Part shown: in pieces, positions 1 through 64,000 of the stretch
Position numbering within the stretch: the first letter of the stretch is position 1
Layout: each line of letters begins with the position of its first letter
Sequence record: OR532817.1
Strand: one strand, 5' to 3'
Length of the DNA stretch: 64,000 nucleotides
Program-made: the position numbers and the translations under genes
Notes under the pieces: generated by a model
The model's database searches: none
The model's input: only the letters and a program-made list of their open reading frames with translations
Told to the model about the DNA's origin: nothing

Positions 1-497
1 GACGAGAGAATGTTCTCTCATAGAAATGCGAAGAAGCCGAGTTTATCTGTCCCTGCGTGAGTGGGCTAACATTTGAATAGGACAATACGTAGATGAATGA
101 AAAAGGTTTAAAGGGAAGTATTTGATTCCCTGTAGTATAGTTAATGAGTTAGTACTGATTTAGATGTAATCATTGAGTAGTACTACTGTCGCAAAGGGAA
201 ACCTTTGGCTTCCATGGGGAGTGATGACAGAAGGGCATTATCCTCCATATAGAGTTACTGCTAATAACTCCGTAAGTTGGGTTGTGGCAAACCTCCTAAA
301 ATAAGTAATAACAGTACTACTGCTTGATGGATTTGTTACCCGTAGGTAGTACTGATTTTAATTTAAAGAATACCCTCCGCCAAGAAAGGTGCATGTAACT
401 TGAACATGTGAACTACGGGAACAGTACTGAACCATTCAGTACTGATTCCTCTCCAAATTTTGGATACAATAATGCTAGGCTTCAGTTAGTACTGAGT

Positions 498-612
498 GAG
501 AATGATAATGATTCTCATTTGAATTGGATGAGAACGATTCTCATTTACTATTGCAAATGATAATAGATTGCATTTACGAATGGTTCTCATTCGCAGATGA
601 TAATGATTCTTA
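498..612. promoter_or_regulatory. Cluster of five Fur-box-like 7-1-7 repeats
   Basis: TGATAATGATTCTCA 503-517, TGAGAACGATTCTCA 529-543, TGATAATGATTCTTA 598-612; weaker copies 558-572 and 575-589; compare Fur consensus TGATAAT-n-ATTATCA. Confidence 0.7.
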
Positions 613-747
613 TTCAAAATTGATTTTTCCGATTTTTTCCATTAGTCCCCCTTCAGCGTAGGGTTAATTTTTCCCCTGCCGAATCGGTTTTATATTTTCA
701 AAATCTGGATTAATCATATCAGTACTAACCCAGATAAACAATACCCC

Positions 748-762
748 TTTACAAATCTTTAC
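748..762. promoter_or_regulatory. CpxR-type tandem box
   Basis: TTTAC-AAATC-TTTAC, the reverse complement of GTAAA-N5-GTAAA. Confidence 0.55.
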
Positions 763-788
763 AAAAAGATTCTAAATGCGAATACAAA

Positions 789-803
789 TGATAATGATTC
801 TCA
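789..803. promoter_or_regulatory. Fur-box-like site
   Basis: TGATAATGATTCTCA. Confidence 0.7.
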
Positions 804-811
804 TTTACAGT

Positions 812-860
812 ACTGAATACTTTTCCCCACGCTCTGGCGTCTCCGGTTCCTCCCGTCTAT
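812..860 (-). ncRNA. Two-hairpin sRNA-like element, copy 1
   Basis: Minus-strand TTGACT (889-894)/TATAAT (867-872); core hairpin ACGC-CAGA-GCGT then GGGG; no ORF. Confidence 0.5.
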
Positions 861-962
861 ATAAACATTATACAGTACTGAAATATTAAGTCAATACTAT
901 TTTTTCAAAAAGATTAAAATAAAATACTTGCAATCCTGATATTATTATATTATAATGTTTAC

Positions 963-1010
963 AGTACTGAGAAAGTGCTTTTGCCCGCTAGGGTGCGGGG
1001 GAGTATGCGT
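963..1010 (+). ncRNA. Two-hairpin sRNA-like element, copy 2
   Basis: TTGCAA (928)-17-TATAAT (951); AGTACT-GAGAA-AGTGCT; GCCC-GCTA-GGGT-GCGG. Confidence 0.55.
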
Positions 1011-1014
1011 TAAA

Positions 1015-1029
1015 TGAGAATGATAATCA
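1015..1029. promoter_or_regulatory. Fur-box-like site between convergent sRNA copies 2 and 3
   Basis: TGAGAATGATAATCA. Confidence 0.7.
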
Positions 1030-1039
1030 TTTACAGTAC

Positions 1040-1080
1040 TGGACGGATTTTCCCACCCTCGGGGGTCTCTTTTTGTCTAT
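1040..1080 (-). ncRNA. Two-hairpin sRNA-like element, copy 3
   Basis: Minus-strand TTGATA (1109-1114)/TATAAT (1087-1092); ACCC-CCGA-GGGT-GGGA. Confidence 0.5.
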
Positions 1081-1119
1081 GTGGTAATTATACAGTACTG
1101 GAATACTATATCAAGTCTC

Positions 1120-1134
1120 TTTACAAATCTTTAC
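1120..1134. promoter_or_regulatory. CpxR-type tandem box
   Basis: TTTACAAATCTTTAC. Confidence 0.55.
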
Positions 1135-1228
1135 AATCCACCCGGGGAGATTTATCTTTACAATAAAAGTACTTGCATAATTCTTTCAGTACTGCTATTA
1201 TATATTCATACCAAACAGGAGAACTACC

Positions 1229-1399
1229 ATGAAATACGCGTACTCTTATTTTATTGTAAACGGTGAACGTTTGACCATCGGCCAGGCAGCGGTAAAGCAT
1301 GAAATCATTTGCGATGATCTGGCAAAGATGCTACCAGGTGAAACGCAAGAGTTTTACAAGGGCTTTCAGAAAGTCACTGTAACACGTTGTGAAGATTGA
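1229..1399 (+). CDS. Hypothetical protein (56 aa, not in ORF track)
   Basis: Promoter at 1173, RBS CAGGAG, MKYAYSYFIVNGE...RCED*. Confidence 0.75.
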   Translation: MKYAYSYFIVNGERLTIGQAAVKHEIICDDLAKMLPGETQEFYKGFQKVTVTRCED

Positions 1400-1464
1400 T
1401 CCAGTATTAGGGGTAGGAATACCCCTAAAACGTCCTGTAACGCATTATAAGAGGTTTTTATAAT

Positions 1465-1692
1465 ATGGCTATAGAAGTTAACGCTGGGGATATAAAGGCG
1501 GCTGTACTGCGTACCCTGAAAGCATACGGCAGAAAGCTGAATGATCGCAACGTTCCCTATTATTTCCTTGCTGCTACTCATAAAATGGCAATCGCTGAGG
1601 CTCGCGGGTGGCTGAATGATCGCAGTACTGTAAAGAGTACCAGAACAAGAAACGCAATTGAGCGATGGATAAAAGAATTAAATCATTTCTAA
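1465..1692 (+). CDS. Hypothetical protein
   Basis: 75-aa ORF with plausible composition; weak RBS. Confidence 0.6.
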   Translation: MAIEVNAGDIKAAVLRTLKAYGRKLNDRNVPYYFLAATHKMAIAEARGWLNDRSTVKSTRTRNAIERWIKELNHF

Positions 1693-1764
1693 TAGTTCAG
1701 TTATGGAATCAGTACTGATTCCCTGTTTAGTACTGAAATTATAAGGGGAGTTAATTAATTCCCC

Positions 1765-1779
1765 TTTACAAATCTTTAC
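1765..1779. promoter_or_regulatory. CpxR-type tandem box
   Basis: TTTACAAATCTTTAC, 10 bp upstream of the -35 of sRNA copy 4. Confidence 0.6.
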
Positions 1780-1823
1780 AAAAGAATGGTTGACATAGTA
1801 TCCCAGTACTGGTATTATGTATT

Positions 1824-1872
1824 CATAGACAGAACAAGTCTTTGGCCCACCGGGTGCGGAGGAGTATCTATT
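1824..1872 (+). ncRNA. Two-hairpin sRNA-like element, copy 4
   Basis: TTGACA (1790)-17-TATTAT; AGAC-AGAACAA-GTCT; GCCC-ACC-GGGT-GCGGAGGAGTATCTAT. Confidence 0.65.
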
Positions 1873-1880
1873 AGATTGAA

Positions 1881-1901
1881 TGATAATGATAATGATTCTC
1901 A
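1881..1901. promoter_or_regulatory. Overlapping Fur-box-like sites between convergent sRNA copies 4 and 5
   Basis: TGATAATGATAATGATTCTCA. Confidence 0.75.
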
Positions 1902-1914
1902 TTTACTGTACTGA

Positions 1915-1965
1915 ATATATTTCCGCACCCTTTTGGGCTTTTCGATTACTTTCTACTTGTTAATA
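1915..1965 (-). ncRNA. Two-hairpin sRNA-like element, copy 5
   Basis: Minus-strand TTGCAT...TATACT; GCCC-AAAA-GGGT-GCGGAA. Confidence 0.5.
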
Positions 1966-1998
1966 AGTATACCATAATCAGTACTGAATGCAATGGTC

Positions 1999-2013
1999 TT
2001 TACAAATCTTTAC
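1999..2013. promoter_or_regulatory. CpxR-type tandem box
   Basis: TTTACAAATCTTTAC. Confidence 0.55.
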
Positions 2014-2110
2014 AAAAGAAAATAATTATAAAAAGTACTGAAAAAGTACTTGACGCAATAATGTAGTACTGGCATAATACATCCATACCAAACAGAACGG
2101 AGTAACTAAA

Positions 2111-2398
2111 ATGTTTAATGAAAATGATCATATTGTTAAAGAGTTTTCTTTCAGTAAGCCTATCCATTTAGAAAACGGTGAAACGCTGGACAATAAATTT
2201 TATGGTAGTATTATTAAGCGTTATACATCGCGGAGTAGTACTGGAATTTTGTGGGAAGTGAATAAACAGTACAATGGTAATTCGCTGGTTGTCAATGAGT
2301 GGGAAAGTTATGCAGTAGCTGAAATGGATTTTTCTAACTTTATTACTGAATCTTTGAACGATGATATCTTTTACAAGTTCACAGCGGAAAGGGTTTAA
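2111..2398 (+). CDS. Hypothetical protein
   Basis: Own promoter at 2049, RBS GGAG. Confidence 0.8.
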   Translation: MFNENDHIVKEFSFSKPIHLENGETLDNKFYGSIIKRYTSRSSTGILWEVNKQYNGNSLVVNEWESYAVAEMDFSNFITESLNDDIFYKFTAERV

Positions 2399-2518
2399 AA
2401 AGTTTTAAAGAGTACTTGACAACATAAACCAGTACTGTATAATGTATTGCATAGAAAGGAGATTCCATTATTCTGGAATCTCCGATAAAACAAACTAATC
2501 GGTGAAGGAGTAATTGCC

Positions 2519-3127
2519 ATGAATGTTATCGATACCATCTATTCTAAATCTTTTATCGAACTGAATGAAGAGCAGAAAGAAAAAGCAATTGATATTATGC
2601 GGGAAATTGAAAATCAGGACACTACCCCTTATTGGTCAATTGATCTTGTTAACCAGATGAAAGAAAAATTAGTACAATATGGAATTGATGATTCTGAAAT
2701 TTTGTGGTCTGGATTTTGTTCACAGGGAGACGGTGCAAGTATCAGCACTGAATCAATTAATACTGAGATGTTTTTACGTAAGGTAAAAGCGTGGTCTAAA
2801 TTTAAAGGCTTGCGTAAATTCATCTCCGAAGAAACTATTTCTTTGAGTGTTCGCCGGGTGAGCCATCATTACTATCATGAATATTGTGTTAGTGGTAATG
2901 TTGAAATTGCTTATTGTGAAGATGTTACCGCCAAACAAGAACAATTAGTGGACGATTTGCAAACTTTGATCACAAATACTATTCGTGATTTGTCTCGTGA
3001 ATTGTATAAAGATTTAGGGAATGAAAACGATTATCATAACAGCGATGAAGCATTGATTGAATTGATTAATGCAAATGATTATCATTTCAAAGTTAACAGT
3101 ACTGGCGACGTGTTAGGACTTGCATAA
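2519..3127 (+). CDS. Hypothetical protein, WSGFxSQGDGA motif family
   Basis: Promoter 2416, leader hairpin 2458-2483, RBS AAGGAG; motif recalled from phage/plasmid hypotheticals. Confidence 0.8.
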   Translation: MNVIDTIYSKSFIELNEEQKEKAIDIMREIENQDTTPYWSIDLVNQMKEKLVQYGIDDSEILWSGFCSQGDGASISTESINTEMFLRKVKAWSKFKGLRKFISEETISLSVRRVSHHYYHEYCVSGNVEIAYCEDVTAKQEQLVDDLQTLITNTIRDLSRELYKDLGNENDYHNSDEALIELINANDYHFKVNSTGDVLGLA

Positions 3128-3215
3128 TGACTAAATTATATATTCGTTTCTGTTTTGCCTGGTACTTGTATAATCTGCAAAATGGTTATCCAGGGAAATA
3201 GTACTGATATACTGT

Positions 3216-3247
3216 AAAACGTCCTGTAAACGATTATGGGACGTTTT
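3216..3247. repeat. AAAACGTCC-N14-GGACGTTTT inverted repeat
   Basis: Near-identical copy at 11407-11438; partial copies 1427-1457 and 16062-16092. Confidence 0.85.
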
Positions 3248-3318
3248 AAGGAATATTAGTACAATGTTAGTACTGAATGATTTAAACGCCTTACAGTGGC
3301 TTACAGGAGATTATATCA

Positions 3319-3531
3319 ATGGCTAAATGTACTATTTGTAATAAAGAAATTATTCTTTCCCCTAGTGCAGAGGAACGAGCTAAAAAGTACGGCGGAAAAG
3401 CCAGCGACTACACAAAACTCTTTACTACTCATGCGACTTGTGCTGTTAATAAAAGTTCAAATGCCAACATTGAATTAATGCGTAAAATCAATAATGATTT
3501 TATTAATTCCTGTAAAAAAGTACTTGCATAA
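3319..3531 (+). CDS. Small putative Zn-binding protein
   Basis: CxxC (CTIC) and HxxC (HATC); RBS CAGGAG. Confidence 0.75.
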   Translation: MAKCTICNKEIILSPSAEERAKKYGGKASDYTKLFTTHATCAVNKSSNANIELMRKINNDFINSCKKVLA

Positions 3532-3610
3532 AGTTTTCAGTACTGGCATAATACATCTATACCAAACAAAAAGGGAATCAGTGCTGATTCCAAGATAAGG
3601 AGTAACTGAA

Positions 3611-3925
3611 ATGAGTACTAAAGAACTGAATGTAACTACCAACACTTATAAGATGTTAGGCGGTCGGATGTTGCGTGATTATTACGCAATTGAAATCGAA
3701 GAACGCGAATTACCCGAAGATAAACACTATTGGGAAAGTGGTGTGAGTCCTCTGTTACGGGTAACAACGTCTAAGCATGTTTTCTTTACTTCTCGCATTC
3801 ATGTTAATAAGCGTGTCGAATTGACTTTCTCGTTTAGTGGAAGCTATAAAGATTATGAGATATTAAATGATCATATCGTTATCAGCAAATTTATTCAAAT
3901 GTATGGTGCGGATTCTTTACTTTAA
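3611..3925 (+). CDS. Hypothetical protein
   Basis: Promoter 3524, leader hairpin, RBS AAGGAG. Confidence 0.8.
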   Translation: MSTKELNVTTNTYKMLGGRMLRDYYAIEIEERELPEDKHYWESGVSPLLRVTTSKHVFFTSRIHVNKRVELTFSFSGSYKDYEILNDHIVISKFIQMYGADSLL

Positions 3926-4011
3926 GTACTTGACAATTCGATCCAGTACTGTATAATGTATTACACCAAAGGGGATACATAGTGTATCCCTGATATAAAG
4001 GAGTAGCGACT

Positions 4012-4371
4012 ATGCGAGCTTTTAACGTTTATAAGAATGACAAGAAAATTGACGTTGTTTATTATTCCGAAGTAATGACGGCAAAAGAAGTAACCGATTT
4101 GCTGAATAGCCGTGGTGAATACAACGGCGAAGTAAAAGCATTTCGGTCATTGAATAGTGCGAATATTCGCACAGTACTGAAAAATGCTAAAACTGTTTTA
4201 TTCAATGATGACGAATATTTTAATAAAGATGTTACGGGTATTAAAAACCTGGAAGATCTGAAAAGCCTTATTGGTATTAAAGGCAACGTATACAAAGTGG
4301 GGGAAGTCGGATCTCGCCATGAATATAAATTAGCCAATAGTGATTATAAATTTTCAATCCTGGTAATGTAA
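4012..4371 (+). CDS. Hypothetical protein
   Basis: Promoter 3930, leader hairpin, RBS AAGGAG. Confidence 0.8.
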   Translation: MRAFNVYKNDKKIDVVYYSEVMTAKEVTDLLNSRGEYNGEVKAFRSLNSANIRTVLKNAKTVLFNDDEYFNKDVTGIKNLEDLKSLIGIKGNVYKVGEVGSRHEYKLANSDYKFSILVM

Positions 4372-4372
4372 T

Positions 4373-4576
4373 ATGAAAGTTTATATTTTGGAAGTGGAAG
4401 AATGTAATTCATATTCTTACAGTGGTACACTATCACGCGTGGAGGCTGTATTTGCCAGTGAGAAAGAAGCCCACGCCGCCGGGATTTAAAAAGTAAAAGA
4501 AGGCTATGAAGGTTATAGCGTCGATGCTTATGATATTCAGGGCGATCTTTCAGTACTGTTAAAGGAATTAAAATAA
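4373..4576 (+). pseudogene. Small ORF interrupted by an in-frame TAA
   Basis: MKVYILEV...HAAGI*(4487-4489)KVKEGYEG...LKELK*; frame continues to a stop overlapping the next ATG. Confidence 0.65.
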
Positions 4577-4791
4577 TGGAATATGAATTAATATATCATA
4601 CTCGATTATATGTTATTTTCTTTGAAATAACGTTATGGGGAGTAAAGGCAACGATTTATAATAAAGACGTTGCCGACGATCAAGAATGGATCGTTGTTGC
4701 AGAAGATAAAACGCCTCATGATTCGTTAAGTACTGATTTTAAATTATGCCGTGAATTATTAAAGAGTATAAGAAAAGATAATAATATATAA
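4576..4791 (+). CDS. Hypothetical protein
   Basis: TAATG coupling, RBS AAGGA. Confidence 0.7.
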   Translation: MEYELIYHTRLYVIFFEITLWGVKATIYNKDVADDQEWIVVAEDKTPHDSLSTDFKLCRELLKSIRKDNNI

Positions 4792-4794
4792 AAC

Positions 4795-4822
4795 AAAGGG
4801 GATCAATCGATCCCCTTTTTGT
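4795..4822. terminator. Bidirectional intrinsic terminator
   Basis: AAAGGGGATC-AATC-GATCCCCTTTTTT. Confidence 0.85.
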
Positions 4823-4842
4823 TTCAGTACTGAATTAATAAT

Positions 4843-4905
4843 AGATACACTACGGCACCCTATGGGTCAGTGCCTTGTGTCCGGCTTATGTGGTTATTAT
4901 GCCAG
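4843..4905 (-). ncRNA. Two-hairpin sRNA-like element, copy 6
   Basis: Minus-strand TTGACT-17-CATAAT; GCC-GGACACAA-GGC; ACCC-ATA-GGGT-GCCGTAGTGTATCTAT; points into the 4795 terminator. Confidence 0.65.
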
Positions 4906-4934
4906 TACTGCGAACATAAGTCAATAGATGATTT

Positions 4935-4949
4935 GTAAAGAAGTGTAAA
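4935..4949. promoter_or_regulatory. CpxR-type tandem box
   Basis: GTAAA-GAAGT-GTAAA, 11 bp upstream of the minus-strand -35 of copy 6. Confidence 0.6.
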
Positions 4950-5152
4950 TGCACAGGAAGCGTTTTAAGGCGTTAATCTGTTGCTGGTGGCTGATAGTAC
5001 AGAGAAGTGTTTTAGATTGATTGTAGGCCGTTGTAGGCGTTTATAGATAGTAAAGTACTGATAATGTTTAATGATCCTGGTATGTGCAAATTATTTTAAT
5101 TTTTTTCGTATTGGGTATTGACGGATTATGTCAGTACTGGCATAATGTATCA

Positions 5153-5220
5153 CATAGAGCGACGGGCAAGACAAGTAGTCAACCTGTAAGACATACGAAA
5201 ACCAGGTGACGTTGCACTGA
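5153..5220 (+). ncRNA. Candidate three-way-junction small RNA
   Basis: TTGACG (5118)-17-CATAAT; stems GCGACG/CGTTGC, GAC/GTC, ACCTG/CAGGT; no ORF. Confidence 0.45.
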
Positions 5221-5286
5221 TTCAGTACTGAATAATACATAACATCTAAATGTTGACAGTACTAAAAAATGTAGTATAATGATTAA

Positions 5287-5460
5287 CAGAAAGAAGCAAT
5301 CCAGTAAGCATGGATTAGTGATAAACGTAGGCCGGAATCACGAAAAACTTTCAAGGAAATACCCTTGTATAAAAAGGGAAGCGTTAAGCGTAGAACGTAA
5401 ACGCGAAAATCCTAGCCTTGAACTGAAAAAGTAAACAAGGCAATTACAGAAAAAAGATTT
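5287..5460 (+). ncRNA. Candidate multi-hairpin A-rich RNA or long leader
   Basis: TTGACA (5253)/TATAAT (5275); stems AATCCA/TGGATT, GTGAT/ATCAC, CAAGG/CCTTG, CCTTG/CAAGG; no + strand ORF. Confidence 0.35.
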
Positions 5461-5552
5461 AAAAAAGTAGTTGACAAGTACTAACGAGAATGAGATAATC
5501 TCTCTCGTTGAAACAAACAAACAATCTTAATCAAAACTTAAAGGTGAATAAA

Positions 5553-6053
5553 ATGGCTAAACTGAATTCTGTTGTTGTTGCTCTGATCGCTGGTGATATC
5601 GCTGCTCTGAATGCTTCTTTCGCGTCGGTATCGATGGAAGATATGAAAACTGTTCGTAACAACTTTAACGATTTTTACTCTAAATTCAAAGCTGCAAATG
5701 AAGCGGCGGAAGCGGCGGCAAAAGAGCGTAAAGCACAGATCGAAACCGAAACGAAAGAACTGGTAGACGCCCTGGTAACTGCTGGCCTGGATCTGGAAAT
5801 GGCCGCCGAAGTCGCCAGCCAGAAAATGGCGGTGAAATATCCCGAACTGGCTCCGAAGTCGGGAACTGGTAAAACCTGGTCGTTTGAAACCGTATTCGTT
5901 AACGTTGACGGTGAAAAACTGGAAATTGGCACCAAAGGCAACAAAGGCAGTATGAAAGCACTGGCGGCGGCACGCGAAGCAATTGCCGCTGGCAAATACA
6001 AAGATCGTGCTGAATGGATCGCCGCTCACGCCTGGACTGAAACCGAAGCGTAA
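5553..6053 (+). CDS. H-NS-like protein (putative)
   Basis: N-terminal coiled-coil pattern resembles H-NS (SMEDMKT...EAAEAAAKERKAQI...LVTAGLDLE vs TLETLEE...AAAAEVEERTRKL...LIADGIDPN); GKTWS vs H-NS TKTWT; strongly biased codons; promoter 5471; RBS AAGGTG. Confidence 0.5.
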   Translation: MAKLNSVVVALIAGDIAALNASFASVSMEDMKTVRNNFNDFYSKFKAANEAAEAAAKERKAQIETETKELVDALVTAGLDLEMAAEVASQKMAVKYPELAPKSGTGKTWSFETVFVNVDGEKLEIGTKGNKGSMKALAAAREAIAAGKYKDRAEWIAAHAWTETEA

Positions 6054-6075
6054 TAATTCAGTACTGTAATAATTA

Positions 6076-6105
6076 GCCTCCTGTAATTAGGAGGCTTTTT
6101 ATTTT
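6076..6105 (+). terminator. Intrinsic terminator
   Basis: GCCTCCT-GTAATT-AGGAGGC-TTTTTATTTT. Confidence 0.9.
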
Positions 6106-6189
6106 GTTCAAAAAAATATTTTAATTTATTTTTTGAACGGACTTAAAAAATCGGATATAATAATAAAGGGTGTTAATTACAGAGACCCC

Positions 6190-6300
6190 CATAGTGTTCG
6201 CTACGCTCACATAATGATCTTACTCGTTGCACTCGTAAGATCATTATCCAATCGGCCTTTGGCTATTTCTTTTTGATTTCCTACGGAAACCAAACGAAAC
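6190..6300. repeat. Serial hairpin array
   Basis: GTG-TTCGCTACGCT-CAC; ATAATGATCTTAC-TCGTTGCACTC-GTAAGATCATTAT; TTTGATTTC-CTACG-GAAACCAAA. Confidence 0.6.
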
Positions 6301-6669
6301 CACCAGCAAAGGCAGATCCCATTATTTGATTTAGTTAGTACTGCAATGAATTAGTTTAATCGCACTACAAAGCAATCAATCCCTTTTGTAATAGCTCATA
6401 GAACGCAATAAGACGCGTTTAAATGACTTCCCTATGTAATGCCATTCCTTTTTAATAAGTCCTCTTAAAACGCGTTACAGTTCGTTATACGGCGTTTAAT
6501 AATACTCATCATTTCTTTTTCAAAAAGTACTTGCATTAATGATCCAGTACTGCAATAATGTACTCACTGAAACGCAGTAAGCGAAGTAAGTAAATGCAAA
6601 TAAGTACTTGACAAAGTGTTGTAGTACTGGCATAATGAATACATCAAAACGATTAAGGAGAAACACCAA

Positions 6670-7143
6670 ATGTTAAAACTTCATAAAGTACTTGATAACG
6701 CAGTTGTAACCGACTTTTTCCTGTCTCTTAATAACGAACCGAAAACAGCGAAGGAAATTGTTTTGAGTGGTTACATTGCCAGCAAGTCAGAGATCGCACA
6801 TTTGGAAAGTGCTTTCAAGTGTGGGGATGTATTGTACAGAAAAATGCAAAATACCATCGAAGATTTGCAATATATCAATTTACGTGATATTGTAGACAAT
6901 AAATTAGATATTTCAGAAGAAGCACGCGAAAACCTGGTAAGTAAATTATGTTACCGCTGCCGAACTGCAAAATGGAATCGCATTCGTAGTATTATTACTT
7001 ACGATTTAAGTAAGATCGATTCTAAATCAATTCTTGAACGTATGTTATTAAATTTGCAAAGCAATGAATGGTTTTATACTGCTGCCCAATCTCATAGCGA
7101 AGAAATTGCATATATTCGTGATTATGTAATTTACAGCAAGTAA
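6670..7143 (+). CDS. Hypothetical protein
   Basis: Tandem promoters 6531 and 6608, RBS AAGGAG. Confidence 0.85.
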   Translation: MLKLHKVLDNAVVTDFFLSLNNEPKTAKEIVLSGYIASKSEIAHLESAFKCGDVLYRKMQNTIEDLQYINLRDIVDNKLDISEEARENLVSKLCYRCRTAKWNRIRSIITYDLSKIDSKSILERMLLNLQSNEWFYTAAQSHSEEIAYIRDYVIYSK

Positions 7144-7216
7144 TTAATAATTGATTAGCCATCAATAAAGCTGGTGGCTAATAGAATATTAATAACCTGT
7201 TAGGAGAATAATCTTT

Positions 7217-7486
7217 ATGAAAGGTATTAGTACTTTAATTGATAAAAACACTCATGTAAGACGTTCAATGATTGCCGTATCACTGGCTAAAGTTGTTGCA
7301 AGTGGTTATCTGGTTTTTGTTGTAGATGGTAAATTGCAAGAGCGTTCAATTGCATTTAGTACTAAAGAAAATTGCCGTTATATTGTATACAAGAAAGAAG
7401 CATACAAGATAGATTTACCAGCGAAACCGATCTCCGGTGGTTACAATGTTGAAAGCCTTTATGAAAGGCCACCGTATACTGCGTAG
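7217..7486 (+). CDS. Hypothetical protein
   Basis: RBS TAGGAG. Confidence 0.75.
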   Translation: MKGISTLIDKNTHVRRSMIAVSLAKVVASGYLVFVVDGKLQERSIAFSTKENCRYIVYKKEAYKIDLPAKPISGGYNVESLYERPPYTA

Positions 7487-7740
7487 AATCGATTTTGAGC
7501 GGCTTTAATGAAATATAGGGTATCAGTACTGATACCCGTTTAAAACAGTGTAGGAGTGATTCTGTGAAGCGTGAACAAGCTTTATTGACGCCTGAAGAGG
7601 CAAGACGCTATGAAATGTTTTCAAACCAGGAAACGATCAAAGCGGCACAATATAACCCGGTTGCTTGTACAGTACAAAGAAAGAATTTTGTACTAAATGA
7701 AGTAGAAAGTATTATCAAATCAAATAAGGAGTAAAACGCT

Positions 7741-8013
7741 ATGCAAAATAACCGCCCAATGATCCGCAACATGCTTTTCGTATTCCAGAAAAAAGTTAAT
7801 GTAACTTCGGTAAATGGTGAACGTAAATTAAATGCAGCATTCGCCAAATATACCCAAAGTAAAAACATCCATTACTTTTATCTTACTCTGAATGAGTTTA
7901 ATGATCTGGTAAAAGAAATGTTTGTCAGTACTGAAATTGTTGCACCTGTAAGCACTGATATCATTCTAAAAGAATGGGAAAGTTTTTACAAAAGTTCTGT
8001 TGTAATCGCTTGA
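7741..8013 (+). CDS. Hypothetical protein
   Basis: RBS AAGGAG. Confidence 0.8.
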   Translation: MQNNRPMIRNMLFVFQKKVNVTSVNGERKLNAAFAKYTQSKNIHYFYLTLNEFNDLVKEMFVSTEIVAPVSTDIILKEWESFYKSSVVIA

Positions 8014-8067
8014 CAACATAATCCAGTACTGGCATAATAACTACATAGACCACAAAGGAGAAACATA

Positions 8068-8247
8068 ATGGAAACTGTAATTGCTACTACCAAAATCAAT
8101 GGACTGGATAATGAAGTTTCATTGATCCATGACGGTAACGAATATGTTGTGTCATATGGTATCTATAAAACCTATCATGACGCTATCAATGAAGCTTTTG
8201 AGGATTATATGAAAGCAATTGAAATTGCTTATGATGATTATCGTTGA
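8068..8247 (+). CDS. Hypothetical acidic protein (59 aa, not in track)
   Basis: Promoter at about 8010, RBS AAGGAG, METVIATT...YDDYR*. Confidence 0.75.
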   Translation: METVIATTKINGLDNEVSLIHDGNEYVVSYGIYKTYHDAINEAFEDYMKAIEIAYDDYR

Positions 8248-8330
8248 AAGTACTTGCTTTAATCATTCAGTACTGTATAATGTATTACATCAAAGGGAAT
8301 GAATCATTCATTCCCACATAACCAGGAGTA

Positions 8331-8690
8331 ATGACTATGTTTGATAAAGTTTTATTTTCTGATAACACCTCTGAAACCGAGATCCCGGAAGCGGTAAAAG
8401 CTTTTGCTCAATTAGTTGCCCAGCGTCAAACTGATAATTACGACGGGCCTTATTCTTTCCTTACTGAGATTAGTAAAGGCAAAAAGTTTATTAAACTTAT
8501 TCGCCGCGAGAAGTGGAAAGATAACGGACAATTAACAGGCGGAACGGTATTTGCCTTTATTGATCCCGATGGTAACATTTACAAATCAGCGACGGCTAAA
8601 GCACCAGCTAAAGGTATTCGCGGAAATGTTAACATCAACGGCGGCAATGATGCAATCGGACGTGATGGTTATATTCGTTACTTTCGTTAA
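8331..8690 (+). CDS. Conserved phage hypothetical (FAFID..GNIYKSA..KAPAKG motif)
   Basis: Motif recalled from T4-like/cyanophage hypotheticals; promoter, leader hairpin, RBS. Confidence 0.8.
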   Translation: MTMFDKVLFSDNTSETEIPEAVKAFAQLVAQRQTDNYDGPYSFLTEISKGKKFIKLIRREKWKDNGQLTGGTVFAFIDPDGNIYKSATAKAPAKGIRGNVNINGGNDAIGRDGYIRYFR

Positions 8691-8705
8691 TTGACAAATC
8701 TTTAC
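8691..8705. promoter_or_regulatory. CpxR-type tandem box (1 mismatch)
   Basis: TTGAC-AAATC-TTTAC, 11 bp upstream of the -35 at 8717. Confidence 0.5.
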
Positions 8706-8711
8706 AAATCC

Positions 8712-8740
8712 AGGGGTTGACTTCGGTCGCCCCTTTTGTT
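8712..8740 (+). terminator. Terminator hairpin that also contains the -35 of the sRNA promoter
   Basis: AGGGGTTGAC-TTCG-GTCGCCCCT-TTTG; same design at about 10559, 14224, 16866, 19018. Confidence 0.7.
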
Positions 8741-8751
8741 ATTATATATTC

Positions 8752-8802
8752 ATACCACAGAGCAAGTGGTTTAGCCCACAGGGTGCCGAGATGTATCTAT
8801 AG
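8752..8802 (+). ncRNA. Two-hairpin sRNA-like element, copy 7
   Basis: TTGACT-17-TATTAT; CCAC-AGAGCAA-GTGG; GCCC-ACA-GGGT-GCCGAGATGTATCTATA. Confidence 0.7.
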
Positions 8803-8896
8803 TTTAATAATTTGAAGTACTGAAAAATAATTATAAAAAGTACTTGCTAGACGTGAATTCTTTTAAGAATTCACTTGTATTTGTGATTCAGTACTG
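8781..8896 (+). repeat. 116-bp near-identical direct repeat, copy A
   Basis: Matches 19085-19200; includes GTGAATTCTT-TT-AAGAATTCAC. Confidence 0.9.
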
Positions 8897-8932
8897 TATA
8901 ATGTACTTATACCAATTAAGGAGATTATCCAA

Positions 8933-9094
8933 ATGAATACACAATATGTACCGGTGATGAATATCACTATCGGAAATGGTAAAGGTATGCATCGATTCAG
9001 TACTACAAAGAGTTATACTCAGCGTACATTAGAATCATGTGCAATTACTAAATGGCAAATCAAACATTACTTCACTACGGACAAGAAAAATTGA
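8933..9094 (+). CDS. Hypothetical protein (53 aa, not in track)
   Basis: Promoter and RBS AAGGAG. Confidence 0.65.
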   Translation: MNTQYVPVMNITIGNGKGMHRFSTTKSYTQRTLESCAITKWQIKHYFTTDKKN

Positions 9095-9203
9095 TTAAAA
9101 AAGTATTGACTGCAATACTCAAGTACTGTATCATAACTGGTGTAGCGTTCGTGTTAGCAGTTGCTATAGTGTTTAGTACTGTAATTGTATTGGGGAACAT
9201 ATC

Positions 9204-9509
9204 ATGATTAAAAATATTGAAGCATTCGATAAAGCATATCTTTACACCAGTACTTTTCGGAATAGCGATGGCGATCCGGTTGAATTTAAAAATGTAGTAC
9301 TGATCCGCCCAGGGTTCGATATTATTCACATCTGGAATTCATGGAATCAGGCCGCCGGCAATCGCTATACTATTGATAAAGAAATTTCAATAGAAGAAGC
9401 GTTGAAACTCCCATCATTACCGGATCGTTTATCCCTGGCTAGTCGTGTGGAACTGGTAGGTGATACCGCACAATATATCACGCATGAGTATGAATTTAAG
9501 TACTTATAA
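9204..9509 (+). CDS. Hypothetical protein
   Basis: RBS GGGGA. Confidence 0.75.
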   Translation: MIKNIEAFDKAYLYTSTFRNSDGDPVEFKNVVLIRPGFDIIHIWNSWNQAAGNRYTIDKEISIEEALKLPSLPDRLSLASRVELVGDTAQYITHEYEFKYL

Positions 9510-9595
9510 GTGTTGACAACACGTTCCAGTACTGTATAATGTATTACATCAAAGGGGATACATAGTGTATCCCTGAATTAACAGGAGTAAACCAT

Positions 9596-9844
9596 ATGTC
9601 TAGTATCGTTATCAATGAAACCTTATTATCTGTTACCTATGACAATGACAGTGTTTTTCCGGGTAAAGATTATGGGGACGAAATTCCCGTAAAAGTTGAA
9701 CTCGATCAAAGTGTCGGTAATGCCGACGATATTAAACGCACTATGGTGGTTAAAATTGGCGATATCACTTTATTGCCCATTGATATTGATTATATCAAGT
9801 TTATGATTGATCGTGCAAATACCATTGCCGAAACCTTCAAATAA
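9596..9844 (+). CDS. Hypothetical protein
   Basis: Promoter 9513, leader hairpin, RBS CAGGAG. Confidence 0.8.
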   Translation: MSSIVINETLLSVTYDNDSVFPGKDYGDEIPVKVELDQSVGNADDIKRTMVVKIGDITLLPIDIDYIKFMIDRANTIAETFK

Positions 9845-9927
9845 GTACTTGACAACTGGTTTCAGTACTGTATAATGTTTATCAAAGGGGATACATAGTG
9901 TATCCCTGATTTAAAGGAGATTCTAAA

Positions 9928-10116
9928 ATGGCAGTAGTATACGGTTATATCAGCAACTATGATTTGACTTTCCGGGAAGTCGGTACTGAATTAGGTGCAA
10001 AGAATGCAGCAACGCGAAACGGCTCAACCCGTGTGGGATATCGCAGTAATATTAATAACATGTATATTGAAACGCATATCCGCAACGATAAAAAGGGTAA
10101 ATGGGAAAAAGTGTAA
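9928..10116 (+). CDS. Hypothetical protein
   Basis: Promoter 9849, leader hairpin, RBS AAGGAG. Confidence 0.8.
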   Translation: MAVVYGYISNYDLTFREVGTELGAKNAATRNGSTRVGYRSNINNMYIETHIRNDKKGKWEKV

Positions 10117-10126
10117 TCTAATTCCA

Positions 10127-10141
10127 TTTACAAATCTTTAC
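10127..10141. promoter_or_regulatory. CpxR-type tandem box
   Basis: TTTACAAATCTTTAC, 11 bp upstream of the -35 at 10153. Confidence 0.6.
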
Positions 10142-10187
10142 AAAACCAGTACTTGATTTAATTATTGAGTACTGGTATTATATATTC

Positions 10188-10232
10188 ATTGGCAGATAAG
10201 CCATAGCCCACAGGGTGGGGAAGTGTATCTAT
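10188..10232 (+). ncRNA. Two-hairpin sRNA-like element, copy 8
   Basis: TGGC-AGATAA-GCCA; GCCC-ACA-GGGT-GGGGAAGTGTATCTATA. Confidence 0.7.
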
Positions 10233-10354
10233 ATGATTTAAGTACTGATTTGTTTTTTATTTCAAAATAACGCTTGCATTACTTTTGGGTTAGTGTATAA
10301 TGTTTTATATCGAGAGGGGAATTGTTTTCCCCTCCACATTAAGGAAATGAAATT

Positions 10355-10537
10355 ATGTCTATCATCTTAACTGTTCGTCAATCAAACGCCCTGGCAGCAC
10401 TTAACAAATCTCTGCAAGAAGCGAGCGATTGCGGGATGTTTGATGTAGTTGATGCTACACCGTCGATCATTAACGCTTTCTGTGATGAAATGGCTTACTG
10501 TCAGGAGCAGGATGATAAGACAAAAGAAATAAAATAA
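10355..10537 (+). CDS. Hypothetical protein
   Basis: Promoter, leader hairpin, RBS AAGGA. Confidence 0.75.
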   Translation: MSIILTVRQSNALAALNKSLQEASDCGMFDVVDATPSIINAFCDEMAYCQEQDDKTKEIK

Positions 10538-10597
10538 GTACTGAAAAGTTTTCAAATAAGGGGTTGACTTCGGTCGACCCTTTTGCTATTATATATT

Positions 10598-10643
10598 CAT
10601 TGGCAGATAAGCCGCAGCCCACAGGGTGCCGAGATGTATCTAT
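10598..10643 (+). ncRNA. Two-hairpin sRNA-like element, copy 9
   Basis: TTGACT (10564)-17-TATTAT; GGC-AGATAA-GCC; GCCC-ACA-GGGT-GCCGAGATGTATCTATA. Confidence 0.7.
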
Positions 10644-10917
10644 AGTTTATTGAATTGTAGTACAGAAAAATATTTCTTGCATAATTCATTTCTTATGATA
10701 TAATAGTAATCACATAAATTAATTGGAGTGAACAAAAATGTTATTAGATTGGCTCAATACTTTATCCCCTGCTGCTGGCCGTCGCTGGGCTATCGGTTCG
10801 TCGGTTGCCATCGTTGTAGGCGTCATTGTACTTTTAGTGATGATTTTCTAAAAAGTACTTGCTTTAATGATCCAGTACTGTATAATGTACTTATACCAAA
10901 TAACAGGAGTAAAACTG

Positions 10918-11235
10918 ATGAAAGATGTAACTTTACCAGTAGTTCAAACTAACTTTGAAAACCAATTCCTGGCCGAAGTGTTCAAGATTGATAACGGCGT
11001 TGTATCAATCAATTACGGTTTCAATAGCGGCGGTTATGAAAAATTCATTTATTTCGTTACTGCCGACGGTGGATGCCTGGCAATTGATACGGTACTGAAT
11101 GAATTCAGTAAAGTAGATTTTAATGATGATAATGATCCTCAGTGGTATATCGTCGGTTATGACGTGAACTATGAAGATGAAGATCTTTATGATGATCATA
11201 CTAATCAAAAAATTGAATCCGCTTATGGGGAATAA
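10918..11235 (+). CDS. Conserved phage hypothetical (GGY...DGG..A...QW.IVG.DVNYED..L..DH...IESAYGE)
   Basis: Start moved to ATG 10918 after RBS CAGGAG; motif pattern recalled from phage hypotheticals. Confidence 0.8.
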   Translation: MKDVTLPVVQTNFENQFLAEVFKIDNGVVSINYGFNSGGYEKFIYFVTADGGCLAIDTVLNEFSKVDFNDDNDPQWYIVGYDVNYEDEDLYDDHTNQKIESAYGE

Positions 11236-11239
11236 AAAA

Positions 11240-11395
11240 ATGATCATCGTACTATCAGAGAAGGAAAAGAAATTAGTTCTTTCAGTACTGAAAGAATATC
11301 CCAGAAATATGCGGGAGCCGTTTGAAACAAATGGTGAATTCGAAGAGCATTTAAACGATATCGATTTATTGATATCCAAGATTGAATCACAATAG
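11240..11395 (+). CDS. Hypothetical protein
   Basis: Start moved to 11240 (RBS GGGGA). Confidence 0.65.
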   Translation: MIIVLSEKEKKLVLSVLKEYPRNMREPFETNGEFEEHLNDIDLLISKIESQ

Positions 11396-11554
11396 TGATG
11401 TACTGTAAAACGTCCTGTAAGCGATTATGGGACGTTTTAAGGAATAGCACTATGATTTATTCAGTACTGTGAAAAAACTCTTGTAAATTGATTCCAGTAC
11501 TGTATAATGCTTTACATGGGAAAATTATTCTCCACATTATTAGGAATAAAGAAT

Positions 11555-11782
11555 ATGTTTTATCTTGGAACTGTTAAAAAAAATTCAAATGTAATTGAAG
11601 CATCATTGATTTGTACTAACAATGAAGTGGCTGGCTATGCTTTTGCACAGGATCGATTCATGAAACATTATACCGGTGATAATTCAGTGTCATTTGATTT
11701 TGAACGTATCGGTGATGGTGTTACAATTATGAAATTTGAAGATCTCCCTGAAATCGATTTTGATTTTGTCGTTACACTGTAA
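11555..11782 (+). CDS. Hypothetical protein
   Basis: Start moved to 11555; promoter at about 11480. Confidence 0.75.
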   Translation: MFYLGTVKKNSNVIEASLICTNNEVAGYAFAQDRFMKHYTGDNSVSFDFERIGDGVTIMKFEDLPEIDFDFVVTL

Positions 11783-11881
11783 AAAAAGTACTTGCATAAT
11801 TCTTTCAGTACTGTATACTGTACTTATACCAAACAAAAGCAAATGGAATCAGTACTGATTCCCTGTAAAGGAGATAGACCA

Positions 11882-12133
11882 ATGTCAGATCGTATCACTC
11901 GCAAAATGGTAGCAGATAAAGTTGCTGGGCTGAATCTTGCTATTGACCGTCGTGGATTACCTGAAAAATATCAGGTAGTACTGGAAGATGGTAAATTCAA
12001 TATTGAATTACAGCCGTCTCATGTTTATACTAATCCAAAAGTGATACAAAAGAATTTGAGTACACGAGAAGCATATTTTTATCTGAAAGGTATGTTTCAA
12101 ATTCTTCTCGACAATGTACCACATAAAGATTAA
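11882..12133 (+). CDS. Hypothetical protein
   Basis: Start moved to 11882 (RBS AAGGAG); palindromic leader GGAATCAGTACTGATTCC. Confidence 0.8.
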   Translation: MSDRITRKMVADKVAGLNLAIDRRGLPEKYQVVLEDGKFNIELQPSHVYTNPKVIQKNLSTREAYFYLKGMFQILLDNVPHKD

Positions 12134-12135
12134 AG

Positions 12136-12166
12136 AAAAAGGGGAGACAACAAGTCTCCCTTTTTT
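12136..12166. terminator. Bidirectional intrinsic terminator
   Basis: AAAAAGGGGAGAC-AACAA-GTCTCCCTTTTTT. Confidence 0.85.
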
Positions 12167-12188
12167 GTATTCAGTACTATATATATTT

Positions 12189-12236
12189 TAGATACAATTT
12201 CGCACCCTGTGGGTTAGTAGCTTGTTCTGCTTTATG
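12189..12236 (-). ncRNA. Two-hairpin sRNA-like element, copy 10
   Basis: Minus-strand TTGACA-17-TATAAT; AGC-AGAACAA-GCT; ACCC-ACA-GGGT-GCGAAATTGTATCTA; points into the 12136 terminator. Confidence 0.7.
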
Positions 12237-12361
12237 TAGTAATTATATGATAAAGCTGGTGGCTTGTCAACACTTATTTTAAAATAAAAAGTACTGAATA
12301 GTACTTGCAAAAAGTATTCAGTACTGTATAATGTTTGTATTGAGATTAAGGAGTACTTACT

Positions 12362-12901
12362 ATGTTAATCAAAATGTATCACGGTTCTAATAATTTTGAT
12401 CATCGCCGTGGATATCTGGGCGGAAAACCTGGCAATTTTCATATGGGTTTTGGACTATATCTAACTAACTCTTATCGCTGGGCTGATAATTATGGGCGAC
12501 GTCATTATGAGTTAGATTTAGATATTTGTAGTACTGGTGCCGCACATAATGTATGGATTCCTACTAAACACTTTATGGAATTCATAAGAGTATATTGTAC
12601 TAAAAAGTTTTATACAATGTGCTGTAAAGAATTTAAAGACCGTGAATCTTTGAATGTAGAACGCGTTGAATTGCTTATTATCAATATGGAAAGGCACGTT
12701 ACGAAAATCGCTAAACCATTTGCTGAATTCGTCGCTGCCTGGGGTTGTACGCATAGCATTGAAATATCCGGTAACTATGGTGGTGTTTGTGTGCGGCTTT
12801 ATGATTTCAGTACTATAAAGAATTGTATCATAAGCCAGGAAACTCAGGATTTTTATTATCCAGATGAATTGACAAGATATCCTCAAAAAAACTTGTATTA
12901 A
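12362..12901 (+). CDS. ADP-ribosyltransferase-fold protein (putative)
   Basis: YHGS...GFGLYLT....A..YG signature of H-Y-type/PolyVal-like ARTs. Confidence 0.55.
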   Translation: MLIKMYHGSNNFDHRRGYLGGKPGNFHMGFGLYLTNSYRWADNYGRRHYELDLDICSTGAAHNVWIPTKHFMEFIRVYCTKKFYTMCCKEFKDRESLNVERVELLIINMERHVTKIAKPFAEFVAAWGCTHSIEISGNYGGVCVRLYDFSTIKNCIISQETQDFYYPDELTRYPQKNLY

Positions 12902-12953
12902 TGATTCAGTACTGATATAATGAATTAAATTAACCAGGAGGAAATATCTTAAA

Positions 12954-13082
12954 ATGAATAAACGTCAATTGATGATCGATGCATCTCGTTTCCGTTCAAA
13001 AGAAGAAAAGAGAAGTTGCATTAAATGGGTTTTGTCAACTTTCATTATTGGATTACTTATTGTTGCTTTTGTTTATAGTTAG
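12954..13082 (+). CDS. Small membrane protein (42 aa, not in track)
   Basis: RBS CAGGAGG; hydrophobic C-terminus WVLSTFIIGLLIVAFVYS. Confidence 0.7.
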   Translation: MNKRQLMIDASRFRSKEEKRSCIKWVLSTFIIGLLIVAFVYS

Positions 13083-13166
13083 TACTTGACAATATAATCC
13101 AGTACTGTATAATGTTTATCAAAGGGAATGAATTATTCATTCCCGATTAATCAAAGGAGTTTTGCC

Positions 13167-13391
13167 ATGATCTATATTATCAAAGTATCCCCGACTGTAG
13201 GCAAATCAGAAGTTGTAGCCGTTATCACTTCCCTGGAAGCGAAAAATCTTCATACCCCGTTTAATGTATGGGTGGAGGATAATTTCGGCCAATTCAGTAC
13301 TGCTGAATATATCGAACAATTCGCTGTCCCGGATACTGGCAAAATCAAAGTGGATCGTATCCTGGATTTTGATAACAGTAATTACTTTTAA
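13167..13391 (+). CDS. Hypothetical protein
   Basis: Start moved to 13167; promoter, hairpin, RBS AAGGAG. Confidence 0.8.
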   Translation: MIYIIKVSPTVGKSEVVAVITSLEAKNLHTPFNVWVEDNFGQFSTAEYIEQFAVPDTGKIKVDRILDFDNSNYF

Positions 13392-13477
13392 AAACGTTTG
13401 ACAACTGATTTAAGTACTGTATAATGTTTATCAAAGGGAATGAAATATTCATTCCCGATTAATCAAAGGGGTTTATC

Positions 13478-13624
13478 ATGAAAGAGTATATCTTTGAAGT
13501 AACTTTCACCTTTGGCCCGCACCAACTGATCCGGTCTTCTGGCTACAACCGCGAACAAGCATTCAGCAACCTTCGCCGTATGTACCCCAATGTCGTGACC
13601 TGGGTCAAGTGTGAAGAAGCATAA
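13478..13624 (+). CDS. Hypothetical protein (48 aa, not in track)
   Basis: Cassette duplicated from 13103-13160; RBS AAGGGG. Confidence 0.7.
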   Translation: MKEYIFEVTFTFGPHQLIRSSGYNREQAFSNLRRMYPNVVTWVKCEEA

Positions 13625-13704
13625 AATAATTAGTCAGTACTATTGACAACGGGTGATAGTACTGCTATAATTATTTTAACTTATACGGAATGGAGTTAAA
13701 ACAA

Positions 13705-13941
13705 ATGTTCAGTGTCAGCAAACAAGGCGACAAATTTCTGGTTCAATACCATCATTTTGATCTGGTATACACTCAGCCAGATTGTGTATTCAGTACTCAG
13801 GAAGGTGCCGAAAAGCACAAAAAAGCCTTGATCGAAAATAGCAACAGTGGTACATTAGATTTCATCCAACAGTACTGGAATGAATCTAAGCTGGTGGACG
13901 GTTATTCCAACACAGTTTATTATGTAGGTATCACTGATTAA
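13705..13941 (+). CDS. Hypothetical protein
   Basis: Promoter, RBS TGGAG. Confidence 0.75.
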   Translation: MFSVSKQGDKFLVQYHHFDLVYTQPDCVFSTQEGAEKHKKALIENSNSGTLDFIQQYWNESKLVDGYSNTVYYVGITD

Positions 13942-13956
13942 TCAGGAGTACTGTTA

Positions 13957-14040
13957 ATGTATATGCCAATTATCATACCGTTAGCAGTACTGTTAATCGC
14001 CGCCGTTATCTGCGAACAATATCATTTGTTAGGAATGTAA
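13957..14040 (+). CDS. Hydrophobic microprotein (27 aa)
   Basis: RBS CAGGAG; MYMPIIIPLAVLLIAAVIC. Confidence 0.5.
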   Translation: MYMPIIIPLAVLLIAAVICEQYHLLGM

Positions 14041-14043
14041 ACT

Positions 14044-14214
14044 ATGATTCAATGTGAATTGTCAGTACTGATCACACTGTTCTATATGTTGGGGCAAAAG
14101 AAACAAGATATTTCTGGTGATAATGCATTATTGTATCAATCATTAGACCAATGGCAACGATCTGAATTAAGCAATGCATGGGCGAAAGGCTACAACGACA
14201 GTACTGCAAAATAA
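14044..14214 (+). CDS. Hypothetical protein (56 aa)
   Basis: Follows the previous ORF; RBS AGGA. Confidence 0.55.
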   Translation: MIQCELSVLITLFYMLGQKKQDISGDNALLYQSLDQWQRSELSNAWAKGYNDSTAK

Positions 14215-14262
14215 TTTAAAAAAAGGGGTTGACTTATGTCAGCCCTTTTGTTATTATTAGTA

Positions 14263-14312
14263 CATAGCAAGAACAATGCTCAAGCCCACAGGGTGCGGAG
14301 GTGTATCTATAG
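14263..14312 (+). ncRNA. Two-hairpin sRNA-like element, copy 11
   Basis: TTGACT (14229); AGCA-AGAACAA-TGCT; GCCC-ACA-GGGT-GCGGAGGTGTATCTATA. Confidence 0.7.
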
Positions 14313-14400
14313 TTTATGTTGGTCTGAATCATTAATTTTCTTGACAATTGGTTTAGTACTGGATATAATAGCCGCCATTGAATACATGAGGATTTTAAAA

Positions 14401-14667
14401 ATGGCCTATCATACACCACATAGACACTTCATTGATAAACGCGGTATGGCTTTTAAAGCAATGAGTGACAATCGTAACACACAAATGTACTTTAAAGATA
14501 TGACGTTAGAAGAAGCAATTGAAGCCGTAAGGAATGATCGTAAGCTTTCCAAGAAAGTTGCATCAGTACTTAATGCTTTTTGGTTTGAACGTACTACCAA
14601 CAAAGAATACAAAGAAAAGATGATTGCACTTGGTAAAGTAGTACGAGAAGAAAAATTATATCTTTAA
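14401..14667 (+). CDS. Hypothetical protein
   Basis: Start moved to 14401 (RBS GAGGA, own promoter). Confidence 0.75.
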   Translation: MAYHTPHRHFIDKRGMAFKAMSDNRNTQMYFKDMTLEEAIEAVRNDRKLSKKVASVLNAFWFERTTNKEYKEKMIALGKVVREEKLYL

Positions 14668-14730
14668 GTACTTGACTATGTGATTCAGTACTGCTATTAT
14701 ATATTCATACCAATTAAGGAGATTGACCAA

Positions 14731-14838
14731 ATGAAACAAGCAAAATTTAATTCAGAAATTAAAGCAGCAAAAGCACACAAAGTACAGTTAGCAGTACTGG
14801 TTATTGTATCAATCTTTTTGCTGTGCAACATCGGCTAA
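14731..14838 (+). CDS. Small membrane protein (35 aa)
   Basis: Promoter 14672, RBS AAGGAG, hydrophobic C-terminus. Confidence 0.65.
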   Translation: MKQAKFNSEIKAAKAHKVQLAVLVIVSIFLLCNIG

Positions 14839-14918
14839 AATAATTATTACAGTACTATTGACAACACGTGATAGTACTGGTATAATTACTTTACCAAATC
14901 AAAAAGGAGTAACCAAAA

Positions 14919-15194
14919 ATGCGGATTAAACTTACCAGTGATGAGATTCATTCAGTACTTACTACCAATATGCAGGACTGGAAAAAGTACGCTGATATCG
15001 AAGAAGTCCAGGAACTCAATGATGATTTGAGTGTAGATGAAATTATCACTATTTGCTCATCTCAATTCTTTGATGATATCAATGATGAAGAGCAAGATGT
15101 ATTTGATATCATGGATAAACATTTTATTGCGTATGATGTTTTTCCGTACACTCGCCAGGCTTATATTCTTATTCACAACATTTATAACAAATAA
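14919..15194 (+). CDS. Acidic hypothetical protein
   Basis: Promoter, RBS AAGGAG; D/E-rich. Confidence 0.8.
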   Translation: MRIKLTSDEIHSVLTTNMQDWKKYADIEEVQELNDDLSVDEIITICSSQFFDDINDEEQDVFDIMDKHFIAYDVFPYTRQAYILIHNIYNK

Positions 15195-15206
15195 GGAATA
15201 ATAATC

Positions 15207-15572
15207 ATGGAAAAAGAATTTAAAATCAAATACAATATCAGTACTGATGGCGGTTTTGAAGTTCCAGAAGAAGATCAAGAACGCCTTAATGATGTTATTA
15301 TGATTGACATTTCAAATAAAATCATTCAAGGCTACCGCGAAGGTGAATTGTGTGAATCGTTGATGGATCAATTCGATGAAGTGGAAACGTTTTATCGTGG
15401 CTGGTGGAGTATCGAAGAAGTTCACAAAGTACACGAATACCGCGTATTCTGGATTAACGGCGTTAATGATATCGAAGATATCATTGTAAAAGAAAGTAGT
15501 GAATCCGCCGCCATTCAGTACTTTAAAGATCACTACCCAAACAAACGTTATCACCATTTAGAAAAAATTTAA
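15207..15572 (+). CDS. Hypothetical protein
   Basis: RBS AAGGA. Confidence 0.8.
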   Translation: MEKEFKIKYNISTDGGFEVPEEDQERLNDVIMIDISNKIIQGYREGELCESLMDQFDEVETFYRGWWSIEEVHKVHEYRVFWINGVNDIEDIIVKESSESAAIQYFKDHYPNKRYHHLEKI

Positions 15573-15659
15573 AAAGTACTTGACACCTAATATCAGTACT
15601 GATATATTAATACGCATAGGGGCAAACAACTTGCCCCACCAAACAAAAGGAACTACCAA

Positions 15660-16016
15660 ATGATTACTAAATTCTACGCTACTCGTGAACTGGCTCGGAT
15701 CGTCGCTCGTGAAGAAGGTGAAACCTTCAAAGATATGGGTAAAGATTCCCCTGCTGGTCAACGCTGGGCAGTACTGTTCCGCGAGGTCAAAGACCTGGTA
15801 GAAAACGCTAAAGCCGTTGAAATGAACGTTCCCACCAAAGAAGATAAAGATCTGACTGATGCCCTCGCCGCCGCATTCTCCGCGATGGATAAAGCCGCTG
15901 CGGTAGTACTGAAAGTGCCGGAATTCGTAACCCGCAAAGTGCATTCAGTACTACAAAATAAATTCAACGGTAAACAGGTTCAGGTGTTTACTAAACGTAA
16001 AATTCCGGTCATGTAA
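15660..16016 (+). CDS. Hypothetical protein (ATRxxAR...RWAV motif)
   Basis: Promoter 15580, leader hairpin, biased codons. Confidence 0.8.
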   Translation: MITKFYATRELARIVAREEGETFKDMGKDSPAGQRWAVLFREVKDLVENAKAVEMNVPTKEDKDLTDALAAAFSAMDKAAAVVLKVPEFVTRKVHSVLQNKFNGKQVQVFTKRKIPVM

Positions 16017-16094
16017 AATCTGACTATTACAGTACTAACAAAGGGGCTTCAATGCCCCTTTAAACGTCCTGTAAACCATTCTAAGAGGTTTTGC

Positions 16095-16343
16095 ATGAAA
16101 AAGGTACAACTACACAAAGGAGTAATGAAAGTTCATTATAATGCCCCGCAACGCATTATAGATAGAGCCATTGAACTAGCCAATCAATATCTAGCTGGTG
16201 GATTAACTCCCAGGAAGTTAAGCAACGGGAAGTTATATGTAATCAACGTTGATACTAATAATCGTATAGTAATCAAAGGTGAAAGCATATCACTGTATGA
16301 ACATCAACAGTATAACAAGAAAGTAAAAAATATTAGTAGATAA
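16095..16343 (+). CDS. ParE/RelE-like toxin-fold protein (putative)
   Basis: PRKL...VINV...RIVI...LYEHQQYN resembles the PRRL/RWRLL/LMSHE.YN pattern; probable start 16125 (RBS AAGGAG). Confidence 0.45.
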   Translation: MKKVQLHKGVMKVHYNAPQRIIDRAIELANQYLAGGLTPRKLSNGKLYVINVDTNNRIVIKGESISLYEHQQYNKKVKNISR

Positions 16344-16422
16344 GTGTTGACAACTGATTTCAGTACTACCATAATGTATACATACAAGGCAATACCACCT
16401 AATAACATAGGAGTAACTGAAA

Positions 16423-16845
16423 ATGAAAAAATCCACTAAAATTATCTTAGGTGTATTTGTTGTTCCGGCAGTAGCCTTTTTTACTTGTGCTATGATTTTT
16501 GGTGATGCTTCTCGGGTTGCCGCAAAAATCGAAAAAGAAAAACAAGTCCAGGTTGAAGTTAAGAAAGAAGAAAAGAAAAATTATAACACTGTATGGGAAG
16601 CAATTTGCCATACCAGTAATGGTAAAAGGATCTCCATCCTTACAGCGATGAATAATGGAAAATCAATCGTCGGAAATGAATATATGGAAGTTACTTCCAG
16701 TACTGGTAAAGAATTTGTAATGACGAACTATAATAACAATAATGTTGCAATTGTTACACAGGATTTTAAAGGCAATGCAGTACTGGAATATCATACGGAA
16801 TATGAAGTAATATTTGCAAAATGCACGTTTGAATGGGGTGCATAA
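16423..16845 (+). CDS. N-terminally membrane-anchored protein
   Basis: Basic start then IILGVFVVPAVAFFTCAMIF; promoter, RBS. Confidence 0.75.
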   Translation: MKKSTKIILGVFVVPAVAFFTCAMIFGDASRVAAKIEKEKQVQVEVKKEEKKNYNTVWEAICHTSNGKRISILTAMNNGKSIVGNEYMEVTSSTGKEFVMTNYNNNNVAIVTQDFKGNAVLEYHTEYEVIFAKCTFEWGA

Positions 16846-16902
16846 AAATAAACAAAAAATCAAAAAAGGGGTTGACATATGTCAGCCCCTTTGCTATTAT
16901 TA

Positions 16903-16950
16903 ATATCAAGAAAACAAGCTAACCCACAGGGTGCATAAATGTATCTATAG
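16903..16950 (+). ncRNA. Two-hairpin sRNA-like element, copy 12
   Basis: TTGACA (16872); AAAACAA; ACCC-ACA-GGGT-GCATAAATGTATCTATA; hairpin 1 weak. Confidence 0.6.
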
Positions 16951-17025
16951 TTTATTAAAGAATTTTAGTACTTGACAACGTAGTACATCAGTACTAAAAT
17001 ATCTACATACAAAGGAGATTACCAA

Positions 17026-17610
17026 ATGAACAAACATCTTAAAGTACTGAATAAATGTAAATCCAATACCGAAATGTTACTGTACTGTTACAAAAATTTA
17101 ATTAAACTCGGTAAAGGTTCATCCCGCACGGTATTTTTGTTAACAAAAAATAAAGTACTGAAAGTTGCTCATAACCATATTGGCAACCAACAGAATACGG
17201 CGGAAATCACTGCCTGGCTGTATGTTGATTATGATCGCTATTATAATAAACGTTTTTTCGCTAAAGTGTTCCCTGATATGTCGCATTTTAAAGATGTATA
17301 CATAGTACAGGAGTACTGCGACAATATCAGTACTAAAGAAGCGAAGCCATACATCGAACATTACTTGACACCTCGCACTATTGAAAATGAGCGTGCTAAA
17401 CGCTTCCACACGGCGTTAAGAGATGTAGACAATACCCTTAACTATAAAACGCTGGTGGACTTAAACATGGGCAATATAGGCCGTTCTGTAAGGGGTGCAA
17501 TCAAACTACGTGACTATGGATTATCTGAACATATTGCTGAACAGTACCGAGAAGCCCGCTTCCAATACCAGAAGCTCAAAAGTATTAGTAAAATAAGTAT
17601 TGATTTATAA
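17026..17610 (+). CDS. Ser/Thr protein kinase (phage type)
   Basis: LGKGSSRTV Gly-loop, VLK lysine, helix-C E, DLNMGN catalytic loop, DYG. Confidence 0.8.
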   Translation: MNKHLKVLNKCKSNTEMLLYCYKNLIKLGKGSSRTVFLLTKNKVLKVAHNHIGNQQNTAEITAWLYVDYDRYYNKRFFAKVFPDMSHFKDVYIVQEYCDNISTKEAKPYIEHYLTPRTIENERAKRFHTALRDVDNTLNYKTLVDLNMGNIGRSVRGAIKLRDYGLSEHIAEQYREARFQYQKLKSISKISIDL

Positions 17611-17677
17611 TTTCAGTACTGGTATAGTACTTTCACAGGGGAGATAATCTCCCCCAAATCACAAAGGAGATTTTACC

Positions 17678-18040
17678 ATGAGTACTAAACCATTCGTTAC
17701 TACCCGTTCAAATCTCACCGAAATCTATGTACACGGTGGGTATGAGGAAACGTATGTCACTGGTATTATGGTAGAATTCCATCAGGGTTATCGGTTTATG
17801 TTGGTAGATTCAGAAATCTATCATACCCAACAAGATAAACATGGTTATGTCAATAAGTACTCCACCGATGAAGTACTGAAACGCCTGGATAACAAAATTA
17901 AACAAATTCAAAAACATCTTGACAACGGCGGAAAACTTAATCATTTACTTTGGGATAGCTTAGATCCCTGCTACGGTTCGGATGCATATGGTAAAAGCCG
18001 TGACACTGCAATGAAAGTACTTAAAGATTATTTCTTTTAA
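17678..18040 (+). CDS. Hypothetical protein
   Basis: Promoter, hairpin, RBS AAGGAG. Confidence 0.8.
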   Translation: MSTKPFVTTRSNLTEIYVHGGYEETYVTGIMVEFHQGYRFMLVDSEIYHTQQDKHGYVNKYSTDEVLKRLDNKIKQIQKHLDNGGKLNHLLWDSLDPCYGSDAYGKSRDTAMKVLKDYFF

Positions 18041-18121
18041 GTATTGACAAGCAATTCCAGTACTGTATAATATATTTCACAAGGGGAACATACCGTTCCC
18101 CGATTCAAGGAGATTAACCAA

Positions 18122-18304
18122 ATGAATAAATTCACAGTATTCGAAACAATCGCAGCAAACGGTGCTCCGATGTACTATGCTGTCAAAGGTGATACAGTAC
18201 TGGTATCCGGCAACGGTTGTCAATCATTTAAACCTTCTAACGTTTCCCCGTATTATGTCAGAACTAATATGGCGTATAGTCATATGCAAAAAATTACTCA
18301 ATAA
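18122..18304 (+). CDS. Hypothetical protein
   Basis: Promoter, hairpin, RBS AAGGAG. Confidence 0.8.
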   Translation: MNKFTVFETIAANGAPMYYAVKGDTVLVSGNGCQSFKPSNVSPYYVRTNMAYSHMQKITQ

Positions 18305-18386
18305 CCTATTGACATAGGTTATCAGTACTGGCATAATGTATTTCAAGGAGGTAATAACACCTCCTACCTTCAAGGAGTAGTTGACT

Positions 18387-18623
18387 ATGAATACTAAAGA
18401 AATGCTTTGTGAGTTCGCCAGTAACAATCTTGGCAACGCCGCTTTCATTGATGGTTTTAATTACGTAGCAACTCGTGATCAAGAAGGTAAAGTATTCGTT
18501 AAAGATCGTATGGGCTTTTCTATCCAGGTTCAATCCGGTACTGCAAGCCATATCGACGGCATGAATGTATGGGCTGCTACTATCCCCGGTGATGGAACAT
18601 ATCATTTCCGTATCGTAAAATAA
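18387..18623 (+). CDS. Hypothetical protein
   Basis: Promoter, hairpin, RBS AAGGAG. Confidence 0.8.
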   Translation: MNTKEMLCEFASNNLGNAAFIDGFNYVATRDQEGKVFVKDRMGFSIQVQSGTASHIDGMNVWAATIPGDGTYHFRIVK

Positions 18624-18722
18624 TTTAAAAAGTACTGGACAATACAATCCAGTACTGTATAATGTTTTGCATACACAAGAGATTCCAGTACTGGAATCTC
18701 TAATCTAAAGGAGAATACCAAA

Positions 18723-19004
18723 ATGATTAACGGCACTCTGATTAACTATGCAAAACGCCGTGATGTAGAAATAGAAGTACTGAAAGCAGGCGAAGTTGAC
18801 GACGACGCCCAGGTATGGTTCTACACCGCAGACAATGATTGTGAACCAGTACTGATGTATCTGATTAATAATGATGGTTCTCTTACTTATCGTAGCAAAC
18901 TGATGAAGTCCCTGGAAGATATGCCAGCACATATCAATAATAAAGAAGTGCTGAAACGCGTAATCTGCTACATCTCAGACCAGCACAAAGCGGATATGAT
19001 GTAA
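18723..19004 (+). CDS. Hypothetical protein
   Basis: Promoter, 24-bp palindromic leader, RBS AAGGAG. Confidence 0.8.
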   Translation: MINGTLINYAKRRDVEIEVLKAGEVDDDAQVWFYTADNDCEPVLMYLINNDGSLTYRSKLMKSLEDMPAHINNKEVLKRVICYISDQHKADMM

Positions 19005-19054
19005 TCTTTACAAATATGGGGGTTGACTAATGTCAGCCCTATTGGTATTATATA

Positions 19055-19105
19055 TTCAATCCAGCGAACTGGTCTAACCCTCAAGGGTGCCGAGATGTAT
19101 CTATA
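19055..19105 (+). ncRNA. Two-hairpin sRNA-like element, copy 13
   Basis: TTGACT (19023); CCAG-CGAA-CTGG; ACCC-TCAA-GGGT-GCCGAGATGTATCTATA. Confidence 0.65.
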
Positions 19106-19200
19106 ATTTAATGATTTGAAGTACTGAAAAATAATTATAAAAAGTACTTGCTAGACGTGAATTCTTTTAAGAATTCACTTGTATTTGTGATTCAGTACTG
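19085..19200 (+). repeat. 116-bp near-identical direct repeat, copy B
   Basis: Matches 8781-8896. Confidence 0.9.
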
Positions 19201-19285
19201 CCATAATATATCCATACAAGGGAAACATAGTGTTTCCCGATAATCCACAGCAATAGTGCTGGTGGATGAACCAGGAGTAATAACC

Positions 19286-19582
19286 ATGCAAGACAAATCA
19301 ATTCACGTTCAAGTAGTTTCAAGCCGTGGCTATGACGATGTAGTACTGGATATCATGGTTAAAGATCTGCGGGACTATGCAATCATTGCACGTCATATCA
19401 TGGTTAACTCCATTTGTATCAGTACTGGTGCCGATATGGAAGAAAACCGCTTACATATAGAAGAACATCTATACAAAGCACGCATGAATGACAGCAGTGT
19501 ATTCATCATTGAAGGTGCCGAGGGTAAAGAGTATACTGTATACCTTCGCCAGTACCAGGAAGTAGAAAAAGAAGAAGATTAA
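19286..19582 (+). CDS. Hypothetical protein
   Basis: Start moved to 19286 (RBS CAGGAG). Confidence 0.8.
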   Translation: MQDKSIHVQVVSSRGYDDVVLDIMVKDLRDYAIIARHIMVNSICISTGADMEENRLHIEEHLYKARMNDSSVFIIEGAEGKEYTVYLRQYQEVEKEED

Positions 19583-19673
19583 TTTATAAAAAGTACTTGC
19601 TTTAATAGTTCAGTACTGTATACTGTTTATCAAGGGGAAGCAATAGTGCCTCCCCACTCATAGGAGATACACC

Positions 19674-20072
19674 ATGTTTACTATCACTTCTCGCCAGGAT
19701 GTTCTGTACGTTGCTAAAACTTTTGGTCTGGAAGCACTCGATCATATCATTCGCAACAGTACAATGAATGCGGATGCAAATGGGATTATCATTGATACTC
19801 GGGCATGGGCCGCCAATGAAGTCATTGCCATCGAGCATGTTAACGATGGTAACAATGTCTATGAAGTGGATGCATGTTTCAATGCTGTTAATGTAGCAGG
19901 TATGTATATCACTGGTATTGATGATATCACTATCATCCGCTCCGGTATGGGTAACTTCTCCATGCCTTTACGTTCAGCAATGGAAAGAAAAGAGATCAGT
20001 ACAGAACAATGTGCAAATATAATCAATGAGATTACCGCACGTAATGAAGCTGCTGCTATCCTTTACCCGTAG
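19674..20072 (+). CDS. Hypothetical protein
   Basis: Promoter, hairpin, RBS TAGGAG. Confidence 0.8.
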   Translation: MFTITSRQDVLYVAKTFGLEALDHIIRNSTMNADANGIIIDTRAWAANEVIAIEHVNDGNNVYEVDACFNAVNVAGMYITGIDDITIIRSGMGNFSMPLRSAMERKEISTEQCANIINEITARNEAAAILYP

Positions 20073-20091
20073 TAGTTCAGTACAGTACTGT

Positions 20092-20123
20092 AAGCCCATA
20101 GGATAAACCCTGTGGGCTTTTTC
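20092..20123 (+). terminator. Intrinsic terminator closing the early region
   Basis: AAGCCCATAGG-ATAAAC-CCTGTGGGCTT-TTTC. Confidence 0.85.
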
Positions 20124-20519
20124 TTTATGGGTAATATGATTGGGTAGGTTATGGTGTAAGTACTGTCAGAATTGATTACAGGAGGATAGCGTAAAAATTG
20201 ATTAATTGATTTCAGTACTGAACTGTTATTGAGAAAAAATATTAGTCAAAAAATAATTGACTTAGAAAATAATTAAACCAATACCTTATACTGTATGAAA
20301 TAGTTTCAGACTGTTATTATATATTTGACTAAGTAAAGTGGTATTAGGCTTAGCACTTTTATATAGTATTACAGTACTGAACAATTTATACTATTCTGTA
20401 CATCATTCTGTACTACACTAATTGAAATTCATGGATATAAAACCCTTGCCTCTTCAATAAAAGTGTGCTATGATGTAATTAATATGTGTGTTTCTATTAT
20501 GTGAAATTATGGGTACAAA

Positions 20520-20708
20520 ATGAAAACCAGACAGTATCACACTGAAATAAAAGAAGCTTTTTATAATGGTAATCCATTAAGAAGTATTGAATTAGTTTTG
20601 CTTCGTAATTTAGGTACATCATCACAAGAAGAGTGTGCTCAAGAATATATAAATCGTTTGATATATAATGTAAAGTACAAAGCAAAAGGCATTTTTATCA
20701 TTACTTAA
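20520..20708 (+). CDS. Family B microprotein (LGTxxQ)
   Basis: ELVLLRNLGTSSQEECAQEYINRL. Confidence 0.7.
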   Translation: MKTRQYHTEIKEAFYNGNPLRSIELVLLRNLGTSSQEECAQEYINRLIYNVKYKAKGIFIIT

Positions 20709-20780
20709 ATCGTAATACATAAAGAATTAGATGATATTTAATGCTGTACTAATATCCTTGACTCTTTTCTTTTTCTACAA

Positions 20781-21167
20781 TTGTATATAACAGGAATAGT
20801 AATGCAACCTAAATTAATAAATTTTAAAAAATTCGATTCAAGAGTTAGTAAATCATGTCAAGAGCATACAAAAAGATATTCAATTCAACCCAATACTGTT
20901 AGGGTAAAAGAAATCTATCTACTTCATGCACTGGATACTAATGTACAATACGGGTACTCATTGCAGTACATTGATGCATTAATGCAAGAAATAAAAAGAA
21001 AGTGTATATGCGTGTACATTACTGGTATGAATTATGAGAAGTTCAGATTTGCAGTAAAAGACTGGAACGATCCTCATGTGGTACTGAAAGAATGTGAAAC
21101 GATGAAAGAAGCCCTGGTGTTTATCAAGACCAACAATTATCTTTGTGTAGAAAATTTATCAATTTGA
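20781..21167 (+). CDS. Family B protein with C-terminal extension
   Basis: EIYLLHALDTNVQ...YIDAL; C-terminus resembles 24479 ORF. Confidence 0.7.
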   Translation: MYITGIVMQPKLINFKKFDSRVSKSCQEHTKRYSIQPNTVRVKEIYLLHALDTNVQYGYSLQYIDALMQEIKRKCICVYITGMNYEKFRFAVKDWNDPHVVLKECETMKEALVFIKTNNYLCVENLSI

Positions 21168-21266
21168 CTAACCTTTGTTTGCATTAAAAGTAGACAAAGG
21201 TTTTTCTTTTTGCTATGATATCAGTACTACATAATCGTATCAACTCATTGGTGAGGAATCAAAAAA

Positions 21267-21674
21267 ATGGCAAAGAAAAAGAAAAAGATTGACAGAACAT
21301 TACGGCATCCTAAGTACAGAGTTCAATATCATGATAGTGAACAGATAGAAGTAGATTTGGGAGGTGGAAGTAGGTTAAAATATGCTAACAATGCATATGT
21401 GAATAATAAATTTGTATTAACATTGTATAAAAATTTCGAGTATCATTCAAGTAATGATCTTCTTGATTATACATTTATTAGTACTGAAGAAGAATTATTT
21501 CAGCATTCTTTGCTGTGTACTGTTGATATTGATTTTTCTGTACTGGTACAGTTACAGAAAGCTTTAAAGCATCAAATGTATCAATATATTTTTCCAAATA
21601 AACTGGAAATGATTAATATGAAGAATAGATATGTTTTGGATATTACTGGTACTGGGATTGAATTAGAAGAATGA
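21267..21674 (+). CDS. Family A protein (FQ motif)
   Basis: STEEELFQHSLL. Confidence 0.75.
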   Translation: MAKKKKKIDRTLRHPKYRVQYHDSEQIEVDLGGGSRLKYANNAYVNNKFVLTLYKNFEYHSSNDLLDYTFISTEEELFQHSLLCTVDIDFSVLVQLQKALKHQMYQYIFPNKLEMINMKNRYVLDITGTGIELEE

Positions 21675-21859
21675 AAACAATATCGGAATCTGAGTACAAT
21701 CAAATAGTTTCTGAATGTATTAGAAAACGCAATGGAAATTGTAATTTTGGTAATGCAAGAGGTAGAGAAATTTTACTTATTGCATTTTTAGATACAAATT
21801 TACAAGAGAGCTATTATCAAGAATATATTAAACATTTAATTCATAGTTTACACAAATGA
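21671..21859 (+). CDS. Family B microprotein
   Basis: EILLIAFLDTNLQESYYQEYIKHL. Confidence 0.75.
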   Translation: MKTISESEYNQIVSECIRKRNGNCNFGNARGREILLIAFLDTNLQESYYQEYIKHLIHSLHK

Positions 21860-22173
21860 AAATAAAAGAACATAAAAAAGTACGTATAGAGAGAATGGGT
21901 AAATTATATACTTTTAATTACAATAATAATGTTATATTTTACAGTACTATAATGAAACATTTCTATTCTAAGCACGGAGTAGTTCCTACATTTATAGATT
22001 TACCCAGTGATGAGTTATTCCAGCAATTATGTTCTTACGATGAATCAGAATTGGGATTATCTATATCTGAATTTGAAGGATTACAGATATTGTTTAAATT
22101 CAATGAAATTCCTAATTTGTGTTATGTAAACATACAAGATGGATACAGTTATATCTATGAAGTTTTTAACTGA
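21856..22173 (+). CDS. Family A-like protein
   Basis: DLPSDELFQQL. Confidence 0.7.
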   Translation: MKIKEHKKVRIERMGKLYTFNYNNNVIFYSTIMKHFYSKHGVVPTFIDLPSDELFQQLCSYDESELGLSISEFEGLQILFKFNEIPNLCYVNIQDGYSYIYEVFN

Positions 22174-22187
22174 GGTCGCGTACAGCA

Positions 22188-22528
22188 ATGAAAACTACTA
22201 AATTTGAATACAGAATTCAAGTATTTGATGAGGATATTTTGTGGTCTTACGAATATTATAAAAATGAGTACAAGAGTGAAGCGATAGATAAGGTTCTGAG
22301 AAAAATGATACGATTAAAGTACTGAATAATCATCTAATATTAGAATTTTTATAGAGAAGATACATGCAGGTTATTGTGTATTATACATCCTTAGAGATGA
22401 CAGAGGAATATGTATTTCAATTAAGTACAGTACATGAATATATTTCTGCTATTATAATGATTATGGATTTAAAAAAAGAATTAATCGCAAGATGCGTGTT
22501 CATGTACCTGATTTCAGTACTGAATTGA
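22188..22528 (+). pseudogene. Possibly fragmented Family A member (45-aa and 54-aa ORFs)
   Basis: ORF 22364-22528 has EEYVFQLSTV; its upstream frame is closed by TAG 22352-22354; no clear RBS. Confidence 0.35.
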
Positions 22529-22621
22529 GCATTGAGATATAAAATGTCTTGACATTGGCTTTTCTTTTTGCTATTATAATTATAAACCCGTATTATCCTT
22601 TACAAAGAGTAATAAAATAAA

Positions 22622-23266
22622 ATGACTACAAGTGAATTATCTGAACTGTTTGGGATTTTATCAGTACTGATGCCTAAGATTGAAAGTAATCCACATCATT
22701 TATTGAGTCCAAAAGCACAATCTATTTTCAGTATTGAAAAGCGAATGGATCTGGAATACGAGGAACTTTGTGCTCGTTTGAAAGCTATTGCAAATGATGA
22801 GATAATTCCAAAAGAATATCTTGTTAGTATCAATGAATTGAGTTCTTACACTCGTTGTGAAATCACTCGTCCTGAATATTATGATAGTGGTACTTGTAGT
22901 TATAAACGAGTATTAACAATGAAAGAAAATTCACATGATTTTAATGTAATTAATCTTACTGATGATGGTAAAGTGAAAGAAGTTATGTATCATCCTACAT
23001 CAGAAGAAATTATGATCAACAAAGGTGGTGTTTGGGGAAGTCGACATAAAATTAAAATTCCTAATTACAAAGACTATGATGATGTTGATGCTTGTATGTT
23101 CCAGTTAAGTACTGTAAAAGATTTTAGTACTGAAGAAGAAAATATTATGAAGTTCTTTATGTTCTTACAGAAGTTTAAAAGTTCACGAAAGCGTTTGCCT
23201 AAATTTAGTACAAACATTGAACTGATTTCATTATCTAAACTGCTGGAGTTGTATGACCAAAATTGA
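22622..23266 (+). CDS. Family A protein
   Basis: DACMFQLSTV; promoter TTGACA at about 22548. Confidence 0.8.
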   Translation: MTTSELSELFGILSVLMPKIESNPHHLLSPKAQSIFSIEKRMDLEYEELCARLKAIANDEIIPKEYLVSINELSSYTRCEITRPEYYDSGTCSYKRVLTMKENSHDFNVINLTDDGKVKEVMYHPTSEEIMINKGGVWGSRHKIKIPNYKDYDDVDACMFQLSTVKDFSTEEENIMKFFMFLQKFKSSRKRLPKFSTNIELISLSKLLELYDQN

Positions 23267-23534
23267 ATACTATTCAGTGCTGAATATTCAGGAAGTATGT
23301 AATGAATTATACTTCACTCCTTATACAGAAGTATTGCGTTCTGTACTACAATCACTACAGAAGGAATTCAATGCAAAGTACAAAGGAACTCCAGTACGAA
23401 CAAAAAACAATGAATTTGTCTATGAGACTGTAATTGATCATTATATTATATCGTTCATTGATTGTGTGTTCAAAACTGATGATATTGGATGGAACAGATA
23501 TTTTGATGAAACCGTTATGATCATTGGGAAATAA
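23253..23534 (+). CDS. Family C protein (about 95 aa)
   Basis: LQKEFNAKYKG; near-duplicate of 25550. Confidence 0.8.
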   Translation: MTKIEYYSVLNIQEVCNELYFTPYTEVLRSVLQSLQKEFNAKYKGTPVRTKNNEFVYETVIDHYIISFIDCVFKTDDIGWNRYFDETVMIIGK

Positions 23535-23539
23535 AAAAA

Positions 23540-23821
23540 ATGACTAAAGATGAATATAAATCTGTTTCTATTATTAGAAAAATGTGTGATTCTTTTTACA
23601 GAAATACACAATACGGTACTGCTATGCGTTCAGTACTGAATACGTTATCAAAAGATTTTACTCATAAGTATCATGGCCGAAAGATAAAAATTAATACTAT
23701 TAATGCAGAATATTACACAAAAATTAAAAAGTACAAGATTACATTAGGTGAATGTGATTTTCGTACTAACACCGGAATCAATGGTTCATTTTTTGGTGAT
23801 TATGTGACGCTATGTGATTAA
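23540..23821 (+). CDS. Family C protein
   Basis: MTKDEY...LSKDFTHKYHG. Confidence 0.8.
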   Translation: MTKDEYKSVSIIRKMCDSFYRNTQYGTAMRSVLNTLSKDFTHKYHGRKIKINTINAEYYTKIKKYKITLGECDFRTNTGINGSFFGDYVTLCD

Positions 23822-23890
23822 AAATGTTTTTTACTTACCATGTTAGTACATCGATAAAACAACCATGATATTTAATATAAAGGAAACGTT

Positions 23891-24142
23891 ATGAAACAAA
23901 TTTTTAAAACCATCTGGAATTCACTGTTTAGTAAAAATACCAGTACTGTTGATAGTACTGTTAGTACGGTTACTACCAATACACAAAGTACATACATTCC
24001 AGTATATAGTGATGAAAATCCATTCTATACAGAAGAAGAGAAGAAACAATGGATTGAGGATGAGATTCGTTTACGCAAAGAAGAAGCAGAGCGTATGAAA
24101 CTTGAAAAAAGTAATAAGAAATGCAACCAATGCAACAAATAA
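23891..24142 (+). CDS. Hypothetical protein
   Basis: RBS AAGGA; S/T-rich then charged. Confidence 0.7.
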   Translation: MKQIFKTIWNSLFSKNTSTVDSTVSTVTTNTQSTYIPVYSDENPFYTEEEKKQWIEDEIRLRKEEAERMKLEKSNKKCNQCNK

Positions 24143-24303
24143 ATTCTGACTATTATTACAGTACTGTACAGTACAATATGTATTTAAGTTCTTTTATGAA
24201 TTTAAAAACGAGTTCAATAGACAAAGACGTATATGAAAGTATATTGGGTTGTTTGAATCATAGTATTCATAAATTATATAAATTAAAAGGTACGTTGGGA
24301 TGA
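24121..24303 (+). CDS. Family D microprotein
   Basis: C-terminal LYKLKGTLG. Confidence 0.6.
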   Translation: MQPMQQINSDYYYSTVQYNMYLSSFMNLKTSSIDKDVYESILGCLNHSIHKLYKLKGTLG

Positions 24304-24482
24304 TTGATAATTACCAGCAAATAAAAATACTATCTGAGTATTATAAAATTGATACTAATTATATAGTACGGATGCCTGTAGAGTTGGATGAATCTTTACA
24401 TAAGTGGAGATATTTTTCAGTATTAAATAATTTGAATTTTGTCATTAATAGTTTATATGAATTACAAGGTAAATTACCATGA
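24300..24482 (+). CDS. Family D microprotein
   Basis: C-terminal LYELQGKLP. Confidence 0.65.
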   Translation: MIDNYQQIKILSEYYKIDTNYIVRMPVELDESLHKWRYFSVLNNLNFVINSLYELQGKLP

Positions 24483-24826
24483 AATATAAACGATGTGATG
24501 ATGGATATCTGGCTGCCAGGTATTACAGTAAATTTGTATCTACAACTAATAAAGATGATCTGTTATTACTTATGTTAGTAGGTACAATTAAACAAGAAAT
24601 GGCGGCGGAAAGATATATCAACACGTTAATACATAAAATAGTACTTAAACACAGGCTGGTTAAAATTAGAACTATTGGTGGTTATGAACCTTATAAATTT
24701 GGTGTATTTTATCTTGACAATACTAAATTAGCTGCGGCTGATTCTATTATAATTTGTGAGTCCATTGAAAAAGCGGTTCAGTACTGTAAAAATAATAATT
24801 ATAAATTGATTGGTACAGAGGTATGA
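24479..24826 (+). CDS. Family B protein with C-terminal extension
   Basis: LLLLMLVGTIKQEMAAERYINTL. Confidence 0.75.
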   Translation: MKYKRCDDGYLAARYYSKFVSTTNKDDLLLLMLVGTIKQEMAAERYINTLIHKIVLKHRLVKIRTIGGYEPYKFGVFYLDNTKLAAADSIIICESIEKAVQYCKNNNYKLIGTEV

Positions 24827-24829
24827 ATT

Positions 24830-25072
24830 ATGATGAGTTTAAAATTTTATGACCATTTACCGAAAAGTATAAAATTCAGTAATATACAATATTATACATT
24901 AGAAGATTGGGAAATGCATTATCGAAAGATACTCGGTTTTTCTTTGGGATTTGAAGAAACTGAGTACCAGGAAATACATTATAATTATTATATTGAAATA
25001 TTAAAATGCATGATACATAAAGATTATGAAATTTTAATTTCCAGATATATAGTGACGAGTAAAAATGGATAA
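24830..25072 (+). CDS. Hypothetical protein
   Basis: RBS GAGG. Confidence 0.65.
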   Translation: MMSLKFYDHLPKSIKFSNIQYYTLEDWEMHYRKILGFSLGFEETEYQEIHYNYYIEILKCMIHKDYEILISRYIVTSKNG

Positions 25073-25232
25073 AGAAACAAAGAAGAAGTTAACAGAACTT
25101 ATTGAATCATCTATTAATGCTGAGGGTGCTTTCTTTGAACACTACGATAAGTACGATAGAAAAGGAAGAGTGTTGTGGGAGAAGCGTAATAGTACCAGGA
25201 AGGAGTTGGATGAATTTATTTCTAAATTGTGA
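25065..25232 (+). CDS. Hypothetical protein (55 aa, not in track)
   Basis: MDKETKKKL...FISKL*, overlaps neighbours. Confidence 0.6.
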   Translation: MDKETKKKLTELIESSINAEGAFFEHYDKYDRKGRVLWEKRNSTRKELDEFISKL

Positions 25233-25447
25233 GGAAATTGGTGAATAGTCCAAATGGTCGTGCATCTATATCCCAACTATATTTGTATAATCTTAAATTA
25301 TCTTATATTATAAAATCAATAAAAACTCAAAATAACTTCATTGGTTTGCCTAATTATGTAAGAGAAATGGAGATAGATTCATTTGTTAAGGATATGATAG
25401 AAATATATAAAATTCAAGGTAAGTTACCACCGTTTGATGCGTTGTAA
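25229..25447 (+). CDS. Family D microprotein
   Basis: C-terminal IYKIQGKLPP. Confidence 0.6.
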   Translation: MRKLVNSPNGRASISQLYLYNLKLSYIIKSIKTQNNFIGLPNYVREMEIDSFVKDMIEIYKIQGKLPPFDAL

Positions 25448-25549
25448 TACTATTCACTTCATCCCCACCGTGTGTCTTTTTTAAACACTTGACTTCCAGT
25501 CAAATCTGTGTTATTGTTATCATTGTAATAATAAAAATGGTACAATATA

Positions 25550-25834
25550 ATGACCAAAAGTGAATACTATTCTGTACTGAATATTCAGGAAGCGTGCAAA
25601 GGTTTATACTTTACTCCTTATACTGAAGTTATGCGTTCTGTGTTACACTCATTACAGATGGAATTTAATGCAAAGTACAAAGGGACACCCATTTCCATAA
25701 AATGTTATAATGAAGATTTTGGTGTTTTAATTAATAGTTATAGTATAACATTTATTGTTTGTTATTTTGAAACATCGGGTTCTATAGCAGTGACAAGAAA
25801 ATATTTTGATTCTGATACAAAGATTAGGAAATAA
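25550..25834 (+). CDS. Family C protein
   Basis: Near-duplicate of 23253. Confidence 0.8.
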   Translation: MTKSEYYSVLNIQEACKGLYFTPYTEVMRSVLHSLQMEFNAKYKGTPISIKCYNEDFGVLINSYSITFIVCYFETSGSIAVTRKYFDSDTKIRK

Positions 25835-25894
25835 AAATAGTGTAATCTTTTATACATCCAATAATCTTTAAAAATAACGGGTAATTACTTTATC

Positions 25895-26170
25895 ATGACT
25901 GAACAAGAATACAAATGCACAACGCATGTAATCGGAGTATTAGGTGATATTGAATCAAAGTATCGCAGTACAATGCTTACTATCTTATCAATGCTACAAA
26001 CTGATTTTAATAAAAAGTACGCACAAAGAAAGGTACAACTAACTGTAGGTTCAGGTGTTAAAACCAAAACAATCAAAGGGTATTGTATTGGATTTAGATA
26101 TGTGTATTTTACTATTACCAAAGGATATAAAAGAGATCATTTCAATGAATTCACTACTTTGTGTTCATAA
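25895..26170 (+). CDS. Family C protein
   Basis: LQTDFNKKYAQ. Confidence 0.8.
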   Translation: MTEQEYKCTTHVIGVLGDIESKYRSTMLTILSMLQTDFNKKYAQRKVQLTVGSGVKTKTIKGYCIGFRYVYFTITKGYKRDHFNEFTTLCS

Positions 26171-26179
26171 AGAGGGATT

Positions 26180-26446
26180 ATGAAAAGAGATAAACATTAT
26201 AAACAAATTGAATTCATTTATAAACTCGCACGAAATAGTGATGCTTACACTTATATTTCTTATGAATCATATCTCAAAGAAGTTGTTGTTTTGTATCTTA
26301 AAAAGTACAAATCAAAAAAGGTTGATTCTGGTACTTACATCATAGACGATGTTAAATTTTTATACGGCGAGCTTCGTGTATACCAGAGAAGAGTAAGCGA
26401 CGGTATGCTTTTGTGGGATTCTATATGGAATACAAAAATAGATTAA
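26180..26446 (+). CDS. Hypothetical protein (Family C-like)
   Basis: RBS GAGGG; YLKKYK. Confidence 0.7.
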   Translation: MKRDKHYKQIEFIYKLARNSDAYTYISYESYLKEVVVLYLKKYKSKKVDSGTYIIDDVKFLYGELRVYQRRVSDGMLLWDSIWNTKID

Positions 26447-26448
26447 TT

Positions 26449-26877
26449 ATGAAAACATTAGAAGAATTAATTAGAATAAGTAAAAATATCATTTATATTA
26501 ACAATGTATTCAGTACAGGAAAAGGTCATCTTATTGTTGATGATGTTAGATACTTTTATTCTGAGTCTGCTCATATATGGTACAGTTCATTTTATGTTCG
26601 TGATTTTGAACCCGAGTGGGATTGTATTTCTTATTCGAGGGGTTTAAGTACAGTCACAACTATTTCTTCTATGAAGGAACATACTCACACACTCGATTGT
26701 TCAGAATTTGATTTAAGTGAAGAGATGCTTTTTCAGTACAGTACAATGTATTCCAGTACCGAACTGGAAGCTATATTCGTTAAAGTGTACCTGGATAAAT
26801 TCACTGATATAGATGAATTTTGTATAAATCTCTCACAATACCCTTCGTATTGCGAAAAACTTGGATTAATACCATGA
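26449..26877 (+). CDS. Family A protein
   Basis: SEEMLFQYSTMY. Confidence 0.8.
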   Translation: MKTLEELIRISKNIIYINNVFSTGKGHLIVDDVRYFYSESAHIWYSSFYVRDFEPEWDCISYSRGLSTVTTISSMKEHTHTLDCSEFDLSEEMLFQYSTMYSSTELEAIFVKVYLDKFTDIDEFCINLSQYPSYCEKLGLIP

Positions 26878-27290
26878 GTTACAGAAGTTCATTATTTTTT
26901 GCACAAAAGGTATACTACACCGTTCAGTGCTTTTATAATTCTGAATTTGATAATACAGTACTAAAAAAGACAGGAAATGACAGTGCATTTGATTACTACG
27001 ATTATCAGAATTTATTTTTTGGTTATCCGGTCTTCAATACTACACAGATGGATTGTCATATTTCTCTTGATTTTTCTTTTATGACATTCAATTCATATAA
27101 CACAGACTATATGTCACTCGATTCTGTGGTTAGATTAAATTCTGATAACATAGTGTTAATTCATAGTAGTGAGGATTATGATTTCTTTAGTAATTCTTAT
27201 ACTGAAAATGAATTGTTTGTTTGTACTGTATTTTCGTACCTAATTCTTAACAAATGTAAACCATTCTATCTGGATTTGAGTATAATTTAA
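26874..27290 (+). CDS. Hypothetical protein, paralog of 27912
   Basis: SLFFAQKVY...FSYL..KCKPFYLDLSII. Confidence 0.75.
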   Translation: MSYRSSLFFAQKVYYTVQCFYNSEFDNTVLKKTGNDSAFDYYDYQNLFFGYPVFNTTQMDCHISLDFSFMTFNSYNTDYMSLDSVVRLNSDNIVLIHSSEDYDFFSNSYTENELFVCTVFSYLILNKCKPFYLDLSII

Positions 27291-27309
27291 AGAGGGGATT
27301 TTCATTATC

Positions 27310-27912
27310 ATGCTAGAGAATTTTTATTCAAATTTAATGAAAGCTTTCCCTACAAAAGAGGAAGTTGGATTAGGCCATGTATCAGATTTGGATTATGATA
27401 TTTACGTTGCTATGGTAATTGTTGGTCAAGCAAAAAATGTTCATGAAGTACATGAACGATTTACAAAACTAGAGAATGAAAGAAATTATACAAATGAATT
27501 GAAATCTGAACCTGAAATACAAGGTAGATTGTTTATTGTAAAAAATACAAGAACATTAGAATTAATTTTGATACCTACTAAAGAAACATTTAATGAGATA
27601 TCAAAAACCGAAGAATATCTTTTGAATAATCATGGAATTTCTTATAAATCAAAAGACTGGATTATTGATACAGTACTGTACGTTTCTCGTAAAGACAGAG
27701 GATTAACGAGAGTACATGATTTATATTCTTCTGTTCTTAAAATTGCTACACCAAATGAATTTGGAATATTCAATTCAGAACAATATGATATAATCATGAA
27801 CTGTATTAATGATAAAATATCAAGATGTTATAATCGTTGTGTATATCCAAATGGATATCATAGTAATAAAAATTTTCACTACAATTACAATGAAATATGG
27901 AATAAAGTATAA
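27310..27912 (+). CDS. Hypothetical protein
   Basis: 200-aa ORF, RBS GAGGGG. Confidence 0.8.
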   Translation: MLENFYSNLMKAFPTKEEVGLGHVSDLDYDIYVAMVIVGQAKNVHEVHERFTKLENERNYTNELKSEPEIQGRLFIVKNTRTLELILIPTKETFNEISKTEEYLLNNHGISYKSKDWIIDTVLYVSRKDRGLTRVHDLYSSVLKIATPNEFGIFNSEQYDIIMNCINDKISRCYNRCVYPNGYHSNKNFHYNYNEIWNKV

Positions 27913-28307
27913 TGAACAACAACGAATCACTTTTTCTTGCTAAAAAGATATATAACACTGCACAACTTTTTTATAATTCAAGTTTCAACTGTACTGGATT
28001 TAAGAGAAGTTTTGTGGGGCTTGATTATGAATACAAATTTTCCAATTTAATTGTTTTCAGTACTGAAAATACATATGGCTGTTTCTTTTCTTTTAAAAAA
28101 AATATTATAATTTTTGATAATGAATTCGCCGGTATAATTGAATGTGAATACGAAGATGGAACACGTAATTATCTTTCCCGTATAATGAATTTACATCAAC
28201 AGTGCCAACCTGTGAATACAAAGGATAATATGTCAGTACTGACAATTTTTTCGTACTTAGCCCAGATGAAGTGTCAACCATTCTATATGGATTTACGCAT
28301 AATTTAG
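27912..28307 (+). CDS. Hypothetical protein, paralog of 26874
   Basis: SLFLAKKIY...FSYL..KCQPFYMDLRII. Confidence 0.75.
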   Translation: MNNNESLFLAKKIYNTAQLFYNSSFNCTGFKRSFVGLDYEYKFSNLIVFSTENTYGCFFSFKKNIIIFDNEFAGIIECEYEDGTRNYLSRIMNLHQQCQPVNTKDNMSVLTIFSYLAQMKCQPFYMDLRII

Positions 28308-28319
28308 GGGGTATATTTT

Positions 28320-28616
28320 GTGTTAAAAATTCACTGTCACAACGGTATATTTTTTTGTAACACTGCAATACATAACGGAAAGTTGATTTATCATAAAAGT
28401 GAGGATTCTTTTTATTATACCCATGTGAATTCTGAAAAAATGCACAAAATTATTGATTATTCAGGATTACAAGAGGATGAACTTTTCCAGATGCATTTAG
28501 TATATGATAAAGTACTTAATTTGGATTTTTACACTTTAACATATATTCAGACCAAAATGCGAGAATTATCAAAAATTTATACTGCTGATTTTAAGATTAT
28601 AACACCTGAAATATAA
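28320..28616 (+). CDS. Family A protein
   Basis: QEDELFQMHLVY. Confidence 0.75.
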   Translation: MLKIHCHNGIFFCNTAIHNGKLIYHKSEDSFYYTHVNSEKMHKIIDYSGLQEDELFQMHLVYDKVLNLDFYTLTYIQTKMRELSKIYTADFKIITPEI

Positions 28617-28617
28617 G

Positions 28618-28953
28618 ATGAATAAAAATATAAGAACCAATAATATTATGTGGTGCACTGTATATAAACTGATTTATACTACTTATGCTCTTATACGATT
28701 AGTTAGCAAACATAATACAAAAATCGATGTTTATTTCTATAATGACGGTACCAAAGAACATTACTTAACAGAGGGTAATGATATATATGAAATTCATGAT
28801 TTATCCTCTTTGAGCACAGAAGAACATTTCCAATTACTCACAGTATGGGATTATAAAACTGATATTGATTTTGTTATTTCTGCACATAAACGCATAGAGG
28901 AACTTAAAAAGGATGAGTTTTTCAATCGTGTCGATACAGTGATTGAATATTAA
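28618..28953 (+). CDS. Family A protein
   Basis: STEEHFQLLTVW. Confidence 0.75.
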   Translation: MNKNIRTNNIMWCTVYKLIYTTYALIRLVSKHNTKIDVYFYNDGTKEHYLTEGNDIYEIHDLSSLSTEEHFQLLTVWDYKTDIDFVISAHKRIEELKKDEFFNRVDTVIEY

Positions 28954-29120
28954 AAGAGCGTACAAAAAATGATTTATGATAAAAATGTTGAGTATATAAC
29001 CCAGTTCATAGTACTATCATACACCAGATATGGCAGTTCTGGTTCCAGGTATATTGATAGTATACTTAAACAACATATTGAGTTTAATGTTATCAATAAC
29101 AAGAAAGGGTTAATATAGAA

Positions 29121-29585
29121 ATGGTTTTTGATACGAGAGAAGGTGCACTCTTTTATGCAAATCAAATATGCAATTTAGTTTTGTATTACAAAAGTAATGA
29201 AAATTTATTAGATGAATATAAATGTTTGTATTCTAAAGTCGATGATGTATTAAGAATTTCTTTAGAAATAGAACACAAAAACCCATTCCCTGAATCAATT
29301 ATTGATTTTCAAGAAAAATATATTAATTATATTCCAGGTAAAGAATGTGAATTAATTCTTTCCGATGTATTTGGTCATAGTATCAAAATCAATCCCAGTG
29401 ACCAAAATGAAGAATTCAATACCAGTACAGAAGAAGGTTATTTCCAGAAGAGTACTATATACAATTCTGATGAATTGTTCTGCATTATTCTTTTTGAAAA
29501 TATAGTACGTAAAATTCCCTTTCAATTCTATATTGATTTAGAAACAATTAATGACATAATAAAAGAGAAAAATTATGCGATATAA
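29121..29585 (+). CDS. Family A protein
   Basis: STEEGYFQKSTIY. Confidence 0.8.
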   Translation: MVFDTREGALFYANQICNLVLYYKSNENLLDEYKCLYSKVDDVLRISLEIEHKNPFPESIIDFQEKYINYIPGKECELILSDVFGHSIKINPSDQNEEFNTSTEEGYFQKSTIYNSDELFCIILFENIVRKIPFQFYIDLETINDIIKEKNYAI

Positions 29586-29913
29586 AATATATAAAACCAA
29601 CCACCTGGTTGTAGCTGAGTACCTTTGTGATAATATGTTAGATATGTTCGAAAATGAACATGATTTTGTTTTAAATTTAAGTACTAAAAAATTTAAGTTG
29701 AACTATTATGGTTCACATGAATTATCTGAACAATATTCAGTTGAATTGCAAGATTGTACTCAGATGCAGGATGATGAATTGTTTCAGTACTCTTTGATTT
29801 TTGATTTTAATTTATTAAGTTTCAAGAATATTGTATTACTTCAGAAAGAAATGCTTACCATACAAGATGATGATACTCATGATACTAAAGAAATTAATTT
29901 TATTGACTTTTGA
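29575..29913 (+). CDS. Family A protein
   Basis: MQDDELFQYSLIFD. Confidence 0.8.
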   Translation: MRYKIYKTNHLVVAEYLCDNMLDMFENEHDFVLNLSTKKFKLNYYGSHELSEQYSVELQDCTQMQDDELFQYSLIFDFNLLSFKNIVLLQKEMLTIQDDDTHDTKEINFIDF

Positions 29914-29973
29914 ATGTATATGTGATAGCATATGTTGTATGGGTGATACAAAACCATAAAAGGGGAATATATA

Positions 29974-30348
29974 GTGCAGACAAATCAAGAAATACAAATA
30001 AAATTAAAAATTAATAATTATTTTAATAAAGTTGTTAGTGCTTCGTATAATGAAGAAGTTTTGTACGAAATAAATTATTCCATGAATTGTTCATCCTTTT
30101 CATTTCGTGAGTATAATGGTATAACTTTAATTAGATCTTATGTAATTCCAGTGATTGATTATACTGAAATGCAAGATGATGAATTGTTCCAGTACTCTTT
30201 AATATACGATCTGGAACATGTTATCCCCTTTGACTCTATGGTTGAATTACAGGGTATTATGAAATCATGTACACAATTAGACCAATTGCAGGGTGGTATT
30301 GAATACACATTTAGTACAATGAATAAGAAGAATTATTATGTACAATGA
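29974..30348 (+). CDS. Family A protein
   Basis: MQDDELFQYSLIYD. Confidence 0.8.
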   Translation: MQTNQEIQIKLKINNYFNKVVSASYNEEVLYEINYSMNCSSFSFREYNGITLIRSYVIPVIDYTEMQDDELFQYSLIYDLEHVIPFDSMVELQGIMKSCTQLDQLQGGIEYTFSTMNKKNYYVQ

Positions 30349-30577
30349 ATGTATTAAATCTCACATAGAAAAAATAACTCTAATGTCTCCTGAGTATTTT
30401 ACTTTACGAAATGCAAAAATTTATCGTAAAATACAAAAAGATGTTGTTAATTATTATCTTTCATTGTACTGCAATGGAACTAAATCAAATTATATCATAA
30501 TAGATATAAGATCGATAATTGATGGTACCTTTAGTATCCAGTACAGGGTTTATCAAAGGAAATATAATGATGACTAG
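30338..30577 (+). CDS. Hypothetical protein
   Basis: Overlap-coupled ORF. Confidence 0.6.
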   Translation: MYNECIKSHIEKITLMSPEYFTLRNAKIYRKIQKDVVNYYLSLYCNGTKSNYIIIDIRSIIDGTFSIQYRVYQRKYNDD

Positions 30578-30851
30578 AGATGAATATTTTGTATTGCAAT
30601 GCATCAATTCATTTTACTACGATAATACGATTAATTACAAATACAGGGAAGTATTATTCGAGTATATTTGTGAAGCACAGGAGTACTACAGCAAAAAAAT
30701 AAAAGGTACACCATGCACAATAAAAAACATAAATGAAGATGCTATACTGGAGAATATACACTGTATTGGGTTTAAACATATATTATTCACTGTATATATG
30801 TTTAATCTAAAGAATTCAACAATAACTCGATACGAGAATATAGAATTTTGA
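30567..30851 (+). CDS. Family C protein
   Basis: MTRDEY...QEYYSKKIKG; RBS AAGGA. Confidence 0.75.
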   Translation: MMTRDEYFVLQCINSFYYDNTINYKYREVLFEYICEAQEYYSKKIKGTPCTIKNINEDAILENIHCIGFKHILFTVYMFNLKNSTITRYENIEF

Positions 30852-31075
30852 AAACAACAAAAAATATATCAAAACAGCAAAGTACTGACCTCATGTTTAA
30901 AGCTTATTTACAAGTGGAATTGGAAAGTAGTACTTCTCCAGAGTTGTCGAGTTATCGTTTATCTGAATTGTTCATGTTGTATCATTTGGGTACTACGAGT
31001 CAGAATGAAATGTCGGAGTTCTACATTTATGCACTTATTCATAAAATGAATTATACCCACAAGGTAAGTAAATGA
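30848..31075 (+). CDS. Family B microprotein
   Basis: ELFMLYHLGTTSQNEMSEFYIYAL. Confidence 0.7.
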   Translation: MKTTKNISKQQSTDLMFKAYLQVELESSTSPELSSYRLSELFMLYHLGTTSQNEMSEFYIYALIHKMNYTHKVSK

Positions 31076-31290
31076 AAACATTAACAATTCCTCAGTGGTC
31101 TAAATTATATGATTATTATCATGAAAAATACAAAACCAATTGCAAATCCAGTAAAGATGTGATAAGATGTATTGAAGTGACATTGATTGCTTCACTTGGC
31201 ACAGATAAGCAACAAAATTGTACAGATCAATATATTGCAATGTTGATTGATTATACGAAGGAATTACAACATGAGTACAAATTTATCTAG
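31072..31290 (+). CDS. Family B microprotein
   Basis: EVTLIASLGTDKQQNCTDQYIAML. Confidence 0.75.
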   Translation: MKTLTIPQWSKLYDYYHEKYKTNCKSSKDVIRCIEVTLIASLGTDKQQNCTDQYIAMLIDYTKELQHEYKFI

Positions 31291-31705
31291 TGCAGAATTA
31301 GATTTTTTGGTTCGCAAATGTGATCCTTATGTACAAAAATTACTAAAGAAATGTAAAACATATTCATACACAAATATTAAATTACAGTTCGAATTTACTA
31401 CAATAAAAATTTATTCCTGTGTGTTAATTGATTCTGATATTATACCAAAAAGAAGTTCATGTGAAATTCCTTTGGAAATCTTTTATAAGAAACATTATAA
31501 ATTATTAAAGAAGTTGAATTATATTCAGTACTACATTAATGCACATTTATATACTGAATTACAATGTATGTATAATCAGTACCTTGAAAGCATGGGGGTA
31601 TCTATTGGCGATTTTGATGGATATCCTTTAAGTACTGAACAGATTAATTTATACAAATTTGTTTTTAATTTTAATTGTTCATTTTTAAGGAATGAATTAA
31701 TATGA
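31271..31705 (+). CDS. Hypothetical protein
   Basis: Start moved to 31271 (RBS AAGGA). Confidence 0.7.
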   Translation: MSTNLSSAELDFLVRKCDPYVQKLLKKCKTYSYTNIKLQFEFTTIKIYSCVLIDSDIIPKRSSCEIPLEIFYKKHYKLLKKLNYIQYYINAHLYTELQCMYNQYLESMGVSIGDFDGYPLSTEQINLYKFVFNFNCSFLRNELI

Positions 31706-32040
31706 AAAACGAATTGCGTGGTTTATTGAGTACTCAATCGTTTCTTAAACGAATATCCACGGAAGAAATAGATTTTATCAGGAAAGAATTACTAAATCAA
31801 TTATTTGATAGTGCCATTAAAAATTTTGCAAATGATCTTACTGTAATACATAAAGATAAAATTGTATCAATTAAAATTCTAGTGTGTAATACAAATACAA
31901 ATACGTTTGAATACATTAAATCTGATTTTGTTATAAATGAATTCAGTTGTTCTTTATTCAATGCTACATGTCTTGTTGATAGTGTTGAGGGTTACAGCAG
32001 AATAACACGAGTGCATTGTAAATTTATAGTGTATGAGTAA
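31702..32040 (+). CDS. Hypothetical protein
   Basis: RBS AAGGA. Confidence 0.7.
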   Translation: MKNELRGLLSTQSFLKRISTEEIDFIRKELLNQLFDSAIKNFANDLTVIHKDKIVSIKILVCNTNTNTFEYIKSDFVINEFSCSLFNATCLVDSVEGYSRITRVHCKFIVYE

Positions 32041-32312
32041 TGCAAAAATATGAATTTGACTCAGTACATATCATCATAAGTACTTTATGGGATATGGATC
32101 CTTCTTATACAACAGTGTATTATAAAATATTCTCTTCAATACAAGATGATTTTAATAAAAAATACGCACAAAAAGAAGTACTCATAGAATCGAATAATAA
32201 AGTGATAAAAGAAAAAATATCGTACTACATTATTTCCTTTGGTGTATTGAAATTTATTTGTACAAATTCATTTAGTAGACAATACTTCGCCAACGGGTGT
32301 CAATTATTATGA
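32040..32312 (+). CDS. Family C protein
   Basis: IQDDFNKKYAQ, paralog of 25895. Confidence 0.8.
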   Translation: MQKYEFDSVHIIISTLWDMDPSYTTVYYKIFSSIQDDFNKKYAQKEVLIESNNKVIKEKISYYIISFGVLKFICTNSFSRQYFANGCQLL

Positions 32313-32608
32313 CTAAAGAAGAATATATGAAAGTTTTGTTCATTAAAGAAATTTTTGTCCAAATGGCATTGGGTACTGATTATTTGTACAAAAATGCATT
32401 CATTAACATTCTTGAAGTACTACAAGATGATTTTGATTCAAAGTATAATGGAATGAAAATAAATTACAAAACATATAATCAGGATTATATTAAAATTATC
32501 AAAAAATATACAATTAATTTAAGTTCTGTAAATTTTGAAACTGCACTTGGAATGAGGTTTAAACATTTTGATTATTATTTAATTCCAATTGGATTTAAAG
32601 ATGAATAA
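32309..32608 (+). CDS. Family C protein
   Basis: MTKEEY...LQDDFDSKYNG. Confidence 0.8.
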   Translation: MTKEEYMKVLFIKEIFVQMALGTDYLYKNAFINILEVLQDDFDSKYNGMKINYKTYNQDYIKIIKKYTINLSSVNFETALGMRFKHFDYYLIPIGFKDE

Positions 32609-32906
32609 ATTCGAATACCAATCAATACAATTAATTAAAGAGTATTCAAATTCTTTACATAGTTCTTTTATTTTAAAAAATAATAATTATTCCACTAAAA
32701 TTTGTGATATAATTAATAATTATTTTAAATGTATATCTAAAGAATTTTCTACAAAATATAAGAATAAAAATATAAAAACCGATGTAGATGTTTTTGTAAT
32801 AGTGGGTTTCATTATACAACAAGATTTATGTGTTGTAAAATCACTAGCGAATAGTACTAATTATTTCTTTAATTGCAAATCCCTTATAGAAGGTGAACTT
32901 TTGTGA
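32601..32906 (+). CDS. Family C protein
   Basis: ISKEFSTKYKN. Confidence 0.75.
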   Translation: MNKFEYQSIQLIKEYSNSLHSSFILKNNNYSTKICDIINNYFKCISKEFSTKYKNKNIKTDVDVFVIVGFIIQQDLCVVKSLANSTNYFFNCKSLIEGELL

Positions 32907-33241
32907 ATAAACCAAACATTTATCTGGAATTTGATAACAGCATAAAGCAAGTTAATATGTTGAGATCAATTTTAAGAGATTTTTATATAGAAGCATATTA
33001 CTACAAGAACTGGAATACTAAAATGTATTCTAATACATTATATTACTCATTCAATGAATATTTAGATTACATTTCCGAAGAATTCAATGAAAAATATAAT
33101 TCAATTGTACTTACCTATAATTCAAAAGAACATGTACTGAATAATATAGAAATGAGTTTGAAATTTATAACATTACATTTATCCAGTTCAGAATTACCAA
33201 CGACAATTATTATTCATCCTTCATATCTGGATAAAATATAA
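32903..33241 (+). CDS. Family C protein
   Basis: ISEEFNEKYNS. Confidence 0.75.
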   Translation: MNKPNIYLEFDNSIKQVNMLRSILRDFYIEAYYYKNWNTKMYSNTLYYSFNEYLDYISEEFNEKYNSIVLTYNSKEHVLNNIEMSLKFITLHLSSSELPTTIIIHPSYLDKI

Positions 33242-33444
33242 TGAATGATTTGGATTCACTGTTGTGGTATACTTTATCCGTTCTTTCATTTGAACGCGAT
33301 AAACACAAAGTGCAAGTATCTAAAAATCCAGATATATTACAGAAAAAGAAAGAATACGCATTGGTGTATTCTTTGGAAAAATCATTTATTTCTATGCATC
33401 TGGAATACAGAGAATACAGAACATCAAATGGTATAAAAAAATGA
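33241..33444 (+). CDS. Hypothetical protein
   Basis: Coupled ORF. Confidence 0.6.
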   Translation: MNDLDSLLWYTLSVLSFERDKHKVQVSKNPDILQKKKEYALVYSLEKSFISMHLEYREYRTSNGIKK

Positions 33445-33776
33445 AATATAAATCTATAGTACACAAAAGATTCAAGTCAATATATTATACGGAAATTTAT
33501 GTTCATAAAAAAGTAAAAGGTATTGATTTTTATATTGATAAAGTATATCTGGATTATGATGTAGTTACTAATACATTCGAATGTACAGACCTCTTTGATT
33601 CAATACCAGTACCTAACTTGGCTGAATTAAGTGAAGAAGAAGAATTTCAGTACTCACTAGTATATGAAGATATATGGGAATTGAAGTGGGATTATTATCG
33701 AATGCTGTCTTATCAAAAAGCACTTGTATCTTCGATAAAGAAACAAAATTACTTATTAATTAACCTGGAATATTAA
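33441..33776 (+). CDS. Family A protein
   Basis: SEEEEFQYSLVY. Confidence 0.8.
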   Translation: MKYKSIVHKRFKSIYYTEIYVHKKVKGIDFYIDKVYLDYDVVTNTFECTDLFDSIPVPNLAELSEEEEFQYSLVYEDIWELKWDYYRMLSYQKALVSSIKKQNYLLINLEY

Positions 33777-33777
33777 T

Positions 33778-34311
33778 ATGCAAAACAAGTACAATTATAA
33801 TGACCCAGAATTTGCTACACTCGCATATGATATAGCAAAAATGGTAAAAGATTTAAAGGAATGTGCTATTGGTACTAAGGATATCAGTACTGTAATGAAT
33901 ACCGATGTAAATTTTAAGAAAGAATTACAGGTAACTGATTCGACAAATCCTTTGGCTGCATTCAAGAATTGTGTGGTAAATTACTATGGTGTAGTACAAT
34001 GTAACATAGGATATAAATCCCACGAATGTAATATAGTAACTTTTGATGCATATGGAAATCTCCATGAACTTGATATTTATAAGGGTCAAAAATTAATCAT
34101 TAAATTCATGGATAGATACCTATTTACCAAATCATATCATTTCGAATTACCAAAAATTGATGGTGCATTCATTGATAATTATGATGCTTATATTTTTCAG
34201 TTAAGCACTACAAATGAATATTACAGTATCATTGATTTTGTACTTAGAATGAAAATGAAATTCCAGAGTAATTTGTACTTAAAAGGAAGTATCCTTGATC
34301 TGGTGTTATAA
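33778..34311 (+). CDS. Family A protein
   Basis: DAYIFQLSTT. Confidence 0.75.
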   Translation: MQNKYNYNDPEFATLAYDIAKMVKDLKECAIGTKDISTVMNTDVNFKKELQVTDSTNPLAAFKNCVVNYYGVVQCNIGYKSHECNIVTFDAYGNLHELDIYKGQKLIIKFMDRYLFTKSYHFELPKIDGAFIDNYDAYIFQLSTTNEYYSIIDFVLRMKMKFQSNLYLKGSILDLVL

Positions 34312-34316
34312 AATAT

Positions 34317-34496
34317 ATGAAAATTTTAACAAAAGAAGAAGTACAAAAACGATTAATTGTACAACAAGATTATACAACAATGCATAGATTTCTTGAGCTT
34401 CGTTTATTGAATTTTATTGGTACTAATTACCAGAAGAGTTGTGTAAATTTTTATATCAAAATGCTTCGATCTGAAATTAAACTAAAATTAAAATGA
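34317..34496 (+). CDS. Family B microprotein (59 aa, not in track)
   Basis: ELRLLNFIGTNYQKSCVNFYIKML. Confidence 0.75.
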   Translation: MKILTKEEVQKRLIVQQDYTTMHRFLELRLLNFIGTNYQKSCVNFYIKMLRSEIKLKLK

Positions 34497-34669
34497 AACA
34501 CATTAATAGTATTCAGTACCTTAAATTGTACAAAAAAGCACTTGATAATTCCAGTACAATGTTGGAGTTTAATGAAAACTTTTTCATATACGTATTGGGA
34601 ACTAACTATCAAGAAAAGTTAATTCTTCCATATTTGGAAACTCTCTGCTATTCAAAGAAGAAAAAATGA
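34493..34669 (+). CDS. Family B microprotein (58 aa, not in track)
   Basis: ENFFIYVLGTNYQEKLILPYLETL. Confidence 0.75.
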   Translation: MKHINSIQYLKLYKKALDNSSTMLEFNENFFIYVLGTNYQEKLILPYLETLCYSKKKK

Positions 34670-34857
34670 AAATGTTAACTCCAACCGAATATGACAATGT
34701 AATAAGTTTAGTATATGTTTCTTTACCACGAAAATGTAGTTCTATTAGAAAATTTGAATTGTATTTAAAAGCGGTTCTCGACACCAATTATCAGTTACAA
34801 ATTACAAATATATACATTTCCAGACTTATTCTACATATACAAGGAAAAAATATATGA
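34666..34857 (+). CDS. Family B microprotein
   Basis: ELYLKAVLDTNYQLQITNIYISRL. Confidence 0.75.
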   Translation: MKMLTPTEYDNVISLVYVSLPRKCSSIRKFELYLKAVLDTNYQLQITNIYISRLILHIQGKNI

Positions 34858-34962
34858 TTTATTTGAATCTGAACCCTCTTAATTGAGGGTTTTGTGATTG
34901 ACTTTCTCTATAATTTAATGTACAATAACAATAAATGTTAATAACATAAGGGGTATTATGTT

Positions 34963-35286
34963 TTGAAAATCACACTAGGTGAAGATAAGTATATCAAATT
35001 TTTAATCAATTTATATCAATCATTTAATTCAATACCAGGAGATACTGAATATGATAGGAATATAAAATTGATTTCTATAATTATGTTAGATACCATATGT
35101 GAACCACATATTGAGTATTTGAACAAAAAATACAAAAACAAAAGAGTAACAGACAGATTTAATCATCCATATTATATTGGATATTTCAAAAGCACCCCAC
35201 TGGCCTTCTTTGCTTATACATTTACTGTTAATTTTCATATGTTCAGTCTTAAAGATTTGTATTTAACTGAGGAGACTTTCGTGTGA
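34963..35286 (+). CDS. Family C protein
   Basis: HIEYLNKKYKN. Confidence 0.7.
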   Translation: MKITLGEDKYIKFLINLYQSFNSIPGDTEYDRNIKLISIIMLDTICEPHIEYLNKKYKNKRVTDRFNHPYYIGYFKSTPLAFFAYTFTVNFHMFSLKDLYLTEETFV

Positions 35287-35576
35287 GTATGTATGAACGA
35301 ATAGATAAAACAGTACTAAAAACTGTACAAATGATTTATCGATTGACTAATTCAAGACACAAATACACTGAAATATTCACTTATACATTTATTGAGTATC
35401 TTAATTCCAGATACGAATATTGTACTATAAATGATGATACATTCAGGGTGGTGGAATTTAAGATTGGGCTATTTGGTATTTTATGTGTGATTAATTGTGA
35501 AAGAACCGGTAGAAATGAATACATTTATACCCATGATTTAGGTGATGTAGATTTTGTTGTACAAAAAACATCATAG
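35283..35576 (+). CDS. Family C protein
   Basis: FIEYLNSRYEY. Confidence 0.7.
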   Translation: MSMYERIDKTVLKTVQMIYRLTNSRHKYTEIFTYTFIEYLNSRYEYCTINDDTFRVVEFKIGLFGILCVINCERTGRNEYIYTHDLGDVDFVVQKTS

Positions 35577-35586
35577 AGATAATATA

Positions 35587-35904
35587 ATGAAACTATCAGA
35601 AGACAAATATTATTGTACTTTAGATTTAATTACTGAATTATTTCTTGATAATAAAATACGAAAAACATATGCTTCTTATACATTGAGTAAATTGCGAGGC
35701 ATTCATTATGAAGAATATATTCAGTACTTATCTATGAAATACAAAAATTCAGTATGTGATGTTTATTCTCATGGAGAAAGTGTCATTCTTGAATTTTCAT
35801 ATGATCAATTTGGTATTTTAATTTATTGTACTAACAATTCATACGGGTTTTGTACTAGATTGGATTTTGTGGAAATATCTTCTTATGAAAAAACTGAAAA
35901 ATAG
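35587..35904 (+). CDS. Family C protein
   Basis: YIQYLSMKYKN. Confidence 0.7.
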   Translation: MKLSEDKYYCTLDLITELFLDNKIRKTYASYTLSKLRGIHYEEYIQYLSMKYKNSVCDVYSHGESVILEFSYDQFGILIYCTNNSYGFCTRLDFVEISSYEKTEK

Positions 35905-36211
35905 TATAGTACACAAAACAATAAAAATGATTAATACTTCTATCATTTATACAGATTTTGTATATTGCTCACAAACATATAAAAATTTATTTGATTTACT
36001 AATGGAACCGTATATTGAATATTTGAGAGAAAAATATATCAACAAACAAGGTTCAAGTTCTTACGGTGTTTCTATGAATTATTTTATAAACATAGTTGAA
36101 ATAAATTCAGATCACGACTGGTTAGTTATTATTAAAGGACAAAATAGCACTTTATGTTCTCAAAATTATGTATATTTCTCAATTGATGATTTTATTATAA
36201 AAGATGAATAA
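35885..36211 (+). CDS. Family C protein
   Basis: YIEYLREKYIN. Confidence 0.7.
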   Translation: MKKLKNSIVHKTIKMINTSIIYTDFVYCSQTYKNLFDLLMEPYIEYLREKYINKQGSSSYGVSMNYFINIVEINSDHDWLVIIKGQNSTLCSQNYVYFSIDDFIIKDE

Positions 36212-36500
36212 AGAAAAAACACAAAGAACGATAGATTATATAGAAGAATTACTTTTTGATGATTTGTATATGGGTAATATTATTCCACACAATGGTTCGT
36301 TTTTACATGATATAACATATGAAATATTAAAACCATTCATGGATTATCTTTATGTAAAATATACAGGAAAATTATGTTTAATTAATTCTCTTAATACCTG
36401 TTCTTATATTACTTCAGTTGAAATAAGAGTTGTTGTTGGTATTGTATTCCTAACCAATTCAGAAAATAGTTACAAAATGAAGGATATAACAATAATATGA
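36204..36500 (+). CDS. Family C protein
   Basis: FMDYLYVKYTG. Confidence 0.7.
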   Translation: MNKEKTQRTIDYIEELLFDDLYMGNIIPHNGSFLHDITYEILKPFMDYLYVKYTGKLCLINSLNTCSYITSVEIRVVVGIVFLTNSENSYKMKDITII

Positions 36501-36706
36501 AAAAGATATCAGATTTGGTATATTATGAAATTTTTTATAAGTACTTTGACAGATTAACTAATACTATTCTGGATAAACCGTACAGAAAATATGAAATTGA
36601 ATTATTGGCGTTTATAGGAACAGATCAACAACAACAATGCCAAGATGATTATATACTATCATTGATTCGATACATGAGATTTTACCAAAATGATGAAGAA
36701 TATTAA
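36497..36706 (+). CDS. Family B microprotein
   Basis: EIELLAFIGTDQQQQCQDDYILSL. Confidence 0.75.
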   Translation: MKKISDLVYYEIFYKYFDRLTNTILDKPYRKYEIELLAFIGTDQQQQCQDDYILSLIRYMRFYQNDEEY

Positions 36707-36884
36707 TATATTCGAAGCAGAAAAACTTCTAAACAAATATGAAAATGAATACAAATACAACCAATGTGATAAATTAAGAAAATCCGAAATTCATTTTTTT
36801 GCGTTACTTGGTACTAATTTTCAGGATAACGTTTATAATTTTTATTTCGGTAATTTACTTAACAAAGCGAGGAATATAAATTAA
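36690..36884 (+). CDS. Family B microprotein
   Basis: EIHFFALLGTNFQDNVYNFYFGNL. Confidence 0.75.
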   Translation: MMKNINIFEAEKLLNKYENEYKYNQCDKLRKSEIHFFALLGTNFQDNVYNFYFGNLLNKARNIN

Positions 36885-36885
36885 T

Positions 36886-37068
36886 ATGAAACAGATTACT
36901 TTAATGGATTTATCTACCAGAAGAATAGTTGCAAGAAGATCAATGACCGAATATAATGAAATTAGATATCATGAATTAAATTTGTTTGCATCACTTGGTA
37001 CTAATTTTCAGGAAAATCACAATCAGATTTATATTACTGCTTTAAAAGATTCATTAAAGGTAAAATAA
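36886..37068 (+). CDS. Family B microprotein
   Basis: ELNLFASLGTNFQENHNQIYITAL. Confidence 0.75.
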   Translation: MKQITLMDLSTRRIVARRSMTEYNEIRYHELNLFASLGTNFQENHNQIYITALKDSLKVK

Positions 37069-37194
37069 AAATAATTTTTAATTTAAACTTGACATTTGTT
37101 AATTTTGTGATATAGTATTAAAATGAAATTCAAGTACTGGATTTTGTACTGAAAATATTTTATCAAATTAAATCGACTCATTGGGGTTAATAAA

Positions 37195-37404
37195 ATGAAA
37201 TACACCGTTATTGGTATTTTGGGTTCAGATATTTGTAGTACTAACACAGCACTGGAAGCAGTACAAGTTGTATTGAAACAGATTCCTTTGAGTGAAAAAA
37301 ATGCGAAAAAGTTTGAAAATCGATTACAAAATGCAAAAGAAGGCTCCACGATTTATATTGAATATGGTGGAGCTTCATGTGCTGTTAAAGTTCACAAGAA
37401 TTAA
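37195..37404 (+). CDS. Hypothetical protein
   Basis: Promoter TTGACA at about 37089. Confidence 0.7.
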   Translation: MKYTVIGILGSDICSTNTALEAVQVVLKQIPLSEKNAKKFENRLQNAKEGSTIYIEYGGASCAVKVHKN

Positions 37405-37412
37405 GGGTTACT

Positions 37413-37685
37413 ATGAAATTAGTTAAAAATATTTTATTCTTTTTTATTTTTAGTATATGTATTACAAATAATGTATATGCCATACAAATGAATTGTGTCA
37501 ATGTACAGGACAATAAATTTTGCACAAGTACAGATGAAAATGGTAATACAGTACGTACCAACATTTATCGTTTTGGCAATATAGAAACCATCGAATCATC
37601 CGGTACTGATTCCAATGGAAACACTTTTGTTAACAAGTGTACTGTAATTAAAATGGATAATTATAGCACTATTAATTGTAATTAA
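37413..37685 (+). CDS. Exported Cys-containing small protein
   Basis: Signal-peptide-like MKLVKNILFFFIFSICITNNVYA; four Cys in the mature part. Confidence 0.7.
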   Translation: MKLVKNILFFFIFSICITNNVYAIQMNCVNVQDNKFCTSTDENGNTVRTNIYRFGNIETIESSGTDSNGNTFVNKCTVIKMDNYSTINCN

Positions 37686-37695
37686 GGTACACTAT

Positions 37696-38091
37696 ATGTC
37701 ATTTATGAAAGATAAAGAATATGCTGACATAATAATTAAAATTATAAAACATTTAAAACAACAAAATTCTGATCTAGGAACTTCAAATTTTAATGAATAT
37801 GCAAGCTTTGGATATTTGTGTTATAATTATAATGAACCAACATTGACTTATTTTTATGATAAAAAAGACAAAGATTTCGACAAGTTTTTAACTAAAATGG
37901 AAGCACTTTCATTTGATATCAGTACAGAAGAAGGTTATTTCCAGGCGTCTTTGATGTATCCAGATTCACAAATGCGAGTAATATTTTTATTTTCAGAATT
38001 GAAAAAGAATTTTAAAAATGATTCATTTGTTATTCCAATGAAGTTACTAAATGATAATTTAATATATAAAGGTTATGACTGTTATGTCTGA
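37696..38091 (+). CDS. Family A protein
   Basis: STEEGYFQASLMY. Confidence 0.8.
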   Translation: MSFMKDKEYADIIIKIIKHLKQQNSDLGTSNFNEYASFGYLCYNYNEPTLTYFYDKKDKDFDKFLTKMEALSFDISTEEGYFQASLMYPDSQMRVIFLFSELKKNFKNDSFVIPMKLLNDNLIYKGYDCYV

Positions 38092-38473
38092 ATTTGAAAA
38101 AATTATTAAACGTTGTGAAATGTATTTTTCTTTTATTACCAAAAATATAGAAAAAACAGAAAGAGAATATGTTTTAAAATGCGAATACAAAGATAATGGA
38201 TTTATCTGTTATACACCAGAAAATGATGAATGTTATTTTTATTTTCCAGATCCAGAATTTGGTTCTTCTGGTATAAAAACAGAAATACCAAATGATGTTC
38301 TAACCGAAGAAGGATATTTTCAGTACTCAACTATTTTTGATAATGAAAAATTATTCAGTATGGTGTTAATGAAATATTTTAAAGATAATTGTGATTTTAG
38401 ATTTTCGGTAGAGGCTACTGATTGTTTTTTTGATTTCCTACAACGAACAGTGTACAATGAAAATACTAACTGA
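38084..38473 (+). CDS. Family A protein
   Basis: LTEEGYFQYSTIF. Confidence 0.8.
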   Translation: MSEFEKIIKRCEMYFSFITKNIEKTEREYVLKCEYKDNGFICYTPENDECYFYFPDPEFGSSGIKTEIPNDVLTEEGYFQYSTIFDNEKLFSMVLMKYFKDNCDFRFSVEATDCFFDFLQRTVYNENTN

Positions 38474-38651
38474 TAGTGATTGCTACAGAATATGTTCTGA
38501 AGTATCTTTAAACTCAATCAATAAAAATAAAGCACAACGTGCAGAACTAATATTAGTAAGATTTATGGGTACAAACTTTGAAGGAATTGCTTTGTATAAT
38601 TATATGAATTGTTTAATGGAATATTGTAATGAGTTACATAAAAGAAAGTAG
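38457..38651 (+). CDS. Family B microprotein
   Basis: ELILVRFMGTNFEGIALYNYMNCL. Confidence 0.7.
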   Translation: MKILTDSDCYRICSEVSLNSINKNKAQRAELILVRFMGTNFEGIALYNYMNCLMEYCNELHKRK

Positions 38652-39051
38652 TTACGAAAGAGATATTTTTATGTGTTCAGAAATAATGAGAATTCATGAA
38701 CGATTTATTGGTCTTGATTCTTTGGTGTGGAGTTTCAGAGAGGATGCATATTTAATTTTCAGTCCAGGAACTAAAAATTATATACAATACCATCTTTCAT
38801 CACAAGAACAAAAAGAGTTATTTTTTAAAGGATCTGCTGTACCGAGTTCAATCGATCTGGGTTATCCTCTTAAAGAAGACATTGATTTGTGTACAGAAGA
38901 AGGCTATTTTCAGGGTTCATTAATTCTTGACAAAAAATATTTAACATTATATACTATCTTTCAGTACCTTGATAAAAATTGTAATTCTGCGTTCTCTATT
39001 GATATGGTACCTTTTTTGAAGGGGTTTAGACGAAAATATGAAAATAGTTGA
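38629..39051 (+). CDS. Family A protein
   Basis: CTEEGYFQGSLI. Confidence 0.8.
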   Translation: MSYIKESSYERDIFMCSEIMRIHERFIGLDSLVWSFREDAYLIFSPGTKNYIQYHLSSQEQKELFFKGSAVPSSIDLGYPLKEDIDLCTEEGYFQGSLILDKKYLTLYTIFQYLDKNCNSAFSIDMVPFLKGFRRKYENS

Positions 39052-39433
39052 TTATGATTACCAAAGGGATCTGGCTATATCTAATATCATTTTGGAACTC
39101 TGTGAAGATGATCCTTATTATACTGTAGTTCGAGGGTATAGTAATAATGAATACAAAAGTGATGGGTTTTTGGTTTATTCCAATGGAACACCCGTAAATG
39201 AAATTCTTGTATTTCCAATGTTCAATGAAATACTACAAAAGAACATGGTACCAAATAAACTTGTTAAATTAGTCCAAACAGATTTGTTGTCCGAAGAATC
39301 ATATTTTCAACACAGTACTTTATATGATGCATTTGAATTACATGTTATGTTTATTTTTCAGTACTTAATGAAATATAGTACACATTCAGTATCAATGCCA
39401 ATGAGATCAATCTGGAATGAATATGAAAAATAG
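39038..39433 (+). CDS. Family A protein
   Basis: LSEESYFQHSTLY. Confidence 0.8.
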   Translation: MKIVDYDYQRDLAISNIILELCEDDPYYTVVRGYSNNEYKSDGFLVYSNGTPVNEILVFPMFNEILQKNMVPNKLVKLVQTDLLSEESYFQHSTLYDAFELHVMFIFQYLMKYSTHSVSMPMRSIWNEYEK

Positions 39434-39965
39434 TTATATCTATGATGAAAAAGAAAACAAAGGTGAATTAATTCAACACATGACTATACAAGAATGTTTT
39501 GAATACGCTGATAAAGTAATTGATTTATATAATATCTTACATAATAAACCAAAAATCAAAATACTCAATTTAGCTGAACTAGAGTCAGATAAATCAAGAA
39601 AATACAAATCTTTTGAATATACAAGTAATGATAATTTAAATGATTTAGTTTATTCAGAAGATGACCATTATTTTATAGGTACTTCATTTATTGAGATTTA
39701 TTCAGGAATACGATATATTCCAGAGAGTGTTCATAAAATATTAGGTATAACATCAGGTGGTGGAACATCTAACCTCATTGATATCGGTGATGTTATCATT
39801 GAAAACACGGAAGAGGATATCTTTCAGTACAGCACAGTTTACAGTGATCACGAATTGAAGCATTTGATTATTTTAAGTGCAATTAAAAAGAATAATTGTA
39901 GAGAGTTCTTTATGGATTTGAATTATTTGGAATTTTTATTAGATTATCATTATAACTTAAATTAA
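39417..39965 (+). CDS. Family A protein
   Basis: TEEDIFQYSTVY. Confidence 0.8.
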   Translation: MNMKNSYIYDEKENKGELIQHMTIQECFEYADKVIDLYNILHNKPKIKILNLAELESDKSRKYKSFEYTSNDNLNDLVYSEDDHYFIGTSFIEIYSGIRYIPESVHKILGITSGGGTSNLIDIGDVIIENTEEDIFQYSTVYSDHELKHLIILSAIKKNNCREFFMDLNYLEFLLDYHYNLN

Positions 39966-39973
39966 AAAATATT

Positions 39974-40495
39974 ATGAAATCAATTTATACTGAAAGTATT
40001 AAAATCATTAATGACATTGATGATTTCTTTAAATATGTAAATTCAAATTCTTATTATGCACTTCATAATTTGAATATACTAATTTTTGATCATCCAGGTT
40101 CTGTTATTTCTGCATTTGAACCTAAAAATTTTTATCAAATCTGTTTAATTAGAGATAATGTCCAGGAATCAATTTTTAAGGTATCATTGAATACGAGATA
40201 TGAATACTGGAACGAATCAAAAATGTTCTATTTTGACGCGAGCAGAAATGAATTTTCAATATGTGAAAAAACAAAAATCCAAAATACTGTTGATATTTTG
40301 GAATATGATAACAATATAGAAGAGTTAGCATTCCAGTACAGTACTGAAGTACAACTGGAATTTGTTCCTGTTTGTGTATTGGCTTCGTACTTAAAGAAGA
40401 ATCACGACCCGAAATACCCATTATTTAAACTGATACTCAACGATGTTGATTTTTTATTAAAACGATTCAAGGAAATAGAAGACTATGATTGGTAA
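39974..40495 (+). CDS. Family A protein
   Basis: IEELAFQYSTEV. Confidence 0.8.
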   Translation: MKSIYTESIKIINDIDDFFKYVNSNSYYALHNLNILIFDHPGSVISAFEPKNFYQICLIRDNVQESIFKVSLNTRYEYWNESKMFYFDASRNEFSICEKTKIQNTVDILEYDNNIEELAFQYSTEVQLEFVPVCVLASYLKKNHDPKYPLFKLILNDVDFLLKRFKEIEDYDW

Positions 40496-40976
40496 TTTAA
40501 TTGATTTTAATTCGGTATTAAAATTCTCAGAGAATTTAATTAAAATTCACAAAGCATTTACTGATGGTTTCTTTTTGAAAGTACCGAATTTTTGTACTAA
40601 ACTGGAAGAAATACAAGGTGAGTATGAATATTCGGTTAATCAACCAATAAAATGTTCACAAATGTATACCAGTTTAACTGAAGAATATATTATTGATATT
40701 AATGATATATATTTTATATCTTTCAATCCTGATTCAGTACTTGAGATATACATTAATGCCGTTAGATCAAAAGTACTTAGTACAAAAGATGTAAATTCAT
40801 TTGATATATCAGAAGAGGGTTACTTCCAGGGAAGCACGATTTATGAACCAGCAATGTTAAATTCTATTTTCATTGCATCTGTTCTAAATCGAAGTGATTG
40901 TGATAAATTTTATTTTGATTTAGATTATTATGATCTTTGTGTTGAGTATATGGAAAAATATAATTATGTTCAATGA
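40485..40976 (+). CDS. Family A protein
   Basis: SEEGYFQGSTIY. Confidence 0.8.
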   Translation: MIGNLIDFNSVLKFSENLIKIHKAFTDGFFLKVPNFCTKLEEIQGEYEYSVNQPIKCSQMYTSLTEEYIIDINDIYFISFNPDSVLEIYINAVRSKVLSTKDVNSFDISEEGYFQGSTIYEPAMLNSIFIASVLNRSDCDKFYFDLDYYDLCVEYMEKYNYVQ

Positions 40977-41457
40977 ACGTATCAGAACTGCACAAGAAAT
41001 TATTCAAATTATAGTAGCAATCGAATCTACTGATAAAAAGTATGATGATTTCAAAAGTAATTTTACAGAAAAATATATTCAGGACTCGGATTTTATTCAG
41101 TACTATATTAAAGGTGAAGAAAATGTATTCTATGCAAATGAAACATATATTTGTGATTATGACAATTCTTCTAGATTTAATTACATCTGTTTTATTCCAA
41201 AATCAAATATTATAGTATTTCGCCTTTGTGATGAATTCGAAACAATATATGAATATGAACTGTTTAAAGATTTTTCAGAAGAACTGGCATTTCAGTACAG
41301 TACATTGTACAATTATGATATAATTGAAATGATGATTATGTTCTGGTATTTTAACCAGATCTACAATGGCTCTTTTTATATTAATATGAATTTATTTGAA
41401 AAAGCCAAAAAAATATATGAGAGATATCATGACTTCGAATACAAATCCATTAATTGA
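40966..41457 (+). CDS. Family A protein
   Basis: SEELAFQYSTLY. Confidence 0.8.
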   Translation: MFNERIRTAQEIIQIIVAIESTDKKYDDFKSNFTEKYIQDSDFIQYYIKGEENVFYANETYICDYDNSSRFNYICFIPKSNIIVFRLCDEFETIYEYELFKDFSEELAFQYSTLYNYDIIEMMIMFWYFNQIYNGSFYINMNLFEKAKKIYERYHDFEYKSIN

Positions 41458-42019
41458 ACAAGATAGTCAATTTTTTTACGAAAAAATAACTAATAGTATA
41501 GAATTATTAAAAAATATAGTCACTTATTTAAATCAAAATGATATGGAATATGTTGCTCATAAAACTGGCGATTTGTATTTTTATATTACAAATGAAAACC
41601 CTCGTATTATGTCATTCCACACTGGTGAATATTCTTTTATGGATTTTTATACCAGTACAGAAAAGAAAGATGGTAGAAATTCAGTAGACATATTCAATAA
41701 TAAAAAGAAAACGTGTATAGATTTTAATATACTACAAAATACTGATTCTTTTTTTCTCTCAGATTCCAGAAATGGTGCAGCGAATGTAATTGATGCGTCA
41801 AAAATAATCGAATTGCCTATAATTAAAGTTCAAACAGAAGAAGAAAGATTTCAGTACAGTACTGTGTATAATGATATTGAATTGCGTAGTATTGAATTGT
41901 ATTATAAATTTATGAAAGAACAATTGTATTTTTACGTTACATTAGATGGTGTTGAAGAAATTCAAACTGTACTTCAAACAATACATAATGATTTACCAAA
42001 ATATATAAGGAAAAAATAA
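41429..42019 (+). CDS. Family A protein
   Basis: TEEERFQYSTVY. Confidence 0.8.
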   Translation: MTSNTNPLIEQDSQFFYEKITNSIELLKNIVTYLNQNDMEYVAHKTGDLYFYITNENPRIMSFHTGEYSFMDFYTSTEKKDGRNSVDIFNNKKKTCIDFNILQNTDSFFLSDSRNGAANVIDASKIIELPIIKVQTEEERFQYSTVYNDIELRSIELYYKFMKEQLYFYVTLDGVEEIQTVLQTIHNDLPKYIRKK

Positions 42020-42516
42020 TGAATAGTGAATATAAAAAATCTAAACACATCACGGATTCGTTGGTAAAATTAATCAAATCAATACTGAATGGTGCAATCG
42101 ATGGACGACTAATCTATGATGACAGTGATGACACTATTAATGTTACATTAAAATCCAACAAAAAGAGTTATAGGAATTTATTTTCTACCGGGTGGTATTA
42201 TAGTGAGTATTTACTTGAAGACAACTCTTCATTGGGATATTCAGAAACTCATTATTTTGCTTTTGACCCAAATGATAGTTCTCTTGTTGTGACTATTCGA
42301 CAATGCAATGGTAAAAGAACAAGAGAGAAACTTAGTACAACTGGACTTAATATAGATACAGAAGAAGAGTGGTTCCAGTACAGTACTTTATATAATGATA
42401 CTGAACTATTTTCTATTATGTTATGGTGTGCATTTAAGAAAGAAAACTTCCCATCATGTTTAGTAGAATTTTCAGAATTTTTCAAATATTTGGAAGAAAC
42501 AAATGCTATTATCTGA
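42019..42516 (+). CDS. Family A protein
   Basis: TEEEWFQYSTLY. Confidence 0.8.
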   Translation: MNSEYKKSKHITDSLVKLIKSILNGAIDGRLIYDDSDDTINVTLKSNKKSYRNLFSTGWYYSEYLLEDNSSLGYSETHYFAFDPNDSSLVVTIRQCNGKRTREKLSTTGLNIDTEEEWFQYSTLYNDTELFSIMLWCAFKKENFPSCLVEFSEFFKYLEETNAII

Positions 42517-43084
42517 TATCAAATCTTTTAGTACTGAACTGGATGTAATTAAAAATATCATTATTAAGATGATTGAAATTCACAGAACTAAAAGACGATA
42601 TACGTCTTTTAGCGAAGAAGGTTTTGAACTTGAGCGTGGATTGTTTCATATTGATTTGATGATTAGTGATTATGAATGTATTTTTAGTTTAAGAAACGAT
42701 TCGTCTCAAATGAAAAATACTGGGATTGATTTATCCATTATTCCACATCATCAAATTATACTTGGTGGTTCTGGAAACGTATACATTTCACCATTCGAAT
42801 CTGGATTTAGTAGAAGTATAGCTTTACCAAAAAATGAAGGTAGTGAACCTTACATTTTAATTAACGATGATGCACTTGATGAATGGAAATTTCAGTTAAG
42901 CACATTATATGATCCAATAATAGTTGATATAATCAACCTAGAAGAAGAACTAAGAGAGAACTTAGCCTCTTTGGAGCACAACAATAATGTATATGCACCT
43001 TTGTTATTGGTTGTTGATTTAAAATGTTTAGAAAAGAAAAAACACGATTTGAATTCTATGCTAGAATTTTTAGAGAACATATAA
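42503..43084 (+). CDS. Family A protein
   Basis: LDEWKFQLSTLY. Confidence 0.8.
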   Translation: MLLSDIKSFSTELDVIKNIIIKMIEIHRTKRRYTSFSEEGFELERGLFHIDLMISDYECIFSLRNDSSQMKNTGIDLSIIPHHQIILGGSGNVYISPFESGFSRSIALPKNEGSEPYILINDDALDEWKFQLSTLYDPIIVDIINLEEELRENLASLEHNNNVYAPLLLVVDLKCLEKKKHDLNSMLEFLENI

Positions 43085-43087
43085 AAC

Positions 43088-43696
43088 ATGAAATTAGAAT
43101 ATTTCCCAAATTTAGAATACAAACATTGTATTGCTTATTCAATGTTTGTGGAAGATTTAATTAACGCATTACATGATCCAGAAATACGAAGAGAATGTAG
43201 AATTATAAGAATAGAAAATGATAGATTTTATATCAACACTGGAATTAGAAAAATAGATCTTGATATATTAAGTGTGGATACATCCGCTACACCAACCTTG
43301 ATTTCTTCCAGAGTTGGTAATTTCGAATTTTACTGGACTCACTGTTATGAATTCAATAAAGATTCTAAACATGATTTTATGATAGATGGTGATTTGTGCG
43401 AAAAAATTAAGTACTGTCATGACTACACAGAAGAAATGTTCTTTCAAAACAGCTTATTATACAAAAACTGTGATTTGTTTTATATCATATTATTCAATTA
43501 TTTAAAATGTAATTTAAATCATTCATTCTGTATGGCATCTGCACCCATCCCTGAAGATTTTTTTAAATTAATTCCAAATTTACTTTACATTGCTACAGAA
43601 AAGGGGTATTATGGTGATCTGTTAGAGTTGATGAAAAATATTCATCCAAATAACAACGATAAAAGTTCATATCTATCAGGATTTAGCAATCTATGA
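43088..43696 (+). CDS. Family A protein
   Basis: TEEMFFQNSLLY. Confidence 0.8.
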   Translation: MKLEYFPNLEYKHCIAYSMFVEDLINALHDPEIRRECRIIRIENDRFYINTGIRKIDLDILSVDTSATPTLISSRVGNFEFYWTHCYEFNKDSKHDFMIDGDLCEKIKYCHDYTEEMFFQNSLLYKNCDLFYIILFNYLKCNLNHSFCMASAPIPEDFFKLIPNLLYIATEKGYYGDLLELMKNIHPNNNDKSSYLSGFSNL

Positions 43697-44256
43697 CATA
43701 CGAAGAATACAAAAAGACAATACCAGTACTCGCTGAAATTGTTTCATTACTAAAAAATCATCTAAGTAAAAGAACCATATACAACGATAGATTCTTCACC
43801 TTACCCAAATCCAATTTTTATATAAAACAAATCAATGATGCTGATATTGACATAAGAATTTCAAAAAATAGTGATTCTATTATTCGCGTTGCAAAAGAAT
43901 CTCAGTGTTTTGATGGAGAGATTCCTATGTTACTTCGTCAGTTCGGTGATGTATATTGTTCATCCAGAAAACACCCAGGGTACATTAAAATATATTCAAG
44001 TGAAAGTGACATAGATTTACTGGATGTTGAATGCCCAGAAGAGCAATTATTTCAATATAGTACAATTCTTTCTAATATAGATCTTATCGTACTTGAACTT
44101 GAGTTAGAACTTCAAAAAGTACTTGACGAAAATGTTTACTGTGTAATTACATTATTCTATGATAATGATTACTATAGTGAATGTGCTTCATACAATGATT
44201 ATGTAAATCTACGAGATGATTTAAAAGATGAAAAAAGAACATGGGAACATTATTAA
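43693..44256 (+). CDS. Family A protein
   Basis: PEEQLFQYSTIL. Confidence 0.8.
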   Translation: MTYEEYKKTIPVLAEIVSLLKNHLSKRTIYNDRFFTLPKSNFYIKQINDADIDIRISKNSDSIIRVAKESQCFDGEIPMLLRQFGDVYCSSRKHPGYIKIYSSESDIDLLDVECPEEQLFQYSTILSNIDLIVLELELELQKVLDENVYCVITLFYDNDYYSECASYNDYVNLRDDLKDEKRTWEHY

Positions 44257-44812
44257 GAACTTAAAAGTTATTAAAGAATTAAGCACTGCTATGATTTTGT
44301 TGTACAAAAATACAGACAAAATTAATGCTGATAATTATATTCTAAGTACTACCAGATTAAATCCATACGAAAATGGAACATTGTACTTGAGAACAAAAGC
44401 ATCTCAAAATATCATTGGAATTATGAATGAATCAGTTTGCCTGGAAGAATATGCATACAAAGATGAAGAGGTACCTGGTAATTACAGGGTTATTATACGA
44501 GATTCGGCATTCTTCTTATGTAGTCCGATGAATCCATTTTTCAATAAAATATATGCTGATTTTAATTATACAAATGGTGTTGAAACTTTTCCTATTCCCA
44601 GTGAAGATACATGGGAAGAAGAGATGTTTCAACTATCATTAGTAGTACCAAATATGGTATGTTCCGAAGTACTGGAATTATATAAAGAAATACACAATAA
44701 TATTGAAAGTCATTTTTATATTTCATATGAATATGAAAATTATGATACCACATTATTAAAAGATGCATTAAATGACGTTAAAAAATTTATCAAGCACTAC
44801 ATCAACAAATGA
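44228..44812 (+). CDS. Family A protein
   Basis: WEEEMFQLSLVV. Confidence 0.8.
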   Translation: MKKEHGNIIKNLKVIKELSTAMILLYKNTDKINADNYILSTTRLNPYENGTLYLRTKASQNIIGIMNESVCLEEYAYKDEEVPGNYRVIIRDSAFFLCSPMNPFFNKIYADFNYTNGVETFPIPSEDTWEEEMFQLSLVVPNMVCSEVLELYKEIHNNIESHFYISYEYENYDTTLLKDALNDVKKFIKHYINK

Positions 44813-45350
44813 TACTGAAATGTACTTATTGTACAAAAATATTTTACTTGAATTAAAAAGATTATTGCATACTGATAATGTACGCGATAATTATCTACAT
44901 CAAGATATAAATGGTGAAATTTATTGTATAATTTCTGATGGTAAAATCGCATTATATGCTAATTCCGAAAATATAGCATTCACTTATGTTTTATTTGCTT
45001 ATTCGTTTAATTCACCAAATTACGTATCAGAAAAATATAGAGTAGAATATGATTCATATGTATACTTTGATCGTGATAATTCAACAAATGAATATATGAT
45101 TAATCACGAAACAAATAATATCATCCCATTGATTAAAGAAAATGAGTTGAGTTCAGATGAATTAGAAAGTTTATTATTCCAACATAATACACTGTATTCA
45201 GATGAAGATAAATTTTGTATTTGGATGGATTATTATATCAGAGACTACATCGAAGATGGATATTATTTCTGTGTAAACTACAACAGACTAAATGAATTCA
45301 GTACTGACATATATGAAAATATTCTATTGGAATTAAAGAAATATGATTGA
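44772..45350 (+). CDS. Family A protein
   Basis: LESLLFQHNTLY; true start may be downstream. Confidence 0.75.
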   Translation: MTLKNLSSTTSTNDTEMYLLYKNILLELKRLLHTDNVRDNYLHQDINGEIYCIISDGKIALYANSENIAFTYVLFAYSFNSPNYVSEKYRVEYDSYVYFDRDNSTNEYMINHETNNIIPLIKENELSSDELESLLFQHNTLYSDEDKFCIWMDYYIRDYIEDGYYFCVNYNRLNEFSTDIYENILLELKKYD

Positions 45351-45954
45351 ATTAAAATTTAAAATACAAGAACTAAAAGAACTGGTAATTAATTTAAAGA
45401 ATGTAAATGATAAATTCCATCTCTCAGAAAATTTCATGATTTATATTCCGGGTACCGAATCAACACTCATTCATGAAATGTCAACAAAAGGAATATATTC
45501 CAATATTACATTGAAATCAAAAGATTACAAAACTAATATCTGTTACAACACTATCTCTTTAATCAGGAGTTCAGATCCCTCTGAAGAACGTATCAGGAAA
45601 TCTAAAACAGTAGGTTCAATTTATAGTAGTTCATGTAATATATATTCTTTATCCGATAATACTAAAATGGAGATTGGTATATATGAAAACTATCATAGAA
45701 AGTGTGATACCAGTGAAAATGGAACTATTGAATTACCTGATTATGTAAAAGATTCTGATGAATTTGAAGCATTATTATTTCAATACAGTACTGAGAGTGA
45801 TATTAAGTACAACAGATTATTAAAAATGCGTATCATACAAGAAATATATGATGTACTTCAATATGAAGAAATATCAATCGATGATACTTTATTTGATTTG
45901 GATTCAAATGATTTGAAAACAATTATACAGGAATTGAAATTAAAATTATGCTAA
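45343..45954 (+). CDS. Family A protein
   Basis: FEALLFQYSTES. Confidence 0.8.
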   Translation: MIELKFKIQELKELVINLKNVNDKFHLSENFMIYIPGTESTLIHEMSTKGIYSNITLKSKDYKTNICYNTISLIRSSDPSEERIRKSKTVGSIYSSSCNIYSLSDNTKMEIGIYENYHRKCDTSENGTIELPDYVKDSDEFEALLFQYSTESDIKYNRLLKMRIIQEIYDVLQYEEISIDDTLFDLDSNDLKTIIQELKLKLC

Positions 45955-46511
45955 CATTGTCAGAAATTCTGGAATACGATAATAAAATTATCAATCTCTT
46001 GGGTGATATATCCTTTGAATTCAACAAAAAAGAAGATAAAAACAACAATAAAGCCACTATACTGAAAGTAAATGATAGTGAATTAGTTGTATTAGAAAAT
46101 AATCTTCATTTTTATTCTGTTGTACTTAAAGTGTATAATGGTATGTCAGAAACTCCGTGGTATATGGTGAAAAACACAGATGATTATGATACATTTCGTG
46201 GTATTAAACCATTCATCAACGAGTATGGTATTTTTTGTACTGCAAATGATTACGATGTATTATATGATGAATACGATCAATTCGGTACTGTTCATAACGT
46301 ATTCACAGAAGAACAATATTCCTGTATAGAAAGTACTGCTTTTCAGTTAAGTACAGAGTTTGATTTACAAGTAGTAAGAGCATTAGCAATGCAAACCAAT
46401 TTGTATTACAACAAAAGACACTATCAAATAATGTGTAATACAAAAATCCAGGATCATTTATATAATCCAAAATTAATTTTAAATCTAGAAAAATATCTGG
46501 AAACACTATGA
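45948..46511 (+). CDS. Family A protein
   Basis: IESTAFQLSTEF. Confidence 0.8.
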   Translation: MLTLSEILEYDNKIINLLGDISFEFNKKEDKNNNKATILKVNDSELVVLENNLHFYSVVLKVYNGMSETPWYMVKNTDDYDTFRGIKPFINEYGIFCTANDYDVLYDEYDQFGTVHNVFTEEQYSCIESTAFQLSTEFDLQVVRALAMQTNLYYNKRHYQIMCNTKIQDHLYNPKLILNLEKYLETL

Positions 46512-46999
46512 AAGAAATTATTGAATTAATAGAATTGATGCAGTCAAGTATAAGTTCATGTAAACTTGCAACCGGTGAACATAATTTGAATGCTGATTTT
46601 GATTTAGTAGTCAATAATCAAAAGAAATGTATTCACTTGATTAAAAAATCCAGTACTAAAGCAATCAAACATACAGCACTCATGATAGCTTCTTCACATC
46701 CTGCTAAAAAATATAATTCAAATATTGCTAATATAAGTTCACTGTACAAACCAGAAAGTACATCTTCATATATCAGTTCAATTAAAAGTGAATTAGATTT
46801 TCATAAATGCACTTTGGCTTCTTATGAAGAATTAGAATTTCAGTACAGTACGGTAATTACACGAAGTGATATTTTTATAATTCAATGCTTGTTATATTCA
46901 ATTGATTTTAAAGATATTGTGTACATGACAAATGATTTTATGAAATATAATTATATTGAAATACTCAGATCATTAAAGGACAAATTATGCCAAAATTAG
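46508..46999 (+). CDS. Family A protein
   Basis: YEELEFQYSTVI. Confidence 0.8.
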   Translation: MKEIIELIELMQSSISSCKLATGEHNLNADFDLVVNNQKKCIHLIKKSSTKAIKHTALMIASSHPAKKYNSNIANISSLYKPESTSSYISSIKSELDFHKCTLASYEELEFQYSTVITRSDIFIIQCLLYSIDFKDIVYMTNDFMKYNYIEILRSLKDKLCQN

Positions 47000-47577
47000 A
47001 TGCACAGTACTGTAATAAATTACTGAATGCATTGATTACTATACAAAAGAATATAAAAAAAGAAAAGAGTATTCAAATTTACTATAATGATAGTTATATT
47101 CTTGTACAATGCAACCCAGATGGTAATTATGTAGAGTTCAGTTTAAAGAAAGAAGATGTTCATGATTGTATTAGTATTGATTTGCATGAAGCAACACCAC
47201 ATCAAAGTTTAAAAAATATTATTAAAGCATATAAAAGAACTACTTATGCATTTGACACGTTAGTTCACAGATATAAAACATTTTATTGTATGTTTGATAC
47301 AGACGAATATGATTTCAATTTAGTAGGATTTGATGAAAACATCATTAGCATTCCTTATGATTTTGATGATGAATTATATTTTCAGTACAGTACTTTATAT
47401 AGTTTACCACCACAGAGTGATCTTGAGCTTCACAAAAGTATTCATAAAAAATGCAAAAATGAACTACCAAATAAAAGTGTAGTTAGAATTTCATATCTAT
47501 CCATCGAATTAGATCAACAAGAAATGGATGAAATTCTGGAATCTTTGTATTCATTGGTTCCTGTGTTTAAACATTAA
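46987..47577 (+). CDS. Family A protein
   Basis: DDELYFQYSTLY. Confidence 0.8.
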   Translation: MPKLDAQYCNKLLNALITIQKNIKKEKSIQIYYNDSYILVQCNPDGNYVEFSLKKEDVHDCISIDLHEATPHQSLKNIIKAYKRTTYAFDTLVHRYKTFYCMFDTDEYDFNLVGFDENIISIPYDFDDELYFQYSTLYSLPPQSDLELHKSIHKKCKNELPNKSVVRISYLSIELDQQEMDEILESLYSLVPVFKH

Positions 47578-47600
47578 AATCCCCCTTGACTGGGGTTTTT
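47576..47600 (+). terminator. Terminator overlapping a sigma70-like promoter
   Basis: AAAATCCCC-CTTGACT-GGGGTTTTTTT; TTGACT followed by TATAAT. Confidence 0.65.
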
Positions 47601-47633
47601 TTATTTGTTATAATAAAAAATAGAGAATATAAA

Positions 47634-48260
47634 ATGAAAAAAGAATCATATAACATACTTCGTGTATGTGAAAATTTAATATTGTTGTTACTGGCTTATA
47701 AGAAAAATATAAATTTAAGCAAGAAAATTCTTGATTATCATATTAATATTAATATTACTTGTAGTAATCATATTTCAATATATTTAAATATTAGTAATTT
47801 TGGTTCTATTACAACAACATCATCCAACATCATTTCATTTAATGCTGATAATATTCAACCAGTTGAATTAAATTTACCAATTGAAGATATTAAAGGTGAA
47901 ATGATTTATTTTGATGACCGATATTGTGAATATGATGTTAATAGTCCAAATTTAGTCGGAGCATATTTAAAAAAATATGATCCTGATATTGATGGATACA
48001 ATGAAACAAACTGCCATGAAGTAATGGAAAGGACGTATGATGAATGGGCTTTTCAGTACAGTACATTATATGATTTTGTTCCAGATAAAGAAGATTATTT
48101 TTACTTGAAAAATTTCATGCATAAATTGGGTAACGAATTCGATTATACATATTCAAATATTTTATTTGAATCAAAAGTGGATATTGTGAATCTAAAATCC
48201 GCAATTGATATATGTACCGAAACTGTTAAAAGGAAGATTGATGAAAACTCCGATATTTGA
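47634..48260 (+). CDS. Family A protein
   Basis: YDEWAFQYSTLY; start moved to 47634. Confidence 0.8.
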   Translation: MKKESYNILRVCENLILLLLAYKKNINLSKKILDYHININITCSNHISIYLNISNFGSITTTSSNIISFNADNIQPVELNLPIEDIKGEMIYFDDRYCEYDVNSPNLVGAYLKKYDPDIDGYNETNCHEVMERTYDEWAFQYSTLYDFVPDKEDYFYLKNFMHKLGNEFDYTYSNILFESKVDIVNLKSAIDICTETVKRKIDENSDI

Positions 48261-48756
48261 AAAATCAAAGGAATATGCACAACGCATATCTGATTGTATT
48301 GAACTTATTCAATCAATGAGAAAAACTTTCTACATAAATCACAAAGGTACTTTTAGATATCAGCATGAAACTAATGGAATTATTACCATGAGCAAAGGTA
48401 AGTCACCTTTTAGTGAGGTTATATTAACATATGTACCAGATAATATCCATATTTCATTCAATGATAGTTATCTAATAGAAATATCAAATTATATTCCAGT
48501 ACTAGATTATACAGAAGAAACCGAATTTCAATATAGTACTTTGTATAATAATGAAGAATTATTAATGCATTATATATATTCTATTCTATGGAATTTGAAC
48601 ATCAAAGGGAAAATTCATATAAACCCAAAAATAAATTTAAGAACATATACAATGGCATTGAAAAATATGTATAGTTATTTTCAGGACACAAATTATAATT
48701 TATATAAAGAACTGTGTCATAAAACATTCAAATCATCGGAAATAAACTACTTATGA
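48241..48756 (+). CDS. Family A protein
   Basis: TEETEFQYSTLY. Confidence 0.8.
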   Translation: MKTPIFEKSKEYAQRISDCIELIQSMRKTFYINHKGTFRYQHETNGIITMSKGKSPFSEVILTYVPDNIHISFNDSYLIEISNYIPVLDYTEETEFQYSTLYNNEELLMHYIYSILWNLNIKGKIHINPKINLRTYTMALKNMYSYFQDTNYNLYKELCHKTFKSSEINYL

Positions 48757-49337
48757 TTGAGAGATATGATCTTAGTACGAGAATATTAAATGAAGCACTC
48801 AAAAAAGTGCCATCAATTGTGGAAAAACATAGTAAATTATATTCTAAGTACAATAGTAATAGTACATTCAATGTTGGTATTAAAAATCAGAATTATGAAA
48901 CTAACATTGATGATAGTTCCATTGAATATGGTTCAGCAAATGGTTCTTCATGGACAATTGAATTTGACAATTCACTCCATGATTATTATAACTGGACACC
49001 AGAATATAATGAATTTAGCTTTAATACATCATCTGTTGCTTTTTTGGTTAGTAGTGAACATATGTTGTACGCTCTTTATGATTTTAATACTGAAATTTTT
49101 ATAATTGAAGACACCGATTTATCTTTTGAAGTAAATTGCATAGATTCGCTACGTGAAATGATTTTTACATTACAATTGGAGTACTCAGATATTATTGAGA
49201 CTGAATTACTATGGAGTATGCTATCACCGATGATTGAGTTTAAAAAGCTGTTGACACCTGACAAAGATGTTGCTATTATATTTGAACCATATAGACAAGA
49301 GTTTTTAGAATTAAACCCAGAGATACCAAACACATGA
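48753..49337 (+). CDS. Hypothetical protein (divergent Family A?)
   Basis: LREMIFTLQLEY. Confidence 0.75.
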   Translation: MIERYDLSTRILNEALKKVPSIVEKHSKLYSKYNSNSTFNVGIKNQNYETNIDDSSIEYGSANGSSWTIEFDNSLHDYYNWTPEYNEFSFNTSSVAFLVSSEHMLYALYDFNTEIFIIEDTDLSFEVNCIDSLREMIFTLQLEYSDIIETELLWSMLSPMIEFKKLLTPDKDVAIIFEPYRQEFLELNPEIPNT

Positions 49338-49744
49338 TTCTATATCACTGTAGTACTGTAAAAATTGACAGCTTTTATATCCCCTTTGGTGGCTTACATT
49401 TTGGTGGTATTAATAGTGCTTTAGAAGCTGCGTTACGTAAGCTGAGAAGCCCACGAAACACGTTGGATCACAAGGAGATACATATCCATAAATGTTTCGT
49501 GGAACTCGGTAAAACACAGCACAGTGAGGATTTGGGTGGTGAGGATTCGTGGAGAGCGGTGATCGATGAATGCTCACGATTAGGATTTAATTCAGTACAA
49601 TATAAGAATGTATACGAACCTGATTCAGTACCTAGCTATATGATTTGGGACGCCAGTAGAGTAAAAATCATAGAAGTGGATTGTATTCATATGGATGACG
49701 CCGAACAAATGCTGGAAGAATTTTATGATTCACATTGTTCTTAA
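49334..49744 (+). CDS. ART-PolyVal-like ADP-ribosyltransferase-fold protein (putative)
   Basis: LYH.S...GGLHFG...AA.R...D.G...F.SVQYKN.YE...SYMIWD...VKI pattern. Confidence 0.55.
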   Translation: MILYHCSTVKIDSFYIPFGGLHFGGINSALEAALRKLRSPRNTLDHKEIHIHKCFVELGKTQHSEDLGGEDSWRAVIDECSRLGFNSVQYKNVYEPDSVPSYMIWDASRVKIIEVDCIHMDDAEQMLEEFYDSHCS

Positions 49745-49764
49745 ACTAACACAGGTAACGATTC

Positions 49765-50319
49765 ATGTCAGAACCAATAGAATATTTTAAAGCATGTTCT
49801 CGTTTGGTTAATTCAATTTCAAAGGATTTTTTATCAAGAAAACCAAAAGAGTATATTGATAACGTACTTGGATATAATTTTATATTATATTATGGTTTTA
49901 GTTCATTAAGAATTTCAGTTGATGATGAAAATGAAACACCAGTACTTACAATTTTTAATGTTGATTACATCACATGCAACCCAGAAGTATTTCATGAACC
50001 ACATTGGTCTCTACATAATATAGTAGTTAACAGTGGTATTCAATGTGGTTTGGTGAAAAAAATTGACCACCGTTTTTATTCAGGTGATGAACTCATCGAT
50101 CATGAGATTGGTTTTAGTTCTAAGTTATTCTCTAATACTTTAACTGAAGAAGAATTTTTCCAGTACAGTACAGTACTGAAATTAAACACATTGGAATATT
50201 ATCTGGAATGGAATAAAACTATAATGCAAGACAATACAAATGAAAAAGTTGTTTGGCATTGGTATTATGGTGATTTCATTTCAAAAGAAGCTATTGATGA
50301 ATTATCGAAAAGAATATAA
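49765..50319 (+). CDS. Family A protein
   Basis: TEEEFFQYSTVL. Confidence 0.8.
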   Translation: MSEPIEYFKACSRLVNSISKDFLSRKPKEYIDNVLGYNFILYYGFSSLRISVDDENETPVLTIFNVDYITCNPEVFHEPHWSLHNIVVNSGIQCGLVKKIDHRFYSGDELIDHEIGFSSKLFSNTLTEEEFFQYSTVLKLNTLEYYLEWNKTIMQDNTNEKVVWHWYYGDFISKEAIDELSKRI

Positions 50320-50332
50320 TAAGGATTAAAAA

Positions 50333-50821
50333 ATGATGCTTGACATTATCGGAAATTTAGATATAGTTAATCAAATCATTCAATCAGCAATTGATGATAT
50401 TAAGAAGAAGGAGATTGAGGTACGATGGAATTTCTTATCGTCTGATATTGGATACCTTGTTGATATTAGTGAACCAACAAAGAAACAAATGGTTGTACAA
50501 ATCAATGCACTAAGTAACAGGCAATCTCTATGTAAATTTTATATTACAAAGAATGGGATAATTCTCAGATATAATAATAAATTGATGTTTGAATACAAAA
50601 ACAGTACTAAAACATTCATTACAAATCTATTTGATGAACCATTTTATATTGATGATTTAGAAAGTACTTTCTTTACTCAAAGATGTTTAAATTCGTTTGG
50701 TTCACTGGATAATATAGTATTTGATTATGATATCATGACTGAAACATTAAAGAAAACACAGGATTTATATTATGCCTACTTGGTGTTTACCCAAAAACGA
50801 GAAAATGCTAACACAGCCTGA
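50333..50821 (+). CDS. Hypothetical protein
   Basis: RBS AAGGA. Confidence 0.75.
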   Translation: MMLDIIGNLDIVNQIIQSAIDDIKKKEIEVRWNFLSSDIGYLVDISEPTKKQMVVQINALSNRQSLCKFYITKNGIILRYNNKLMFEYKNSTKTFITNLFDEPFYIDDLESTFFTQRCLNSFGSLDNIVFDYDIMTETLKKTQDLYYAYLVFTQKRENANTA

Positions 50822-51251
50822 CGATAGCGTATATAAGTGTATTGAGCATTTCGATTATTTTATTAATTCAAACAAAGAATTTATTGTGGTCGATTGTATA
50901 CCATTGTATTTCATTAAATCCGATTCAAATACAATCAAAGAATTTAATATGTACTATGGTAGTGAATTTATATCAATTAAATTAATCAATAAATATTTGA
51001 AAAATTCTTATTCAATTGAAAGTTATTACAATGGAATATTTTTACTCGGTATTAGTAATGAGTACATCAATTCAGTACTATTAAAATCAAACACAAATGA
51101 ACCAGTTTATGCTGATCGAGAAGCATTCAATGAAATCGATTTCTTCCAGTATACATGTGGTGATGCTTATATACCATTACACACCAATACGATGTGTTTA
51201 GTTAAAGATAAATTGTTGGAGATTGGAAATGATTTCAAAAAATACTATTAA
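50805..51251 (+). CDS. Family A-like protein
   Basis: NEIDFFQYTC. Confidence 0.7.
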   Translation: MLTQPDDSVYKCIEHFDYFINSNKEFIVVDCIPLYFIKSDSNTIKEFNMYYGSEFISIKLINKYLKNSYSIESYYNGIFLLGISNEYINSVLLKSNTNEPVYADREAFNEIDFFQYTCGDAYIPLHTNTMCLVKDKLLEIGNDFKKYY

Positions 51252-51720
51252 AACTGGAATGCAATGTTTGATTGATTATTTTGAAAATCCAAAATCATAC
51301 ACTGAGGTACTGAAAGGTGATCACACATTTCATTACTACGGTGATGATATTCAGATTATAGTTGGATTTCATACATTAAAACTTTGTATTATTGATAATA
51401 AAAATTCAAATTGTTTTATTTTCTCTCCAGTAAAAATGCGAGAAGATGATATTTGCACCGAATTCGGGACTATTGTTGCTGTAATTGATGATGATGGTAG
51501 AAAAACACATGTATACGATACACTATTCATTGAAAGTTCTACTTTGTTTCAATTGAGTTTAATTCATGATATTAATATTGATGGATTGGATATATTGATG
51601 TATAAGTATAGTGAATTACTTGAATTACTAGGGAAATCTAAAATTAATCACAATACTAAATACATTAAAGAAGCATGTGATAATTTATCAAAAGCTCACG
51701 TGCAATACTCTAACGAATAA
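51223..51720 (+). CDS. Family A protein
   Basis: ESSTLFQLSLIH. Confidence 0.75.
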   Translation: MEMISKNTIKTGMQCLIDYFENPKSYTEVLKGDHTFHYYGDDIQIIVGFHTLKLCIIDNKNSNCFIFSPVKMREDDICTEFGTIVAVIDDDGRKTHVYDTLFIESSTLFQLSLIHDINIDGLDILMYKYSELLELLGKSKINHNTKYIKEACDNLSKAHVQYSNE

Positions 51721-51762
51721 GACACTTCAGGAAGAAGTGCATTTTTTTGGAAAGGATGCCCC

Positions 51763-52239
51763 ATGGAAAAGACCAGCATCATCGAAAATGGTGATATTAA
51801 CGATATTTTATCTTTGAATGGATTTAAAATTCATGATATAATGTTTTCAGTGAGAGACATAATTCAGTGCTTATTTTTGTGTAGTAAAACAATGTACGAT
51901 TATTATCATAGTGATTTATGTAATATGTTTGTCATTACTATCAGTACTGAAAACTCTTTTGTATTATCTTTTCCAATGAATACCAATGAAGAATTCATTC
52001 AAGCAGTACTAAGAAATGATAATGTAACTAATGCACAAACTGAAGTTCATAGAAAGAAGAATACTTATACAATTAAAGATGATAAAATCATTATGTTTGT
52101 TAGTAAAGGTTTTATCATGGATAACTTCATTGTTAAAGAATCTTATCATGATTTTAAAATTGAACCTGATAGTTCTAAAGTTATGATTTATGCTAGTGAT
52201 ATTGAATCAATTACAGTATCTGATCCTGAACTGGAGTAA
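51763..52239 (+). CDS. Hypothetical protein
   Basis: RBS AAGGA. Confidence 0.75.
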   Translation: MEKTSIIENGDINDILSLNGFKIHDIMFSVRDIIQCLFLCSKTMYDYYHSDLCNMFVITISTENSFVLSFPMNTNEEFIQAVLRNDNVTNAQTEVHRKKNTYTIKDDKIIMFVSKGFIMDNFIVKESYHDFKIEPDSSKVMIYASDIESITVSDPELE

Positions 52240-52243
52240 TATT

Positions 52244-52384
52244 ATGTCAAAGAAAAATAAAGTAAACAACTACGTTGCAAAGTACTGTAATGAGTTCAAT
52301 AAAGCTCAAACTCACGTAGATCGTAAAAAAGAATTCAAAAAGGGTAAAATCAAACACAAAGGCGGGAGTGAATACTTCCGCTAA
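52244..52384 (+). CDS. Small basic conserved phage protein
   Basis: NYVAKY.NEFNKA..HVDRKK..K.G..KHK pattern recalled from T4-like phages; RBS TGGAG. Confidence 0.7.
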   Translation: MSKKNKVNNYVAKYCNEFNKAQTHVDRKKEFKKGKIKHKGGSEYFR

Positions 52385-52418
52385 TTTTTCGCCTAAATTT
52401 CGAGAAGAATAACATAAT

Positions 52419-53312
52419 ATGAAAGACTTTTTAAATTTCTCTGTACTATCTGTAAAAGAGCACTTTGATATAATTAAAGGAAGCTCTTTAAGCAATCCAC
52501 CATTTAATTCAATTCATAAAAAAACTTATAGAAATGCAATAATTTATGAACTAATGGACTATGATATTTGTTTTTATAAACACGACGGTGATAGTACTGA
52601 ATTTAGTATTCAGGATCATTCATTTAATCTACCGTGTTATTCATTAGTTGAATCAAGAAATTATAGTTCTTATTGTTCACATGATTATTCGTACAGAAAA
52701 GATTTATACACAAATGAATTGTCTTACAAACAATTCACATTAAATGGTATTGATTATGCAAAAAACACATTTAATGCAAGTGTAAGATATCACAGTATAT
52801 CTGATAAAATCAAATACAACCGAATTCTTACTGACTATAATTACTGCATTCGTTCATTATATAGTGATATCAATAATATAAGTGCAACTGCAATTGAATC
52901 AGAATTCTTCAACAGAAATTTTCAAATTTTAGAAAAATCTAAAATTAGTACTGGATTTGTATTCGAATCTAATTTTGATATTAGTATACCAAAAGAAAAT
53001 AATAATAAATTATTAACAAGTGTTCACGTTAATCTAAAGAAAGAAACAAAAGATAGTAACACATTATTTGAAATGAAATGGAATTATGATGATAGATTGG
53101 TATTTGAATTAGATACACCAGATGCAAGTATTATGCATTTATATAATACACTATACACATTTCAATCTGAATTGTTGTTTGGTAAAACCGATTATTATCA
53201 TTTTAAAAATTCATTAATTTATCTGGAAAAAATATTAGAGTATTATAAATCAGAATTACCCATAATCAGTATTGTGTTAGAAAATATTAAGAGGAACAAA
53301 GATGGAAACTAA
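52419..53312 (+). CDS. Hypothetical protein
   Basis: 297-aa ORF. Confidence 0.8.
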   Translation: MKDFLNFSVLSVKEHFDIIKGSSLSNPPFNSIHKKTYRNAIIYELMDYDICFYKHDGDSTEFSIQDHSFNLPCYSLVESRNYSSYCSHDYSYRKDLYTNELSYKQFTLNGIDYAKNTFNASVRYHSISDKIKYNRILTDYNYCIRSLYSDINNISATAIESEFFNRNFQILEKSKISTGFVFESNFDISIPKENNNKLLTSVHVNLKKETKDSNTLFEMKWNYDDRLVFELDTPDASIMHLYNTLYTFQSELLFGKTDYYHFKNSLIYLEKILEYYKSELPIISIVLENIKRNKDGN

Positions 53313-53610
53313 TTTTAAAATTGTATTCAAGGAATTTTTAATTCCATACCTTGGAAAGAGATTCATTCCTTATAATGCAAAGAAAGTACAACACCCAGAT
53401 GGTACTGAACTGTATTTGGTTGAAAGTACAGAACAAGATGCACTTGATTTATTCCTAATGCATATCAAGAATGCAAATTCAGACGTTTATAACAAATATT
53501 TTGAGTACTTGTATAATGAATATATTCTTGAATTCCAGGATGAAAATATGTTCAGATTAGCAATGAGTGATTATTCTGAATGGTCAAATATCGTAATTGG
53601 AACAAACTAA
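53302..53610 (+). CDS. Hypothetical protein
   Basis: RBS GAGGA. Confidence 0.75.
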   Translation: METNFKIVFKEFLIPYLGKRFIPYNAKKVQHPDGTELYLVESTEQDALDLFLMHIKNANSDVYNKYFEYLYNEYILEFQDENMFRLAMSDYSEWSNIVIGTN

Positions 53611-53631
53611 ACTACAAGAAGGATTAAAATT

Positions 53632-54018
53632 ATGCGTGATGAAAAGACAAGTAAAATTCTAAAAGCAATCGGTGGTGTTCTTATTATTGATGTAAAAGGA
53701 GAACCAAAACTTTGTGCTATGGAAGATCTAAAAAAATCAAAATTCTTTGATATTGGATCACTCTTCAATGCTATCCGAGTGCTGAATAATAAAGAAGTTG
53801 AAGATTATGGTCTTAAATGGCCTACATACCGTGATGCTTCAGGTGAAATCAGCAATTCATGGAAAACAATTCAGGAAGTACACAGTCGTTCTGATAATGA
53901 TTGGGACTTTATCGTTGCTGTCTGTGAACAACTAAATGAAGAAGTACCTGAAGTACTGGAGAAATATATTGTATTACAAAATCTGGATAGTTTTCGTAAT
54001 GGAACTTTGCAGTACTAA
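53632..54018 (+). CDS. Hypothetical protein
   Basis: RBS AAGGA. Confidence 0.8.
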   Translation: MRDEKTSKILKAIGGVLIIDVKGEPKLCAMEDLKKSKFFDIGSLFNAIRVLNNKEVEDYGLKWPTYRDASGEISNSWKTIQEVHSRSDNDWDFIVAVCEQLNEEVPEVLEKYIVLQNLDSFRNGTLQY

Positions 54019-54049
54019 TTAACAAAAAAAAACATAAAGGAATATAATA

Positions 54050-54337
54050 ATGAAAGAACAAGATATGGATATGGAATACGATTTTATTAAAATTGAAGAA
54101 GGTGAAGAGAGTGAACAAGTAAGTACACAACTTGTTGCTAATACAAAACGTTCAATGATTGCCCGCAAACCAACCAGAACGCAGGAGGAATATGAATCGT
54201 TTATTGAATCAAAATACACAGAAGTCCATTATATGCAAGATGGTACACCATATGACGTAACCGTTACAGTACTGAAACCTGAAGTTAATGATCTTGAAGG
54301 CTTAAAACAGTGCTACGCATACCAAACACGTAGTTAA
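54050..54337 (+). CDS. Acidic hypothetical protein
   Basis: RBS AAGGA; hairpin GGCAGAGA...TCTCTGCC downstream. Confidence 0.8.
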   Translation: MKEQDMDMEYDFIKIEEGEESEQVSTQLVANTKRSMIARKPTRTQEEYESFIESKYTEVHYMQDGTPYDVTVTVLKPEVNDLEGLKQCYAYQTRS

Positions 54338-54408
54338 TATATTCAAGGCAGAGATGTACTCTTCTCTGCCAATTTTTAATTTAAAACAAAATAAGGTTTA
54401 GTAGATAT

Positions 54409-55269
54409 ATGAAATTATATTTTTTATTTTCTTTTGCTGAAGATATGTATGGATTTGCAGAAGATGCAGAAAGTGATGGAATCTCATCACATACCAGGCA
54501 TCAAAAACATCCACATGAGTTTTATAATAATTTATTCATGTTTATGCAATATAAAATTTTCTCATCTGAATTTGATAATTTAGATCACCCATGGGAATTA
54601 CCTTTAATTGATATTCCAGACGAATACGTATTTCAGTTCATGTTAATGGGTCTGGAAGACTATGACTTGGTTGTTTATAACTACAGAACTAAACGCATTA
54701 TGCTTGGAACTCACGATAGTTCCATTGTATATGTTTCAAGTACTAATGAGGAGTTAGCGTCTGATGAAGGTAATTATAGAAAATCTTATGGTTATATAGA
54801 AAATGATAATGATTTTATTTTAGATTTTCGTGTATCAGAAGAAGAAAGAAGAAAAAGAGAAACTTATCAAGTGGAGTTAAAATCAGATAATGGTTATAAT
54901 GAAATTTTGGAAGTACTTAAACCATACTACCTTGATATTGTTTATAAGAAATATAAACGCCTGTTAAATCATCTTAGCGAAAAAGAACCAATTGGTTTTG
55001 AAACCAATTCATTACGTAATAGCATCATATTTCCACCTAGAGTAATGAAATATGGTGAAGTTTCTAAACACAAGATGAAACTATATCCAGATGATATTGA
55101 AGTTCTATATCATTCGTGGTTGAATAATGATGAACTATATGTAGAAAATAAAAAGTTAATGCGTATAAGTAATAATGATGATAGATTGCTACAAGCGTGG
55201 TATAATGATTCATATTCTGCATTTACTGACAGTAATTCTGAGTATTGGAAGAACACAGGACAAAACTAA
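54409..55269 (+). CDS. Hypothetical protein with internal Family A-like motif
   Basis: PDEYVFQFML. Confidence 0.75.
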   Translation: MKLYFLFSFAEDMYGFAEDAESDGISSHTRHQKHPHEFYNNLFMFMQYKIFSSEFDNLDHPWELPLIDIPDEYVFQFMLMGLEDYDLVVYNYRTKRIMLGTHDSSIVYVSSTNEELASDEGNYRKSYGYIENDNDFILDFRVSEEERRKRETYQVELKSDNGYNEILEVLKPYYLDIVYKKYKRLLNHLSEKEPIGFETNSLRNSIIFPPRVMKYGEVSKHKMKLYPDDIEVLYHSWLNNDELYVENKKLMRISNNDDRLLQAWYNDSYSAFTDSNSEYWKNTGQN

Positions 55270-55271
55270 AC

Positions 55272-55299
55272 CAAGGACGGCGTAAAACCCGTCCTTTTT
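55272..55299 (+). terminator. Intrinsic terminator
   Basis: AAGGACGG-CGTAAAAC-CCGTCCTT-TTTT. Confidence 0.85.
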
Positions 55300-55349
55300 T
55301 AATACATAAATATCTGAACGAAAAATAGATTTAAGATATAATGTTTATA

Positions 55350-55785
55350 ATTACAAGGATGTTGGATGCATAGGATGTGCATACACTAAAAACCTGATCC
55401 ACTCGAAACAAGTAGAGGGCAGATGAGTATACCAACAATACGCCGTGTAGAGGATACCCGTTTAGGCGAGTCGACACGTTAAAGGGCAAAGGTAGCACGA
55501 TTGCCTCAATCTCTCTGGAGATTGATAGGACGCGAATCCAGTTAAGTCTGGACATTAAGTGTAAAAGGGAGATTATTTTCTTTTAGATATTTTGGAAATA
55601 ATCACAGTATTGAATTGCTTGAATAGTTCGGTACTGAAGTGCAAGTATGTTTAAACTTGTGACCGTTGCATGTGACTGCGATAAGGGGAAACCGGGCAAC
55701 CCGCCTCTGCCTAATAAATTTAATTTATTAGAATTCGCAATTCAAGGAATTTCGACAGCTACGAGCTTCAAGGCTTAGCTTTTTT
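55350..55785 (+). ncRNA. Candidate large structured non-coding RNA
   Basis: TATAAT at 55337; GC-richer than flanks; no + strand ORF; many stems (see findings); U-tract near 55780. Confidence 0.55.
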
Positions 55786-55794
55786 ATTTCTCTT

Positions 55795-55960
55795 CCCCTC
55801 CCTGTGGGGGGATGAAAATATCTCGTGCAAACGCCTTCAAGTATTGAAATTCACGAAGTGAATTGAAATTACTTGTTCTGTAGTCGAACGACAGTGAGAC
55901 GTGAGAACAAGTAATTTCTGCATGTATCAACGAAGTGCAAACGGAGTTGATACATAGCAC
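55795..55960. repeat. Serial hairpin array
   Basis: AATTCAC-GAA-GTGAATT; AAATTACTTGTTCT...AGAACAAGTAATTT; TGTATCAAC-GAAGTGCAAACGGA-GTTGATACA. Confidence 0.65.
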
Positions 55961-56010
55961 TTTAAAACATTATTGAATTCAATAATTAATATTATTATGG
56001 TTTTAAAGAA

Positions 56011-56622
56011 ATGAATTTAGAAGAACAGAAAAAAATCGCTTCAAGAAAAAAAAAGAAAGGAATTGATATTAAGTACTTGGACAAGGAATTTCAAATAATT
56101 CATAATCCAAATAGTTCTTTTTGTGGTTACAGGATACGAACAGAACAAAATACTTTATCGAATATAAGTGAGTATGAAAATGGTACTGAAATAGGAATTA
56201 TTAACTTCAGACCAACTCAAACACCAACAATACTCGGAGCTAGATATAAACAATATTTTGAAGAGAGATATGCCAATGGAAACATTTATCTTCATTATAC
56301 ATTTTATAAAAGCGTACTAATTGGTGAATACAAGAAATATGATTCAGATGGGAATTTAACACTAAGAGAATTCTATGATGGAAATGGTGTTTGTACTGAA
56401 GAAATAAAAGAATTCATTGGTTTTAATGGAACAAATGAAGAATTTATTCATTACGAATTTAAAGAAGATGAAGAATTTAATATATTAATGCGATATGGTT
56501 CTCACTTCAAATTAATAAAAGAAATAAAGTTTAAAACAGAATATTTTAATTACGTATATGAAAATTGCCTCAAACGTGGCTATATACGCAATGATTTAAA
56601 TAAAAAGAAATACAAACACTGA
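56011..56622 (+). CDS. MORN-variant/YwqK-like repeat protein
   Basis: YANGNIYLHYTFYKSVLIGEYKKYDSDGNL..REFY.GNG. Confidence 0.6.
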   Translation: MNLEEQKKIASRKKKKGIDIKYLDKEFQIIHNPNSSFCGYRIRTEQNTLSNISEYENGTEIGIINFRPTQTPTILGARYKQYFEERYANGNIYLHYTFYKSVLIGEYKKYDSDGNLTLREFYDGNGVCTEEIKEFIGFNGTNEEFIHYEFKEDEEFNILMRYGSHFKLIKEIKFKTEYFNYVYENCLKRGYIRNDLNKKKYKH

Positions 56623-56645
56623 GTTCAAATAAGGAAAACGATTTC

Positions 56646-57164
56646 ATGGAAAAGAAGAAAAATAAACACGCGGTGCATTTCAGTACAAGAAAAAATGATC
56701 TATGGACAACACCAAAACCATTGTTTGATAAACTAAATGCTTTGTGGAATTTTACAGTAGATGTTGCTTGCAGTCATGAAACAGCTTTGTGTCTTAAACA
56801 CTACACACCAGAAGATGATGGTTTATCACAGGACTGGAGTAACGAAACATTTTGGTTAAATCCACCTTATAGTGATTTATCTCCTTGGTTATCAAAAAGC
56901 GTTGAAGACTATAACAGAGGTGCTACTGGTTTGATTTTGGTTCCAGCAAGAACTGATACCAGAGCTTTTCAGAATTTTGCTTCTCCTTTTTGTGATGCTA
57001 TGTGTTTTATAAAAGGAAGGCTTAAATTTGGTAATCCACTAAAACCGAATGATAAACTATCATCAGCACCATTCCCTTCTTGCATTATAGTACTGGATAA
57101 GAATCTAACACAAGCGAAAATAGATTGCCTAAAATCTTTAGGAAACACTATGGTTAACATATGA
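56646..57164 (+). CDS. dam: Phage DNA N6-adenine methyltransferase
   Basis: W.TP..LF, FTVDVA, WLNPPYS, LVPARTDT motifs of the phage Dam family. Confidence 0.9.
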   Translation: MEKKKNKHAVHFSTRKNDLWTTPKPLFDKLNALWNFTVDVACSHETALCLKHYTPEDDGLSQDWSNETFWLNPPYSDLSPWLSKSVEDYNRGATGLILVPARTDTRAFQNFASPFCDAMCFIKGRLKFGNPLKPNDKLSSAPFPSCIIVLDKNLTQAKIDCLKSLGNTMVNI

Positions 57165-57715
57165 ATAAATGTATAATTACTTTTGGTAGAATAAATCCAA
57201 TTCATTTAGGTCATGGGATTTTATTCAATAAAGTACAAGATATTAGTACTGAATTAAATGCAGATTTTCGAATTTATCTCAGTACTACACAAGATCCAAA
57301 GAAAAATCCACTTCCACCTAATCTAAAACAATATTACACTTCAAATTTTTATCCAAACATTAAAGATGTATTGAGTACTGAAAGTAATGTAACTAATATT
57401 ATGCAAGATTTGGATTCTCAGTACAGTGATATTATTTTTGTTTGTGGATCAGATCGAATAAATTCCTTTAAAAAAGCACTTGACAGTGCCAATGGAAAAT
57501 TATATAATTTCGATTCAATACAAGTAATTCAGGCTGGGATTGAAAGAGAATGTAGCAAATATAGTAGTACTGTAATGCGTTCGTATGCACTTGATGGTGA
57601 TTACAACTCATTTAGTACCTTTTTACCTGGAAAAGATGTTTATTTAAAAGAACAGCTATTTGAAGACGTACAGAGATACATGAGAGATGGGTATAATGGT
57701 AGCAAAAGGAAGTAA
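57161..57715 (+). CDS. HIGH-motif nucleotidyltransferase (cytidylyltransferase-like)
   Basis: TFGRINPIHLGH, KNPL, VCGSDR, SST.MR motifs. Confidence 0.8.
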   Translation: MNKCIITFGRINPIHLGHGILFNKVQDISTELNADFRIYLSTTQDPKKNPLPPNLKQYYTSNFYPNIKDVLSTESNVTNIMQDLDSQYSDIIFVCGSDRINSFKKALDSANGKLYNFDSIQVIQAGIERECSKYSSTVMRSYALDGDYNSFSTFLPGKDVYLKEQLFEDVQRYMRDGYNGSKRK

Positions 57716-58364
57716 AAAAGGAGATCTGGTGTATGGAATAGGTATTAATGACGTATATGGTGATTGTATAAGAACTAGTGAATTTATAATTGTTTATAGT
57801 GCATGGAAAGGTATGTTACAAAGATGCTATTCTCCTATATGGTTAGAAAAACATCCTAGTTATATTGGGACTAAAGTATGTGATGAATGGAAATATTATT
57901 CCAATTACAAGAGTTGGCATTTAAACAATTACATTGAAGGATATGAATTGGATAAAGATATTATTGATGGAAAATCTAAAATTTATTCACCATATACATG
58001 CTCGTTCGTACCTCCATTAATTAATACATGTATATTGGATGGTGGTAATACTAGCTATTCTTCTCCATATCCACTGGGTGTTTCTTATCATAAGAAAGCG
58101 AAACAAATGAAAAATGAACGTTCACGCCCATATGAAACTAATATAACTCTTTATGGTAAAAGAAAAAACTTAGGTTCATTTAAAACACCAGAAGAAGCAC
58201 ATAAAGCATGGCAATTTACAAAACGTGATTATTTATTGGAATTGATTAATAAGTACTGTAATGATGTAGTACCAGAAGTAATTCAAGGGCTTCAACGACG
58301 TGTTGATATTCTCAATTATGATATTAAAAATAGCAGAGAAACCAAATCGCTGAGTAAAGTATAA
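57696..58364 (+). CDS. HNH-type homing endonuclease with AP2-like C-terminus (putative)
   Basis: VYGIGIND, W..ML.RCY, VCDEW, LDKDII...KIYSP.TC.FVP..IN, GVSYHK, LGSFKTPEEAH.AW. Confidence 0.7.
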   Translation: MVAKGSKKGDLVYGIGINDVYGDCIRTSEFIIVYSAWKGMLQRCYSPIWLEKHPSYIGTKVCDEWKYYSNYKSWHLNNYIEGYELDKDIIDGKSKIYSPYTCSFVPPLINTCILDGGNTSYSSPYPLGVSYHKKAKQMKNERSRPYETNITLYGKRKNLGSFKTPEEAHKAWQFTKRDYLLELINKYCNDVVPEVIQGLQRRVDILNYDIKNSRETKSLSKV

Positions 58365-58417
58365 AAATATTAATACATGATTATTTAATGTATTAATATT
58401 TTTTTAGAGGGTATAAA

Positions 58418-58708
58418 ATGGTATTATTCAACATAGCAGCATTACATTGGGATAATAATGAAAAAACTGGATTTCGTCAAATCTCTGTTACTTATGAAGG
58501 TAAACAAATCATAAGTATTATCTCTAATAAAACCCTTGGGATATGGGGTTCTCGAATAGTACCTCTTGGATTCAGTTATAATAAAGATGAAGTACAAATG
58601 TTAAGTACTTTATATAAGAATATAGAGTGTATTATGAATTTTCTTGAACAAGATATAGTACTTAATCAGGATGTAGTACTTGACTTTTTGGAAAATATTA
58701 ATGTATGA
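58418..58708 (+). CDS. Hypothetical protein
   Basis: RBS GAGG. Confidence 0.75.
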   Translation: MVLFNIAALHWDNNEKTGFRQISVTYEGKQIISIISNKTLGIWGSRIVPLGFSYNKDEVQMLSTLYKNIECIMNFLEQDIVLNQDVVLDFLENINV

Positions 58709-58949
58709 TATAACTTTTGTCTTTCAAGAAGCATGGCTATCAGGCATTTATGATTTAGAAGTACTCGATGGTATTAAAATGTGGATTATAAAGAGTTCGA
58801 TCCCTTTTAGTACAGTAACAAAAAGCAAATTAAAATACGCAAGTGATGAATATTTAGATTGTACAATAAAAACAAAAAACATTAACTATAACGGAAAAAT
58901 AATTTTTCTTGGTAATGAACATTTGTTTTATATTTTTAAAGAGGAATAA
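58680..58949 (+). CDS. Hypothetical protein
   Basis: Coupled ORF; start uncertain. Confidence 0.6.
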   Translation: MTFWKILMYDITFVFQEAWLSGIYDLEVLDGIKMWIIKSSIPFSTVTKSKLKYASDEYLDCTIKTKNINYNGKIIFLGNEHLFYIFKEE

Positions 58950-58951
58950 AA

Positions 58952-59557
58952 ATGAATACTAATAGTAATACTTATTTTCGTTATCTACGTCTGGGTCTAT
59001 CTCTTCGTCCAGTACGTGGTTATTGTGATGATCTTGAAGATTTCGAATACGCGTGGGCAGTTCATTGTGAAAATGTACAATACGTACTTAATGATTTTGG
59101 TGAATTTGAAAAAGATAATGATTCAACTTCAATGATGAATGCGATTGACAATCTTGATTGTATTGCTAATTCAGATCGTCATGAAACAGTACTTGCAGTA
59201 CAGAAATATATTGAAAGTAATCTGAGCAAGCCAGTTTGGTGCATGGTAAGCACCGAAGAACAACTTGGAATTACTTTTGGTACTGAAGATGGTTATGTTG
59301 CACAATTGATTATGGATTTCAGTACTGAAGAAAAATTCATTTCTTATCGTGATAAAATTTATCAAGCACTATTACGCAGTGGTATCAGTGAAGATCAAGT
59401 ACCAGAAATTGCACCAATGAAAGATTTCTTCCTTATCCCAAGTGATGAAAAATATGATGCAATGTTTTATAAAATGAATGTACCAGGTGTTATTGTTGAA
59501 CATTTTGATGATGATAATACTGAGTGGTTGGACTTGGGTGATGACGAAGACGATTGA
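58952..59557 (+). CDS. Acidic hypothetical protein
   Basis: RBS GAGGA; D/E-rich. Confidence 0.85.
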   Translation: MNTNSNTYFRYLRLGLSLRPVRGYCDDLEDFEYAWAVHCENVQYVLNDFGEFEKDNDSTSMMNAIDNLDCIANSDRHETVLAVQKYIESNLSKPVWCMVSTEEQLGITFGTEDGYVAQLIMDFSTEEKFISYRDKIYQALLRSGISEDQVPEIAPMKDFFLIPSDEKYDAMFYKMNVPGVIVEHFDDDNTEWLDLGDDEDD

Positions 59558-59643
59558 TGATTTTTATTGCTTTATAGAAAATACAACTGCACTATTAGAG
59601 TATTTTGACAATACTCCTTATCATAAAATAATAGTGCAGGTTT

Positions 59644-59970
59644 ATGATGATCTTTTTTATGAATATGGTAACTATTTTGATTGGTTCGCACATCTTAGTA
59701 CATAACTTTTTATTACTTCTTAATAACAAAATACAAATTAACTATATTTTCAGAGATGATCCTTTATATAAAAATGAAATCTCTGATATATACAAGAATA
59801 TGACAACTGAAATCTATCATTATTACATGAATAAAAAATTCAAGTGCTATTATATCAAAGCAATTGTAAAACCAGCAAGGTTATATATATGCACTAAAAA
59901 TGATATGGTTAGTAAAGTTATAGATATCAAAGATTTAAAAGATGAGGTTCTTAGGGATGAATGGTACTGA
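59644..59970 (+). CDS. Hypothetical protein
   Basis: ORF in the coupled run; start uncertain. Confidence 0.5.
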   Translation: MMIFFMNMVTILIGSHILVHNFLLLLNNKIQINYIFRDDPLYKNEISDIYKNMTTEIYHYYMNKKFKCYYIKAIVKPARLYICTKNDMVSKVIDIKDLKDEVLRDEWY

Positions 59971-60256
59971 ATGTGTGAAAAAGAAAATAGAATTTATACA
60001 AATGACATGTAAGGCAATTTTCAATTTAGCACACAATACCAATATGCCAACCTTGTTCAAAGAAGAATTATTATTAAGTACTGAGATTATTTTTGAAGAA
60101 TATTTCAGTACTAAATTGTATTTAAAATATGGTAACTTTTACAAAATTCACGGCTTTACTATATGTAGTTCAAATGGAAGTGTCCATATTACAACTTCAT
60201 ACGGCTATTTCGAATTAACAGAAAGTACTGTGAAAAATATATATGAATATCCATAA
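59942..60256 (+). CDS. Family C-like protein
   Basis: EEYFSTKLYLKYG; start uncertain. Confidence 0.65.
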   Translation: MRFLGMNGTECVKKKIEFIQMTCKAIFNLAHNTNMPTLFKEELLLSTEIIFEEYFSTKLYLKYGNFYKIHGFTICSSNGSVHITTSYGYFELTESTVKNIYEYP

Positions 60257-60273
60257 AAAATGAGAGTAAATTA

Positions 60274-60474
60274 ATGAAAAAATGTTCGTGTTGTGGATCT
60301 ACTCAAATTGCACGTTTTCGATTAGATTCTGATTGGGCTGTTGGTTGTGGTGATTTCTACCCAGTTAATGATGATTCAGAATATACTGAAGAACAACTGA
60401 AAGATTTTGATAATAGTTGGAGACCAGATTTTGAGTTTCTATATTGTTTGAATTGTAATTCGGTACAGGAATGA
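60274..60474 (+). CDS. Zn-ribbon-like small protein
   Basis: CSCC and CLNC. Confidence 0.7.
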   Translation: MKKCSCCGSTQIARFRLDSDWAVGCGDFYPVNDDSEYTEEQLKDFDNSWRPDFEFLYCLNCNSVQE

Positions 60475-60740
60475 TTAAACCACATTATCATTGTATTCAC
60501 TACTTAGGAACGACTATTTGTAATGAATTTACGAAAAATAAACATCATCAATTCAGTACTGTAATACGTGATATATTGTTATACATTGAAAAAGAATTAA
60601 CATTATTTTATAAAAATACCGTATATACTTATTGTAATAAAAAGTACAAAATACTCAATTTATCATTTGATGATAGAGGATTTTTATATGTAATGAGTAC
60701 TGAATATTATACTCATTTGGTTCTGCATACGGATTTATAA
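60471..60740 (+). CDS. Family C protein
   Basis: IEKELTLFYKN. Confidence 0.7.
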   Translation: MIKPHYHCIHYLGTTICNEFTKNKHHQFSTVIRDILLYIEKELTLFYKNTVYTYCNKKYKILNLSFDDRGFLYVMSTEYYTHLVLHTDL

Positions 60741-61009
60741 TGAACAAACAATTATTATACTGTAAAGTGGTTTATTACTTGACTAATTCAGTACTGAATA
60801 TGAATAACACACATTTTAACTATTCACTATGTATTAGAAGTATTTTAGATAACATAGAAGATGAACTAAATGTGTTATATACTGGAAAAACATTCACAAA
60901 AAACAATATCCGACACAAATGTAATGGTATTGTTATAACATATGGGCGTATATTTGCTTTATACGGTATACGTTACACTTGCTATTTTCATAGGGCTAAA
61001 TTTAAATGA
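60740..61009 (+). CDS. Family C protein
   Basis: IEDELNVLYTG. Confidence 0.7.
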   Translation: MNKQLLYCKVVYYLTNSVLNMNNTHFNYSLCIRSILDNIEDELNVLYTGKTFTKNNIRHKCNGIVITYGRIFALYGIRYTCYFHRAKFK

Positions 61010-61623
61010 AAACAGATTATTCAAAACTAAGAACAAAACTTTATGGAATTATAGAGGGGCTATCTCTAATCGATCCAAAGTACTATGAATTGCGTCGTTT
61101 ACTTGCATTCGCCGAACAATATCATTGTAATACACGAAAAGATGGTTCTGAAGAATTCTCTCATCAATTACAAATGCTTGGATTGGCTCTTACGCTTCAT
61201 GAATCGATGTGTAAGCCGTTTGAAGTATACATGGCAATTGTATCTCATGATTTAATCGAAGACTATCCAGAAGCTTCTGAAACGCTTGAGATGTTATTCC
61301 CTGATGTAATCCAATATAGTCGCAAACTGGCTAAATTTAAAGATTCAAATACTGATGAAGATTCGTACTATGGATACTTTAATCAGCTTGCTAATTGTCA
61401 AGTATGTTCAATTGTAAAACTCGTAGATAGAGTGCACAATTTGAGTACCGCACCTGGTGTATTCAGTACTGAAAAAATTATAAGTTATTGTGATGAAACT
61501 GATAAGTATTTCTTTGATATGATAAAAAAATCCAAAGTTATGTTCAATCAACGTTCAGTATATGAAGTTCTAAAATTCATGTTGAATACCGAAGTCAGTA
61601 CTATCAGGAATTTATTAAAATGA
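61006..61623 (+). CDS. HD-domain (p)ppGpp hydrolase-like protein (SpoT/Mesh1-type)
   Basis: A..YH....RKDG..F.H, HDLIED, VKLVDRVHNL. Confidence 0.8.
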   Translation: MKTDYSKLRTKLYGIIEGLSLIDPKYYELRRLLAFAEQYHCNTRKDGSEEFSHQLQMLGLALTLHESMCKPFEVYMAIVSHDLIEDYPEASETLEMLFPDVIQYSRKLAKFKDSNTDEDSYYGYFNQLANCQVCSIVKLVDRVHNLSTAPGVFSTEKIISYCDETDKYFFDMIKKSKVMFNQRSVYEVLKFMLNTEVSTIRNLLK

Positions 61624-61826
61624 AAATAGTTTTAGAATTTGCATTTATTATTTTTGGTTTCATTTGGTTCACTGCTATTTCAATTTTTGCTGGATATCTC
61701 ATTATTAAACCGGATATGTTGATTTTCTACTGGATTTTGACTTTAATTGCATTCATCAGTGTTGTCTATTTGTCTTATAAACTGGTATATCTATATGCAG
61801 ATGAAATCAAAAAATATAACACTTAG
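61620..61826 (+). CDS. Two-TM membrane protein
   Basis: Two hydrophobic segments. Confidence 0.7.
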   Translation: MKIVLEFAFIIFGFIWFTAISIFAGYLIIKPDMLIFYWILTLIAFISVVYLSYKLVYLYADEIKKYNT

Positions 61827-61933
61827 TTGGTTTTATGTTGAAAAGATTTAAAATCGATATTGAATAAACATTTCTCCTTGTGATATAATACTATATGTAA
61901 AAGGATTTTACATAAGCACAAGGAGAGTCAAAG

Positions 61934-62662
61934 ATGATAGATAATTTAGCATTTGCATCCGAAATGGCTAATCAGTTGAACATGAGTAATTTTCAGAGTC
62001 TTACACCAGTGATGGCGGAATATGCTGTTGCTCATGCCACCTGTGGTGAACAAGTTGGATCAGCAAATTTATTAGCTGATGTATTCAGTACTGTACAAAG
62101 TACCCAATACAGTGTTAAAATGTATAGGGATAAGTTTGTACAGTTGTATATGCTTGATGTAATAAAAGAAGAACCAGAATGGACTGATTTTATTATTGAA
62201 CGTAGGATTAGTGGTGTTTCTAATCCAGATAAAGATGCAGTACAAGTATTTGATGAAATACTTCAAGATGTATATAGTAATGAACAAAAAAGTCTAAATC
62301 AATACAATGTACGTTCTACCAAGACAGTGCTCGTGGGATTTGATGAAGATGAAGAATATTACTATTTTCGTTGTACTGAAGTAGATTTTAAATACGAAAC
62401 TCCCAGTACAGTTAAAGTTAAAGAATTTACTGAAAAGAGTAAAAACTTCAAAAAACATTCTTCTAATATTAGTAATATAGTTGGTTATAATAAAGATGGT
62501 ATTGACATATATCAATGGGTACACCCAAATAACTCAACTTATACCAGATGTTTAAAGAAACGTTATAATTTAAAACAAGAAGAATCATTTTATTTTAAGA
62601 TAAAGAAGCATTCCTATCAACGACCTGATGAATCAGTGTTACTTGGTATGATTTACTTCTGA
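61934..62662 (+). CDS. Hypothetical protein
   Basis: TG-TATAAT promoter at about 61880, RBS AAGGAG. Confidence 0.85.
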   Translation: MIDNLAFASEMANQLNMSNFQSLTPVMAEYAVAHATCGEQVGSANLLADVFSTVQSTQYSVKMYRDKFVQLYMLDVIKEEPEWTDFIIERRISGVSNPDKDAVQVFDEILQDVYSNEQKSLNQYNVRSTKTVLVGFDEDEEYYYFRCTEVDFKYETPSTVKVKEFTEKSKNFKKHSSNISNIVGYNKDGIDIYQWVHPNNSTYTRCLKKRYNLKQEESFYFKIKKHSYQRPDESVLLGMIYF

Positions 62663-62715
62663 TTTTAGTCGTCCAGTACAATATAAGTACTGGACATTTT
62701 TTTAAGGTAAAAAAA

Positions 62716-62994
62716 ATGAATATATTACAAAAAGTTAATCTATTTGGAAAAGCGTATACAAATGCTTTTTATGGTATTGATAAACGTTATGAATATGCTA
62801 ATTTTTTAAATAGAGAAATTGAATTTAGTGGAATGAATAGGTTATTGTCTGGTAAACGTGTAACTATTGTTTTTAATGGTTATCAGGGATATATTAATCA
62901 AATTCGTCATCTAGATGAGAAAATTTTTGCATACGTTTATACTAATAATGGAAATTTATTGATTAATTTATCTTTTTTGGAATTGATTGAATGA
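62716..62994 (+). CDS. Hypothetical protein (Family C-like)
   Basis: RBS AAGG. Confidence 0.7.
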   Translation: MNILQKVNLFGKAYTNAFYGIDKRYEYANFLNREIEFSGMNRLLSGKRVTIVFNGYQGYINQIRHLDEKIFAYVYTNNGNLLINLSFLELIE

Positions 62995-63275
62995 AATTAA
63001 TAGACCAAGTTATTCTTTATAAGAAAGTATTTGATTATATGGAAGATTTTCTTGATGGTACACATTATGAATGTTGCATTTATGTTACATGGAAAAAGAA
63101 TGTAATGGAAATAGAAAAAGCTACCATTTCTAAAATAGTGCGTATAAAAAGCCTTGATACTATTGGTACTATTATTGAACTTAATATAGGAAGATATTTT
63201 GCATTTTTTGGTGTAAAAGTACCTGAAAACGATTTTGCTCTTATAATTTCATTAGATGATATTGAGTTTCTTTGA
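62991..63275 (+). CDS. Hypothetical protein
   Basis: ATGA coupling. Confidence 0.7.
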   Translation: MKLIDQVILYKKVFDYMEDFLDGTHYECCIYVTWKKNVMEIEKATISKIVRIKSLDTIGTIIELNIGRYFAFFGVKVPENDFALIISLDDIEFL

Positions 63276-63304
63276 GTTTTATCTATTTGGTAATATAAAA
63301 TATT

Positions 63305-63616
63305 ATGGATAAATTACACAAAGCAGTATTATTTTTAAAAGCATATAGCTATGAGTACTTACAAAGTCATGGAAAATGGAATGGTAGTTATAAGGATTTA
63401 TATTCATCTGTTTTTCTTAATGAAGTAAATCTTGTGATATCAGAAGTACAAAAATTATATGAAAGAAAACTTGTGCATACGAGATTTGGTATTGGAATTA
63501 TTATTAGTATATTTTGCTTCACATACGGTTCCTTTTTAGTCGCAATAGAAACAATAGTAGAAGGCAAACCACAAACAATAGTATTAAAATTAAGTGAGAT
63601 ATATCTGGATGAATGA
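63305..63616 (+). CDS. Hypothetical protein (Family C-like)
   Basis: EVQKLYERK. Confidence 0.7.
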   Translation: MDKLHKAVLFLKAYSYEYLQSHGKWNGSYKDLYSSVFLNEVNLVISEVQKLYERKLVHTRFGIGIIISIFCFTYGSFLVAIETIVEGKPQTIVLKLSEIYLDE

Positions 63617-63881
63617 ACATTTTAATAGAATACAATTAATCACCCAACTTCTACAAATGGTTGATGACACATTTGATGAATTAAAAAATAATCTTATGAA
63701 TAAGAAAATCAAATGTAAGGTATATATGAATGATGGTGATTATTTCGATATGCGTGAAGTTGAAGTAACTGGAATTGTTACTAATATTACTTTGTATGAA
63801 TATGATCTAACTATTACAGTGAAAATCGACGAAGGTCGTGAATATTACGTTTGTAATCAACATATTGAGGTGGTTGAATGA
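63594..63881 (+). CDS. Hypothetical protein
   Basis: Coupled ORF. Confidence 0.7.
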   Translation: MRYIWMNEHFNRIQLITQLLQMVDDTFDELKNNLMNKKIKCKVYMNDGDYFDMREVEVTGIVTNITLYEYDLTITVKIDEGREYYVCNQHIEVVE

Positions 63882-64000
63882 GTTTAGTAGAAATCTATAA
63901 TGATTTAATGAATTTAGTACAAAATAATGAAGCATTTGAATATAAAGATCAGCGTTCAATTGGCGGTGGTTTGTATAGAATCTTTTCTTATCGAATGGCC
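63878..64000 (+). CDS. rnlA: RNA ligase 1 (T4 Rnl1-like), N-terminal fragment truncated by window end
   Basis: IYNDLMNLV...F.YKD..S.GG..YRIFSY resembles the T4 Rnl1 start (LFNNLMELC...FFY.D..SASGRTYRIFSY); RBS GAGGT. Confidence 0.7.
   Translation, partial: MSLVEIYNDLMNLVQNNEAFEYKDQRSIGGGLYRIFSYRMA

Follow-up and report, generated by a model that had tools for sequence, protein, structure and literature searches.

PeSLs, cassettes of T4-like phages, end by definition at a Shine-Dalgarno sequence and a start codon (PMC2839356). The put element is about 70 nt long and is composed of two long stems and a triplex (PMC9378689). The terminal repeat of the related phage PA5oct is an early-transcribed region in which abundant non-coding RNAs are found (PMC7318152). 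Here we analysed a window, i.e. the whole stretch of 64,000 nucleotides taken from record OR532817.1, of the RaK2-like Klebsiella jumbo phage RCIP0023, whose genome is 350,174 bp. Promoter-coupled RNA modules in the terminal repeats of RaK2-like phages are a clade-specific family.

Results

The first ~20 kb of the window match a direct terminal repeat with early genes, which agrees with the jumbo phage early region named in a preliminary description of this DNA; the homologous region of phage Muenster is the terminal repeat assigned by PhageTerm. When a covariance model made from the 13 window copies was searched with cmsearch, exactly 13 copies were found in the window, all within 801-19116 and the same ones, on both strands, that had been described. 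No copy was found in the 20-64 kb part of the window or in the remaining ~330 kb of the genome. Out of 50,697 phage records 18 matched, all of them RaK2-like jumbo phages of Klebsiella, Escherichia, Cronobacter, Pectobacterium and Erwinia; the search of related jumbo phages proposed earlier thus found homologues only there, with 80 element copies in related contigs. The E. coli genomes searched gave no match, and comparison with Rfam, tRNA and HK022 put likewise gave none, as the earlier failure to recognise a family had implied. The element is apparently an RNA family without earlier description. It is 55-65 nt long, and the region to which it is restricted is hyperplastic, with small ORFs. 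Since only a ~30-nt core can be aligned in DNA between genera, the element is under strong constraint.

The RNA is laid out as a 5' hairpin 1, a linker, an almost invariant core that contains hairpin 2 and, usually, an AGUACUG motif. The copies are as follows.

801-866, minus strand: element copy 1, 42.7 bits in cmsearch; promoter 894-867, TTGACT/TATAAT
957-1022, plus strand: element copy 2, 37.8 bits; promoter 928-956; hairpin 1 AGUAC/GUGCU
1027-1092, minus strand: element copy 3, 44.2 bits; promoter 1114-1087; without hairpin 1
1818-1883, plus strand: element copy 4, 59.4 bits; promoter 1790-1818; hairpin 1 AGAC/GUCU
1899-1964, minus strand: element copy 5, 47.1 bits; weaker promoter TTGCAT-N17-TATGGT, by eye; hairpin 1 unclear
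4829-4894, minus strand: element copy 6, 49.6 bits; promoter 4924-4896
8747-8812, plus strand: element copy 7, 59.5 bits; promoter 8717-8745; hairpin 1 CCAC/GUGG
10179-10244, plus strand: element copy 8, 53.3 bits; hairpin 1 UGGC/GCCA
10590-10655, plus strand: element copy 9, 53.6 bits; promoter 10564-10592; hairpin 1 UGGC/GCCG with a U.G pair
12176-12241, minus strand: element copy 10, 57.7 bits; 12/12 promoter 12270-12242
14257-14322, plus strand: element copy 11, 61 bits; hairpin 1 AGCA/UGCU
16895-16960, plus strand: element copy 12, 58.9 bits; A-rich stretch, without hairpin 1
19051-19116, plus strand: element copy 13, 51.7 bits; hairpin 1 CCAG-CGAA-CUGG

The stem of hairpin 1 is short and covaries, and the loop is purine-rich (AGAACAA, AGAUAA, GAGAAA or GCGAAA). 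The extracted stems comprised 28 distinct ones, or about 25 without the spurious ones. An alignment of 25 distinct sequences, for which the loop motif and not folding was the anchor, shows each of the three loop-proximal pairs in 24-25 of the 25 and 3-4 pair types at each position. The score for covariation was 0.868 against 0.224 +/- 0.047 in shuffled alignments and at most 0.22 with a slid partner. None of 500 shuffles reached the observed score, so that the covariation check suggested earlier came out in favour of a paired hairpin 1. The mean folding energy of the hairpin-1 region is -2.86 kcal/mol, compared with -1.43 +/- 0.16 in dinucleotide shuffles. The covarying hairpin 1 of the preliminary description therefore stands for the family, but not for every copy: it is not convincing in three of the 13 window copies (16895+, 1027- and 1899-), which have an A-rich stretch only, and it is absent in about 14 of 73 family members.

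The core reads RCCC-N3/4-GGGUGC-N6-GUAUCUAUAG. Hairpin 2 (RCCC-N3/4-GGGU) hardly varies, 90% of its cells are paired, and its rare variants are compensatory (CCU/AGG, and CGC/GCG in copy 801-, a divergent copy with ACGC-CAGA-GCGU), as had been noticed for this hairpin. At its outer pair, 30 sequences have G.U and 24 have A-U, and G.U occurs on the sense strand only. Both hairpins of the proposed two-hairpin layout are present, but a third one, GGGUGS/SYRUCY, had been overlooked. It has GGGU in common with hairpin 2 and is paired in 92% of cells, compared with 30-65% after sliding; changes in its 3' arm are almost only U/C and A/G, with pairing kept. The core can form two mutually exclusive hairpins, CCC/GGG or GGGUGC/GUAUCU, of about equal stability. 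The stems of the element are 3-5 bp and its folding as a whole is not unusual (mean z -0.9); the structural support is covariation and not stability. These substitution patterns indicate that the constraint on the element acts at the RNA level.

A sigma70-like promoter with at least 9 of 12 matches lies directly upstream of 11 of the 13 window copies, and the other two (1899- and 10179+) have weaker ones recognised by eye, so each copy does have a promoter of its own, as first described. The element begins within 2-5 nt of the predicted +1, always in sense orientation. Several further DNA features adjoin the copies.

14222-14249, plus strand: terminator hairpin (terminator scan) holding the -35 box of copy 11, GGGGTTGAC-N4-GTCAGCCC, with the T-run as promoter spacer
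4795-4818, both strands: bidirectional intrinsic terminator (terminator scan)
12142-12160, minus strand in the scan, bidirectional by eye: intrinsic terminator
1016-1034: Fur-box-like palindrome GAGAATGATAATCATTTAC, between convergent copies 2 and 3

A -35 box embedded in a terminator also occurs at 16865-16892 and at 19019-19040; two more cases, ~8711-8735 (upstream of copy 7) and ~10558-10582, were recognised by eye. Further Fur-like boxes lie at 790-808, where copy 1 runs into the palindrome, and at 1882-1906 and 498-516. There were six matches at 3 or fewer mismatches, against 0.26 expected, and one more in the whole genome. The arrangement of these boxes near the copies recurs in other phages, and AGTACT, CTTTACAAATCTTTACAA and Fur-like boxes cluster round the element promoters. 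A second class of early promoters in the region gives mRNAs that begin with a strong 5' hairpin; a hairpin at the 5' end therefore looks like the general plan there.

Nine of the 13 window copies have a terminator at their end or a convergent partner opposite. Copy 6 is a stand-alone unit that runs from its promoter through the element and AGUACUG into the terminator 4795-4818, shared with the plus-strand operon ending at 4791; no ORF was found within this unit, and its predicted 96-nt RNA folds at z -4.0. Copy 10 is likewise stand-alone and runs into 12142-12160, shared with the plus-strand operon ending at 12133. These are the two minus-strand copies that had been said to point into bidirectional terminators, and they do. 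Terminator-like hairpins are abundant on the minus strand, hence the minus-strand copies seem built to stop. Copies 2 and 3 and copies 4 and 5 form convergent pairs. A predicted 963-1078 transcript from copy 2 folds into hairpin 1 and a long hairpin (z -1.9), and the predicted read-through RNA 1824-1950 from copy 4 folds at -41 kcal/mol (z -5.0) with a U-run at its end.

Downstream of the six plus-strand copies outside convergent pairs, at 50-110 nt, come a Shine-Dalgarno sequence and a gene, and a second promoter nearly always precedes these: 14341-14369 and then a gene for copy 11, and 16972-17000 and then gene 17026-17610 for copy 12. Two of the six also carry a terminator-like hairpin ahead of the second promoter, namely copy 7 (8853-8874, gene 8933-9094) and copy 13 (19157-19178, gene 19286-19582). 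Four window copies have no terminator ahead of the next gene. Because of these six copies, 'ORF-less', as the RNAs had been called, fits the element, which has no conserved ORF, but not all transcripts. Alignment with RaK2 and Muenster revealed a 411-bp indel with gene 10355-10537, bounded by copy 8 on the left and copy 9 on the right, with the crossover inside shared sequence.

Among 76 copy contexts there are 20 convergent pairs, 17 with a terminator within 70 nt and only 20 with a Shine-Dalgarno sequence and ATG; in one relative (L018:12591) the copy simply forms a 5' UTR. In several distant phages, too, there are stand-alone units whose 3' module, UAGUACUGUACAAAUAAAC and a terminator, is conserved. 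The settings are thus a facing bidirectional terminator, a convergent pair, or a position upstream of a gene with its own second promoter, and promoter plus element appears to be an autonomous cassette adjoining operon terminators. Short gene-less transcripts are predicted from about half of the copies. Stand-alone RNAs of element, spacer and terminator would be ~95-130 nt, which makes the discrete size of 45-60 nt proposed earlier doubtful.

Discussion

Covariance recovery, hairpin-1 covariation, the lack of a conserved ORF and of a known-family match bear out the earlier view of a genuine multi-copy, promoter-coupled RNA element. Early expression is plausible from the near-consensus promoters, the terminal-repeat location and the parallel with PA5oct. 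The explanation that we tentatively prefer is that each cassette is a small gene for an early non-coding RNA, and that these RNAs act in trans through one conserved partner. Host RNA polymerase would transcribe the cassettes from the first DNA entering the cell into sibling RNAs of ~95-130 nt, or shorter once processed. Hairpin 1 at the 5' end would shield and present the RNA, and the invariant two-state core would be the site bound by one conserved host or phage protein. Many copies would allow action in trans by dosage, either by titration or by ribonucleoprotein formation. Pfam scans found no RNA-binding domain in 20 terminal-repeat proteins, and no complementary targets of the element RNA were found within the window. 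In convergent pairs the core is predicted to be buried in a long duplex, which would suit partner binding less well than a role as terminator or insulator. The tiny stems, the ordinary folding stability of the element as a whole, the roughly 14 of 73 members without hairpin 1 and a possible share of gene conversion in the likeness of the copies are also points against this explanation. The four window copies without a terminator ahead of the next gene and the relative's plain 5' UTR would also suit a role in cis.

It is possible, though rather unlikely, that the element marks and protects its own transcript, the core being bound by a factor that controls early mRNA stability or processing. Decay that depends on the 5' end, of the RppH and RNase E type, would be countered by the 5'-terminal hairpin, in the way that ompA-type 5' stem-loops shield their transcripts. 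The invariably short distance from +1, the 5' hairpins of the other early promoter class, the six window copies ahead of genes and the direct 5' UTR in the relative fit this idea. So does UAG|UUUA after the tail in gene-proximal copies, which is like RN|WUU, the RNase E consensus. However, in at least half of the 76 contexts no gene follows, the second promoter nearly always gives gene-proximal loci an element-less mRNA, stems of 3-5 bp protect weakly, and the invariant core is left unexplained.

An unlikely reading is that of a mainly PeSL-type mobile regulatory or recombination cassette, in which the repeats are kept for promoter and terminator and for shuffling small early genes, and the hairpins have no function beyond transcription initiation or termination. 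Terminator-embedded promoters of PeSL type, the indel between two copies and the confinement to the hyperplastic small-ORF region speak for it. Gene conversion could contribute to identity among copies, but it does not account for hairpin-1 compensation, sense-strand G.U or the pair-preserving transitions of hairpin 3. Moreover, the core is kept across genera whose flanks fail to align.

We consider it doubtful that the element modifies RNA polymerase like HK022 put or lambda nut/boxB, making it resistant to pausing and termination through the nascent RNA alone or through a phage protein on the hairpin-1 loop. The purine-rich loops are reminiscent of boxB loops, and the region downstream is rich in terminators. 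The element is promoter-proximal and has two hairpins as in putL (PMC9378689), but its stems are 3-5 bp, in contrast to the long stems and triplex of put. The covariance model had no match in HK022, and boxA-like sequence was not above chance. Antitermination from minus-strand and convergent copies would lead to antisense transcription and head-on collisions, the minus strand is dense with terminator-like hairpins, and every operon has promoters of its own.

An 'abundant decoy' role, which would be inferred from multi-copy, early, ORF-less RNAs with A-rich loops, had been proposed in the preliminary description: pseudo-ToxI- or Racr-like RNAs titrating Hfq, MazF (at ACA), another toxin or a CRISPR nuclease. 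We regard it as very unlikely, and the specific Hfq/MazF version is not supported. ACA is present in some loops, and stand-alone copies finish in terminators with U-tails like Hfq-dependent sRNAs. However, ACA is conserved in neither loop, being found in only about 40% of the hairpin-2 loops of 73 family members, where AUA and 4-nt loops are common, and missing from most hairpin-1 loops (GAGAAA, GCGAAA or AGAUAA). The loops, 4-8 nt long with at most two ARN triplets each, have no room for an (ARN)n tract; Hfq might still bind through its distal face. Neither a repeat-array nor a ToxI-like organisation was apparent, and what is invariant is not the loops but the CCC/GGGUGC core.

A DNA-level site, with the ACCC-N3/4-GGGT palindrome and its flanks as a protein operator or cruciform, is hardly credible: hairpin 2 is a near-perfect DNA palindrome and the motifs and Fur-like boxes cluster at the same promoters, but the element is strictly oriented relative to the promoter, G.U pairs are A.C mismatches in the opposite strand, both half-sites co-change inside one genome (copy 801-), and the asymmetric tail is conserved.

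Among the known systems, PeSL cassettes of T4-like phages differ from the family described here in that PeSLs as defined have no such RNA module. The unit of promoter and element is otherwise alike: some of its promoters are embedded in terminators, and it recombines with paralogues.

Results

Copies of the element and their relatives

When printed in their orientation, the 13 sites showed one common design: a promoter TTGAC(A/T)-N17-TATTAT/TATAAT, a transcript start around CAT and then, in order, a small purine-loop hairpin (hairpin 1), a linker, RCCC-N3/4-GGGT (hairpin 2) and GC-N5-TGTATCTATAG. This is the layout given in the preliminary description. A covariance model built from the 13 window copies recovered exactly those 13 in the window (37.8-61 bits, E 1e-5 to 2e-11) and found no further copies elsewhere in the 64 kb or in the other 286 kb of the RCIP0023 genome. 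A sigma70-like promoter with at least 9/12 matches was found by consensus scan directly 5' of 11 of the 13 copies, several reaching 11-12/12; the promoters of the other two are weaker. The number of copies and the statement that each lies just 3' of its own sigma70 promoter were thus borne out. So was the view that the element belongs to no known family: Rfam gave nothing at gathering thresholds over the 64 kb and only noise at E <= 5, none of it over an element, and ARAGORN found 0 tRNA or tmRNA genes. Neither the element nor its core, the near-invariant part containing hairpins 2 and 3, is described in the literature searched, including the reports on CBB, RaK2-related phages and PA5oct.

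A search of related jumbo phages had also been proposed. An exact-pattern scan of viral contigs located the core in RaK2 and other large viral genomes, including 350-380-kb contigs, and the covariance model found 80 copies in these loci, which correspond to 74 distinct rows in the model alignment and 73 full-length sequences in the scripted analyses. When 50,697 phage records were compared with one element by sensitive blastn, only 18 matched, all RaK2-like jumbo phages of Klebsiella, Escherichia, Pectobacterium, Cronobacter and Erwinia, and the non-Klebsiella alignments were limited to the ~30-nt core (88-97% identity). In a 5-kb megablast, one stretch of 54 nt, located over an element, was the sole match between genera. 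Since the cross-genus alignments cover these short stretches only, the core has been kept far beyond its surroundings. No match was found in 5,426 E. coli genomes. A pattern scan of 596 Gb of bacterial genomes gave matches at chance only, because 14 specified bases are too few for that amount of sequence.

RNA structure of the element

The element is ~55-60 nt long with stems of 3-5 bp. The model alignment misregisters hairpin 1 (54% paired) because the lengths of loop and linker vary. Therefore, hairpin 1 was re-anchored on its loop motif, independently of folding, with 5 nt on each side in 25 distinct members having a 6-nt loop. The three loop-proximal pairs form in 24/25, 24/25 and 25/25 of them, AU, CG, GC and UG all being seen, and the fourth pair in 17/25. 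The covariation score is 0.868 versus 0.224 +/- 0.047 after shuffling (0/500 reach it), and slid partners give at most 0.22. The hairpin-1 region of the 73 distinct members has a mean of -2.86 kcal/mol versus -1.43 +/- 0.16 for dinucleotide shuffles. Automatic extraction yielded 28 stems, ~25 of which are genuinely different, and the main loops are AGAACAA, AGAUAA, GAGAAA and GCGAAA. A hairpin is present in 56/73 members. The claim that hairpin 1 varies yet stays paired is borne out, but not throughout: ~14 members have just an unstructured A-rich stretch, including window copy 16895+ (copies are named by start and strand), and copies 1027- and 1899- have no convincing hairpin 1.

Hairpin 2 is nearly invariant (C-G in 58-72/74), and the compensatory variants CGC/GCG and CCU/AGG agree with the compensation noted in this stem before. 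Its outer pair is G.U (n=30) or A-U (n=24), and G.U is possible on the transcribed strand only. A third helix had been overlooked in the two-hairpin architecture proposed earlier. This hairpin 3 pairs GGGUGS with SYRUCY over a 6-nt loop (92% of cells paired versus 30-65% when slid), and the changes in its 3' arm are almost all U/C or A/G, with pairing to G and U kept. Hairpins 2 and 3 are mutually exclusive because GGGU is common to both. As they exclude each other and their predicted median energies are similar (-3.7 and -4.4 kcal/mol), the core looks like a two-state element. The stability of the whole element is unremarkable (mean z -0.9). RNAalifold on a MAFFT alignment indicated hairpin 3, but register shifts kept it from detecting hairpins 1 and 2. 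The structural case rests on covariation and conservation, and folding stability is weak evidence.

Several other readings of the element were rejected. The possibility of a plain intrinsic terminator class, with a U-run directly behind a G+C-rich stem, had been raised at the outset, but 0/13 elements were called as terminators on their own strand; the only call over an element is the reverse complement of copy 1027- (1050-1065, plus strand). Hairpin 3 is unlikely to be an attenuator, as the U-rich tract does not abut the stem. CsrA-type GGA loops occur in only 32/73 members. The mini-ORF (A/G/U)UG-UAU-CUA-UAG in the tail, the stretch 3' of hairpin 2, loses its start to AUC in UCCGUCC-type variants, and a Shine-Dalgarno-like GGAG is found in only 16/73 members.

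Location in the terminal repeat

Window 700-5700 matches Klebsiella phage RCIP0023 (OR532817.1 124,700-129,700) at 100% identity, and RaK2, K64-1, Muenster and KP13-7, jumbo myophages of the genus Alcyoneusvirus, match it at 93-97%. The homologous stretch of Muenster is annotated as a 20,030-bp terminal repeat (PhageTerm prediction), and G+C in the window is 34-39% up to ~20 kb and then 26-30%. Because of this annotation and the matching G+C step, we place the elements in the long direct terminal repeat. The step itself, from ~36% to ~28% at ~19900-20100, marks the repeat end against the adjoining unique region. The repeat contains ~45 small ORFs, mostly unannotated and all on the plus strand. 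The equivalent block in CBB (PMC5259590) and PA5oct (PMC7318152) is regarded as, or has been shown to be, the early region. Pfam analysis of 20 repeat-encoded proteins detected an H-NS-like N-terminal domain (E 4e-6), a ParE/RelE-like toxin domain (E 2e-10; YafQ-like according to the Muenster annotators), a weak protein-kinase-like match under the Pfam cut-off and DUF7300. No RNA-binding candidate was found among the 20.

Early proteins with Pfam matches (20 terminal-repeat proteins scanned)
5553-6050, plus strand, protein with Pfam match
16095-16340, plus strand, protein with Pfam match
17026-17607, plus strand, protein with Pfam match
3611-3922, plus strand, protein with Pfam match

Arrangement of the copies

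Settings were assigned from print-outs of all copies with their flanks and by a crude classifier over 76 contexts. In the gene-proximal setting, the -35 box lies within a terminator hairpin (GGGGTTGAC-N4-GTCAGCCCC and a T-run). Next come the -10 box and the element, then a spacer rich in A/T that includes AGTACT, and finally a second sigma70 promoter, with the Shine-Dalgarno sequence and the gene behind it. The second promoter is present in almost all gene-proximal copies, so that the genes are independent of the element's promoter. CDS RCIP0023_00257 (14236-14667) starts in such a terminator/promoter hairpin and spans an element (14257-14322) and the second promoter (14341-14369); the annotated start is probably wrong, and a true start near 14390 is likely.

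In the stand-alone setting, the promoter and element are followed by (U)AGUACUG... and an intrinsic terminator common to a convergent operon, an order that predicts gene-less RNAs of ~95-110 nt.

Stand-alone copies (terminator scan, folding)
4829, minus strand, stand-alone element
12176, minus strand, stand-alone element

A U-tailed intrinsic terminator, one mark of Hfq-dependent trans-acting sRNAs, is found at these two copies and in relatives and is absent in at least four window copies. Two minus copies had been described as pointing into terminators, and 4829- and 12176- indeed end at terminators common to convergent operons. A 3' module, UAGUACUGUACAAAUAAAC, together with the terminator is common to the stand-alone units of several distant phages.

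In the third setting, elements form convergent pairs, often with a Fur-box-like palindrome in between; at least six such pairs were found in other phages. A transcript running into the convergent partner would fold into a long hairpin with U's after it (1824-1950, -41 kcal/mol, z -5.0).

Convergent pairs in the window
957, plus strand, and 1027, minus strand, convergent elements
1818, plus strand, and 1899, minus strand, convergent elements

The 76 contexts comprised 20 convergent copies, 17 with a terminator within 70 nt, 20 with a Shine-Dalgarno sequence and ATG, and 19 unclassified. With the terminator-like hairpins 3' of 8747+ and 19051+ included, nine of the 13 window copies reach a boundary before any gene. 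The earlier term "ORF-less" is apt for the element itself, but some copies are gene-proximal. The minus strand of the region is packed with terminator-like hairpins, which suggests that leftward transcripts are meant to stop.

Other sequence features of the region

AGTACT occurs 260 times in the window, with 149 sites falling within the first 20 kb, and 954 times genome-wide versus 118 expected (8.1x; the next 6-bp palindrome reaches 1.7x). The sites are found immediately 5' of -35 boxes (AGTACTTGACA), within promoter spacers (CAGTACTGnTATAAT) and, for most elements, 5-20 nt beyond the element, a placement that suggests a DNA-binding-protein site at early promoters. CGCGCG, CGATCG, CCTAGG, CAGCTG, AGGCCT and AGCGCT are absent from the RCIP0023 genome (0 versus 5-25 expected), which looks like restriction-site avoidance.

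Fur-box-like palindromes are clustered at 490-620, 786-808, 1011-1034 and 1876-1906. For example, GAGAATGATAATCATTTAC has 16-17/19 matches to GATAATGATAATCATTATC. There are six matches versus 0.26 expected, and the whole genome adds only one. Both here and in distant relatives (related-phage loci L004, L005 and L018), these boxes are located between convergent elements; they might represent Fur roadblocks, operators for a phage protein or mere hairpin apices.

The ORF-poor stretches 4930-5550 and 6100-6650 contain near-consensus promoters (5118, 5253 and 5471; 6133) and strong hairpins, such as AUAAUGAUCUUACUCG...CGUAAGAUCAUUAU. By analogy with the abundant PA5oct repeat ncRNAs, they may encode further early ncRNAs. 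At AGTACT-type promoters, early mRNAs open with strong G+C hairpins right after +1 (CAUCAAAGGGAAUGAAUGAUUCAUUCCC...). Because these score as terminators on the opposite strand, they may have a double role, in stabilising 5' ends and in stopping leftward transcription.

5' G+C hairpins of early mRNAs
~2458-2483, hairpin
3972-3990, hairpin
7518-7537, hairpin
8295-8315, hairpin
9555-9573, hairpin
11845-11862, hairpin

The motif CTTTACAAATCTTTACAA occurs just 5' of -35 boxes (8 matches versus 0.58 expected), and ATCTTTACAA is also kept 5' of element promoters in other genera. The motif may be an UP-element or a factor-binding site.

Motif 5' of -35 boxes
747, plus strand, motif
1119, plus strand, motif
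1764, plus strand, motif
1998, plus strand, motif
8690, plus strand, motif
10126, plus strand, motif
4933, minus strand, motif

Discussion

The constraint on the element acts on the sense RNA, since it shows compensatory changes, strand-specific G.U pairs and a strict orientation after the promoter. The results also support the idea that the promoter-element unit is autonomous, clade-specific and confined to the early terminal repeat. On these grounds, we tentatively favor, at somewhat less than even confidence, the idea that the cassettes are small early non-coding RNA genes producing sibling RNAs. One conserved partner would bind at the invariant, switchable core, the copy number would serve dosage, and hairpin 1, at the 5' end, would have a protective or presenting role. 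A bolder version, which we consider possible but doubtful, is that the newly infected cell is flooded with a dozen sibling RNAs from the first-entering DNA and that the core captures a conserved host factor. Candidates would be an RNA-binding regulator, a ribonuclease, RNA polymerase itself or a defence sensor; as a variant, the element might be a miniature factor-independent RNA polymerase modifier resembling put, the antiterminator RNA of HK022.

Action in cis, as a 5' leader or stabiliser, is rather unlikely. The element is located at +1, and other early mRNAs of the region also open with strong hairpins, as would be expected of a leader, but this leaves out the gene-less half of the family. 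It is less probable again that the element is a cassette without RNA function, resembling the promoter-early stem-loop (PeSL) cassettes of T4-like phages: recombining cassettes would account for the spread of copies but leave the covariation unexplained.

Modification of RNA polymerase as by put or nut sites has a small probability. The position fits: HK022 putL is also an ORF-free, cis-encoded RNA with two stem-loops just 3' of an early host-type promoter, and lambda-type nut sites likewise have a short purine-loop hairpin beside a conserved linear sequence in early transcripts. However, put is ~70 nt long, with two long stems in a V shape and a triplex, and binds the beta' zinc-binding domain (PMC9378689), whereas the element has the wrong size, with stems of 3-5 bp, and exists in 13 copies on both strands, where the convergent and terminator-facing ones would be counterproductive. 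In the whole HK022 genome, cmsearch with filters off gave a best match of 13 bits (E 4.3). The element loops are 6-8 nt, unlike the GNRA-like pentaloops of boxB; copy number and convergent arrangement do not fit nut sites, and no N-like protein was identified. The boxA sequence GCTCTTTAACAA with at most 2 mismatches was found 9 times versus 8.9 expected, and no site lay next to an element on the correct strand. The Hfq or MazF decoys proposed in the preliminary description are very unlikely, as ACA is conserved in neither hairpin loop, and a DNA operator is hardly credible, being contradicted by the strand-specific features.

To our knowledge, how jumbo phages that depend on host RNA polymerase organise the first minutes of infection is very little understood. 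The element is a compact and easily testable motif with ~13 copies in the first-entering DNA, clear covariation and a candidate two-state core, and its nucleotide sequence has been kept between phage genera that can otherwise no longer be aligned. If it acts in trans, an RNA layer would be added to host takeover or counter-defence, and if host-factor capture is true, it would be an RNA-based host-takeover or anti-defence device without a described homologue. Action in cis would make it a novel type of 5' transcript tag. The covariance model lets annotators find units that are now blank or under doubtful ORFs, such as CDS 14236-14667.

Among known systems, the bacterial sibling sRNAs Qrr1-5 and OmrA/B and the short phage transcripts lambda OOP and PR'-tR' 6S likewise consist of several paralogous short units with their own promoters and share a common invariant stretch, and an intrinsic terminator is present in the stand-alone element copies. 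In contrast to them, the invariant stretch of the element is partly paired, and in many copies a gene lies ahead with no terminator before it. No complementarity to a target was found in the window, where the tail's complement is no more frequent than by chance and its one exact site falls inside a CDS. PA5oct, a related Pseudomonas jumbo phage, also has ORF-less, highly transcribed RNAs in its early long terminal repeat, ncRNA001 and ncRNA002 (PMC7318152), but these are single-copy and longer (236 and 451 nt), and the covariance model found no match in that repeat.

PeSLs are ~100-bp units with a strong sigma70 early promoter and an overlapping terminator stem-loop, located between small ORFs of hyperplastic regions, where recombination of copies shuffles genes (Arbiol et al. 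2010, PMC2839356; Comeau et al. 2014, PMC4122927). The elements resemble them as repeated promoter/terminator units among small early-region ORFs, with strong sigma70 promoters (at least 9/12 at 11/13 copies) and ORF indels between copies. The -35 box lies inside a terminator hairpin at 14222-14249, 16865-16892 and 19019-19040 (scan) and also at 8711 and 10558 (by eye), that is, in only ~5/13 copies, the others having AGTACT-type promoters. Copies 10179+ and 10590+ flank gene 10355-10537 in RCIP0023, whereas RaK2 and Muenster lack the gene and have a single hybrid unit that joins the first promoter to the tail of the second element; the 411-bp indel has its junction within the shared TATTATATATTCATTGGCAGATAAGCC. 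A PeSL extends as far as the Shine-Dalgarno sequence and start codon of the gene that follows it (PMC2839356). Here, instead, a covarying ~60-nt RNA module and usually a second promoter, or a terminator, follow, often without a gene. There is no sequence similarity to PeSLs, and the present host clade is the RaK2-like jumbo phages. Whether the action is in trans or in cis, the PeSL concept is extended from T4-like to jumbo phages and gains a transcribed structured component. We file the element as a PeSL-type mobile early regulatory cassette that has gained, or was built around, a conserved structured RNA.

Follow-up and report, generated by a model that had tools for sequence, protein, structure and literature searches.

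Phage early promoters in which two AGTACT palindromes lie exactly 20 bp apart raise the question of what this arrangement preserves. A sequence-only reading had seen in it the geometry of a protein bound to two sites, or of a methylation-sensitive switch. We wondered if the pair itself is the conserved unit and if the word is confined to promoters. The window, a stretch of 64,000 nucleotides from record OR532817.1, derives from a Klebsiella jumbo phage of the RaK2/K64-1 type. Its left part belongs to the direct terminal repeat (DTR), as judged by its homology to the DTR that PhageTerm defines in phage Muenster, together with composition and site counts.

1..20351, plus strand: part of the DTR, early-gene region
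1..64000, no strand assigned: field of 260 AGTACT sites, preferred form CAGTACTG (from counts and shuffles)
56646-57164: Dam-family methyltransferase

The whole DTR is about 20 kb long, window base 1 corresponding to Muenster base 311. It contains about 45 small early genes with sigma-70 promoters and has a GC content of 36%. Eight Chi sites, all co-oriented, occur in it, and Chi in the DTR is seen across the RaK2-like clade; a DTR of this kind looks like a recombination substrate. GCGC is entirely missing (zero copies) from the enterobacterial RaK2-like clade.

Architecture of early promoters

The arrangement AGTACT-N14-AGTACT occurs in exactly 18 copies, all of them in DTR promoters (first 1168-1193, last 19592-19617) and all where the sequence-only reading had placed them; shuffled sequences contain none. 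The proposed check of spacing statistics gave a single peak: among AGTACT-AGTACT distances up to 80 bp in the window, 20 bp is found 18 times and any other distance at most four times. As had also been claimed, the first palindrome overlaps the start of the -35, its last T being the first T of a TTGNNN hexamer in 17 of the 18 pairs (the remaining -35 is TGGACA). One base separates the second AGTACT from the -10 in 10 pairs and two bases in the other 8, giving 16- and 17-bp spacers, respectively, at an unchanged pair distance, again as read originally. Two details required correction. The -10 is not limited to TATAAT and CATAAT, since TATTAT, AATAAT, TATACT and TATATT are present too. Extra upstream sites 10 bp away were correctly given for 12290/12300/12320, but the series reported as 2034/2044/2064 is actually 2034/2045/2065, with gaps of 11 and 20 bp.

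Two-site promoters, plus strand (-35, spacer, -10)
1168..1201: TTGCAT, 17 bp, TATTAT; sites 1168, 1188
2045..2078: TTGACG, 17 bp, CATAAT; sites 2045, 2065, extra AGTACT 2034
2411..2443: TTGACA, 16 bp, TATAAT
3519..3552: TTGCAT, 17 bp, CATAAT
3925..3957: TTGACA, 16 bp, TATAAT
6526..6559: TTGCAT, 17 bp, AATAAT
6603..6636: TTGACA, 17 bp, CATAAT
8249..8281: TTGCTT, 16 bp, TATAAT
9844..9876: TTGACA, 16 bp, TATAAT
10148..10181: TTGATT, 17 bp, TATTAT
10854..10886: TTGCTT, 16 bp, TATAAT
11787..11819: TTGCAT, 16 bp, TATACT; 26-base two-site span identical with that at 1168
12300..12332: TTGCAA, 16 bp, TATAAT; sites 12300, 12320, extra AGTACT 12290
13081..13113: TTGACA, 16 bp, TATAAT
14667..14700: TTGACT, 17 bp, TATTAT
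15575..15608: TTGACA, 17 bp, TATATT
18631..18663: TGGACA, 16 bp, TATAAT
19592..19624: TTGCTT, 16 bp, TATACT

The second (spacer) AGTACT occurs in at least 17 further plus-strand and 3 minus-strand DTR promoters, mostly as the only site.

Promoters with a spacer AGTACT, plus strand (site in brackets)
1790..1818: spacer site only (1805), 9 nt past the -35
5118..5146: spacer site only (5133)
8010..8038: spacer site only (8025)
8875..8902: spacer site only (8890); -35 TTGTAT; within a segment of about 100 bp duplicated near 19179
9106..9134: spacer site (9122), 10 nt past the -35
9513..9540: spacer site only (9528); degenerate upstream position AAGTGT
11481..11508: spacer site only (11496)
12893..12921: spacer site only (12908); -35 TTGTAT
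13398..13425: spacer site only (13413)
13636..13671: spacer site (13658), upstream AGTACT shifted by 2 nt (13636), 22-bp spacing
14341..14369: spacer site (14355), 8 nt past the -35; intragenic
14851..14886: spacer site (14873), upstream AGTACT shifted by 2 nt (14851), 22-bp spacing
16347..16375: spacer site only (16362)
17600..17628: spacer site only (17615); -35 TTGATT
18044..18071: spacer site only (18059); degenerate upstream position AAGTAT
18309..18337: spacer site only (18324)
19179..19207: spacer site only (19194); -35 TTGTAT

Leftward promoters of the same build, minus strand
867..894: TTGACT-N9-AGTACT-G-TATAAT
1087..1114: TTGATA-N9-AGTACT-G-TATAAT
4896..4924: TTGACT-N9-AGTACT-GG-CATAAT

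When promoters were defined without reference to AGTACT, the spacer site was present in 24 of 36 DTR promoters and in none of 26 promoter-like sites outside the DTR, strong consensus promoters included. In promoters chosen in this way the CAGTACTG columns are about as informative as the -35 and -10 hexamers, and the other spacer columns are free.

The same placement was found in four or five genera of related phages, with one AGTACT overlapping or touching the -35 at its 5' end and one 1-2 nt 5' of the -10. Pair distances in these phages are 21 bp (n=7) and 22 bp (n=4) in CBB, spread over 20-23 bp in Munch, and 20 bp (n=2), 22 bp (n=3) and 24 bp (n=1) in 121Q. The conserved feature is thus the abutment of each AGTACT on a promoter hexamer, not the pair or its 20-bp phase. 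The sites lie about two helical turns apart because each abuts a hexamer, and since the distance drifts between 20 and 24 bp in related genera, where single-site promoters are numerous, the 20-bp geometry is a by-product of this layout. Of the protein-bound pair proposed earlier, the single-base placement in promoters and a reader of a symmetric site are retained; the 20-bp pair as a unit is not.

Descent contributes as well. Conserved leaders (TATAATGTaTtaCA...) are common to the promoters, some of which are near-identical; recent duplicates among the 18 include the pairs 1168/11787 and 6526/10854. Because promoter cassettes spread in part by duplication, the apparent positional constraint in this one genome is inflated. 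Two things account for the 20-bp spacing seen here: the hexamer-abutting layout and the origin of the promoters in a single cassette family.

AGTACT is over-represented throughout the genome

The window contains 260 AGTACT against 14.1 +/- 3.8 in shuffled sequences, and CAGTACTG (88 copies) is its commonest 8-mer. The first 20 kb hold 149 sites, about a third of them within coding sequence; between 20.4 and 64 kb, 102 of 111 are intragenic. Density in the DTR is 7.5 per kb overall, 13 in non-coding and 4 in coding DNA, three times that elsewhere. The RaK2 genome has 937 sites, 785 of them outside the DTR, and AGTACT is the top enriched palindromic hexamer in every 50-kb block (5.6-14.9x expectation). 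Outside the DTR the RaK2 sites show Poisson-like spacing with no 10-11 bp periodicity, and a horizontally mobile tail-fibre block (325-335 kb) is poor in them. A 50-kb sample of E. coli K-12 contains 3 AGTACT, so that sites per kb are about 45-125 times more numerous in phage DNA. This hyperabundance, which the sequence-only reading had not noticed, is apparently an undescribed genome-wide signature, of which the promoter pairs are the promoter-embedded part.

Analysis of related phages revealed that the enrichment is common to five genera (hosts Klebsiella, E. coli, Salmonella, Pectobacterium and Yersinia), AGTACT being the top palindrome in all of them, with 132 sites in 24 kb of Munch, 130 in 22 kb of 121Q, 108 in 16 kb of CBB and 89 in 14 kb of fHe-Yen9-04. 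Over-representation is 10-20x throughout this phage and its enterobacterial relatives. No enrichment was detected in T5, PA5oct or distant environmental relatives with 60-65% major capsid protein identity. In an alignment with a relative of 72% identity, just 4 of 27 sites coincide, where the background is 17%; density is conserved between relatives, positions are not. Within the DTR, conservation relative to RaK2 is 94.6% for AGTACT and 86.9% for background hexamers.

Intragenic sites are enriched in all three reading frames, 4-6x over synonymous-codon shuffles: 102 against 27 +/- 4.5 in genes of the 20-64 kb part, 52 against 9 in DTR genes, and 93 against 24 in RaK2 structural genes. DNA-level selection keeps the word frequent across enterobacterial RaK2-like jumbo phage genomes. 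AGTACT is a hexamer core with little flanking information; position -1 favours C and disfavours G, with the mirror image at +6. Variants at outer positions (NGTACT) are enriched 2-4x, those at inner positions are not, and the neighbours AGTATT/AATACT stand at 0.9-1.1 of expectation. No consistent strand asymmetry of the half-sites CAGTAC and GTACTG was seen.

A putative reader of AGTACT

The most economical idea is a putative sequence-specific reader of this symmetric site. AGTACT would be bound by a symmetric (dimeric) factor, probably phage-encoded, which would mark phage DNA given the excess of sites over the host sample. Early promoters would have to work while the incoming DNA is still naked and the host polymerase unmodified; the factor, once bound at sites flanking both hexamers, would block sigma-70 contacts, so that promoter copies of AGTACT would act as operators through which the accumulated factor shuts off or otherwise times immediate-early transcription. 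Repression rather than activation is what we infer from site position alone. Our preferred reading, held with somewhat less than even confidence, is that the word tags phage DNA for binding by a dimeric protein, which also occludes early promoters. Pfam and PHROGs scans of DTR proteins found no helix-turn-helix or other sequence-specific DNA-binding domain. Among the small DTR proteins a single one (7217-7486) is conserved in all genera; it has an all-beta domain fold, for which no structural match was obtained. Moreover, a transcription factor normally does not need about 900 intragenic sites, and the hexamer core, with so little information in its flanks, would suit a restriction-modification type of enzyme as well.

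Alternative explanations

The word might serve DNA processing: AGTACT could be the site of a phage nickase, type II topoisomerase or recombination-initiating nuclease, its density aiding relaxation, recombination-dependent replication or recombination between DTR copies. The phage has a T4-type gp39/gp52 type II topoisomerase, and the symmetric 4-bp GTAC centre with symmetric flanks resembles type IIA cleavage sites. Uniform, Poisson-like density with a peak in the DTR would suit this role, as would the recombination-substrate look given by the Chi sites; the absence of GCGC suggests, in addition, that the clade interacts strongly with a sequence-specific nuclease. We nevertheless consider it unlikely, as degenerate sites usually suffice for topoisomerases, nicking at intervals of 370 bp is implausible, and single-base placement beside promoter hexamers is left unexplained. 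We give a similarly small chance to AGTACT as a target of methylation or Mom-like adenine modification, in which incoming DNA would be modified at the sites beside the -35 and -10 and newly replicated DNA not; early promoters would act differently before and after replication, an epigenetic early-only switch, with the genome-wide sites as bystanders or protective marks. Type II enzymes typically recognise a strict six-base palindrome of this kind, with little information in the flanks, and the phage encodes a C5 methyltransferase, the Dam-family methyltransferase and a Mom-family protein. Against this, characterised Dam-family members are GATC-specific, and the Mu Mom target is reported as (C/G)A(G/C)N(C/T), which CAGTA does not fit. 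Along its whole length the C5 enzyme aligns with the catalytic domain of DNMT3A/B (E = 2e-22), in agreement with the published CpG methylation; the methylation-sensitive switch suggested earlier thus finds no matching enzyme in these two methyltransferases. Modification also leaves selection for more sites unexplained, and partial NGTACT sites are enriched too. RaK2 DNA has been reported as methylated, which would favour this reading, but the bisulfite data showed CpG methylation (PMC3622015), and AGTACT contains no CpG. In the relative fEgEco12, 10 enzymes cut the phage DNA normally, which likewise counts against modification (PMC13070987).

Promoter copies might instead be intrinsic elements spread by cassette duplication, AGTACTG supplying an extended -10 TG and AAAGTAC a -35/UP extension, with the genome-wide enrichment unrelated. 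Placement that follows the hexamers rather than a fixed pair distance, shared leaders and near-identical duplicates agree with this, and in the 17-bp class the TG falls at the canonical extended -10 position; in the 16-bp class it is one base out of register. A preference of sigma-70 for AGTAC upstream of the -35 is not known to us, and strong consensus promoters outside the DTR lack the word (0/26). Coincidence would also be needed for the same word to be 4-6x enriched in all gene classes and the top palindrome in five genera, and we regard this explanation as decidedly doubtful. Binding of a host (Enterobacterales) protein which the phage titrates or recruits is very improbable in our view. 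Enrichment is found only in phages of Enterobacterales and co-occurs with Chi, certainly a site for a host protein (RecBCD), but its lack in PA5oct is explained equally well by phylogeny. One candidate, the nucleoid-occlusion factor SlmA, has the consensus GTGAGTACTCAC, which shares the AGTACT core with the phage word, and its binding depends on G1 and T2 together with a purine at position 3 (PMC3020112). At that position, the phage prefers C and avoids G, and complete SlmA-type sites are absent from the window and occur once in the whole RaK2 genome. Near-absence of full sites and the wrong position-3 preference argue against SlmA as the reader, and no other host protein with an AGTACT site is known to us. 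Very little probability likewise attaches to a neutral by-product of biased mutation, repair or gene conversion, without reader or function and with promoter copies hitch-hiking. Free turnover of positions at maintained density is compatible with it, as is the AGTACT-poor tail-fibre block of RaK2, which looks as if not yet ameliorated. On the contrary, a drive of very-short-patch type should deplete AGTATT/AATACT, which is not observed; the threefold density in the DTR, with its high non-coding value, base-exact promoter placement in four genera and conservation of promoter sites above background also speak against it.

Comparison with known systems

T5 likewise possesses a long terminal repeat, with site-specific nicking at the consensus R/GCGCRGG (PMC3517423), a parallel that favours the DNA-processing alternative; it differs from the phages described here in showing no AGTACT enrichment. 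For abundance of a short word as such, a neutral-process explanation similar to that weighed above has been discussed for HIP1 of cyanobacteria.

Early promoters of the terminal repeat

Over its first 8 kb the window matches Klebsiella phage RCIP0023 at 99.5% and K64-1, RaK2 and Muenster at 93-96%. The phage belongs to the group of 350-kb "RaK2-like" jumbo myoviruses, genus Alcyoneusvirus. The direct terminal repeat (DTR) of Muenster, 20,030 bp as defined by PhageTerm, was used as alignment reference. In this alignment window base 1 corresponds to Muenster base 311 and the repeat ends near window base 20,351, which agrees with the fall in GC content from ~36% to ~28% at 20 kb. The span 1168-19625 is thus the early-gene region of the terminal repeat. 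The DTR contains about 45 small genes, almost all on the plus strand, and gaps between genes carry promoters and hairpins.

In a sequence-only reading of this region, 18 early promoters were proposed to carry two AGTACT palindromes fixed 20 bp apart. Indeed, AGTACT-N14-AGTACT occurs exactly 18 times, compared with 0 in shuffled sequences, and the distance statistics are sharply peaked: 20 bp is found 18 times and every other AGTACT-AGTACT distance at most four times. Judged from sequence, all 18 pairs lie inside putative sigma-70-type promoters. In 17 of the 18 pairs, the first site and the -35 hexamer share one T, which ends the site and opens the hexamer. The second site begins 9 nt past the -35, at about -19 to -14, and is followed by the -10 after 1 nt in ten promoters (16-bp spacer) and after 2 nt in eight (17-bp spacer), so that the two proposed spacer classes are real. 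The promoter description was correct overall, except that the triple site lies at 2034/2045/2065 rather than 2034/2044/2064 and that -10 variants are more numerous.

A TTGACA-like -35 and a TATAAT-like -10 separated by 16-18 bp are present at each of the 18 pairs and at about 20 other sites, and the first 20 kb contain 12 perfect (12/12) matches to both sigma-70 hexamers. Predicted promoters are placed in gaps between annotated plus-strand genes (RCIP0023 and Muenster annotation) and are co-oriented with a downstream gene that has a ribosome-binding site. A promoter census was also made from -35 and -10 hexamers only, with AGTACT ignored:

Hexamer-defined promoters and their spacer AGTACT sites
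Repeat of the window: 36 promoters, spacer AGTACT in 24 (20 exactly 9 nt after the -35)
Window 20-64 kb: 26 promoters, spacer AGTACT in 0

In this AGTACT-blind set, columns of CAGTACTG, the preferred extended form of AGTACT, are as informative as the hexamers, and the first 6-7 spacer columns are nearly free. AGTACT sites of the DTR are 94.6% conserved relative to RaK2, compared with 86.9% for background hexamers. As in operators, these palindromic sites overlap core promoter elements.

Shared leaders and some recently copied promoters show that the sharpness of the 20-bp peak is due in part to duplication. Copying of promoter cassettes inside the repeat is directly documented by a 100-bp duplication (8801-8900 and 19105-19204, 94% identical) that comprises a promoter, a hairpin (GTGAATTCTTTTAAGAATTCAC) and two AGTACT sites. 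Two further ideas were rejected. A weaker -35 in the presence of an upstream site (consensus in 6/18 vs 9/15) was not significant and possibly subject to ascertainment bias, and inspection of CAGTACTGTATAAT for a LexA box revealed a half-site only.

A second promoter family of the DTR is devoid of AGTACT and has its -35 buried in a terminator hairpin:

8713-8745, terminator-promoter unit
10560-10592, terminator-promoter unit
14225-14257, terminator-promoter unit
16868-16900, terminator-promoter unit
19019-19051, terminator-promoter unit

In these units a terminator-like hairpin (GGGGTTGACTtcggTCgaCCCCTTTT) includes the -35 (TTGACT or TTGACA) and TATTAT follows it, giving GGGGTTGACT...TATTAT for the family, which is kept in 121Q and CBB.

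Two consensus promoters of the AGTACT type face the genome end:

867-894, minus strand, leftward promoter
1087-1114, minus strand, leftward promoter

No annotated gene lies downstream of them; they may drive small non-coding transcripts, and no Rfam family was matched anywhere in the window. To their left are GC-rich segments of ~50 nt and Fur boxes (about 780-860 and 1010-1085). With up to 3 mismatches allowed, the 19-bp Fur box has six matches, as against 0.26 expected (498-516, 790-808, 1016-1034 and 1882-1906), all in non-coding DNA of the repeat's first 2 kb, adjoining AGTACT sites and leftward promoters. Iron/Fur control or Fur titration is possible. A tandem TTTACA motif, TTTACAAATCTTTACAA, also occurs in intergenic DNA, in five plus-strand copies (748, 1120, 1765, 1999 and 10127).

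Genome-wide excess of AGTACT

AGTACT is a word of the genome, not of promoters. The window contains 260 copies (14.1 +/- 3.8 expected), and its top 8-mer is CAGTACTG, with 88 copies. In the whole RaK2 genome there are 937 sites per 0.35 Mb, 785 of them outside the DTR and mostly in genes. Genome-wide the density is 2.7 per kb, and the terminal repeat reaches 7.5 per kb. Along RaK2 the sites are spread roughly uniformly at 10-15 per 5 kb, with 30-39 per 5 kb in the repeat, and no palindromic hexamer is more enriched than AGTACT in any 50-kb block of RaK2. Past the repeat, 102 of the 111 sites in the window are inside genes, in all three reading frames.

To estimate the contribution of coding, synonymous codons were reshuffled with every protein and codon pool kept. 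The observed number exceeded expectation in the window at 20-64 kb (102 vs 27 +/- 4.5), in repeat genes (52 vs 9) and in RaK2 structural genes (93 vs 24), so selection, or some drive, for the enrichment operates at the level of nucleic acid. The flanking bases are symmetric: at position -1, C is 2.6-3.4 times preferred and G is disfavoured, +6 mirrors this, and positions beyond these are barely informative. Variants at the outer position (NGTACT) are enriched 2-4 times and inner-position variants are not; the half-sites CAGTAC and GTACTG are without consistent strand bias. These features argue for a symmetric reader of double-stranded DNA, i.e. a factor recognising AGTACT, rather than an RNA signal. 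Outside the repeat, gaps between sites are Poisson-like (coefficient of variation 0.99), and non-promoter sites display no helical (10-11 bp) periodicity, only the 3-nt coding period.

Several local features were noted. The tail-fibre/depolymerase block of RaK2 (325000-335000, record L009) has only 2 and 6 AGTACT per 5 kb compared with ~12 elsewhere, which fits recent horizontal acquisition without amelioration. At about 39000-50800 the window carries a tandem array of ~20 paralogous genes of ~190 aa, several of which encode F-Q-Y-S-T as TTCCAGTACAGTACT; this protein motif accounts for few AGTACT sites (at most 6, with CAGTACAGTACT). Perfect palindromes of 18-22 bp centred on AGTACT, for example GGAATCAGTACTGATTCC, are found in leaders and intergenic DNA:

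1705-1722, AGTACT-centred palindrome
7518-7537, AGTACT-centred palindrome
11845-11862, AGTACT-centred palindrome
18679-18700, AGTACT-centred palindrome

At other promoters the corresponding hairpins differ in their loops, as though AGTACT goes wherever the structure tolerates insertion. A link of the word to AGU/ACU codons through tRNAs is weak (phage tRNA-Ser GCU and tRNA-Thr UGU). Drive by repair of the very-short-patch type was rejected, as its neighbours AGTATT and AATACT should be depleted, yet their frequency is normal.

AGTACT in related phages

Similar analysis was performed on Salmonella phage Munch, E. coli phage 121Q (Asteriusvirus), Pectobacterium phage CBB (Mimasvirus) and Yersinia phage fHe-Yen9-04 (Eneladusvirus). 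Their terminal repeats are enriched in AGTACT 17-21 times, and the signature is common to five genera. Two IMG/VR contigs with 79% capsid identity show 3-4 times enrichment around the capsid gene. No enrichment was detected in ~40 environmental relatives (60-65% capsid identity), Pseudomonas phage PA5oct or T5, and a 50-kb sample of E. coli K-12 contains 3 sites. CAGCTG and TGGCCA are mildly enriched in distant environmental relatives; as analogous signatures they were rejected because of low counts and confounding by codon usage.

Individual sites turn over. Between RaK2 and a 72%-identical relative, 4 of 27 aligned AGTACT sites are in common, which equals the background for any hexamer (17%). 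Together with Poisson-like gaps, this shows that density is maintained and positions are not, except in promoters. AGTACT thereby behaves as a signature word: its genome-wide excess goes beyond codon usage, is shared by relatives and absent from outgroups and host, and its positions change.

In promoters, what is kept across genera is a site abutting the -35 at its 5' edge and another 1-2 nt ahead of the -10. CBB has the layout AGTACT|TTGACA-N10-AGTACT-T-TATAAT. In 121Q the position of the spacer site is unchanged and both spacer classes are found; its upstream counterpart is mostly lacking, degenerate or displaced. Munch promoters often have an upstream site and less often a spacer site. The two sites are 20 bp apart in this phage and Muenster, 21 bp (seven times) or 22 bp (four times) in CBB, 20-23 bp in Munch and 20-24 bp (20, 22 and 24) in 121Q, and many promoters have a single site. 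Spacing is thus neither conserved among relatives nor shifted by whole helical turns, as it would be in a cooperative two-site operator. The earlier suggestion that 20-bp phasing reflects a protein binding two sites on one DNA face finds no support in this comparison; the sites are about two turns apart because the hexamers are. Nor are the sites confined to regulated promoters, given the 785 of 937 RaK2 sites outside the DTR.

Search for a reader

The AGTACT core is shared with binding sites of SlmA, whose consensus GTGAGTACTCAC requires G1, T2 and a purine at position 3 (PMC3020112). SlmA was rejected as reader: GTRAGYRCTYAC, with G1, T2, A4 and G5 required, has 0 sites in the window and 1 in RaK2, and G is the rarest base at position 3 of SlmA-aligned AGTACT sites.

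RaK2 encodes two methyltransferases, a C5 enzyme (ORF194) and a Dam-family enzyme (ORF447), and a Mom-family protein (ORF149). The window contains a homolog of ORF447:

56646-57164, plus strand, Dam-family methyltransferase (Pfam PF05869)

ORF194 (297 aa, RaK2 L006:16708-17601) has the DNMT3A/B catalytic domains as its best solved relatives, with an alignment (E = 2e-22) that spans the whole protein. A DNMT3-like C5 methyltransferase is unusual for a phage; it fits the CpG methylation reported for RaK2 DNA (PMC3622015). None of the three proteins (DNMT3-like with CpG, Dam-family, Mom) suggests AGTACT, and they were rejected as AGTACT enzymes. The idea of a methylation-sensitive switch therefore loses ground, neither phage methyltransferase being predicted to act on this palindrome.

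The screen for a cognate protein covered proteins of the window. No sequence-specific DNA-binding domain was found in DTR proteins by Pfam (20 proteins) or PHROGs (46 proteins), the only matches being the following four:

3611-3925, plus strand, DUF7300 early protein
5553-6053, plus strand, 166-aa protein with H-NS N-terminal oligomerisation domain (Pfam PF22470, E = 4e-6)
16095-16343, plus strand, early protein with ParE-like toxin domain (E = 2e-10)
17026-17610, plus strand, protein-kinase-like early protein (weak match)

The protein encoded at 5553-6053 has a syntenic homolog in 121Q (34% identical) and may mimic or antagonise H-NS for the AT-rich genome. The ParE-like protein is conserved in 4 of 4 other repeats searched. 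The C-terminal half of a 75-aa protein (1465-1692, plus strand) resembles sigma-factor region 4.2 by eye, with which a note in the Muenster annotation concurs; it has no Pfam match and was not found in repeats of other genera. The only small protein conserved in all DTRs examined is encoded at 7217-7486 and has 14 close homologs. Its AlphaFold model (pLDDT 70) predicts an all-beta fold, for which Foldseek against PDB detected no structural relatives below E = 0.4. The reader, if any, is probably encoded outside the window or too novel for recognition.

Absence of GCGC and orientation of Chi sites

GCGC is missing from RaK2 (0 vs 215 expected in 346 kb), from the window (0 vs 25 +/- 5 in shuffles) and from every AGTACT-rich genome or fragment examined (records L001, L010, L011, L012, L014, L015 and L094). 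It is normal or high in AGTACT-poor relatives, PA5oct, T5 and E. coli (342 in 50 kb of E. coli), so that AGTACT excess and GCGC absence co-occur. The absence may point to a phage- or host-encoded GCGC-specific nuclease. GCGC is also part of the T5 nick consensus, R/GCGCRGG (PMC3517423).

Chi sites (GCTGGTGG) are located as follows:

4983, 7170, 12255, 13890, 15400, 16194, 17451 and 19258, plus strand, Chi, all in the repeat
6300, minus strand, Chi, the single minus-strand copy in the window

Chi is absent from the window at 20-64 kb. The strand bias is alike in Munch (11+/2-), 121Q (9+/1-) and fHe-Yen9-04 (6+/0-). Plus-strand Chi would act against RecBCD coming in from the right end of the genome, and this orientation suggests Chi-guided protection or recombination of the repeat. 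Speculatively, GCGC absence, Chi and AGTACT together suggest a lineage that manages self and host DNA via sequence words.

Interpretation

AGTACT is a clade-specific palindrome maintained in density at the DNA level, and it is also fixed at two positions in immediate-early promoters. We propose that a symmetric factor would bind the palindrome and that site density would direct this factor to phage DNA. Early promoters have to fire on incoming DNA that is still naked and with host polymerase that is unmodified. For this reason, and because the sites flank both hexamers, the likeliest promoter-level effect of AGTACT occupancy is shut-off by occlusion, a conclusion that we draw tentatively.

Several other explanations were weighed. 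AGTACT might be a modification mark; RaK2 does encode methyltransferases, the predicted targets of these lie elsewhere, and we consider such a mark unlikely. A site for an enzyme (nickase, topoisomerase or recombination nuclease) would suit the symmetric flanks and the Poisson-like gaps, does not account for the fixed positions in promoter cores, and is improbable too. The promoter copies might represent intrinsic promoter elements multiplied by duplication. Leaders are indeed shared and a cassette was copied, and the word is also in excess in genes and missing from spacers of promoters past the repeat; this explanation appears quite improbable. Binding by a host factor is very unlikely; SlmA recognises the same core, and the flanks that it requires are absent or avoided. 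Neutral drive, which is compatible with the excess over codon shuffles, lacks the depleted neighbours that short-patch repair should leave, and it too seems highly improbable.

If a symmetric factor does read AGTACT, a broader role is conceivable, although we regard it as doubtful: enterobacterial RaK2-like jumbo phages, which have no hypermodified bases, would tell their own from host DNA by sequence words alone, with AGTACT as positive tag, GCGC as negative tag and Chi at the genome end. AGTACT would serve as positive tag through its density of 2.7-7.5 per kb in phage compared with ~0.06 per kb in the E. coli sample. A phage protein reading it would direct protection, transcription timing or replication/packaging functions to phage DNA and would also silence early genes of the terminal repeat. 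GCGC would be the negative tag (346 kb of phage DNA contain none, the host sample ~7 per kb), and a phage nuclease could destroy host DNA bearing it, with the phage unharmed. Co-oriented Chi sites of the terminal repeat would handle RecBCD at the genome end.

Phages usually purge short palindromes and thus escape restriction. Here a whole clade of 350-kb phages is filled with one restriction-type palindrome, wired into the cores of immediate-early promoters, and GCGC is eliminated. No description of the AGTACT motif was found in open-access literature on RaK2, CBB, fEgEco12 and jumbo phages generally. A reader protein, should there be one, would represent a novel type of phage chromatin or self-recognition factor and would give a handle on early-gene shut-off and on separation of self and host DNA in jumbo phages without modified bases. 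The motif marks out early promoters of phages under development against Klebsiella, E. coli and Salmonella, and the combination of AGTACT richness, GCGC absence and terminal-repeat Chi sites is a sequence marker of the clade.

Comparison with known systems

In methylation-sensitive promoters (GATC in IS10, pap and Mu mom), a short palindrome lies over the -35 or -10, and such overlap could couple promoter activity to replication state. AGTACT differs from these in that a matching methyltransferase is not evident and that sites are present in hundreds.

T5-type early promoters such as PN25 are very strong sigma-70 promoters with -35 variants such as TTGCTT and a CTGTATAAT -10 region. The first-step-transfer terminal repeat of T5 is, like the DTR described here, a long direct repeat packed with early genes. 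In 22 kb of T5, however, AGTACT occurs 4 times (7 expected) and GCGC 64 times (29 expected), i.e. there is neither enrichment of the former nor avoidance of the latter.

Operators of phage early promoters (lambda OR/OL, SPO1 TF1, early shut-off in T5 and T4) are symmetric sites in or against the -35/-10 region. They belong to strong sigma-70 promoters in the host-takeover region and are expected to switch early transcription off later. Classical operators are limited to regulated promoters and have a known repressor, whereas most AGTACT copies are in genes, pair spacing is not conserved and no repressor was found.

E. coli SlmA sites have the same AGTACT core and are likewise palindromes, bound by a dimeric helix-turn-helix protein at several sites per chromosome (PMC3020112). 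The flanks required by SlmA (GT and purine) are absent or avoided in phage AGTACT sites. Abundance differs as well, with ~50 SlmA sites per 4.6 Mb in E. coli against 937 AGTACT per 0.35 Mb in phage.

DUS of Neisseria, USS of Haemophilus, Chi and cyanobacterial HIP1 (GCGATCGC) are likewise short words over-represented many-fold genome-wide, genes included. They too are kept in density rather than in place, are common to related genomes and are rare in other DNA. DUS, USS and Chi are asymmetric and oriented, whereas AGTACT is palindromic. HIP1 is a palindrome too, and to our knowledge its reader is not settled. Unlike all four, AGTACT is virus-borne, much denser and located at fixed positions in promoter cores.

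Follow-up and report, generated by a model that had tools for sequence, protein, structure and literature searches.

The 64,000-nucleotide stretch of DNA analysed here (the window) contains an array of diverged paralogous genes whose products, to judge from structural models and profiles, are most likely all versions of one single-domain α/β fold. It would seem probable that they form an ancient multigene family of the RaK2-like jumbo phages, built on this one fold and serving as an early repertoire of binders or inhibitors; our best guess is that the proteins of this early repertoire bind to the host. The first member begins at 21267 and the last finishes at 51720, matching the span originally predicted; all lie on the plus strand, where the AT content of the window is highest. 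Its 33 intact genes, one broken remnant (22364–22528) and two borderline members (33778–34311 and 45343–45954), identified with HMM profiles, bear out the expected array of about 35 paralogues. The proteins are mostly acidic and 98–224 residues long, and every one is annotated as hypothetical.

The sequence record, OR532817.1, is that of the Klebsiella jumbo phage RCIP0023 of the RaK2/K64-1 group, with which the window shares 100% identity; RaK2, K64-1 and Muenster are 97–98% identical to the window. The family makes up roughly 6% of RCIP0023 genes, with a similar or larger share in related coliphages and Salmonella phages. Experiments on fEgEco12 have established where its genome physically ends and that its terminal repeats measure 20,993 bp (PMC13070987); in this phage the orthologue of 43088–43696 sits at ~48 kb, so that the array begins directly after the left repeat. 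It is located just inside the ~20-kb terminal repeat.

The ORFs of the window were searched against one another with HMMs in successive rounds; starting from 13 motif-bearing seeds, this recovered 12 non-seed ORFs in the first round and reached 28 full-length members together with one 54-residue fragment. A deeper profile including relatives gained 22622–23266, 26820–27290 and 27912–28307 at E values of 1e-5 to 3e-4, and then 45948–46511 and 51223–51720, the RaK2 orthologues of which were found at E ~1e-5. This HMM check, proposed with the original prediction, confirmed the array as one family. P0022, a 773-residue match with 13 matched stretches, was set aside as a spurious tandem-repeat ORF that does not belong to the family. 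A word-indexed protein search with the profile turned up, for the most part, close orthologues, every one in a near relative of RCIP0023, and distant relatives were reached only by an exhaustive search of representatives. No credible family was found in Pfam, in NCBIfam or in a profile search against PDB sequences, and the scores from a feature search of the ESM Atlas (0.84–0.86) were in the chance range. PHROG profiles match members in the window over nearly their full length (E 1e-8 to 1e-48): phrog_9317, phrog_12674 and about ten smaller PHROGs, for which no function is given, are one family in pieces, which are not joined there as a superfamily and for which motif, fold and copy number are absent. 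Uniting these many fragments would simplify the annotation of these 350-kb genomes.

The tandemly duplicated genes are contained in a few long, tightly packed operons. The first member (21267–21674, 135 aa, TEEELFQHS), detected by the HMM profile, has a terminator-like hairpin (21170–21202) and a promoter-like site (21191–21219) upstream. The remnant at 22364–22528 encodes 54 residues equivalent to the C-terminal third of RaK2 ORF364; in RCIP0023 unrelated DNA takes the place of the 5′ two thirds, and there is also a frameshift. A strong sigma-70-like site (22549–22577) is immediately 5′ of the diverged 214-residue member at 22622–23266, which has the sequence MFQLST, though across the AT-rich DNA of the array such sites are not enriched over shuffled sequence. 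The upstream cluster (26413–30348) has eight members, at 26413–26877, 26820–27290, 27912–28307, 28320–28616, 28618–28953, 29121–29585, 29575–29913 and 29974–30348, and a non-member at 27310–27912; short forms of 98–124 residues are found here. An isolated short member (33441–33776, 111 aa, SEEEEFQYS) adjoins the borderline member 33778–34311, for which hhalign gave an E value of 5e-4. In the main block (37696–47577) 19 members follow one another in tandem, each start codon overlapping or abutting the preceding stop codon, and the protein size climbs from 131 to ~200 residues along the block. A promoter-like site (37089–37116) lies 5′ of it and a terminator-like hairpin (47576–47599) at its end, and two ORFs inside it, 38430–38651 and the borderline 45343–45954, are counted as non-members. 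The distal block (47586–51720) has members at 47586–48260, the true start of which is probably at ~47634 according to the RaK2 annotation, and at 48205–48756, 49765–50319 and 51223–51720. The family profile did not detect the ORFs at 48753–49337, 49334–49744, 50333–50821 and 50772–51251, and a further terminator-like hairpin (51723–51739) lies beyond the last member.

On the evidence of sequence comparison the genes are real and under purifying selection. Between RCIP0023 and RaK2 the N-terminal parts have a dN/dS of 0.32 and the C-terminal parts one of 0.15, and the pooled values gave no sign of an arms race. The N-terminal parts of orthologues are 94% identical to RaK2 and 39% to distant orthologues, the respective values for the C-terminal parts being 97% and 52%. 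There are at least 32 copies in RaK2 and at least 34 in 121Q, where the reciprocal best hits are collinear with the array (rho 0.85) and in roughly the same order. Adjacent genes are more similar than those far apart (permutation p=0.0025). The family, which is restricted to RaK2-like jumbo phages, is old, predates the split between these phage genera and has grown by tandem expansion.

The pattern [DE][DE]xxFQx[STHNL] occurs 27 times in the plus-strand ORFs of the window as against 0.14 in shuffled sequence (maximum 3), and FQx[ST] 33 times as against 3.75. The motif is 41–84 residues from the C-terminus, mostly 43–60. It had been thought to be present in all members, but the FQ has been lost from two diverged members of the upstream cluster, 26820–27290 and 27912–28307. 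The statement that F(Y/S)(I/M)DL often follows is too strong, because only ~7–9 of 34 members have it. In an alignment of 114 family members that spans several phage genera the Phe and Gln are invariant, the Glu pair is retained in 95–101 and the Ser in 108, while the mean column identity is just 9%. A second motif, hydrophobic-x-[YF]-x-P, is seen 26–36 residues ahead of the first in 9 members, and its alignment column is aromatic in 112 of the 114 sequences. Member 42019–42516 has the core motif EEEWFQYSTLY at residues 115–125 (42361–42393, plus strand). In its AlphaFold model the motif forms a helix (residues 115–122) and the ensuing turn with a local pLDDT of 89–96, and positions 118, 119, 121, 124 and 125 are 75–100% hydrophobic across the alignment. 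The models and profiles suggest that (S/T)EExxFQxS(T/L)xY forms a helix, N-capped, at the centre of the fold and, as its neighbours are mostly hydrophobic, it would be a keystone of the scaffold and not a separable tag.

In the original prediction the proteins consisted of variable, unrelated N-terminal domains joined to a constant C-terminal module. By BLASTP the N-terminal parts do indeed look unrelated, with 1 of 406 pairs at E<0.01 as against 112 of 406 C-terminal pairs. The family profile covers the members and ~100 database relatives almost end to end, the short members aligning to it from position ~40 onward only, and a cluster based on full-length similarity takes in four members in the window through intermediates. 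Profile–profile comparison of the N-terminal parts alone linked about nine members (E 1e-6 to 1e-4), with no signal for 367 of 378 group pairs (under 20% probability). A leave-one-out profile of the N-terminal parts scored above all shuffles in ~8 of 27 members, a signal by itself unable to settle their kinship. Two AlphaFold models, also proposed as a check, show the same order of elements. The first, of 42019–42516, is one compact domain (pLDDT 87, pTM 0.83), and it is matched from end to end by BFVD models that were made independently for paralogues and orthologues (TM 0.45–0.65). The second, of a member with no N-terminal sequence signal, has the same helix and strand order at moderate confidence (pLDDT 64), and its best viral structural match is an orthologue of the first (TM 0.42–0.46). 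As both models were built on the family-wide alignment and the second is only moderately confident, this is weaker evidence for the long distal members. A shared full-length fold is well supported for the medium-sized members and moderately so, from the modelling, for the long distal ones. The fold would start with an amphipathic helix at the N-terminus, continue through a β-meander of five to seven strands to the motif helix, and finish with a longer helix, one strand and a last helix. The first helix, the sheet and the loops are likely to have diverged almost past recognition in sequence; some of the N-terminal half would be missing from the short forms, and the long forms would contain insertions.

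The profiles, the second motif and the models all point to one full-length fold, which the original prediction had named as an outcome that would refute it, and away from a two-part architecture. The motif region is far better conserved than the N-terminal half, as had been observed, but the idea of unrelated N-terminal domains on a portable docking module is not supported. The suggested likeness to poxvirus ankyrin/F-box proteins is also not upheld, since a Pfam search with 10 members gave no ankyrin or other repeat, F-box or PRANC domain and the models show one α/β domain. No match to the fold was found among solved and cellular structures. Frataxin/CyaY and p32/MAM33 were in the top Foldseek rows, none of them significant and with no significant structural superposition; they are loosely alike in their N-terminal helix, antiparallel sheet and C-terminal helices, and in acidic character.

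The invariance of the Phe and Gln and near-invariance of the Glu pair go beyond the usual needs of a hydrophobic core, hinting at a shared functional site for which the preferred explanation does not account. It is conceivable, though rather unlikely, that these residues and the Ser constitute a shared surface site with which all the paralogues dock on one partner or ligand, for instance a phage factor or a protease, chaperone or polymerase of the host, while the rest of each protein, being variable, recruits different targets. Retention of these residues at so low an overall identity and the greater constraint on the C-terminal part are consistent with this, and Glu116 and Gln120, which are four residues apart and so on a common helix face, could be exposed. 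The motif, however, is in a structured helix among hydrophobic positions rather than in a linear tag, no boundary marks it off as a domain of its own, and loss of the FQ from two members has left their remaining sequence pattern in place. No F-box, PRANC or other adaptor signature was detected with Pfam, and virion or capsid partners are made unlikely by the mass spectrometry described below. A homodimer prediction for 42019–42516 scored 0.00, which is neither for nor against pairing. Somewhat more doubtful is a specific version in which an exposed Glu-Glu/Phe-Gln/Ser site in the ~34 paralogues plugs into one host or phage machine, which may be a protease, chaperone or transcription complex, while the β-sheet and N-terminal helix capture different host proteins. 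If true, the array would be a phage adaptor library that makes use of a new fold and parallels, in prokaryotes, the viral F-box/BTB families.

Capsid-loading, protease and scaffold proteins had been put forward as the common partner. The virion proteins of RaK2, which is 97% identical to RCIP0023, number 54 by MS/MS (RaK2 Table S3), and none of these is a product of ORF362–440, hence none is a family member. This counts against a role in capsid loading and, for RaK2, contradicts a capsid-loading or scaffold partner. The T4-type prohead protease cleaves after Glu. Ahead of the Glu pair the residues vary (LSE, LTE, STE, NTE, CTE and others), giving no consistent Leu/Ile at P3, and the reading of the motif as such a site was dropped as there is no consistent L/I-x-E context. 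In both these respects, absence from the virion in RaK2 and lack of a consistent cleavage context beside a targeting sequence, the array differs from the T4 IP-like and phiKZ inner-body paralogues. The invariant Gln and the sequence E-x-x-Y-F-Q followed by G, S or Y in about one third of members, for example EEGYFQGS in 38629–39051 and 40485–40976 and EELYFQYS or DENYFQNS in relatives, recall the 3C/NIa (TEV)-like site E-x-x-Y-x-Q|G/S, cleavage at which would release the C-terminal 45–60 residues. Such processing is highly improbable: the motif is inside the domain in a confidently modelled helix, the Gln is followed in most cases by Y, L or N, none of these proteins is present in RaK2 virions, and we know of no 3C-like protease in RaK2-like phages.

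The median pI of the members is 4.9, compared with 6.5 for adjacent non-members, and the net charge is as low as −18. Strong acidity in most members, small single-domain proteins and an early-type gene position would suit mimics of DNA or RNA, or decoys that titrate a class of DNA-binding or defence proteins of the host, comparable to Ocr or ArdA, with the high copy number giving dose or breadth. We consider this improbable, as the fold is unlike any known DNA mimic, several members are neutral or basic (46508–46999, pI 7.6; 48205–48756, pI 8.6) and a need for dose would not keep at least 30 anciently diverged orthologue lines in order.

A constant core that carries diversified surfaces would be in keeping with the preferred explanation of a binder repertoire. 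The genes would be expressed early from putative host-type promoters and the proteins would act in the cytoplasm as binders or inhibitors, the diversified surface of each paralogue presumably meeting a different host or defence target. In the paper on phage CBB the equivalent region is viewed as early host-takeover genes, and one sentence on "22 paralogous ORFs" probably includes the genes described here (PMC5259590), as does one sentence from 2013 on the same genomes (PMC3622015); both stop short of defining a family, a motif, a structure or a position. Literature searches on RaK2-like phages turned up no transcriptome and no description of the family beyond these one-line mentions of paralogues. 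RNA-labelled runs with RCIP0023 sequence are wastewater metagenomes only and so are uninformative on the timing of expression. The finding is descriptive; should the members prove to be binders that serve host takeover or counter host defence, they would amount to a large and so far unexploited collection of inhibitors directed at enterobacterial proteins. This is of relevance since phages of the RaK2/K64-1 type are candidate therapeutics for Klebsiella.

In large eukaryotic DNA viruses, multigene families such as ASFV MGF110/360/505 and the poxvirus Bcl-2-like and ankyrin/PRANC proteins run to tens of paralogues, highly diverged and arranged in tandem close to one end of the genome; they are not in virions, combine a conserved core with diversified surfaces, and presumably interact with the host. 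The array resembles these in its tandem diverged paralogues near the genome end, its absence from the RaK2 virion, its predicted conserved core and diversified surfaces, and its presumed interaction with the host. It is unlike them in belonging to a bacterial virus, in having a single small domain where they have repeats and an F-box, and in having no relation in sequence or fold. SPO1 gp37–60, the T5 pre-early genes and the T4 early ORFs are small early host-takeover genes that adjoin a terminal repeat, have host-type promoters and for the most part lack an assigned function. While those clusters consist of many unrelated genes, the RCIP0023 array has at least 30 copies of what is probably one fold.

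The stretch is identical (100%) over bases 39000-47000 to the 350-kb record of Klebsiella jumbo phage RCIP0023 (OR532817.1), and the same bases are 97-98% identical to Muenster, K64-1, KP13-7 and RaK2, all of the genus Alcyoneusvirus. Every ORF of interest lies on the + strand. The G+C content is 0.34-0.39 over the first 20 kb and falls to 0.26-0.30 between 20 and 52 kb. With a loose regular expression the EExxFQxS motif of the FQ family turned up in 14 ORFs. Starting from 13 seeds, an iterative profile search confined to the ORFs of the window expanded through 25 and 27 to 29 sequences, where it converged; FQ is invariant among these 29, and their matches cover the 134-position family profile nearly end to end. 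With a profile enriched in relatives 22622-23266, 26820-27290 and 27912-28307 were gained at E<1e-3, and one further profile round brought in 45948-46511 and 51223-51720, whose RaK2 orthologues scored E of about 1e-5. In profile-profile comparison 33778-34311 (E 5e-4) and 45343-45954 (E 2e-3) are borderline, while 48753-49337, 49334-49744, 50333-50821, 50772-51251 and 51763-52239 give no signal to the family. The final count of 33 intact members and one remnant agrees with the original prediction of about 35 copies between 21267 and 51720. The pattern [DE][DE]xxFQx[STHNL] occurs 27 times as against 0.14 in residue shuffles. The motif had been placed correctly in the C-terminal region, 43-60 residues from the C-terminus in most members, but the F(Y/S)(I/M)DL element that was said often to follow it is found in only about a quarter of them.

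Most of the upstream members are 98-135 aa long, those at 37.7-41.5 kb are 131-182 aa and those from 41.4 kb on 163-224 aa, so that related copies are grouped by size class. The remnant corresponds to RaK2 ORF364, an intact family member of 175 aa, the gene for which has been replaced in RCIP0023 at 21660-22530. Only the last third (about 50 codons) is kept, with a frameshift, the 5' part having been exchanged for about 700 bp of unrelated DNA with ORFs 21671-21859 and 21856-22173.

The N-terminal parts, preceding the motif, had been described as unrelated to one another, and by BLASTP this holds: at E<0.01 only 1 of 406 N-terminal pairs is linked, versus 112 of 406 C-terminal pairs. With a leave-one-out N-terminal profile, too, no more than about 8 of 27 members outscored every shuffle. 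Against this, six other lines of evidence speak for divergence inside one domain. Matches to the family profile and to PHROGs extend almost end to end. Once relatives are included, a single cluster takes in 26413-26877, 29121-29585, 40485-40976 and 40930-41457 (links of at least 75% coverage and E<1e-10). Restricted to the N-terminal parts, global profile-profile comparison joins the groups of 26413-26877, 37696-38091, 38075-38473, 38629-39051, 39038-39433 and 39417-39965, together with several groups from phage 121Q and metagenomes, at E 2e-6 to 2e-4; 367 of the 378 group pairs fall under 20% probability. In an alignment of 114 sequences, columns of the N-terminal half are well conserved, with position 15 hydrophobic in 110/110, Y/F60 in 80/103, Y/F79 in 78/110, position 80 hydrophobic in 100%, Y/F82 in 112/114 and P84 in 60/87. 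The pattern hydrophobic-x-[YF]-x-P is present in 13 of 33 N-terminal parts in the window, as against 5.9 in shuffles (maximum 11), and lies 26-36 residues ahead of the C-terminal module in 9 members.

Structural models point the same way. AlphaFold2, given the family alignment, predicts 42019-42516 as one compact domain (mean pLDDT 87.3, pTM 0.83), with a helix at 3-23, six strands between 31 and 106, the motif helix at 115-122, a helix at 127-141, a strand at 147-150 and a helix at 151-160. BFVD models, made independently by others, superpose on it over their full length, with a TM score of 0.65 at 20% identity for a 163-aa paralogue and of 0.45-0.6 for proteins of RaK2, 121Q, SP27 and GAP32. 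The second model is of 44772-45350, picked for its lack of an N-terminal profile signal and its deviant motif, ESLLFQHN. Here helices and strands follow one another as in the first model, at lower confidence (pLDDT 64, pTM 0.56), and the top match of this second model in a viral structure library is the orthologue of the first (probability 0.96, TM 0.42-0.46, 180 columns). A single full-length fold, the outcome named beforehand as telling against a modular array, is therefore likely for the medium-sized members and, for the long distal ones, probable though short of proof. Alignment of the short upstream forms begins only at about profile position 40, so the N-terminal helix and first strands are probably absent from these sequences. 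The variable domain plus constant module originally proposed is only partly supported, and the defining features of the poxvirus ankyrin/F-box adaptors to which the array was likened are missing; what the evidence favours is a paralogue family with a single domain of orphan fold, whose members have diverged in the ordinary way, if to an extreme degree.

The motif itself forms a short helix in the first model, with block-mean pLDDT of 89-96. In 83 of 114 sequences it is preceded by T/S114, suggestive of a helix N-cap, and the first turn is predicted to hold E115 and E116. Positions 118, 119, 121, 124 and 125 are 75-100% hydrophobic, a pattern that fits a largely buried, central helix, so that in the model the motif would be a keystone of the scaffold rather than a tag. 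All 114 sequences have the F and the Q, a degree of invariance beyond what core packing usually needs, and E116 and Q120 are modelled on one face of the helix; in 26820-27290 and 27912-28307 F-V replaces F-Q with the remaining pattern retained. We consider it unlikely that the invariant residues form a docking site common to the members. In about a third of the members the scaffold motif reads E-x-x-Y-F-Q-(G/S/Y), for example EEGYFQGS in 38629-39051 and 40485-40976, and so almost equals the recognition site of the TEV NIa protease, ENLYFQ|G/S. Because the segment is modelled as a structured helix, the likeness is probably coincidence, though it could matter when family members are tagged with TEV-cleavable tags.

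No Pfam or NCBIfam match and no match to PDB sequences was found. The AlphaFold DB clusters gave a single 147-aa match, probably itself a family member, Swiss-Prot models only noise-level CyaY rows over residues 1-45 and the ESM Atlas search nothing. In PHROGs the family is represented by 9317, 12674 and several smaller groups, all annotated as of unknown function. The literature search found only the statements that paralogues make up about 10% of RaK2 products (PMC3622015) and that CBB holds 22 paralogous ORFs (PMC5259590); the family is absent from Iyer et al. 2021.

Searched exhaustively with the profile, 1.84 billion cluster representatives gave 104 matches at E<1e-3, none with a fused domain and almost all with the motif. 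All are 68-210 aa save the 773-aa P0022 (E 2e-10), a 13-fold tandem-repeat ORF (MYRVTFQHPLILQDPVFLCIALLSS...) that is a false positive through repeated weak matches; such ORFs should be kept in mind when counting family matches. Named relatives are hypothetical proteins of Escherichia jumbo phages or of about 350-kb contigs labelled E. coli, and the others come from metagenomes. Orthologues were found by tblastn in 29 Escherichia, 2 Salmonella and 9 Klebsiella records. At E<1e-3 the RaK2 stretch yields 32 profile copies, a 121Q stretch of 40 kb yields 34 and a 20-kb metagenome contig 22. The 35.7-kb metagenome contig SRR30815946_997 carries at least 22 members in 20 kb, only 25-45% identical to the window copies, and the RaK2-like clade is thus wider than the isolated phages. 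In the window, similarity is greater between adjacent genes than between genes far apart (Spearman -0.17, permutation p 0.0025), and the reciprocal best hits with 121Q keep a collinear order (rho 0.85, p 0.0016). Orthologues keep both halves, with 94% (N) and 97% (C) identity to RaK2 and 39% (N) and 52% (C) to distant orthologues, and pooled dN/dS is 0.32 for N-terminal and 0.15 for C-terminal parts. The genes are real, stem from an old tandem expansion and are under purifying selection, not hypervariable.

The genes are closely packed, with many starts overlapping the preceding stop. A few strong sigma-70-like sites lie in the rare intergenic gaps at 21191, 22549, 37089 and 47586, promoter-like sites as a class showing no enrichment in the AT-rich DNA of the array, and terminator-like hairpins lie at 21170, 47576, 51723 and 52361. 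The hairpin at 47576-47599 overlaps the near-consensus promoter predicted at 47586-47614 (TTGACT, 17-bp spacer, TATAAT, TG extension), and between them they would divide the array into two units of transcription. For 47586-48260 the TTG start given by the ORF finder falls within this promoter, and translation therefore probably begins at the ATG annotated in RaK2, about 48 nt downstream. In fEgEco12 the direct terminal repeats are 20,993 bp by restriction mapping (PMC13070987) and tblastn puts the orthologue of 43088-43696 at 47.9 kb of the record, so that the array comes to lie directly inside the left repeat; in the CBB paper the corresponding region is treated as early host-takeover genes (PMC5259590). 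None of the 54 RaK2 virion proteins detected by MS/MS comes from ORF362-440, and the members are acidic, with a median pI of 4.9 versus 6.5 in adjoining non-members. From position, absence from the RaK2 virion proteins, acidity and gene packing we infer that the members are probably early cytoplasmic proteins whose diversified surfaces, on a common scaffold, would bind host targets. We hold this picture, an early repertoire of host-binding proteins on an orphan fold, with moderate confidence as a whole and with more for its structural part.

Interleaved with the upstream FQ members is a second paralogue family of about 90 aa, with no similarity to the first, at 23253-23534, 23540-23821, 25550-25834, 25895-26170, 32040-32312 and 32297-32608 (mutual BLASTP E<1e-5); its members have 4-12 relatives in RaK2, 121Q and metagenome loci. 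The terminator scan also picked up AGTACT/GTACT-repeat hairpins within the array at 23941-23960 and 50158-50181 (- strand), CAGTACTATCAACAGTACTG and TTTCAGTACTGTACTGTACTGGAA.
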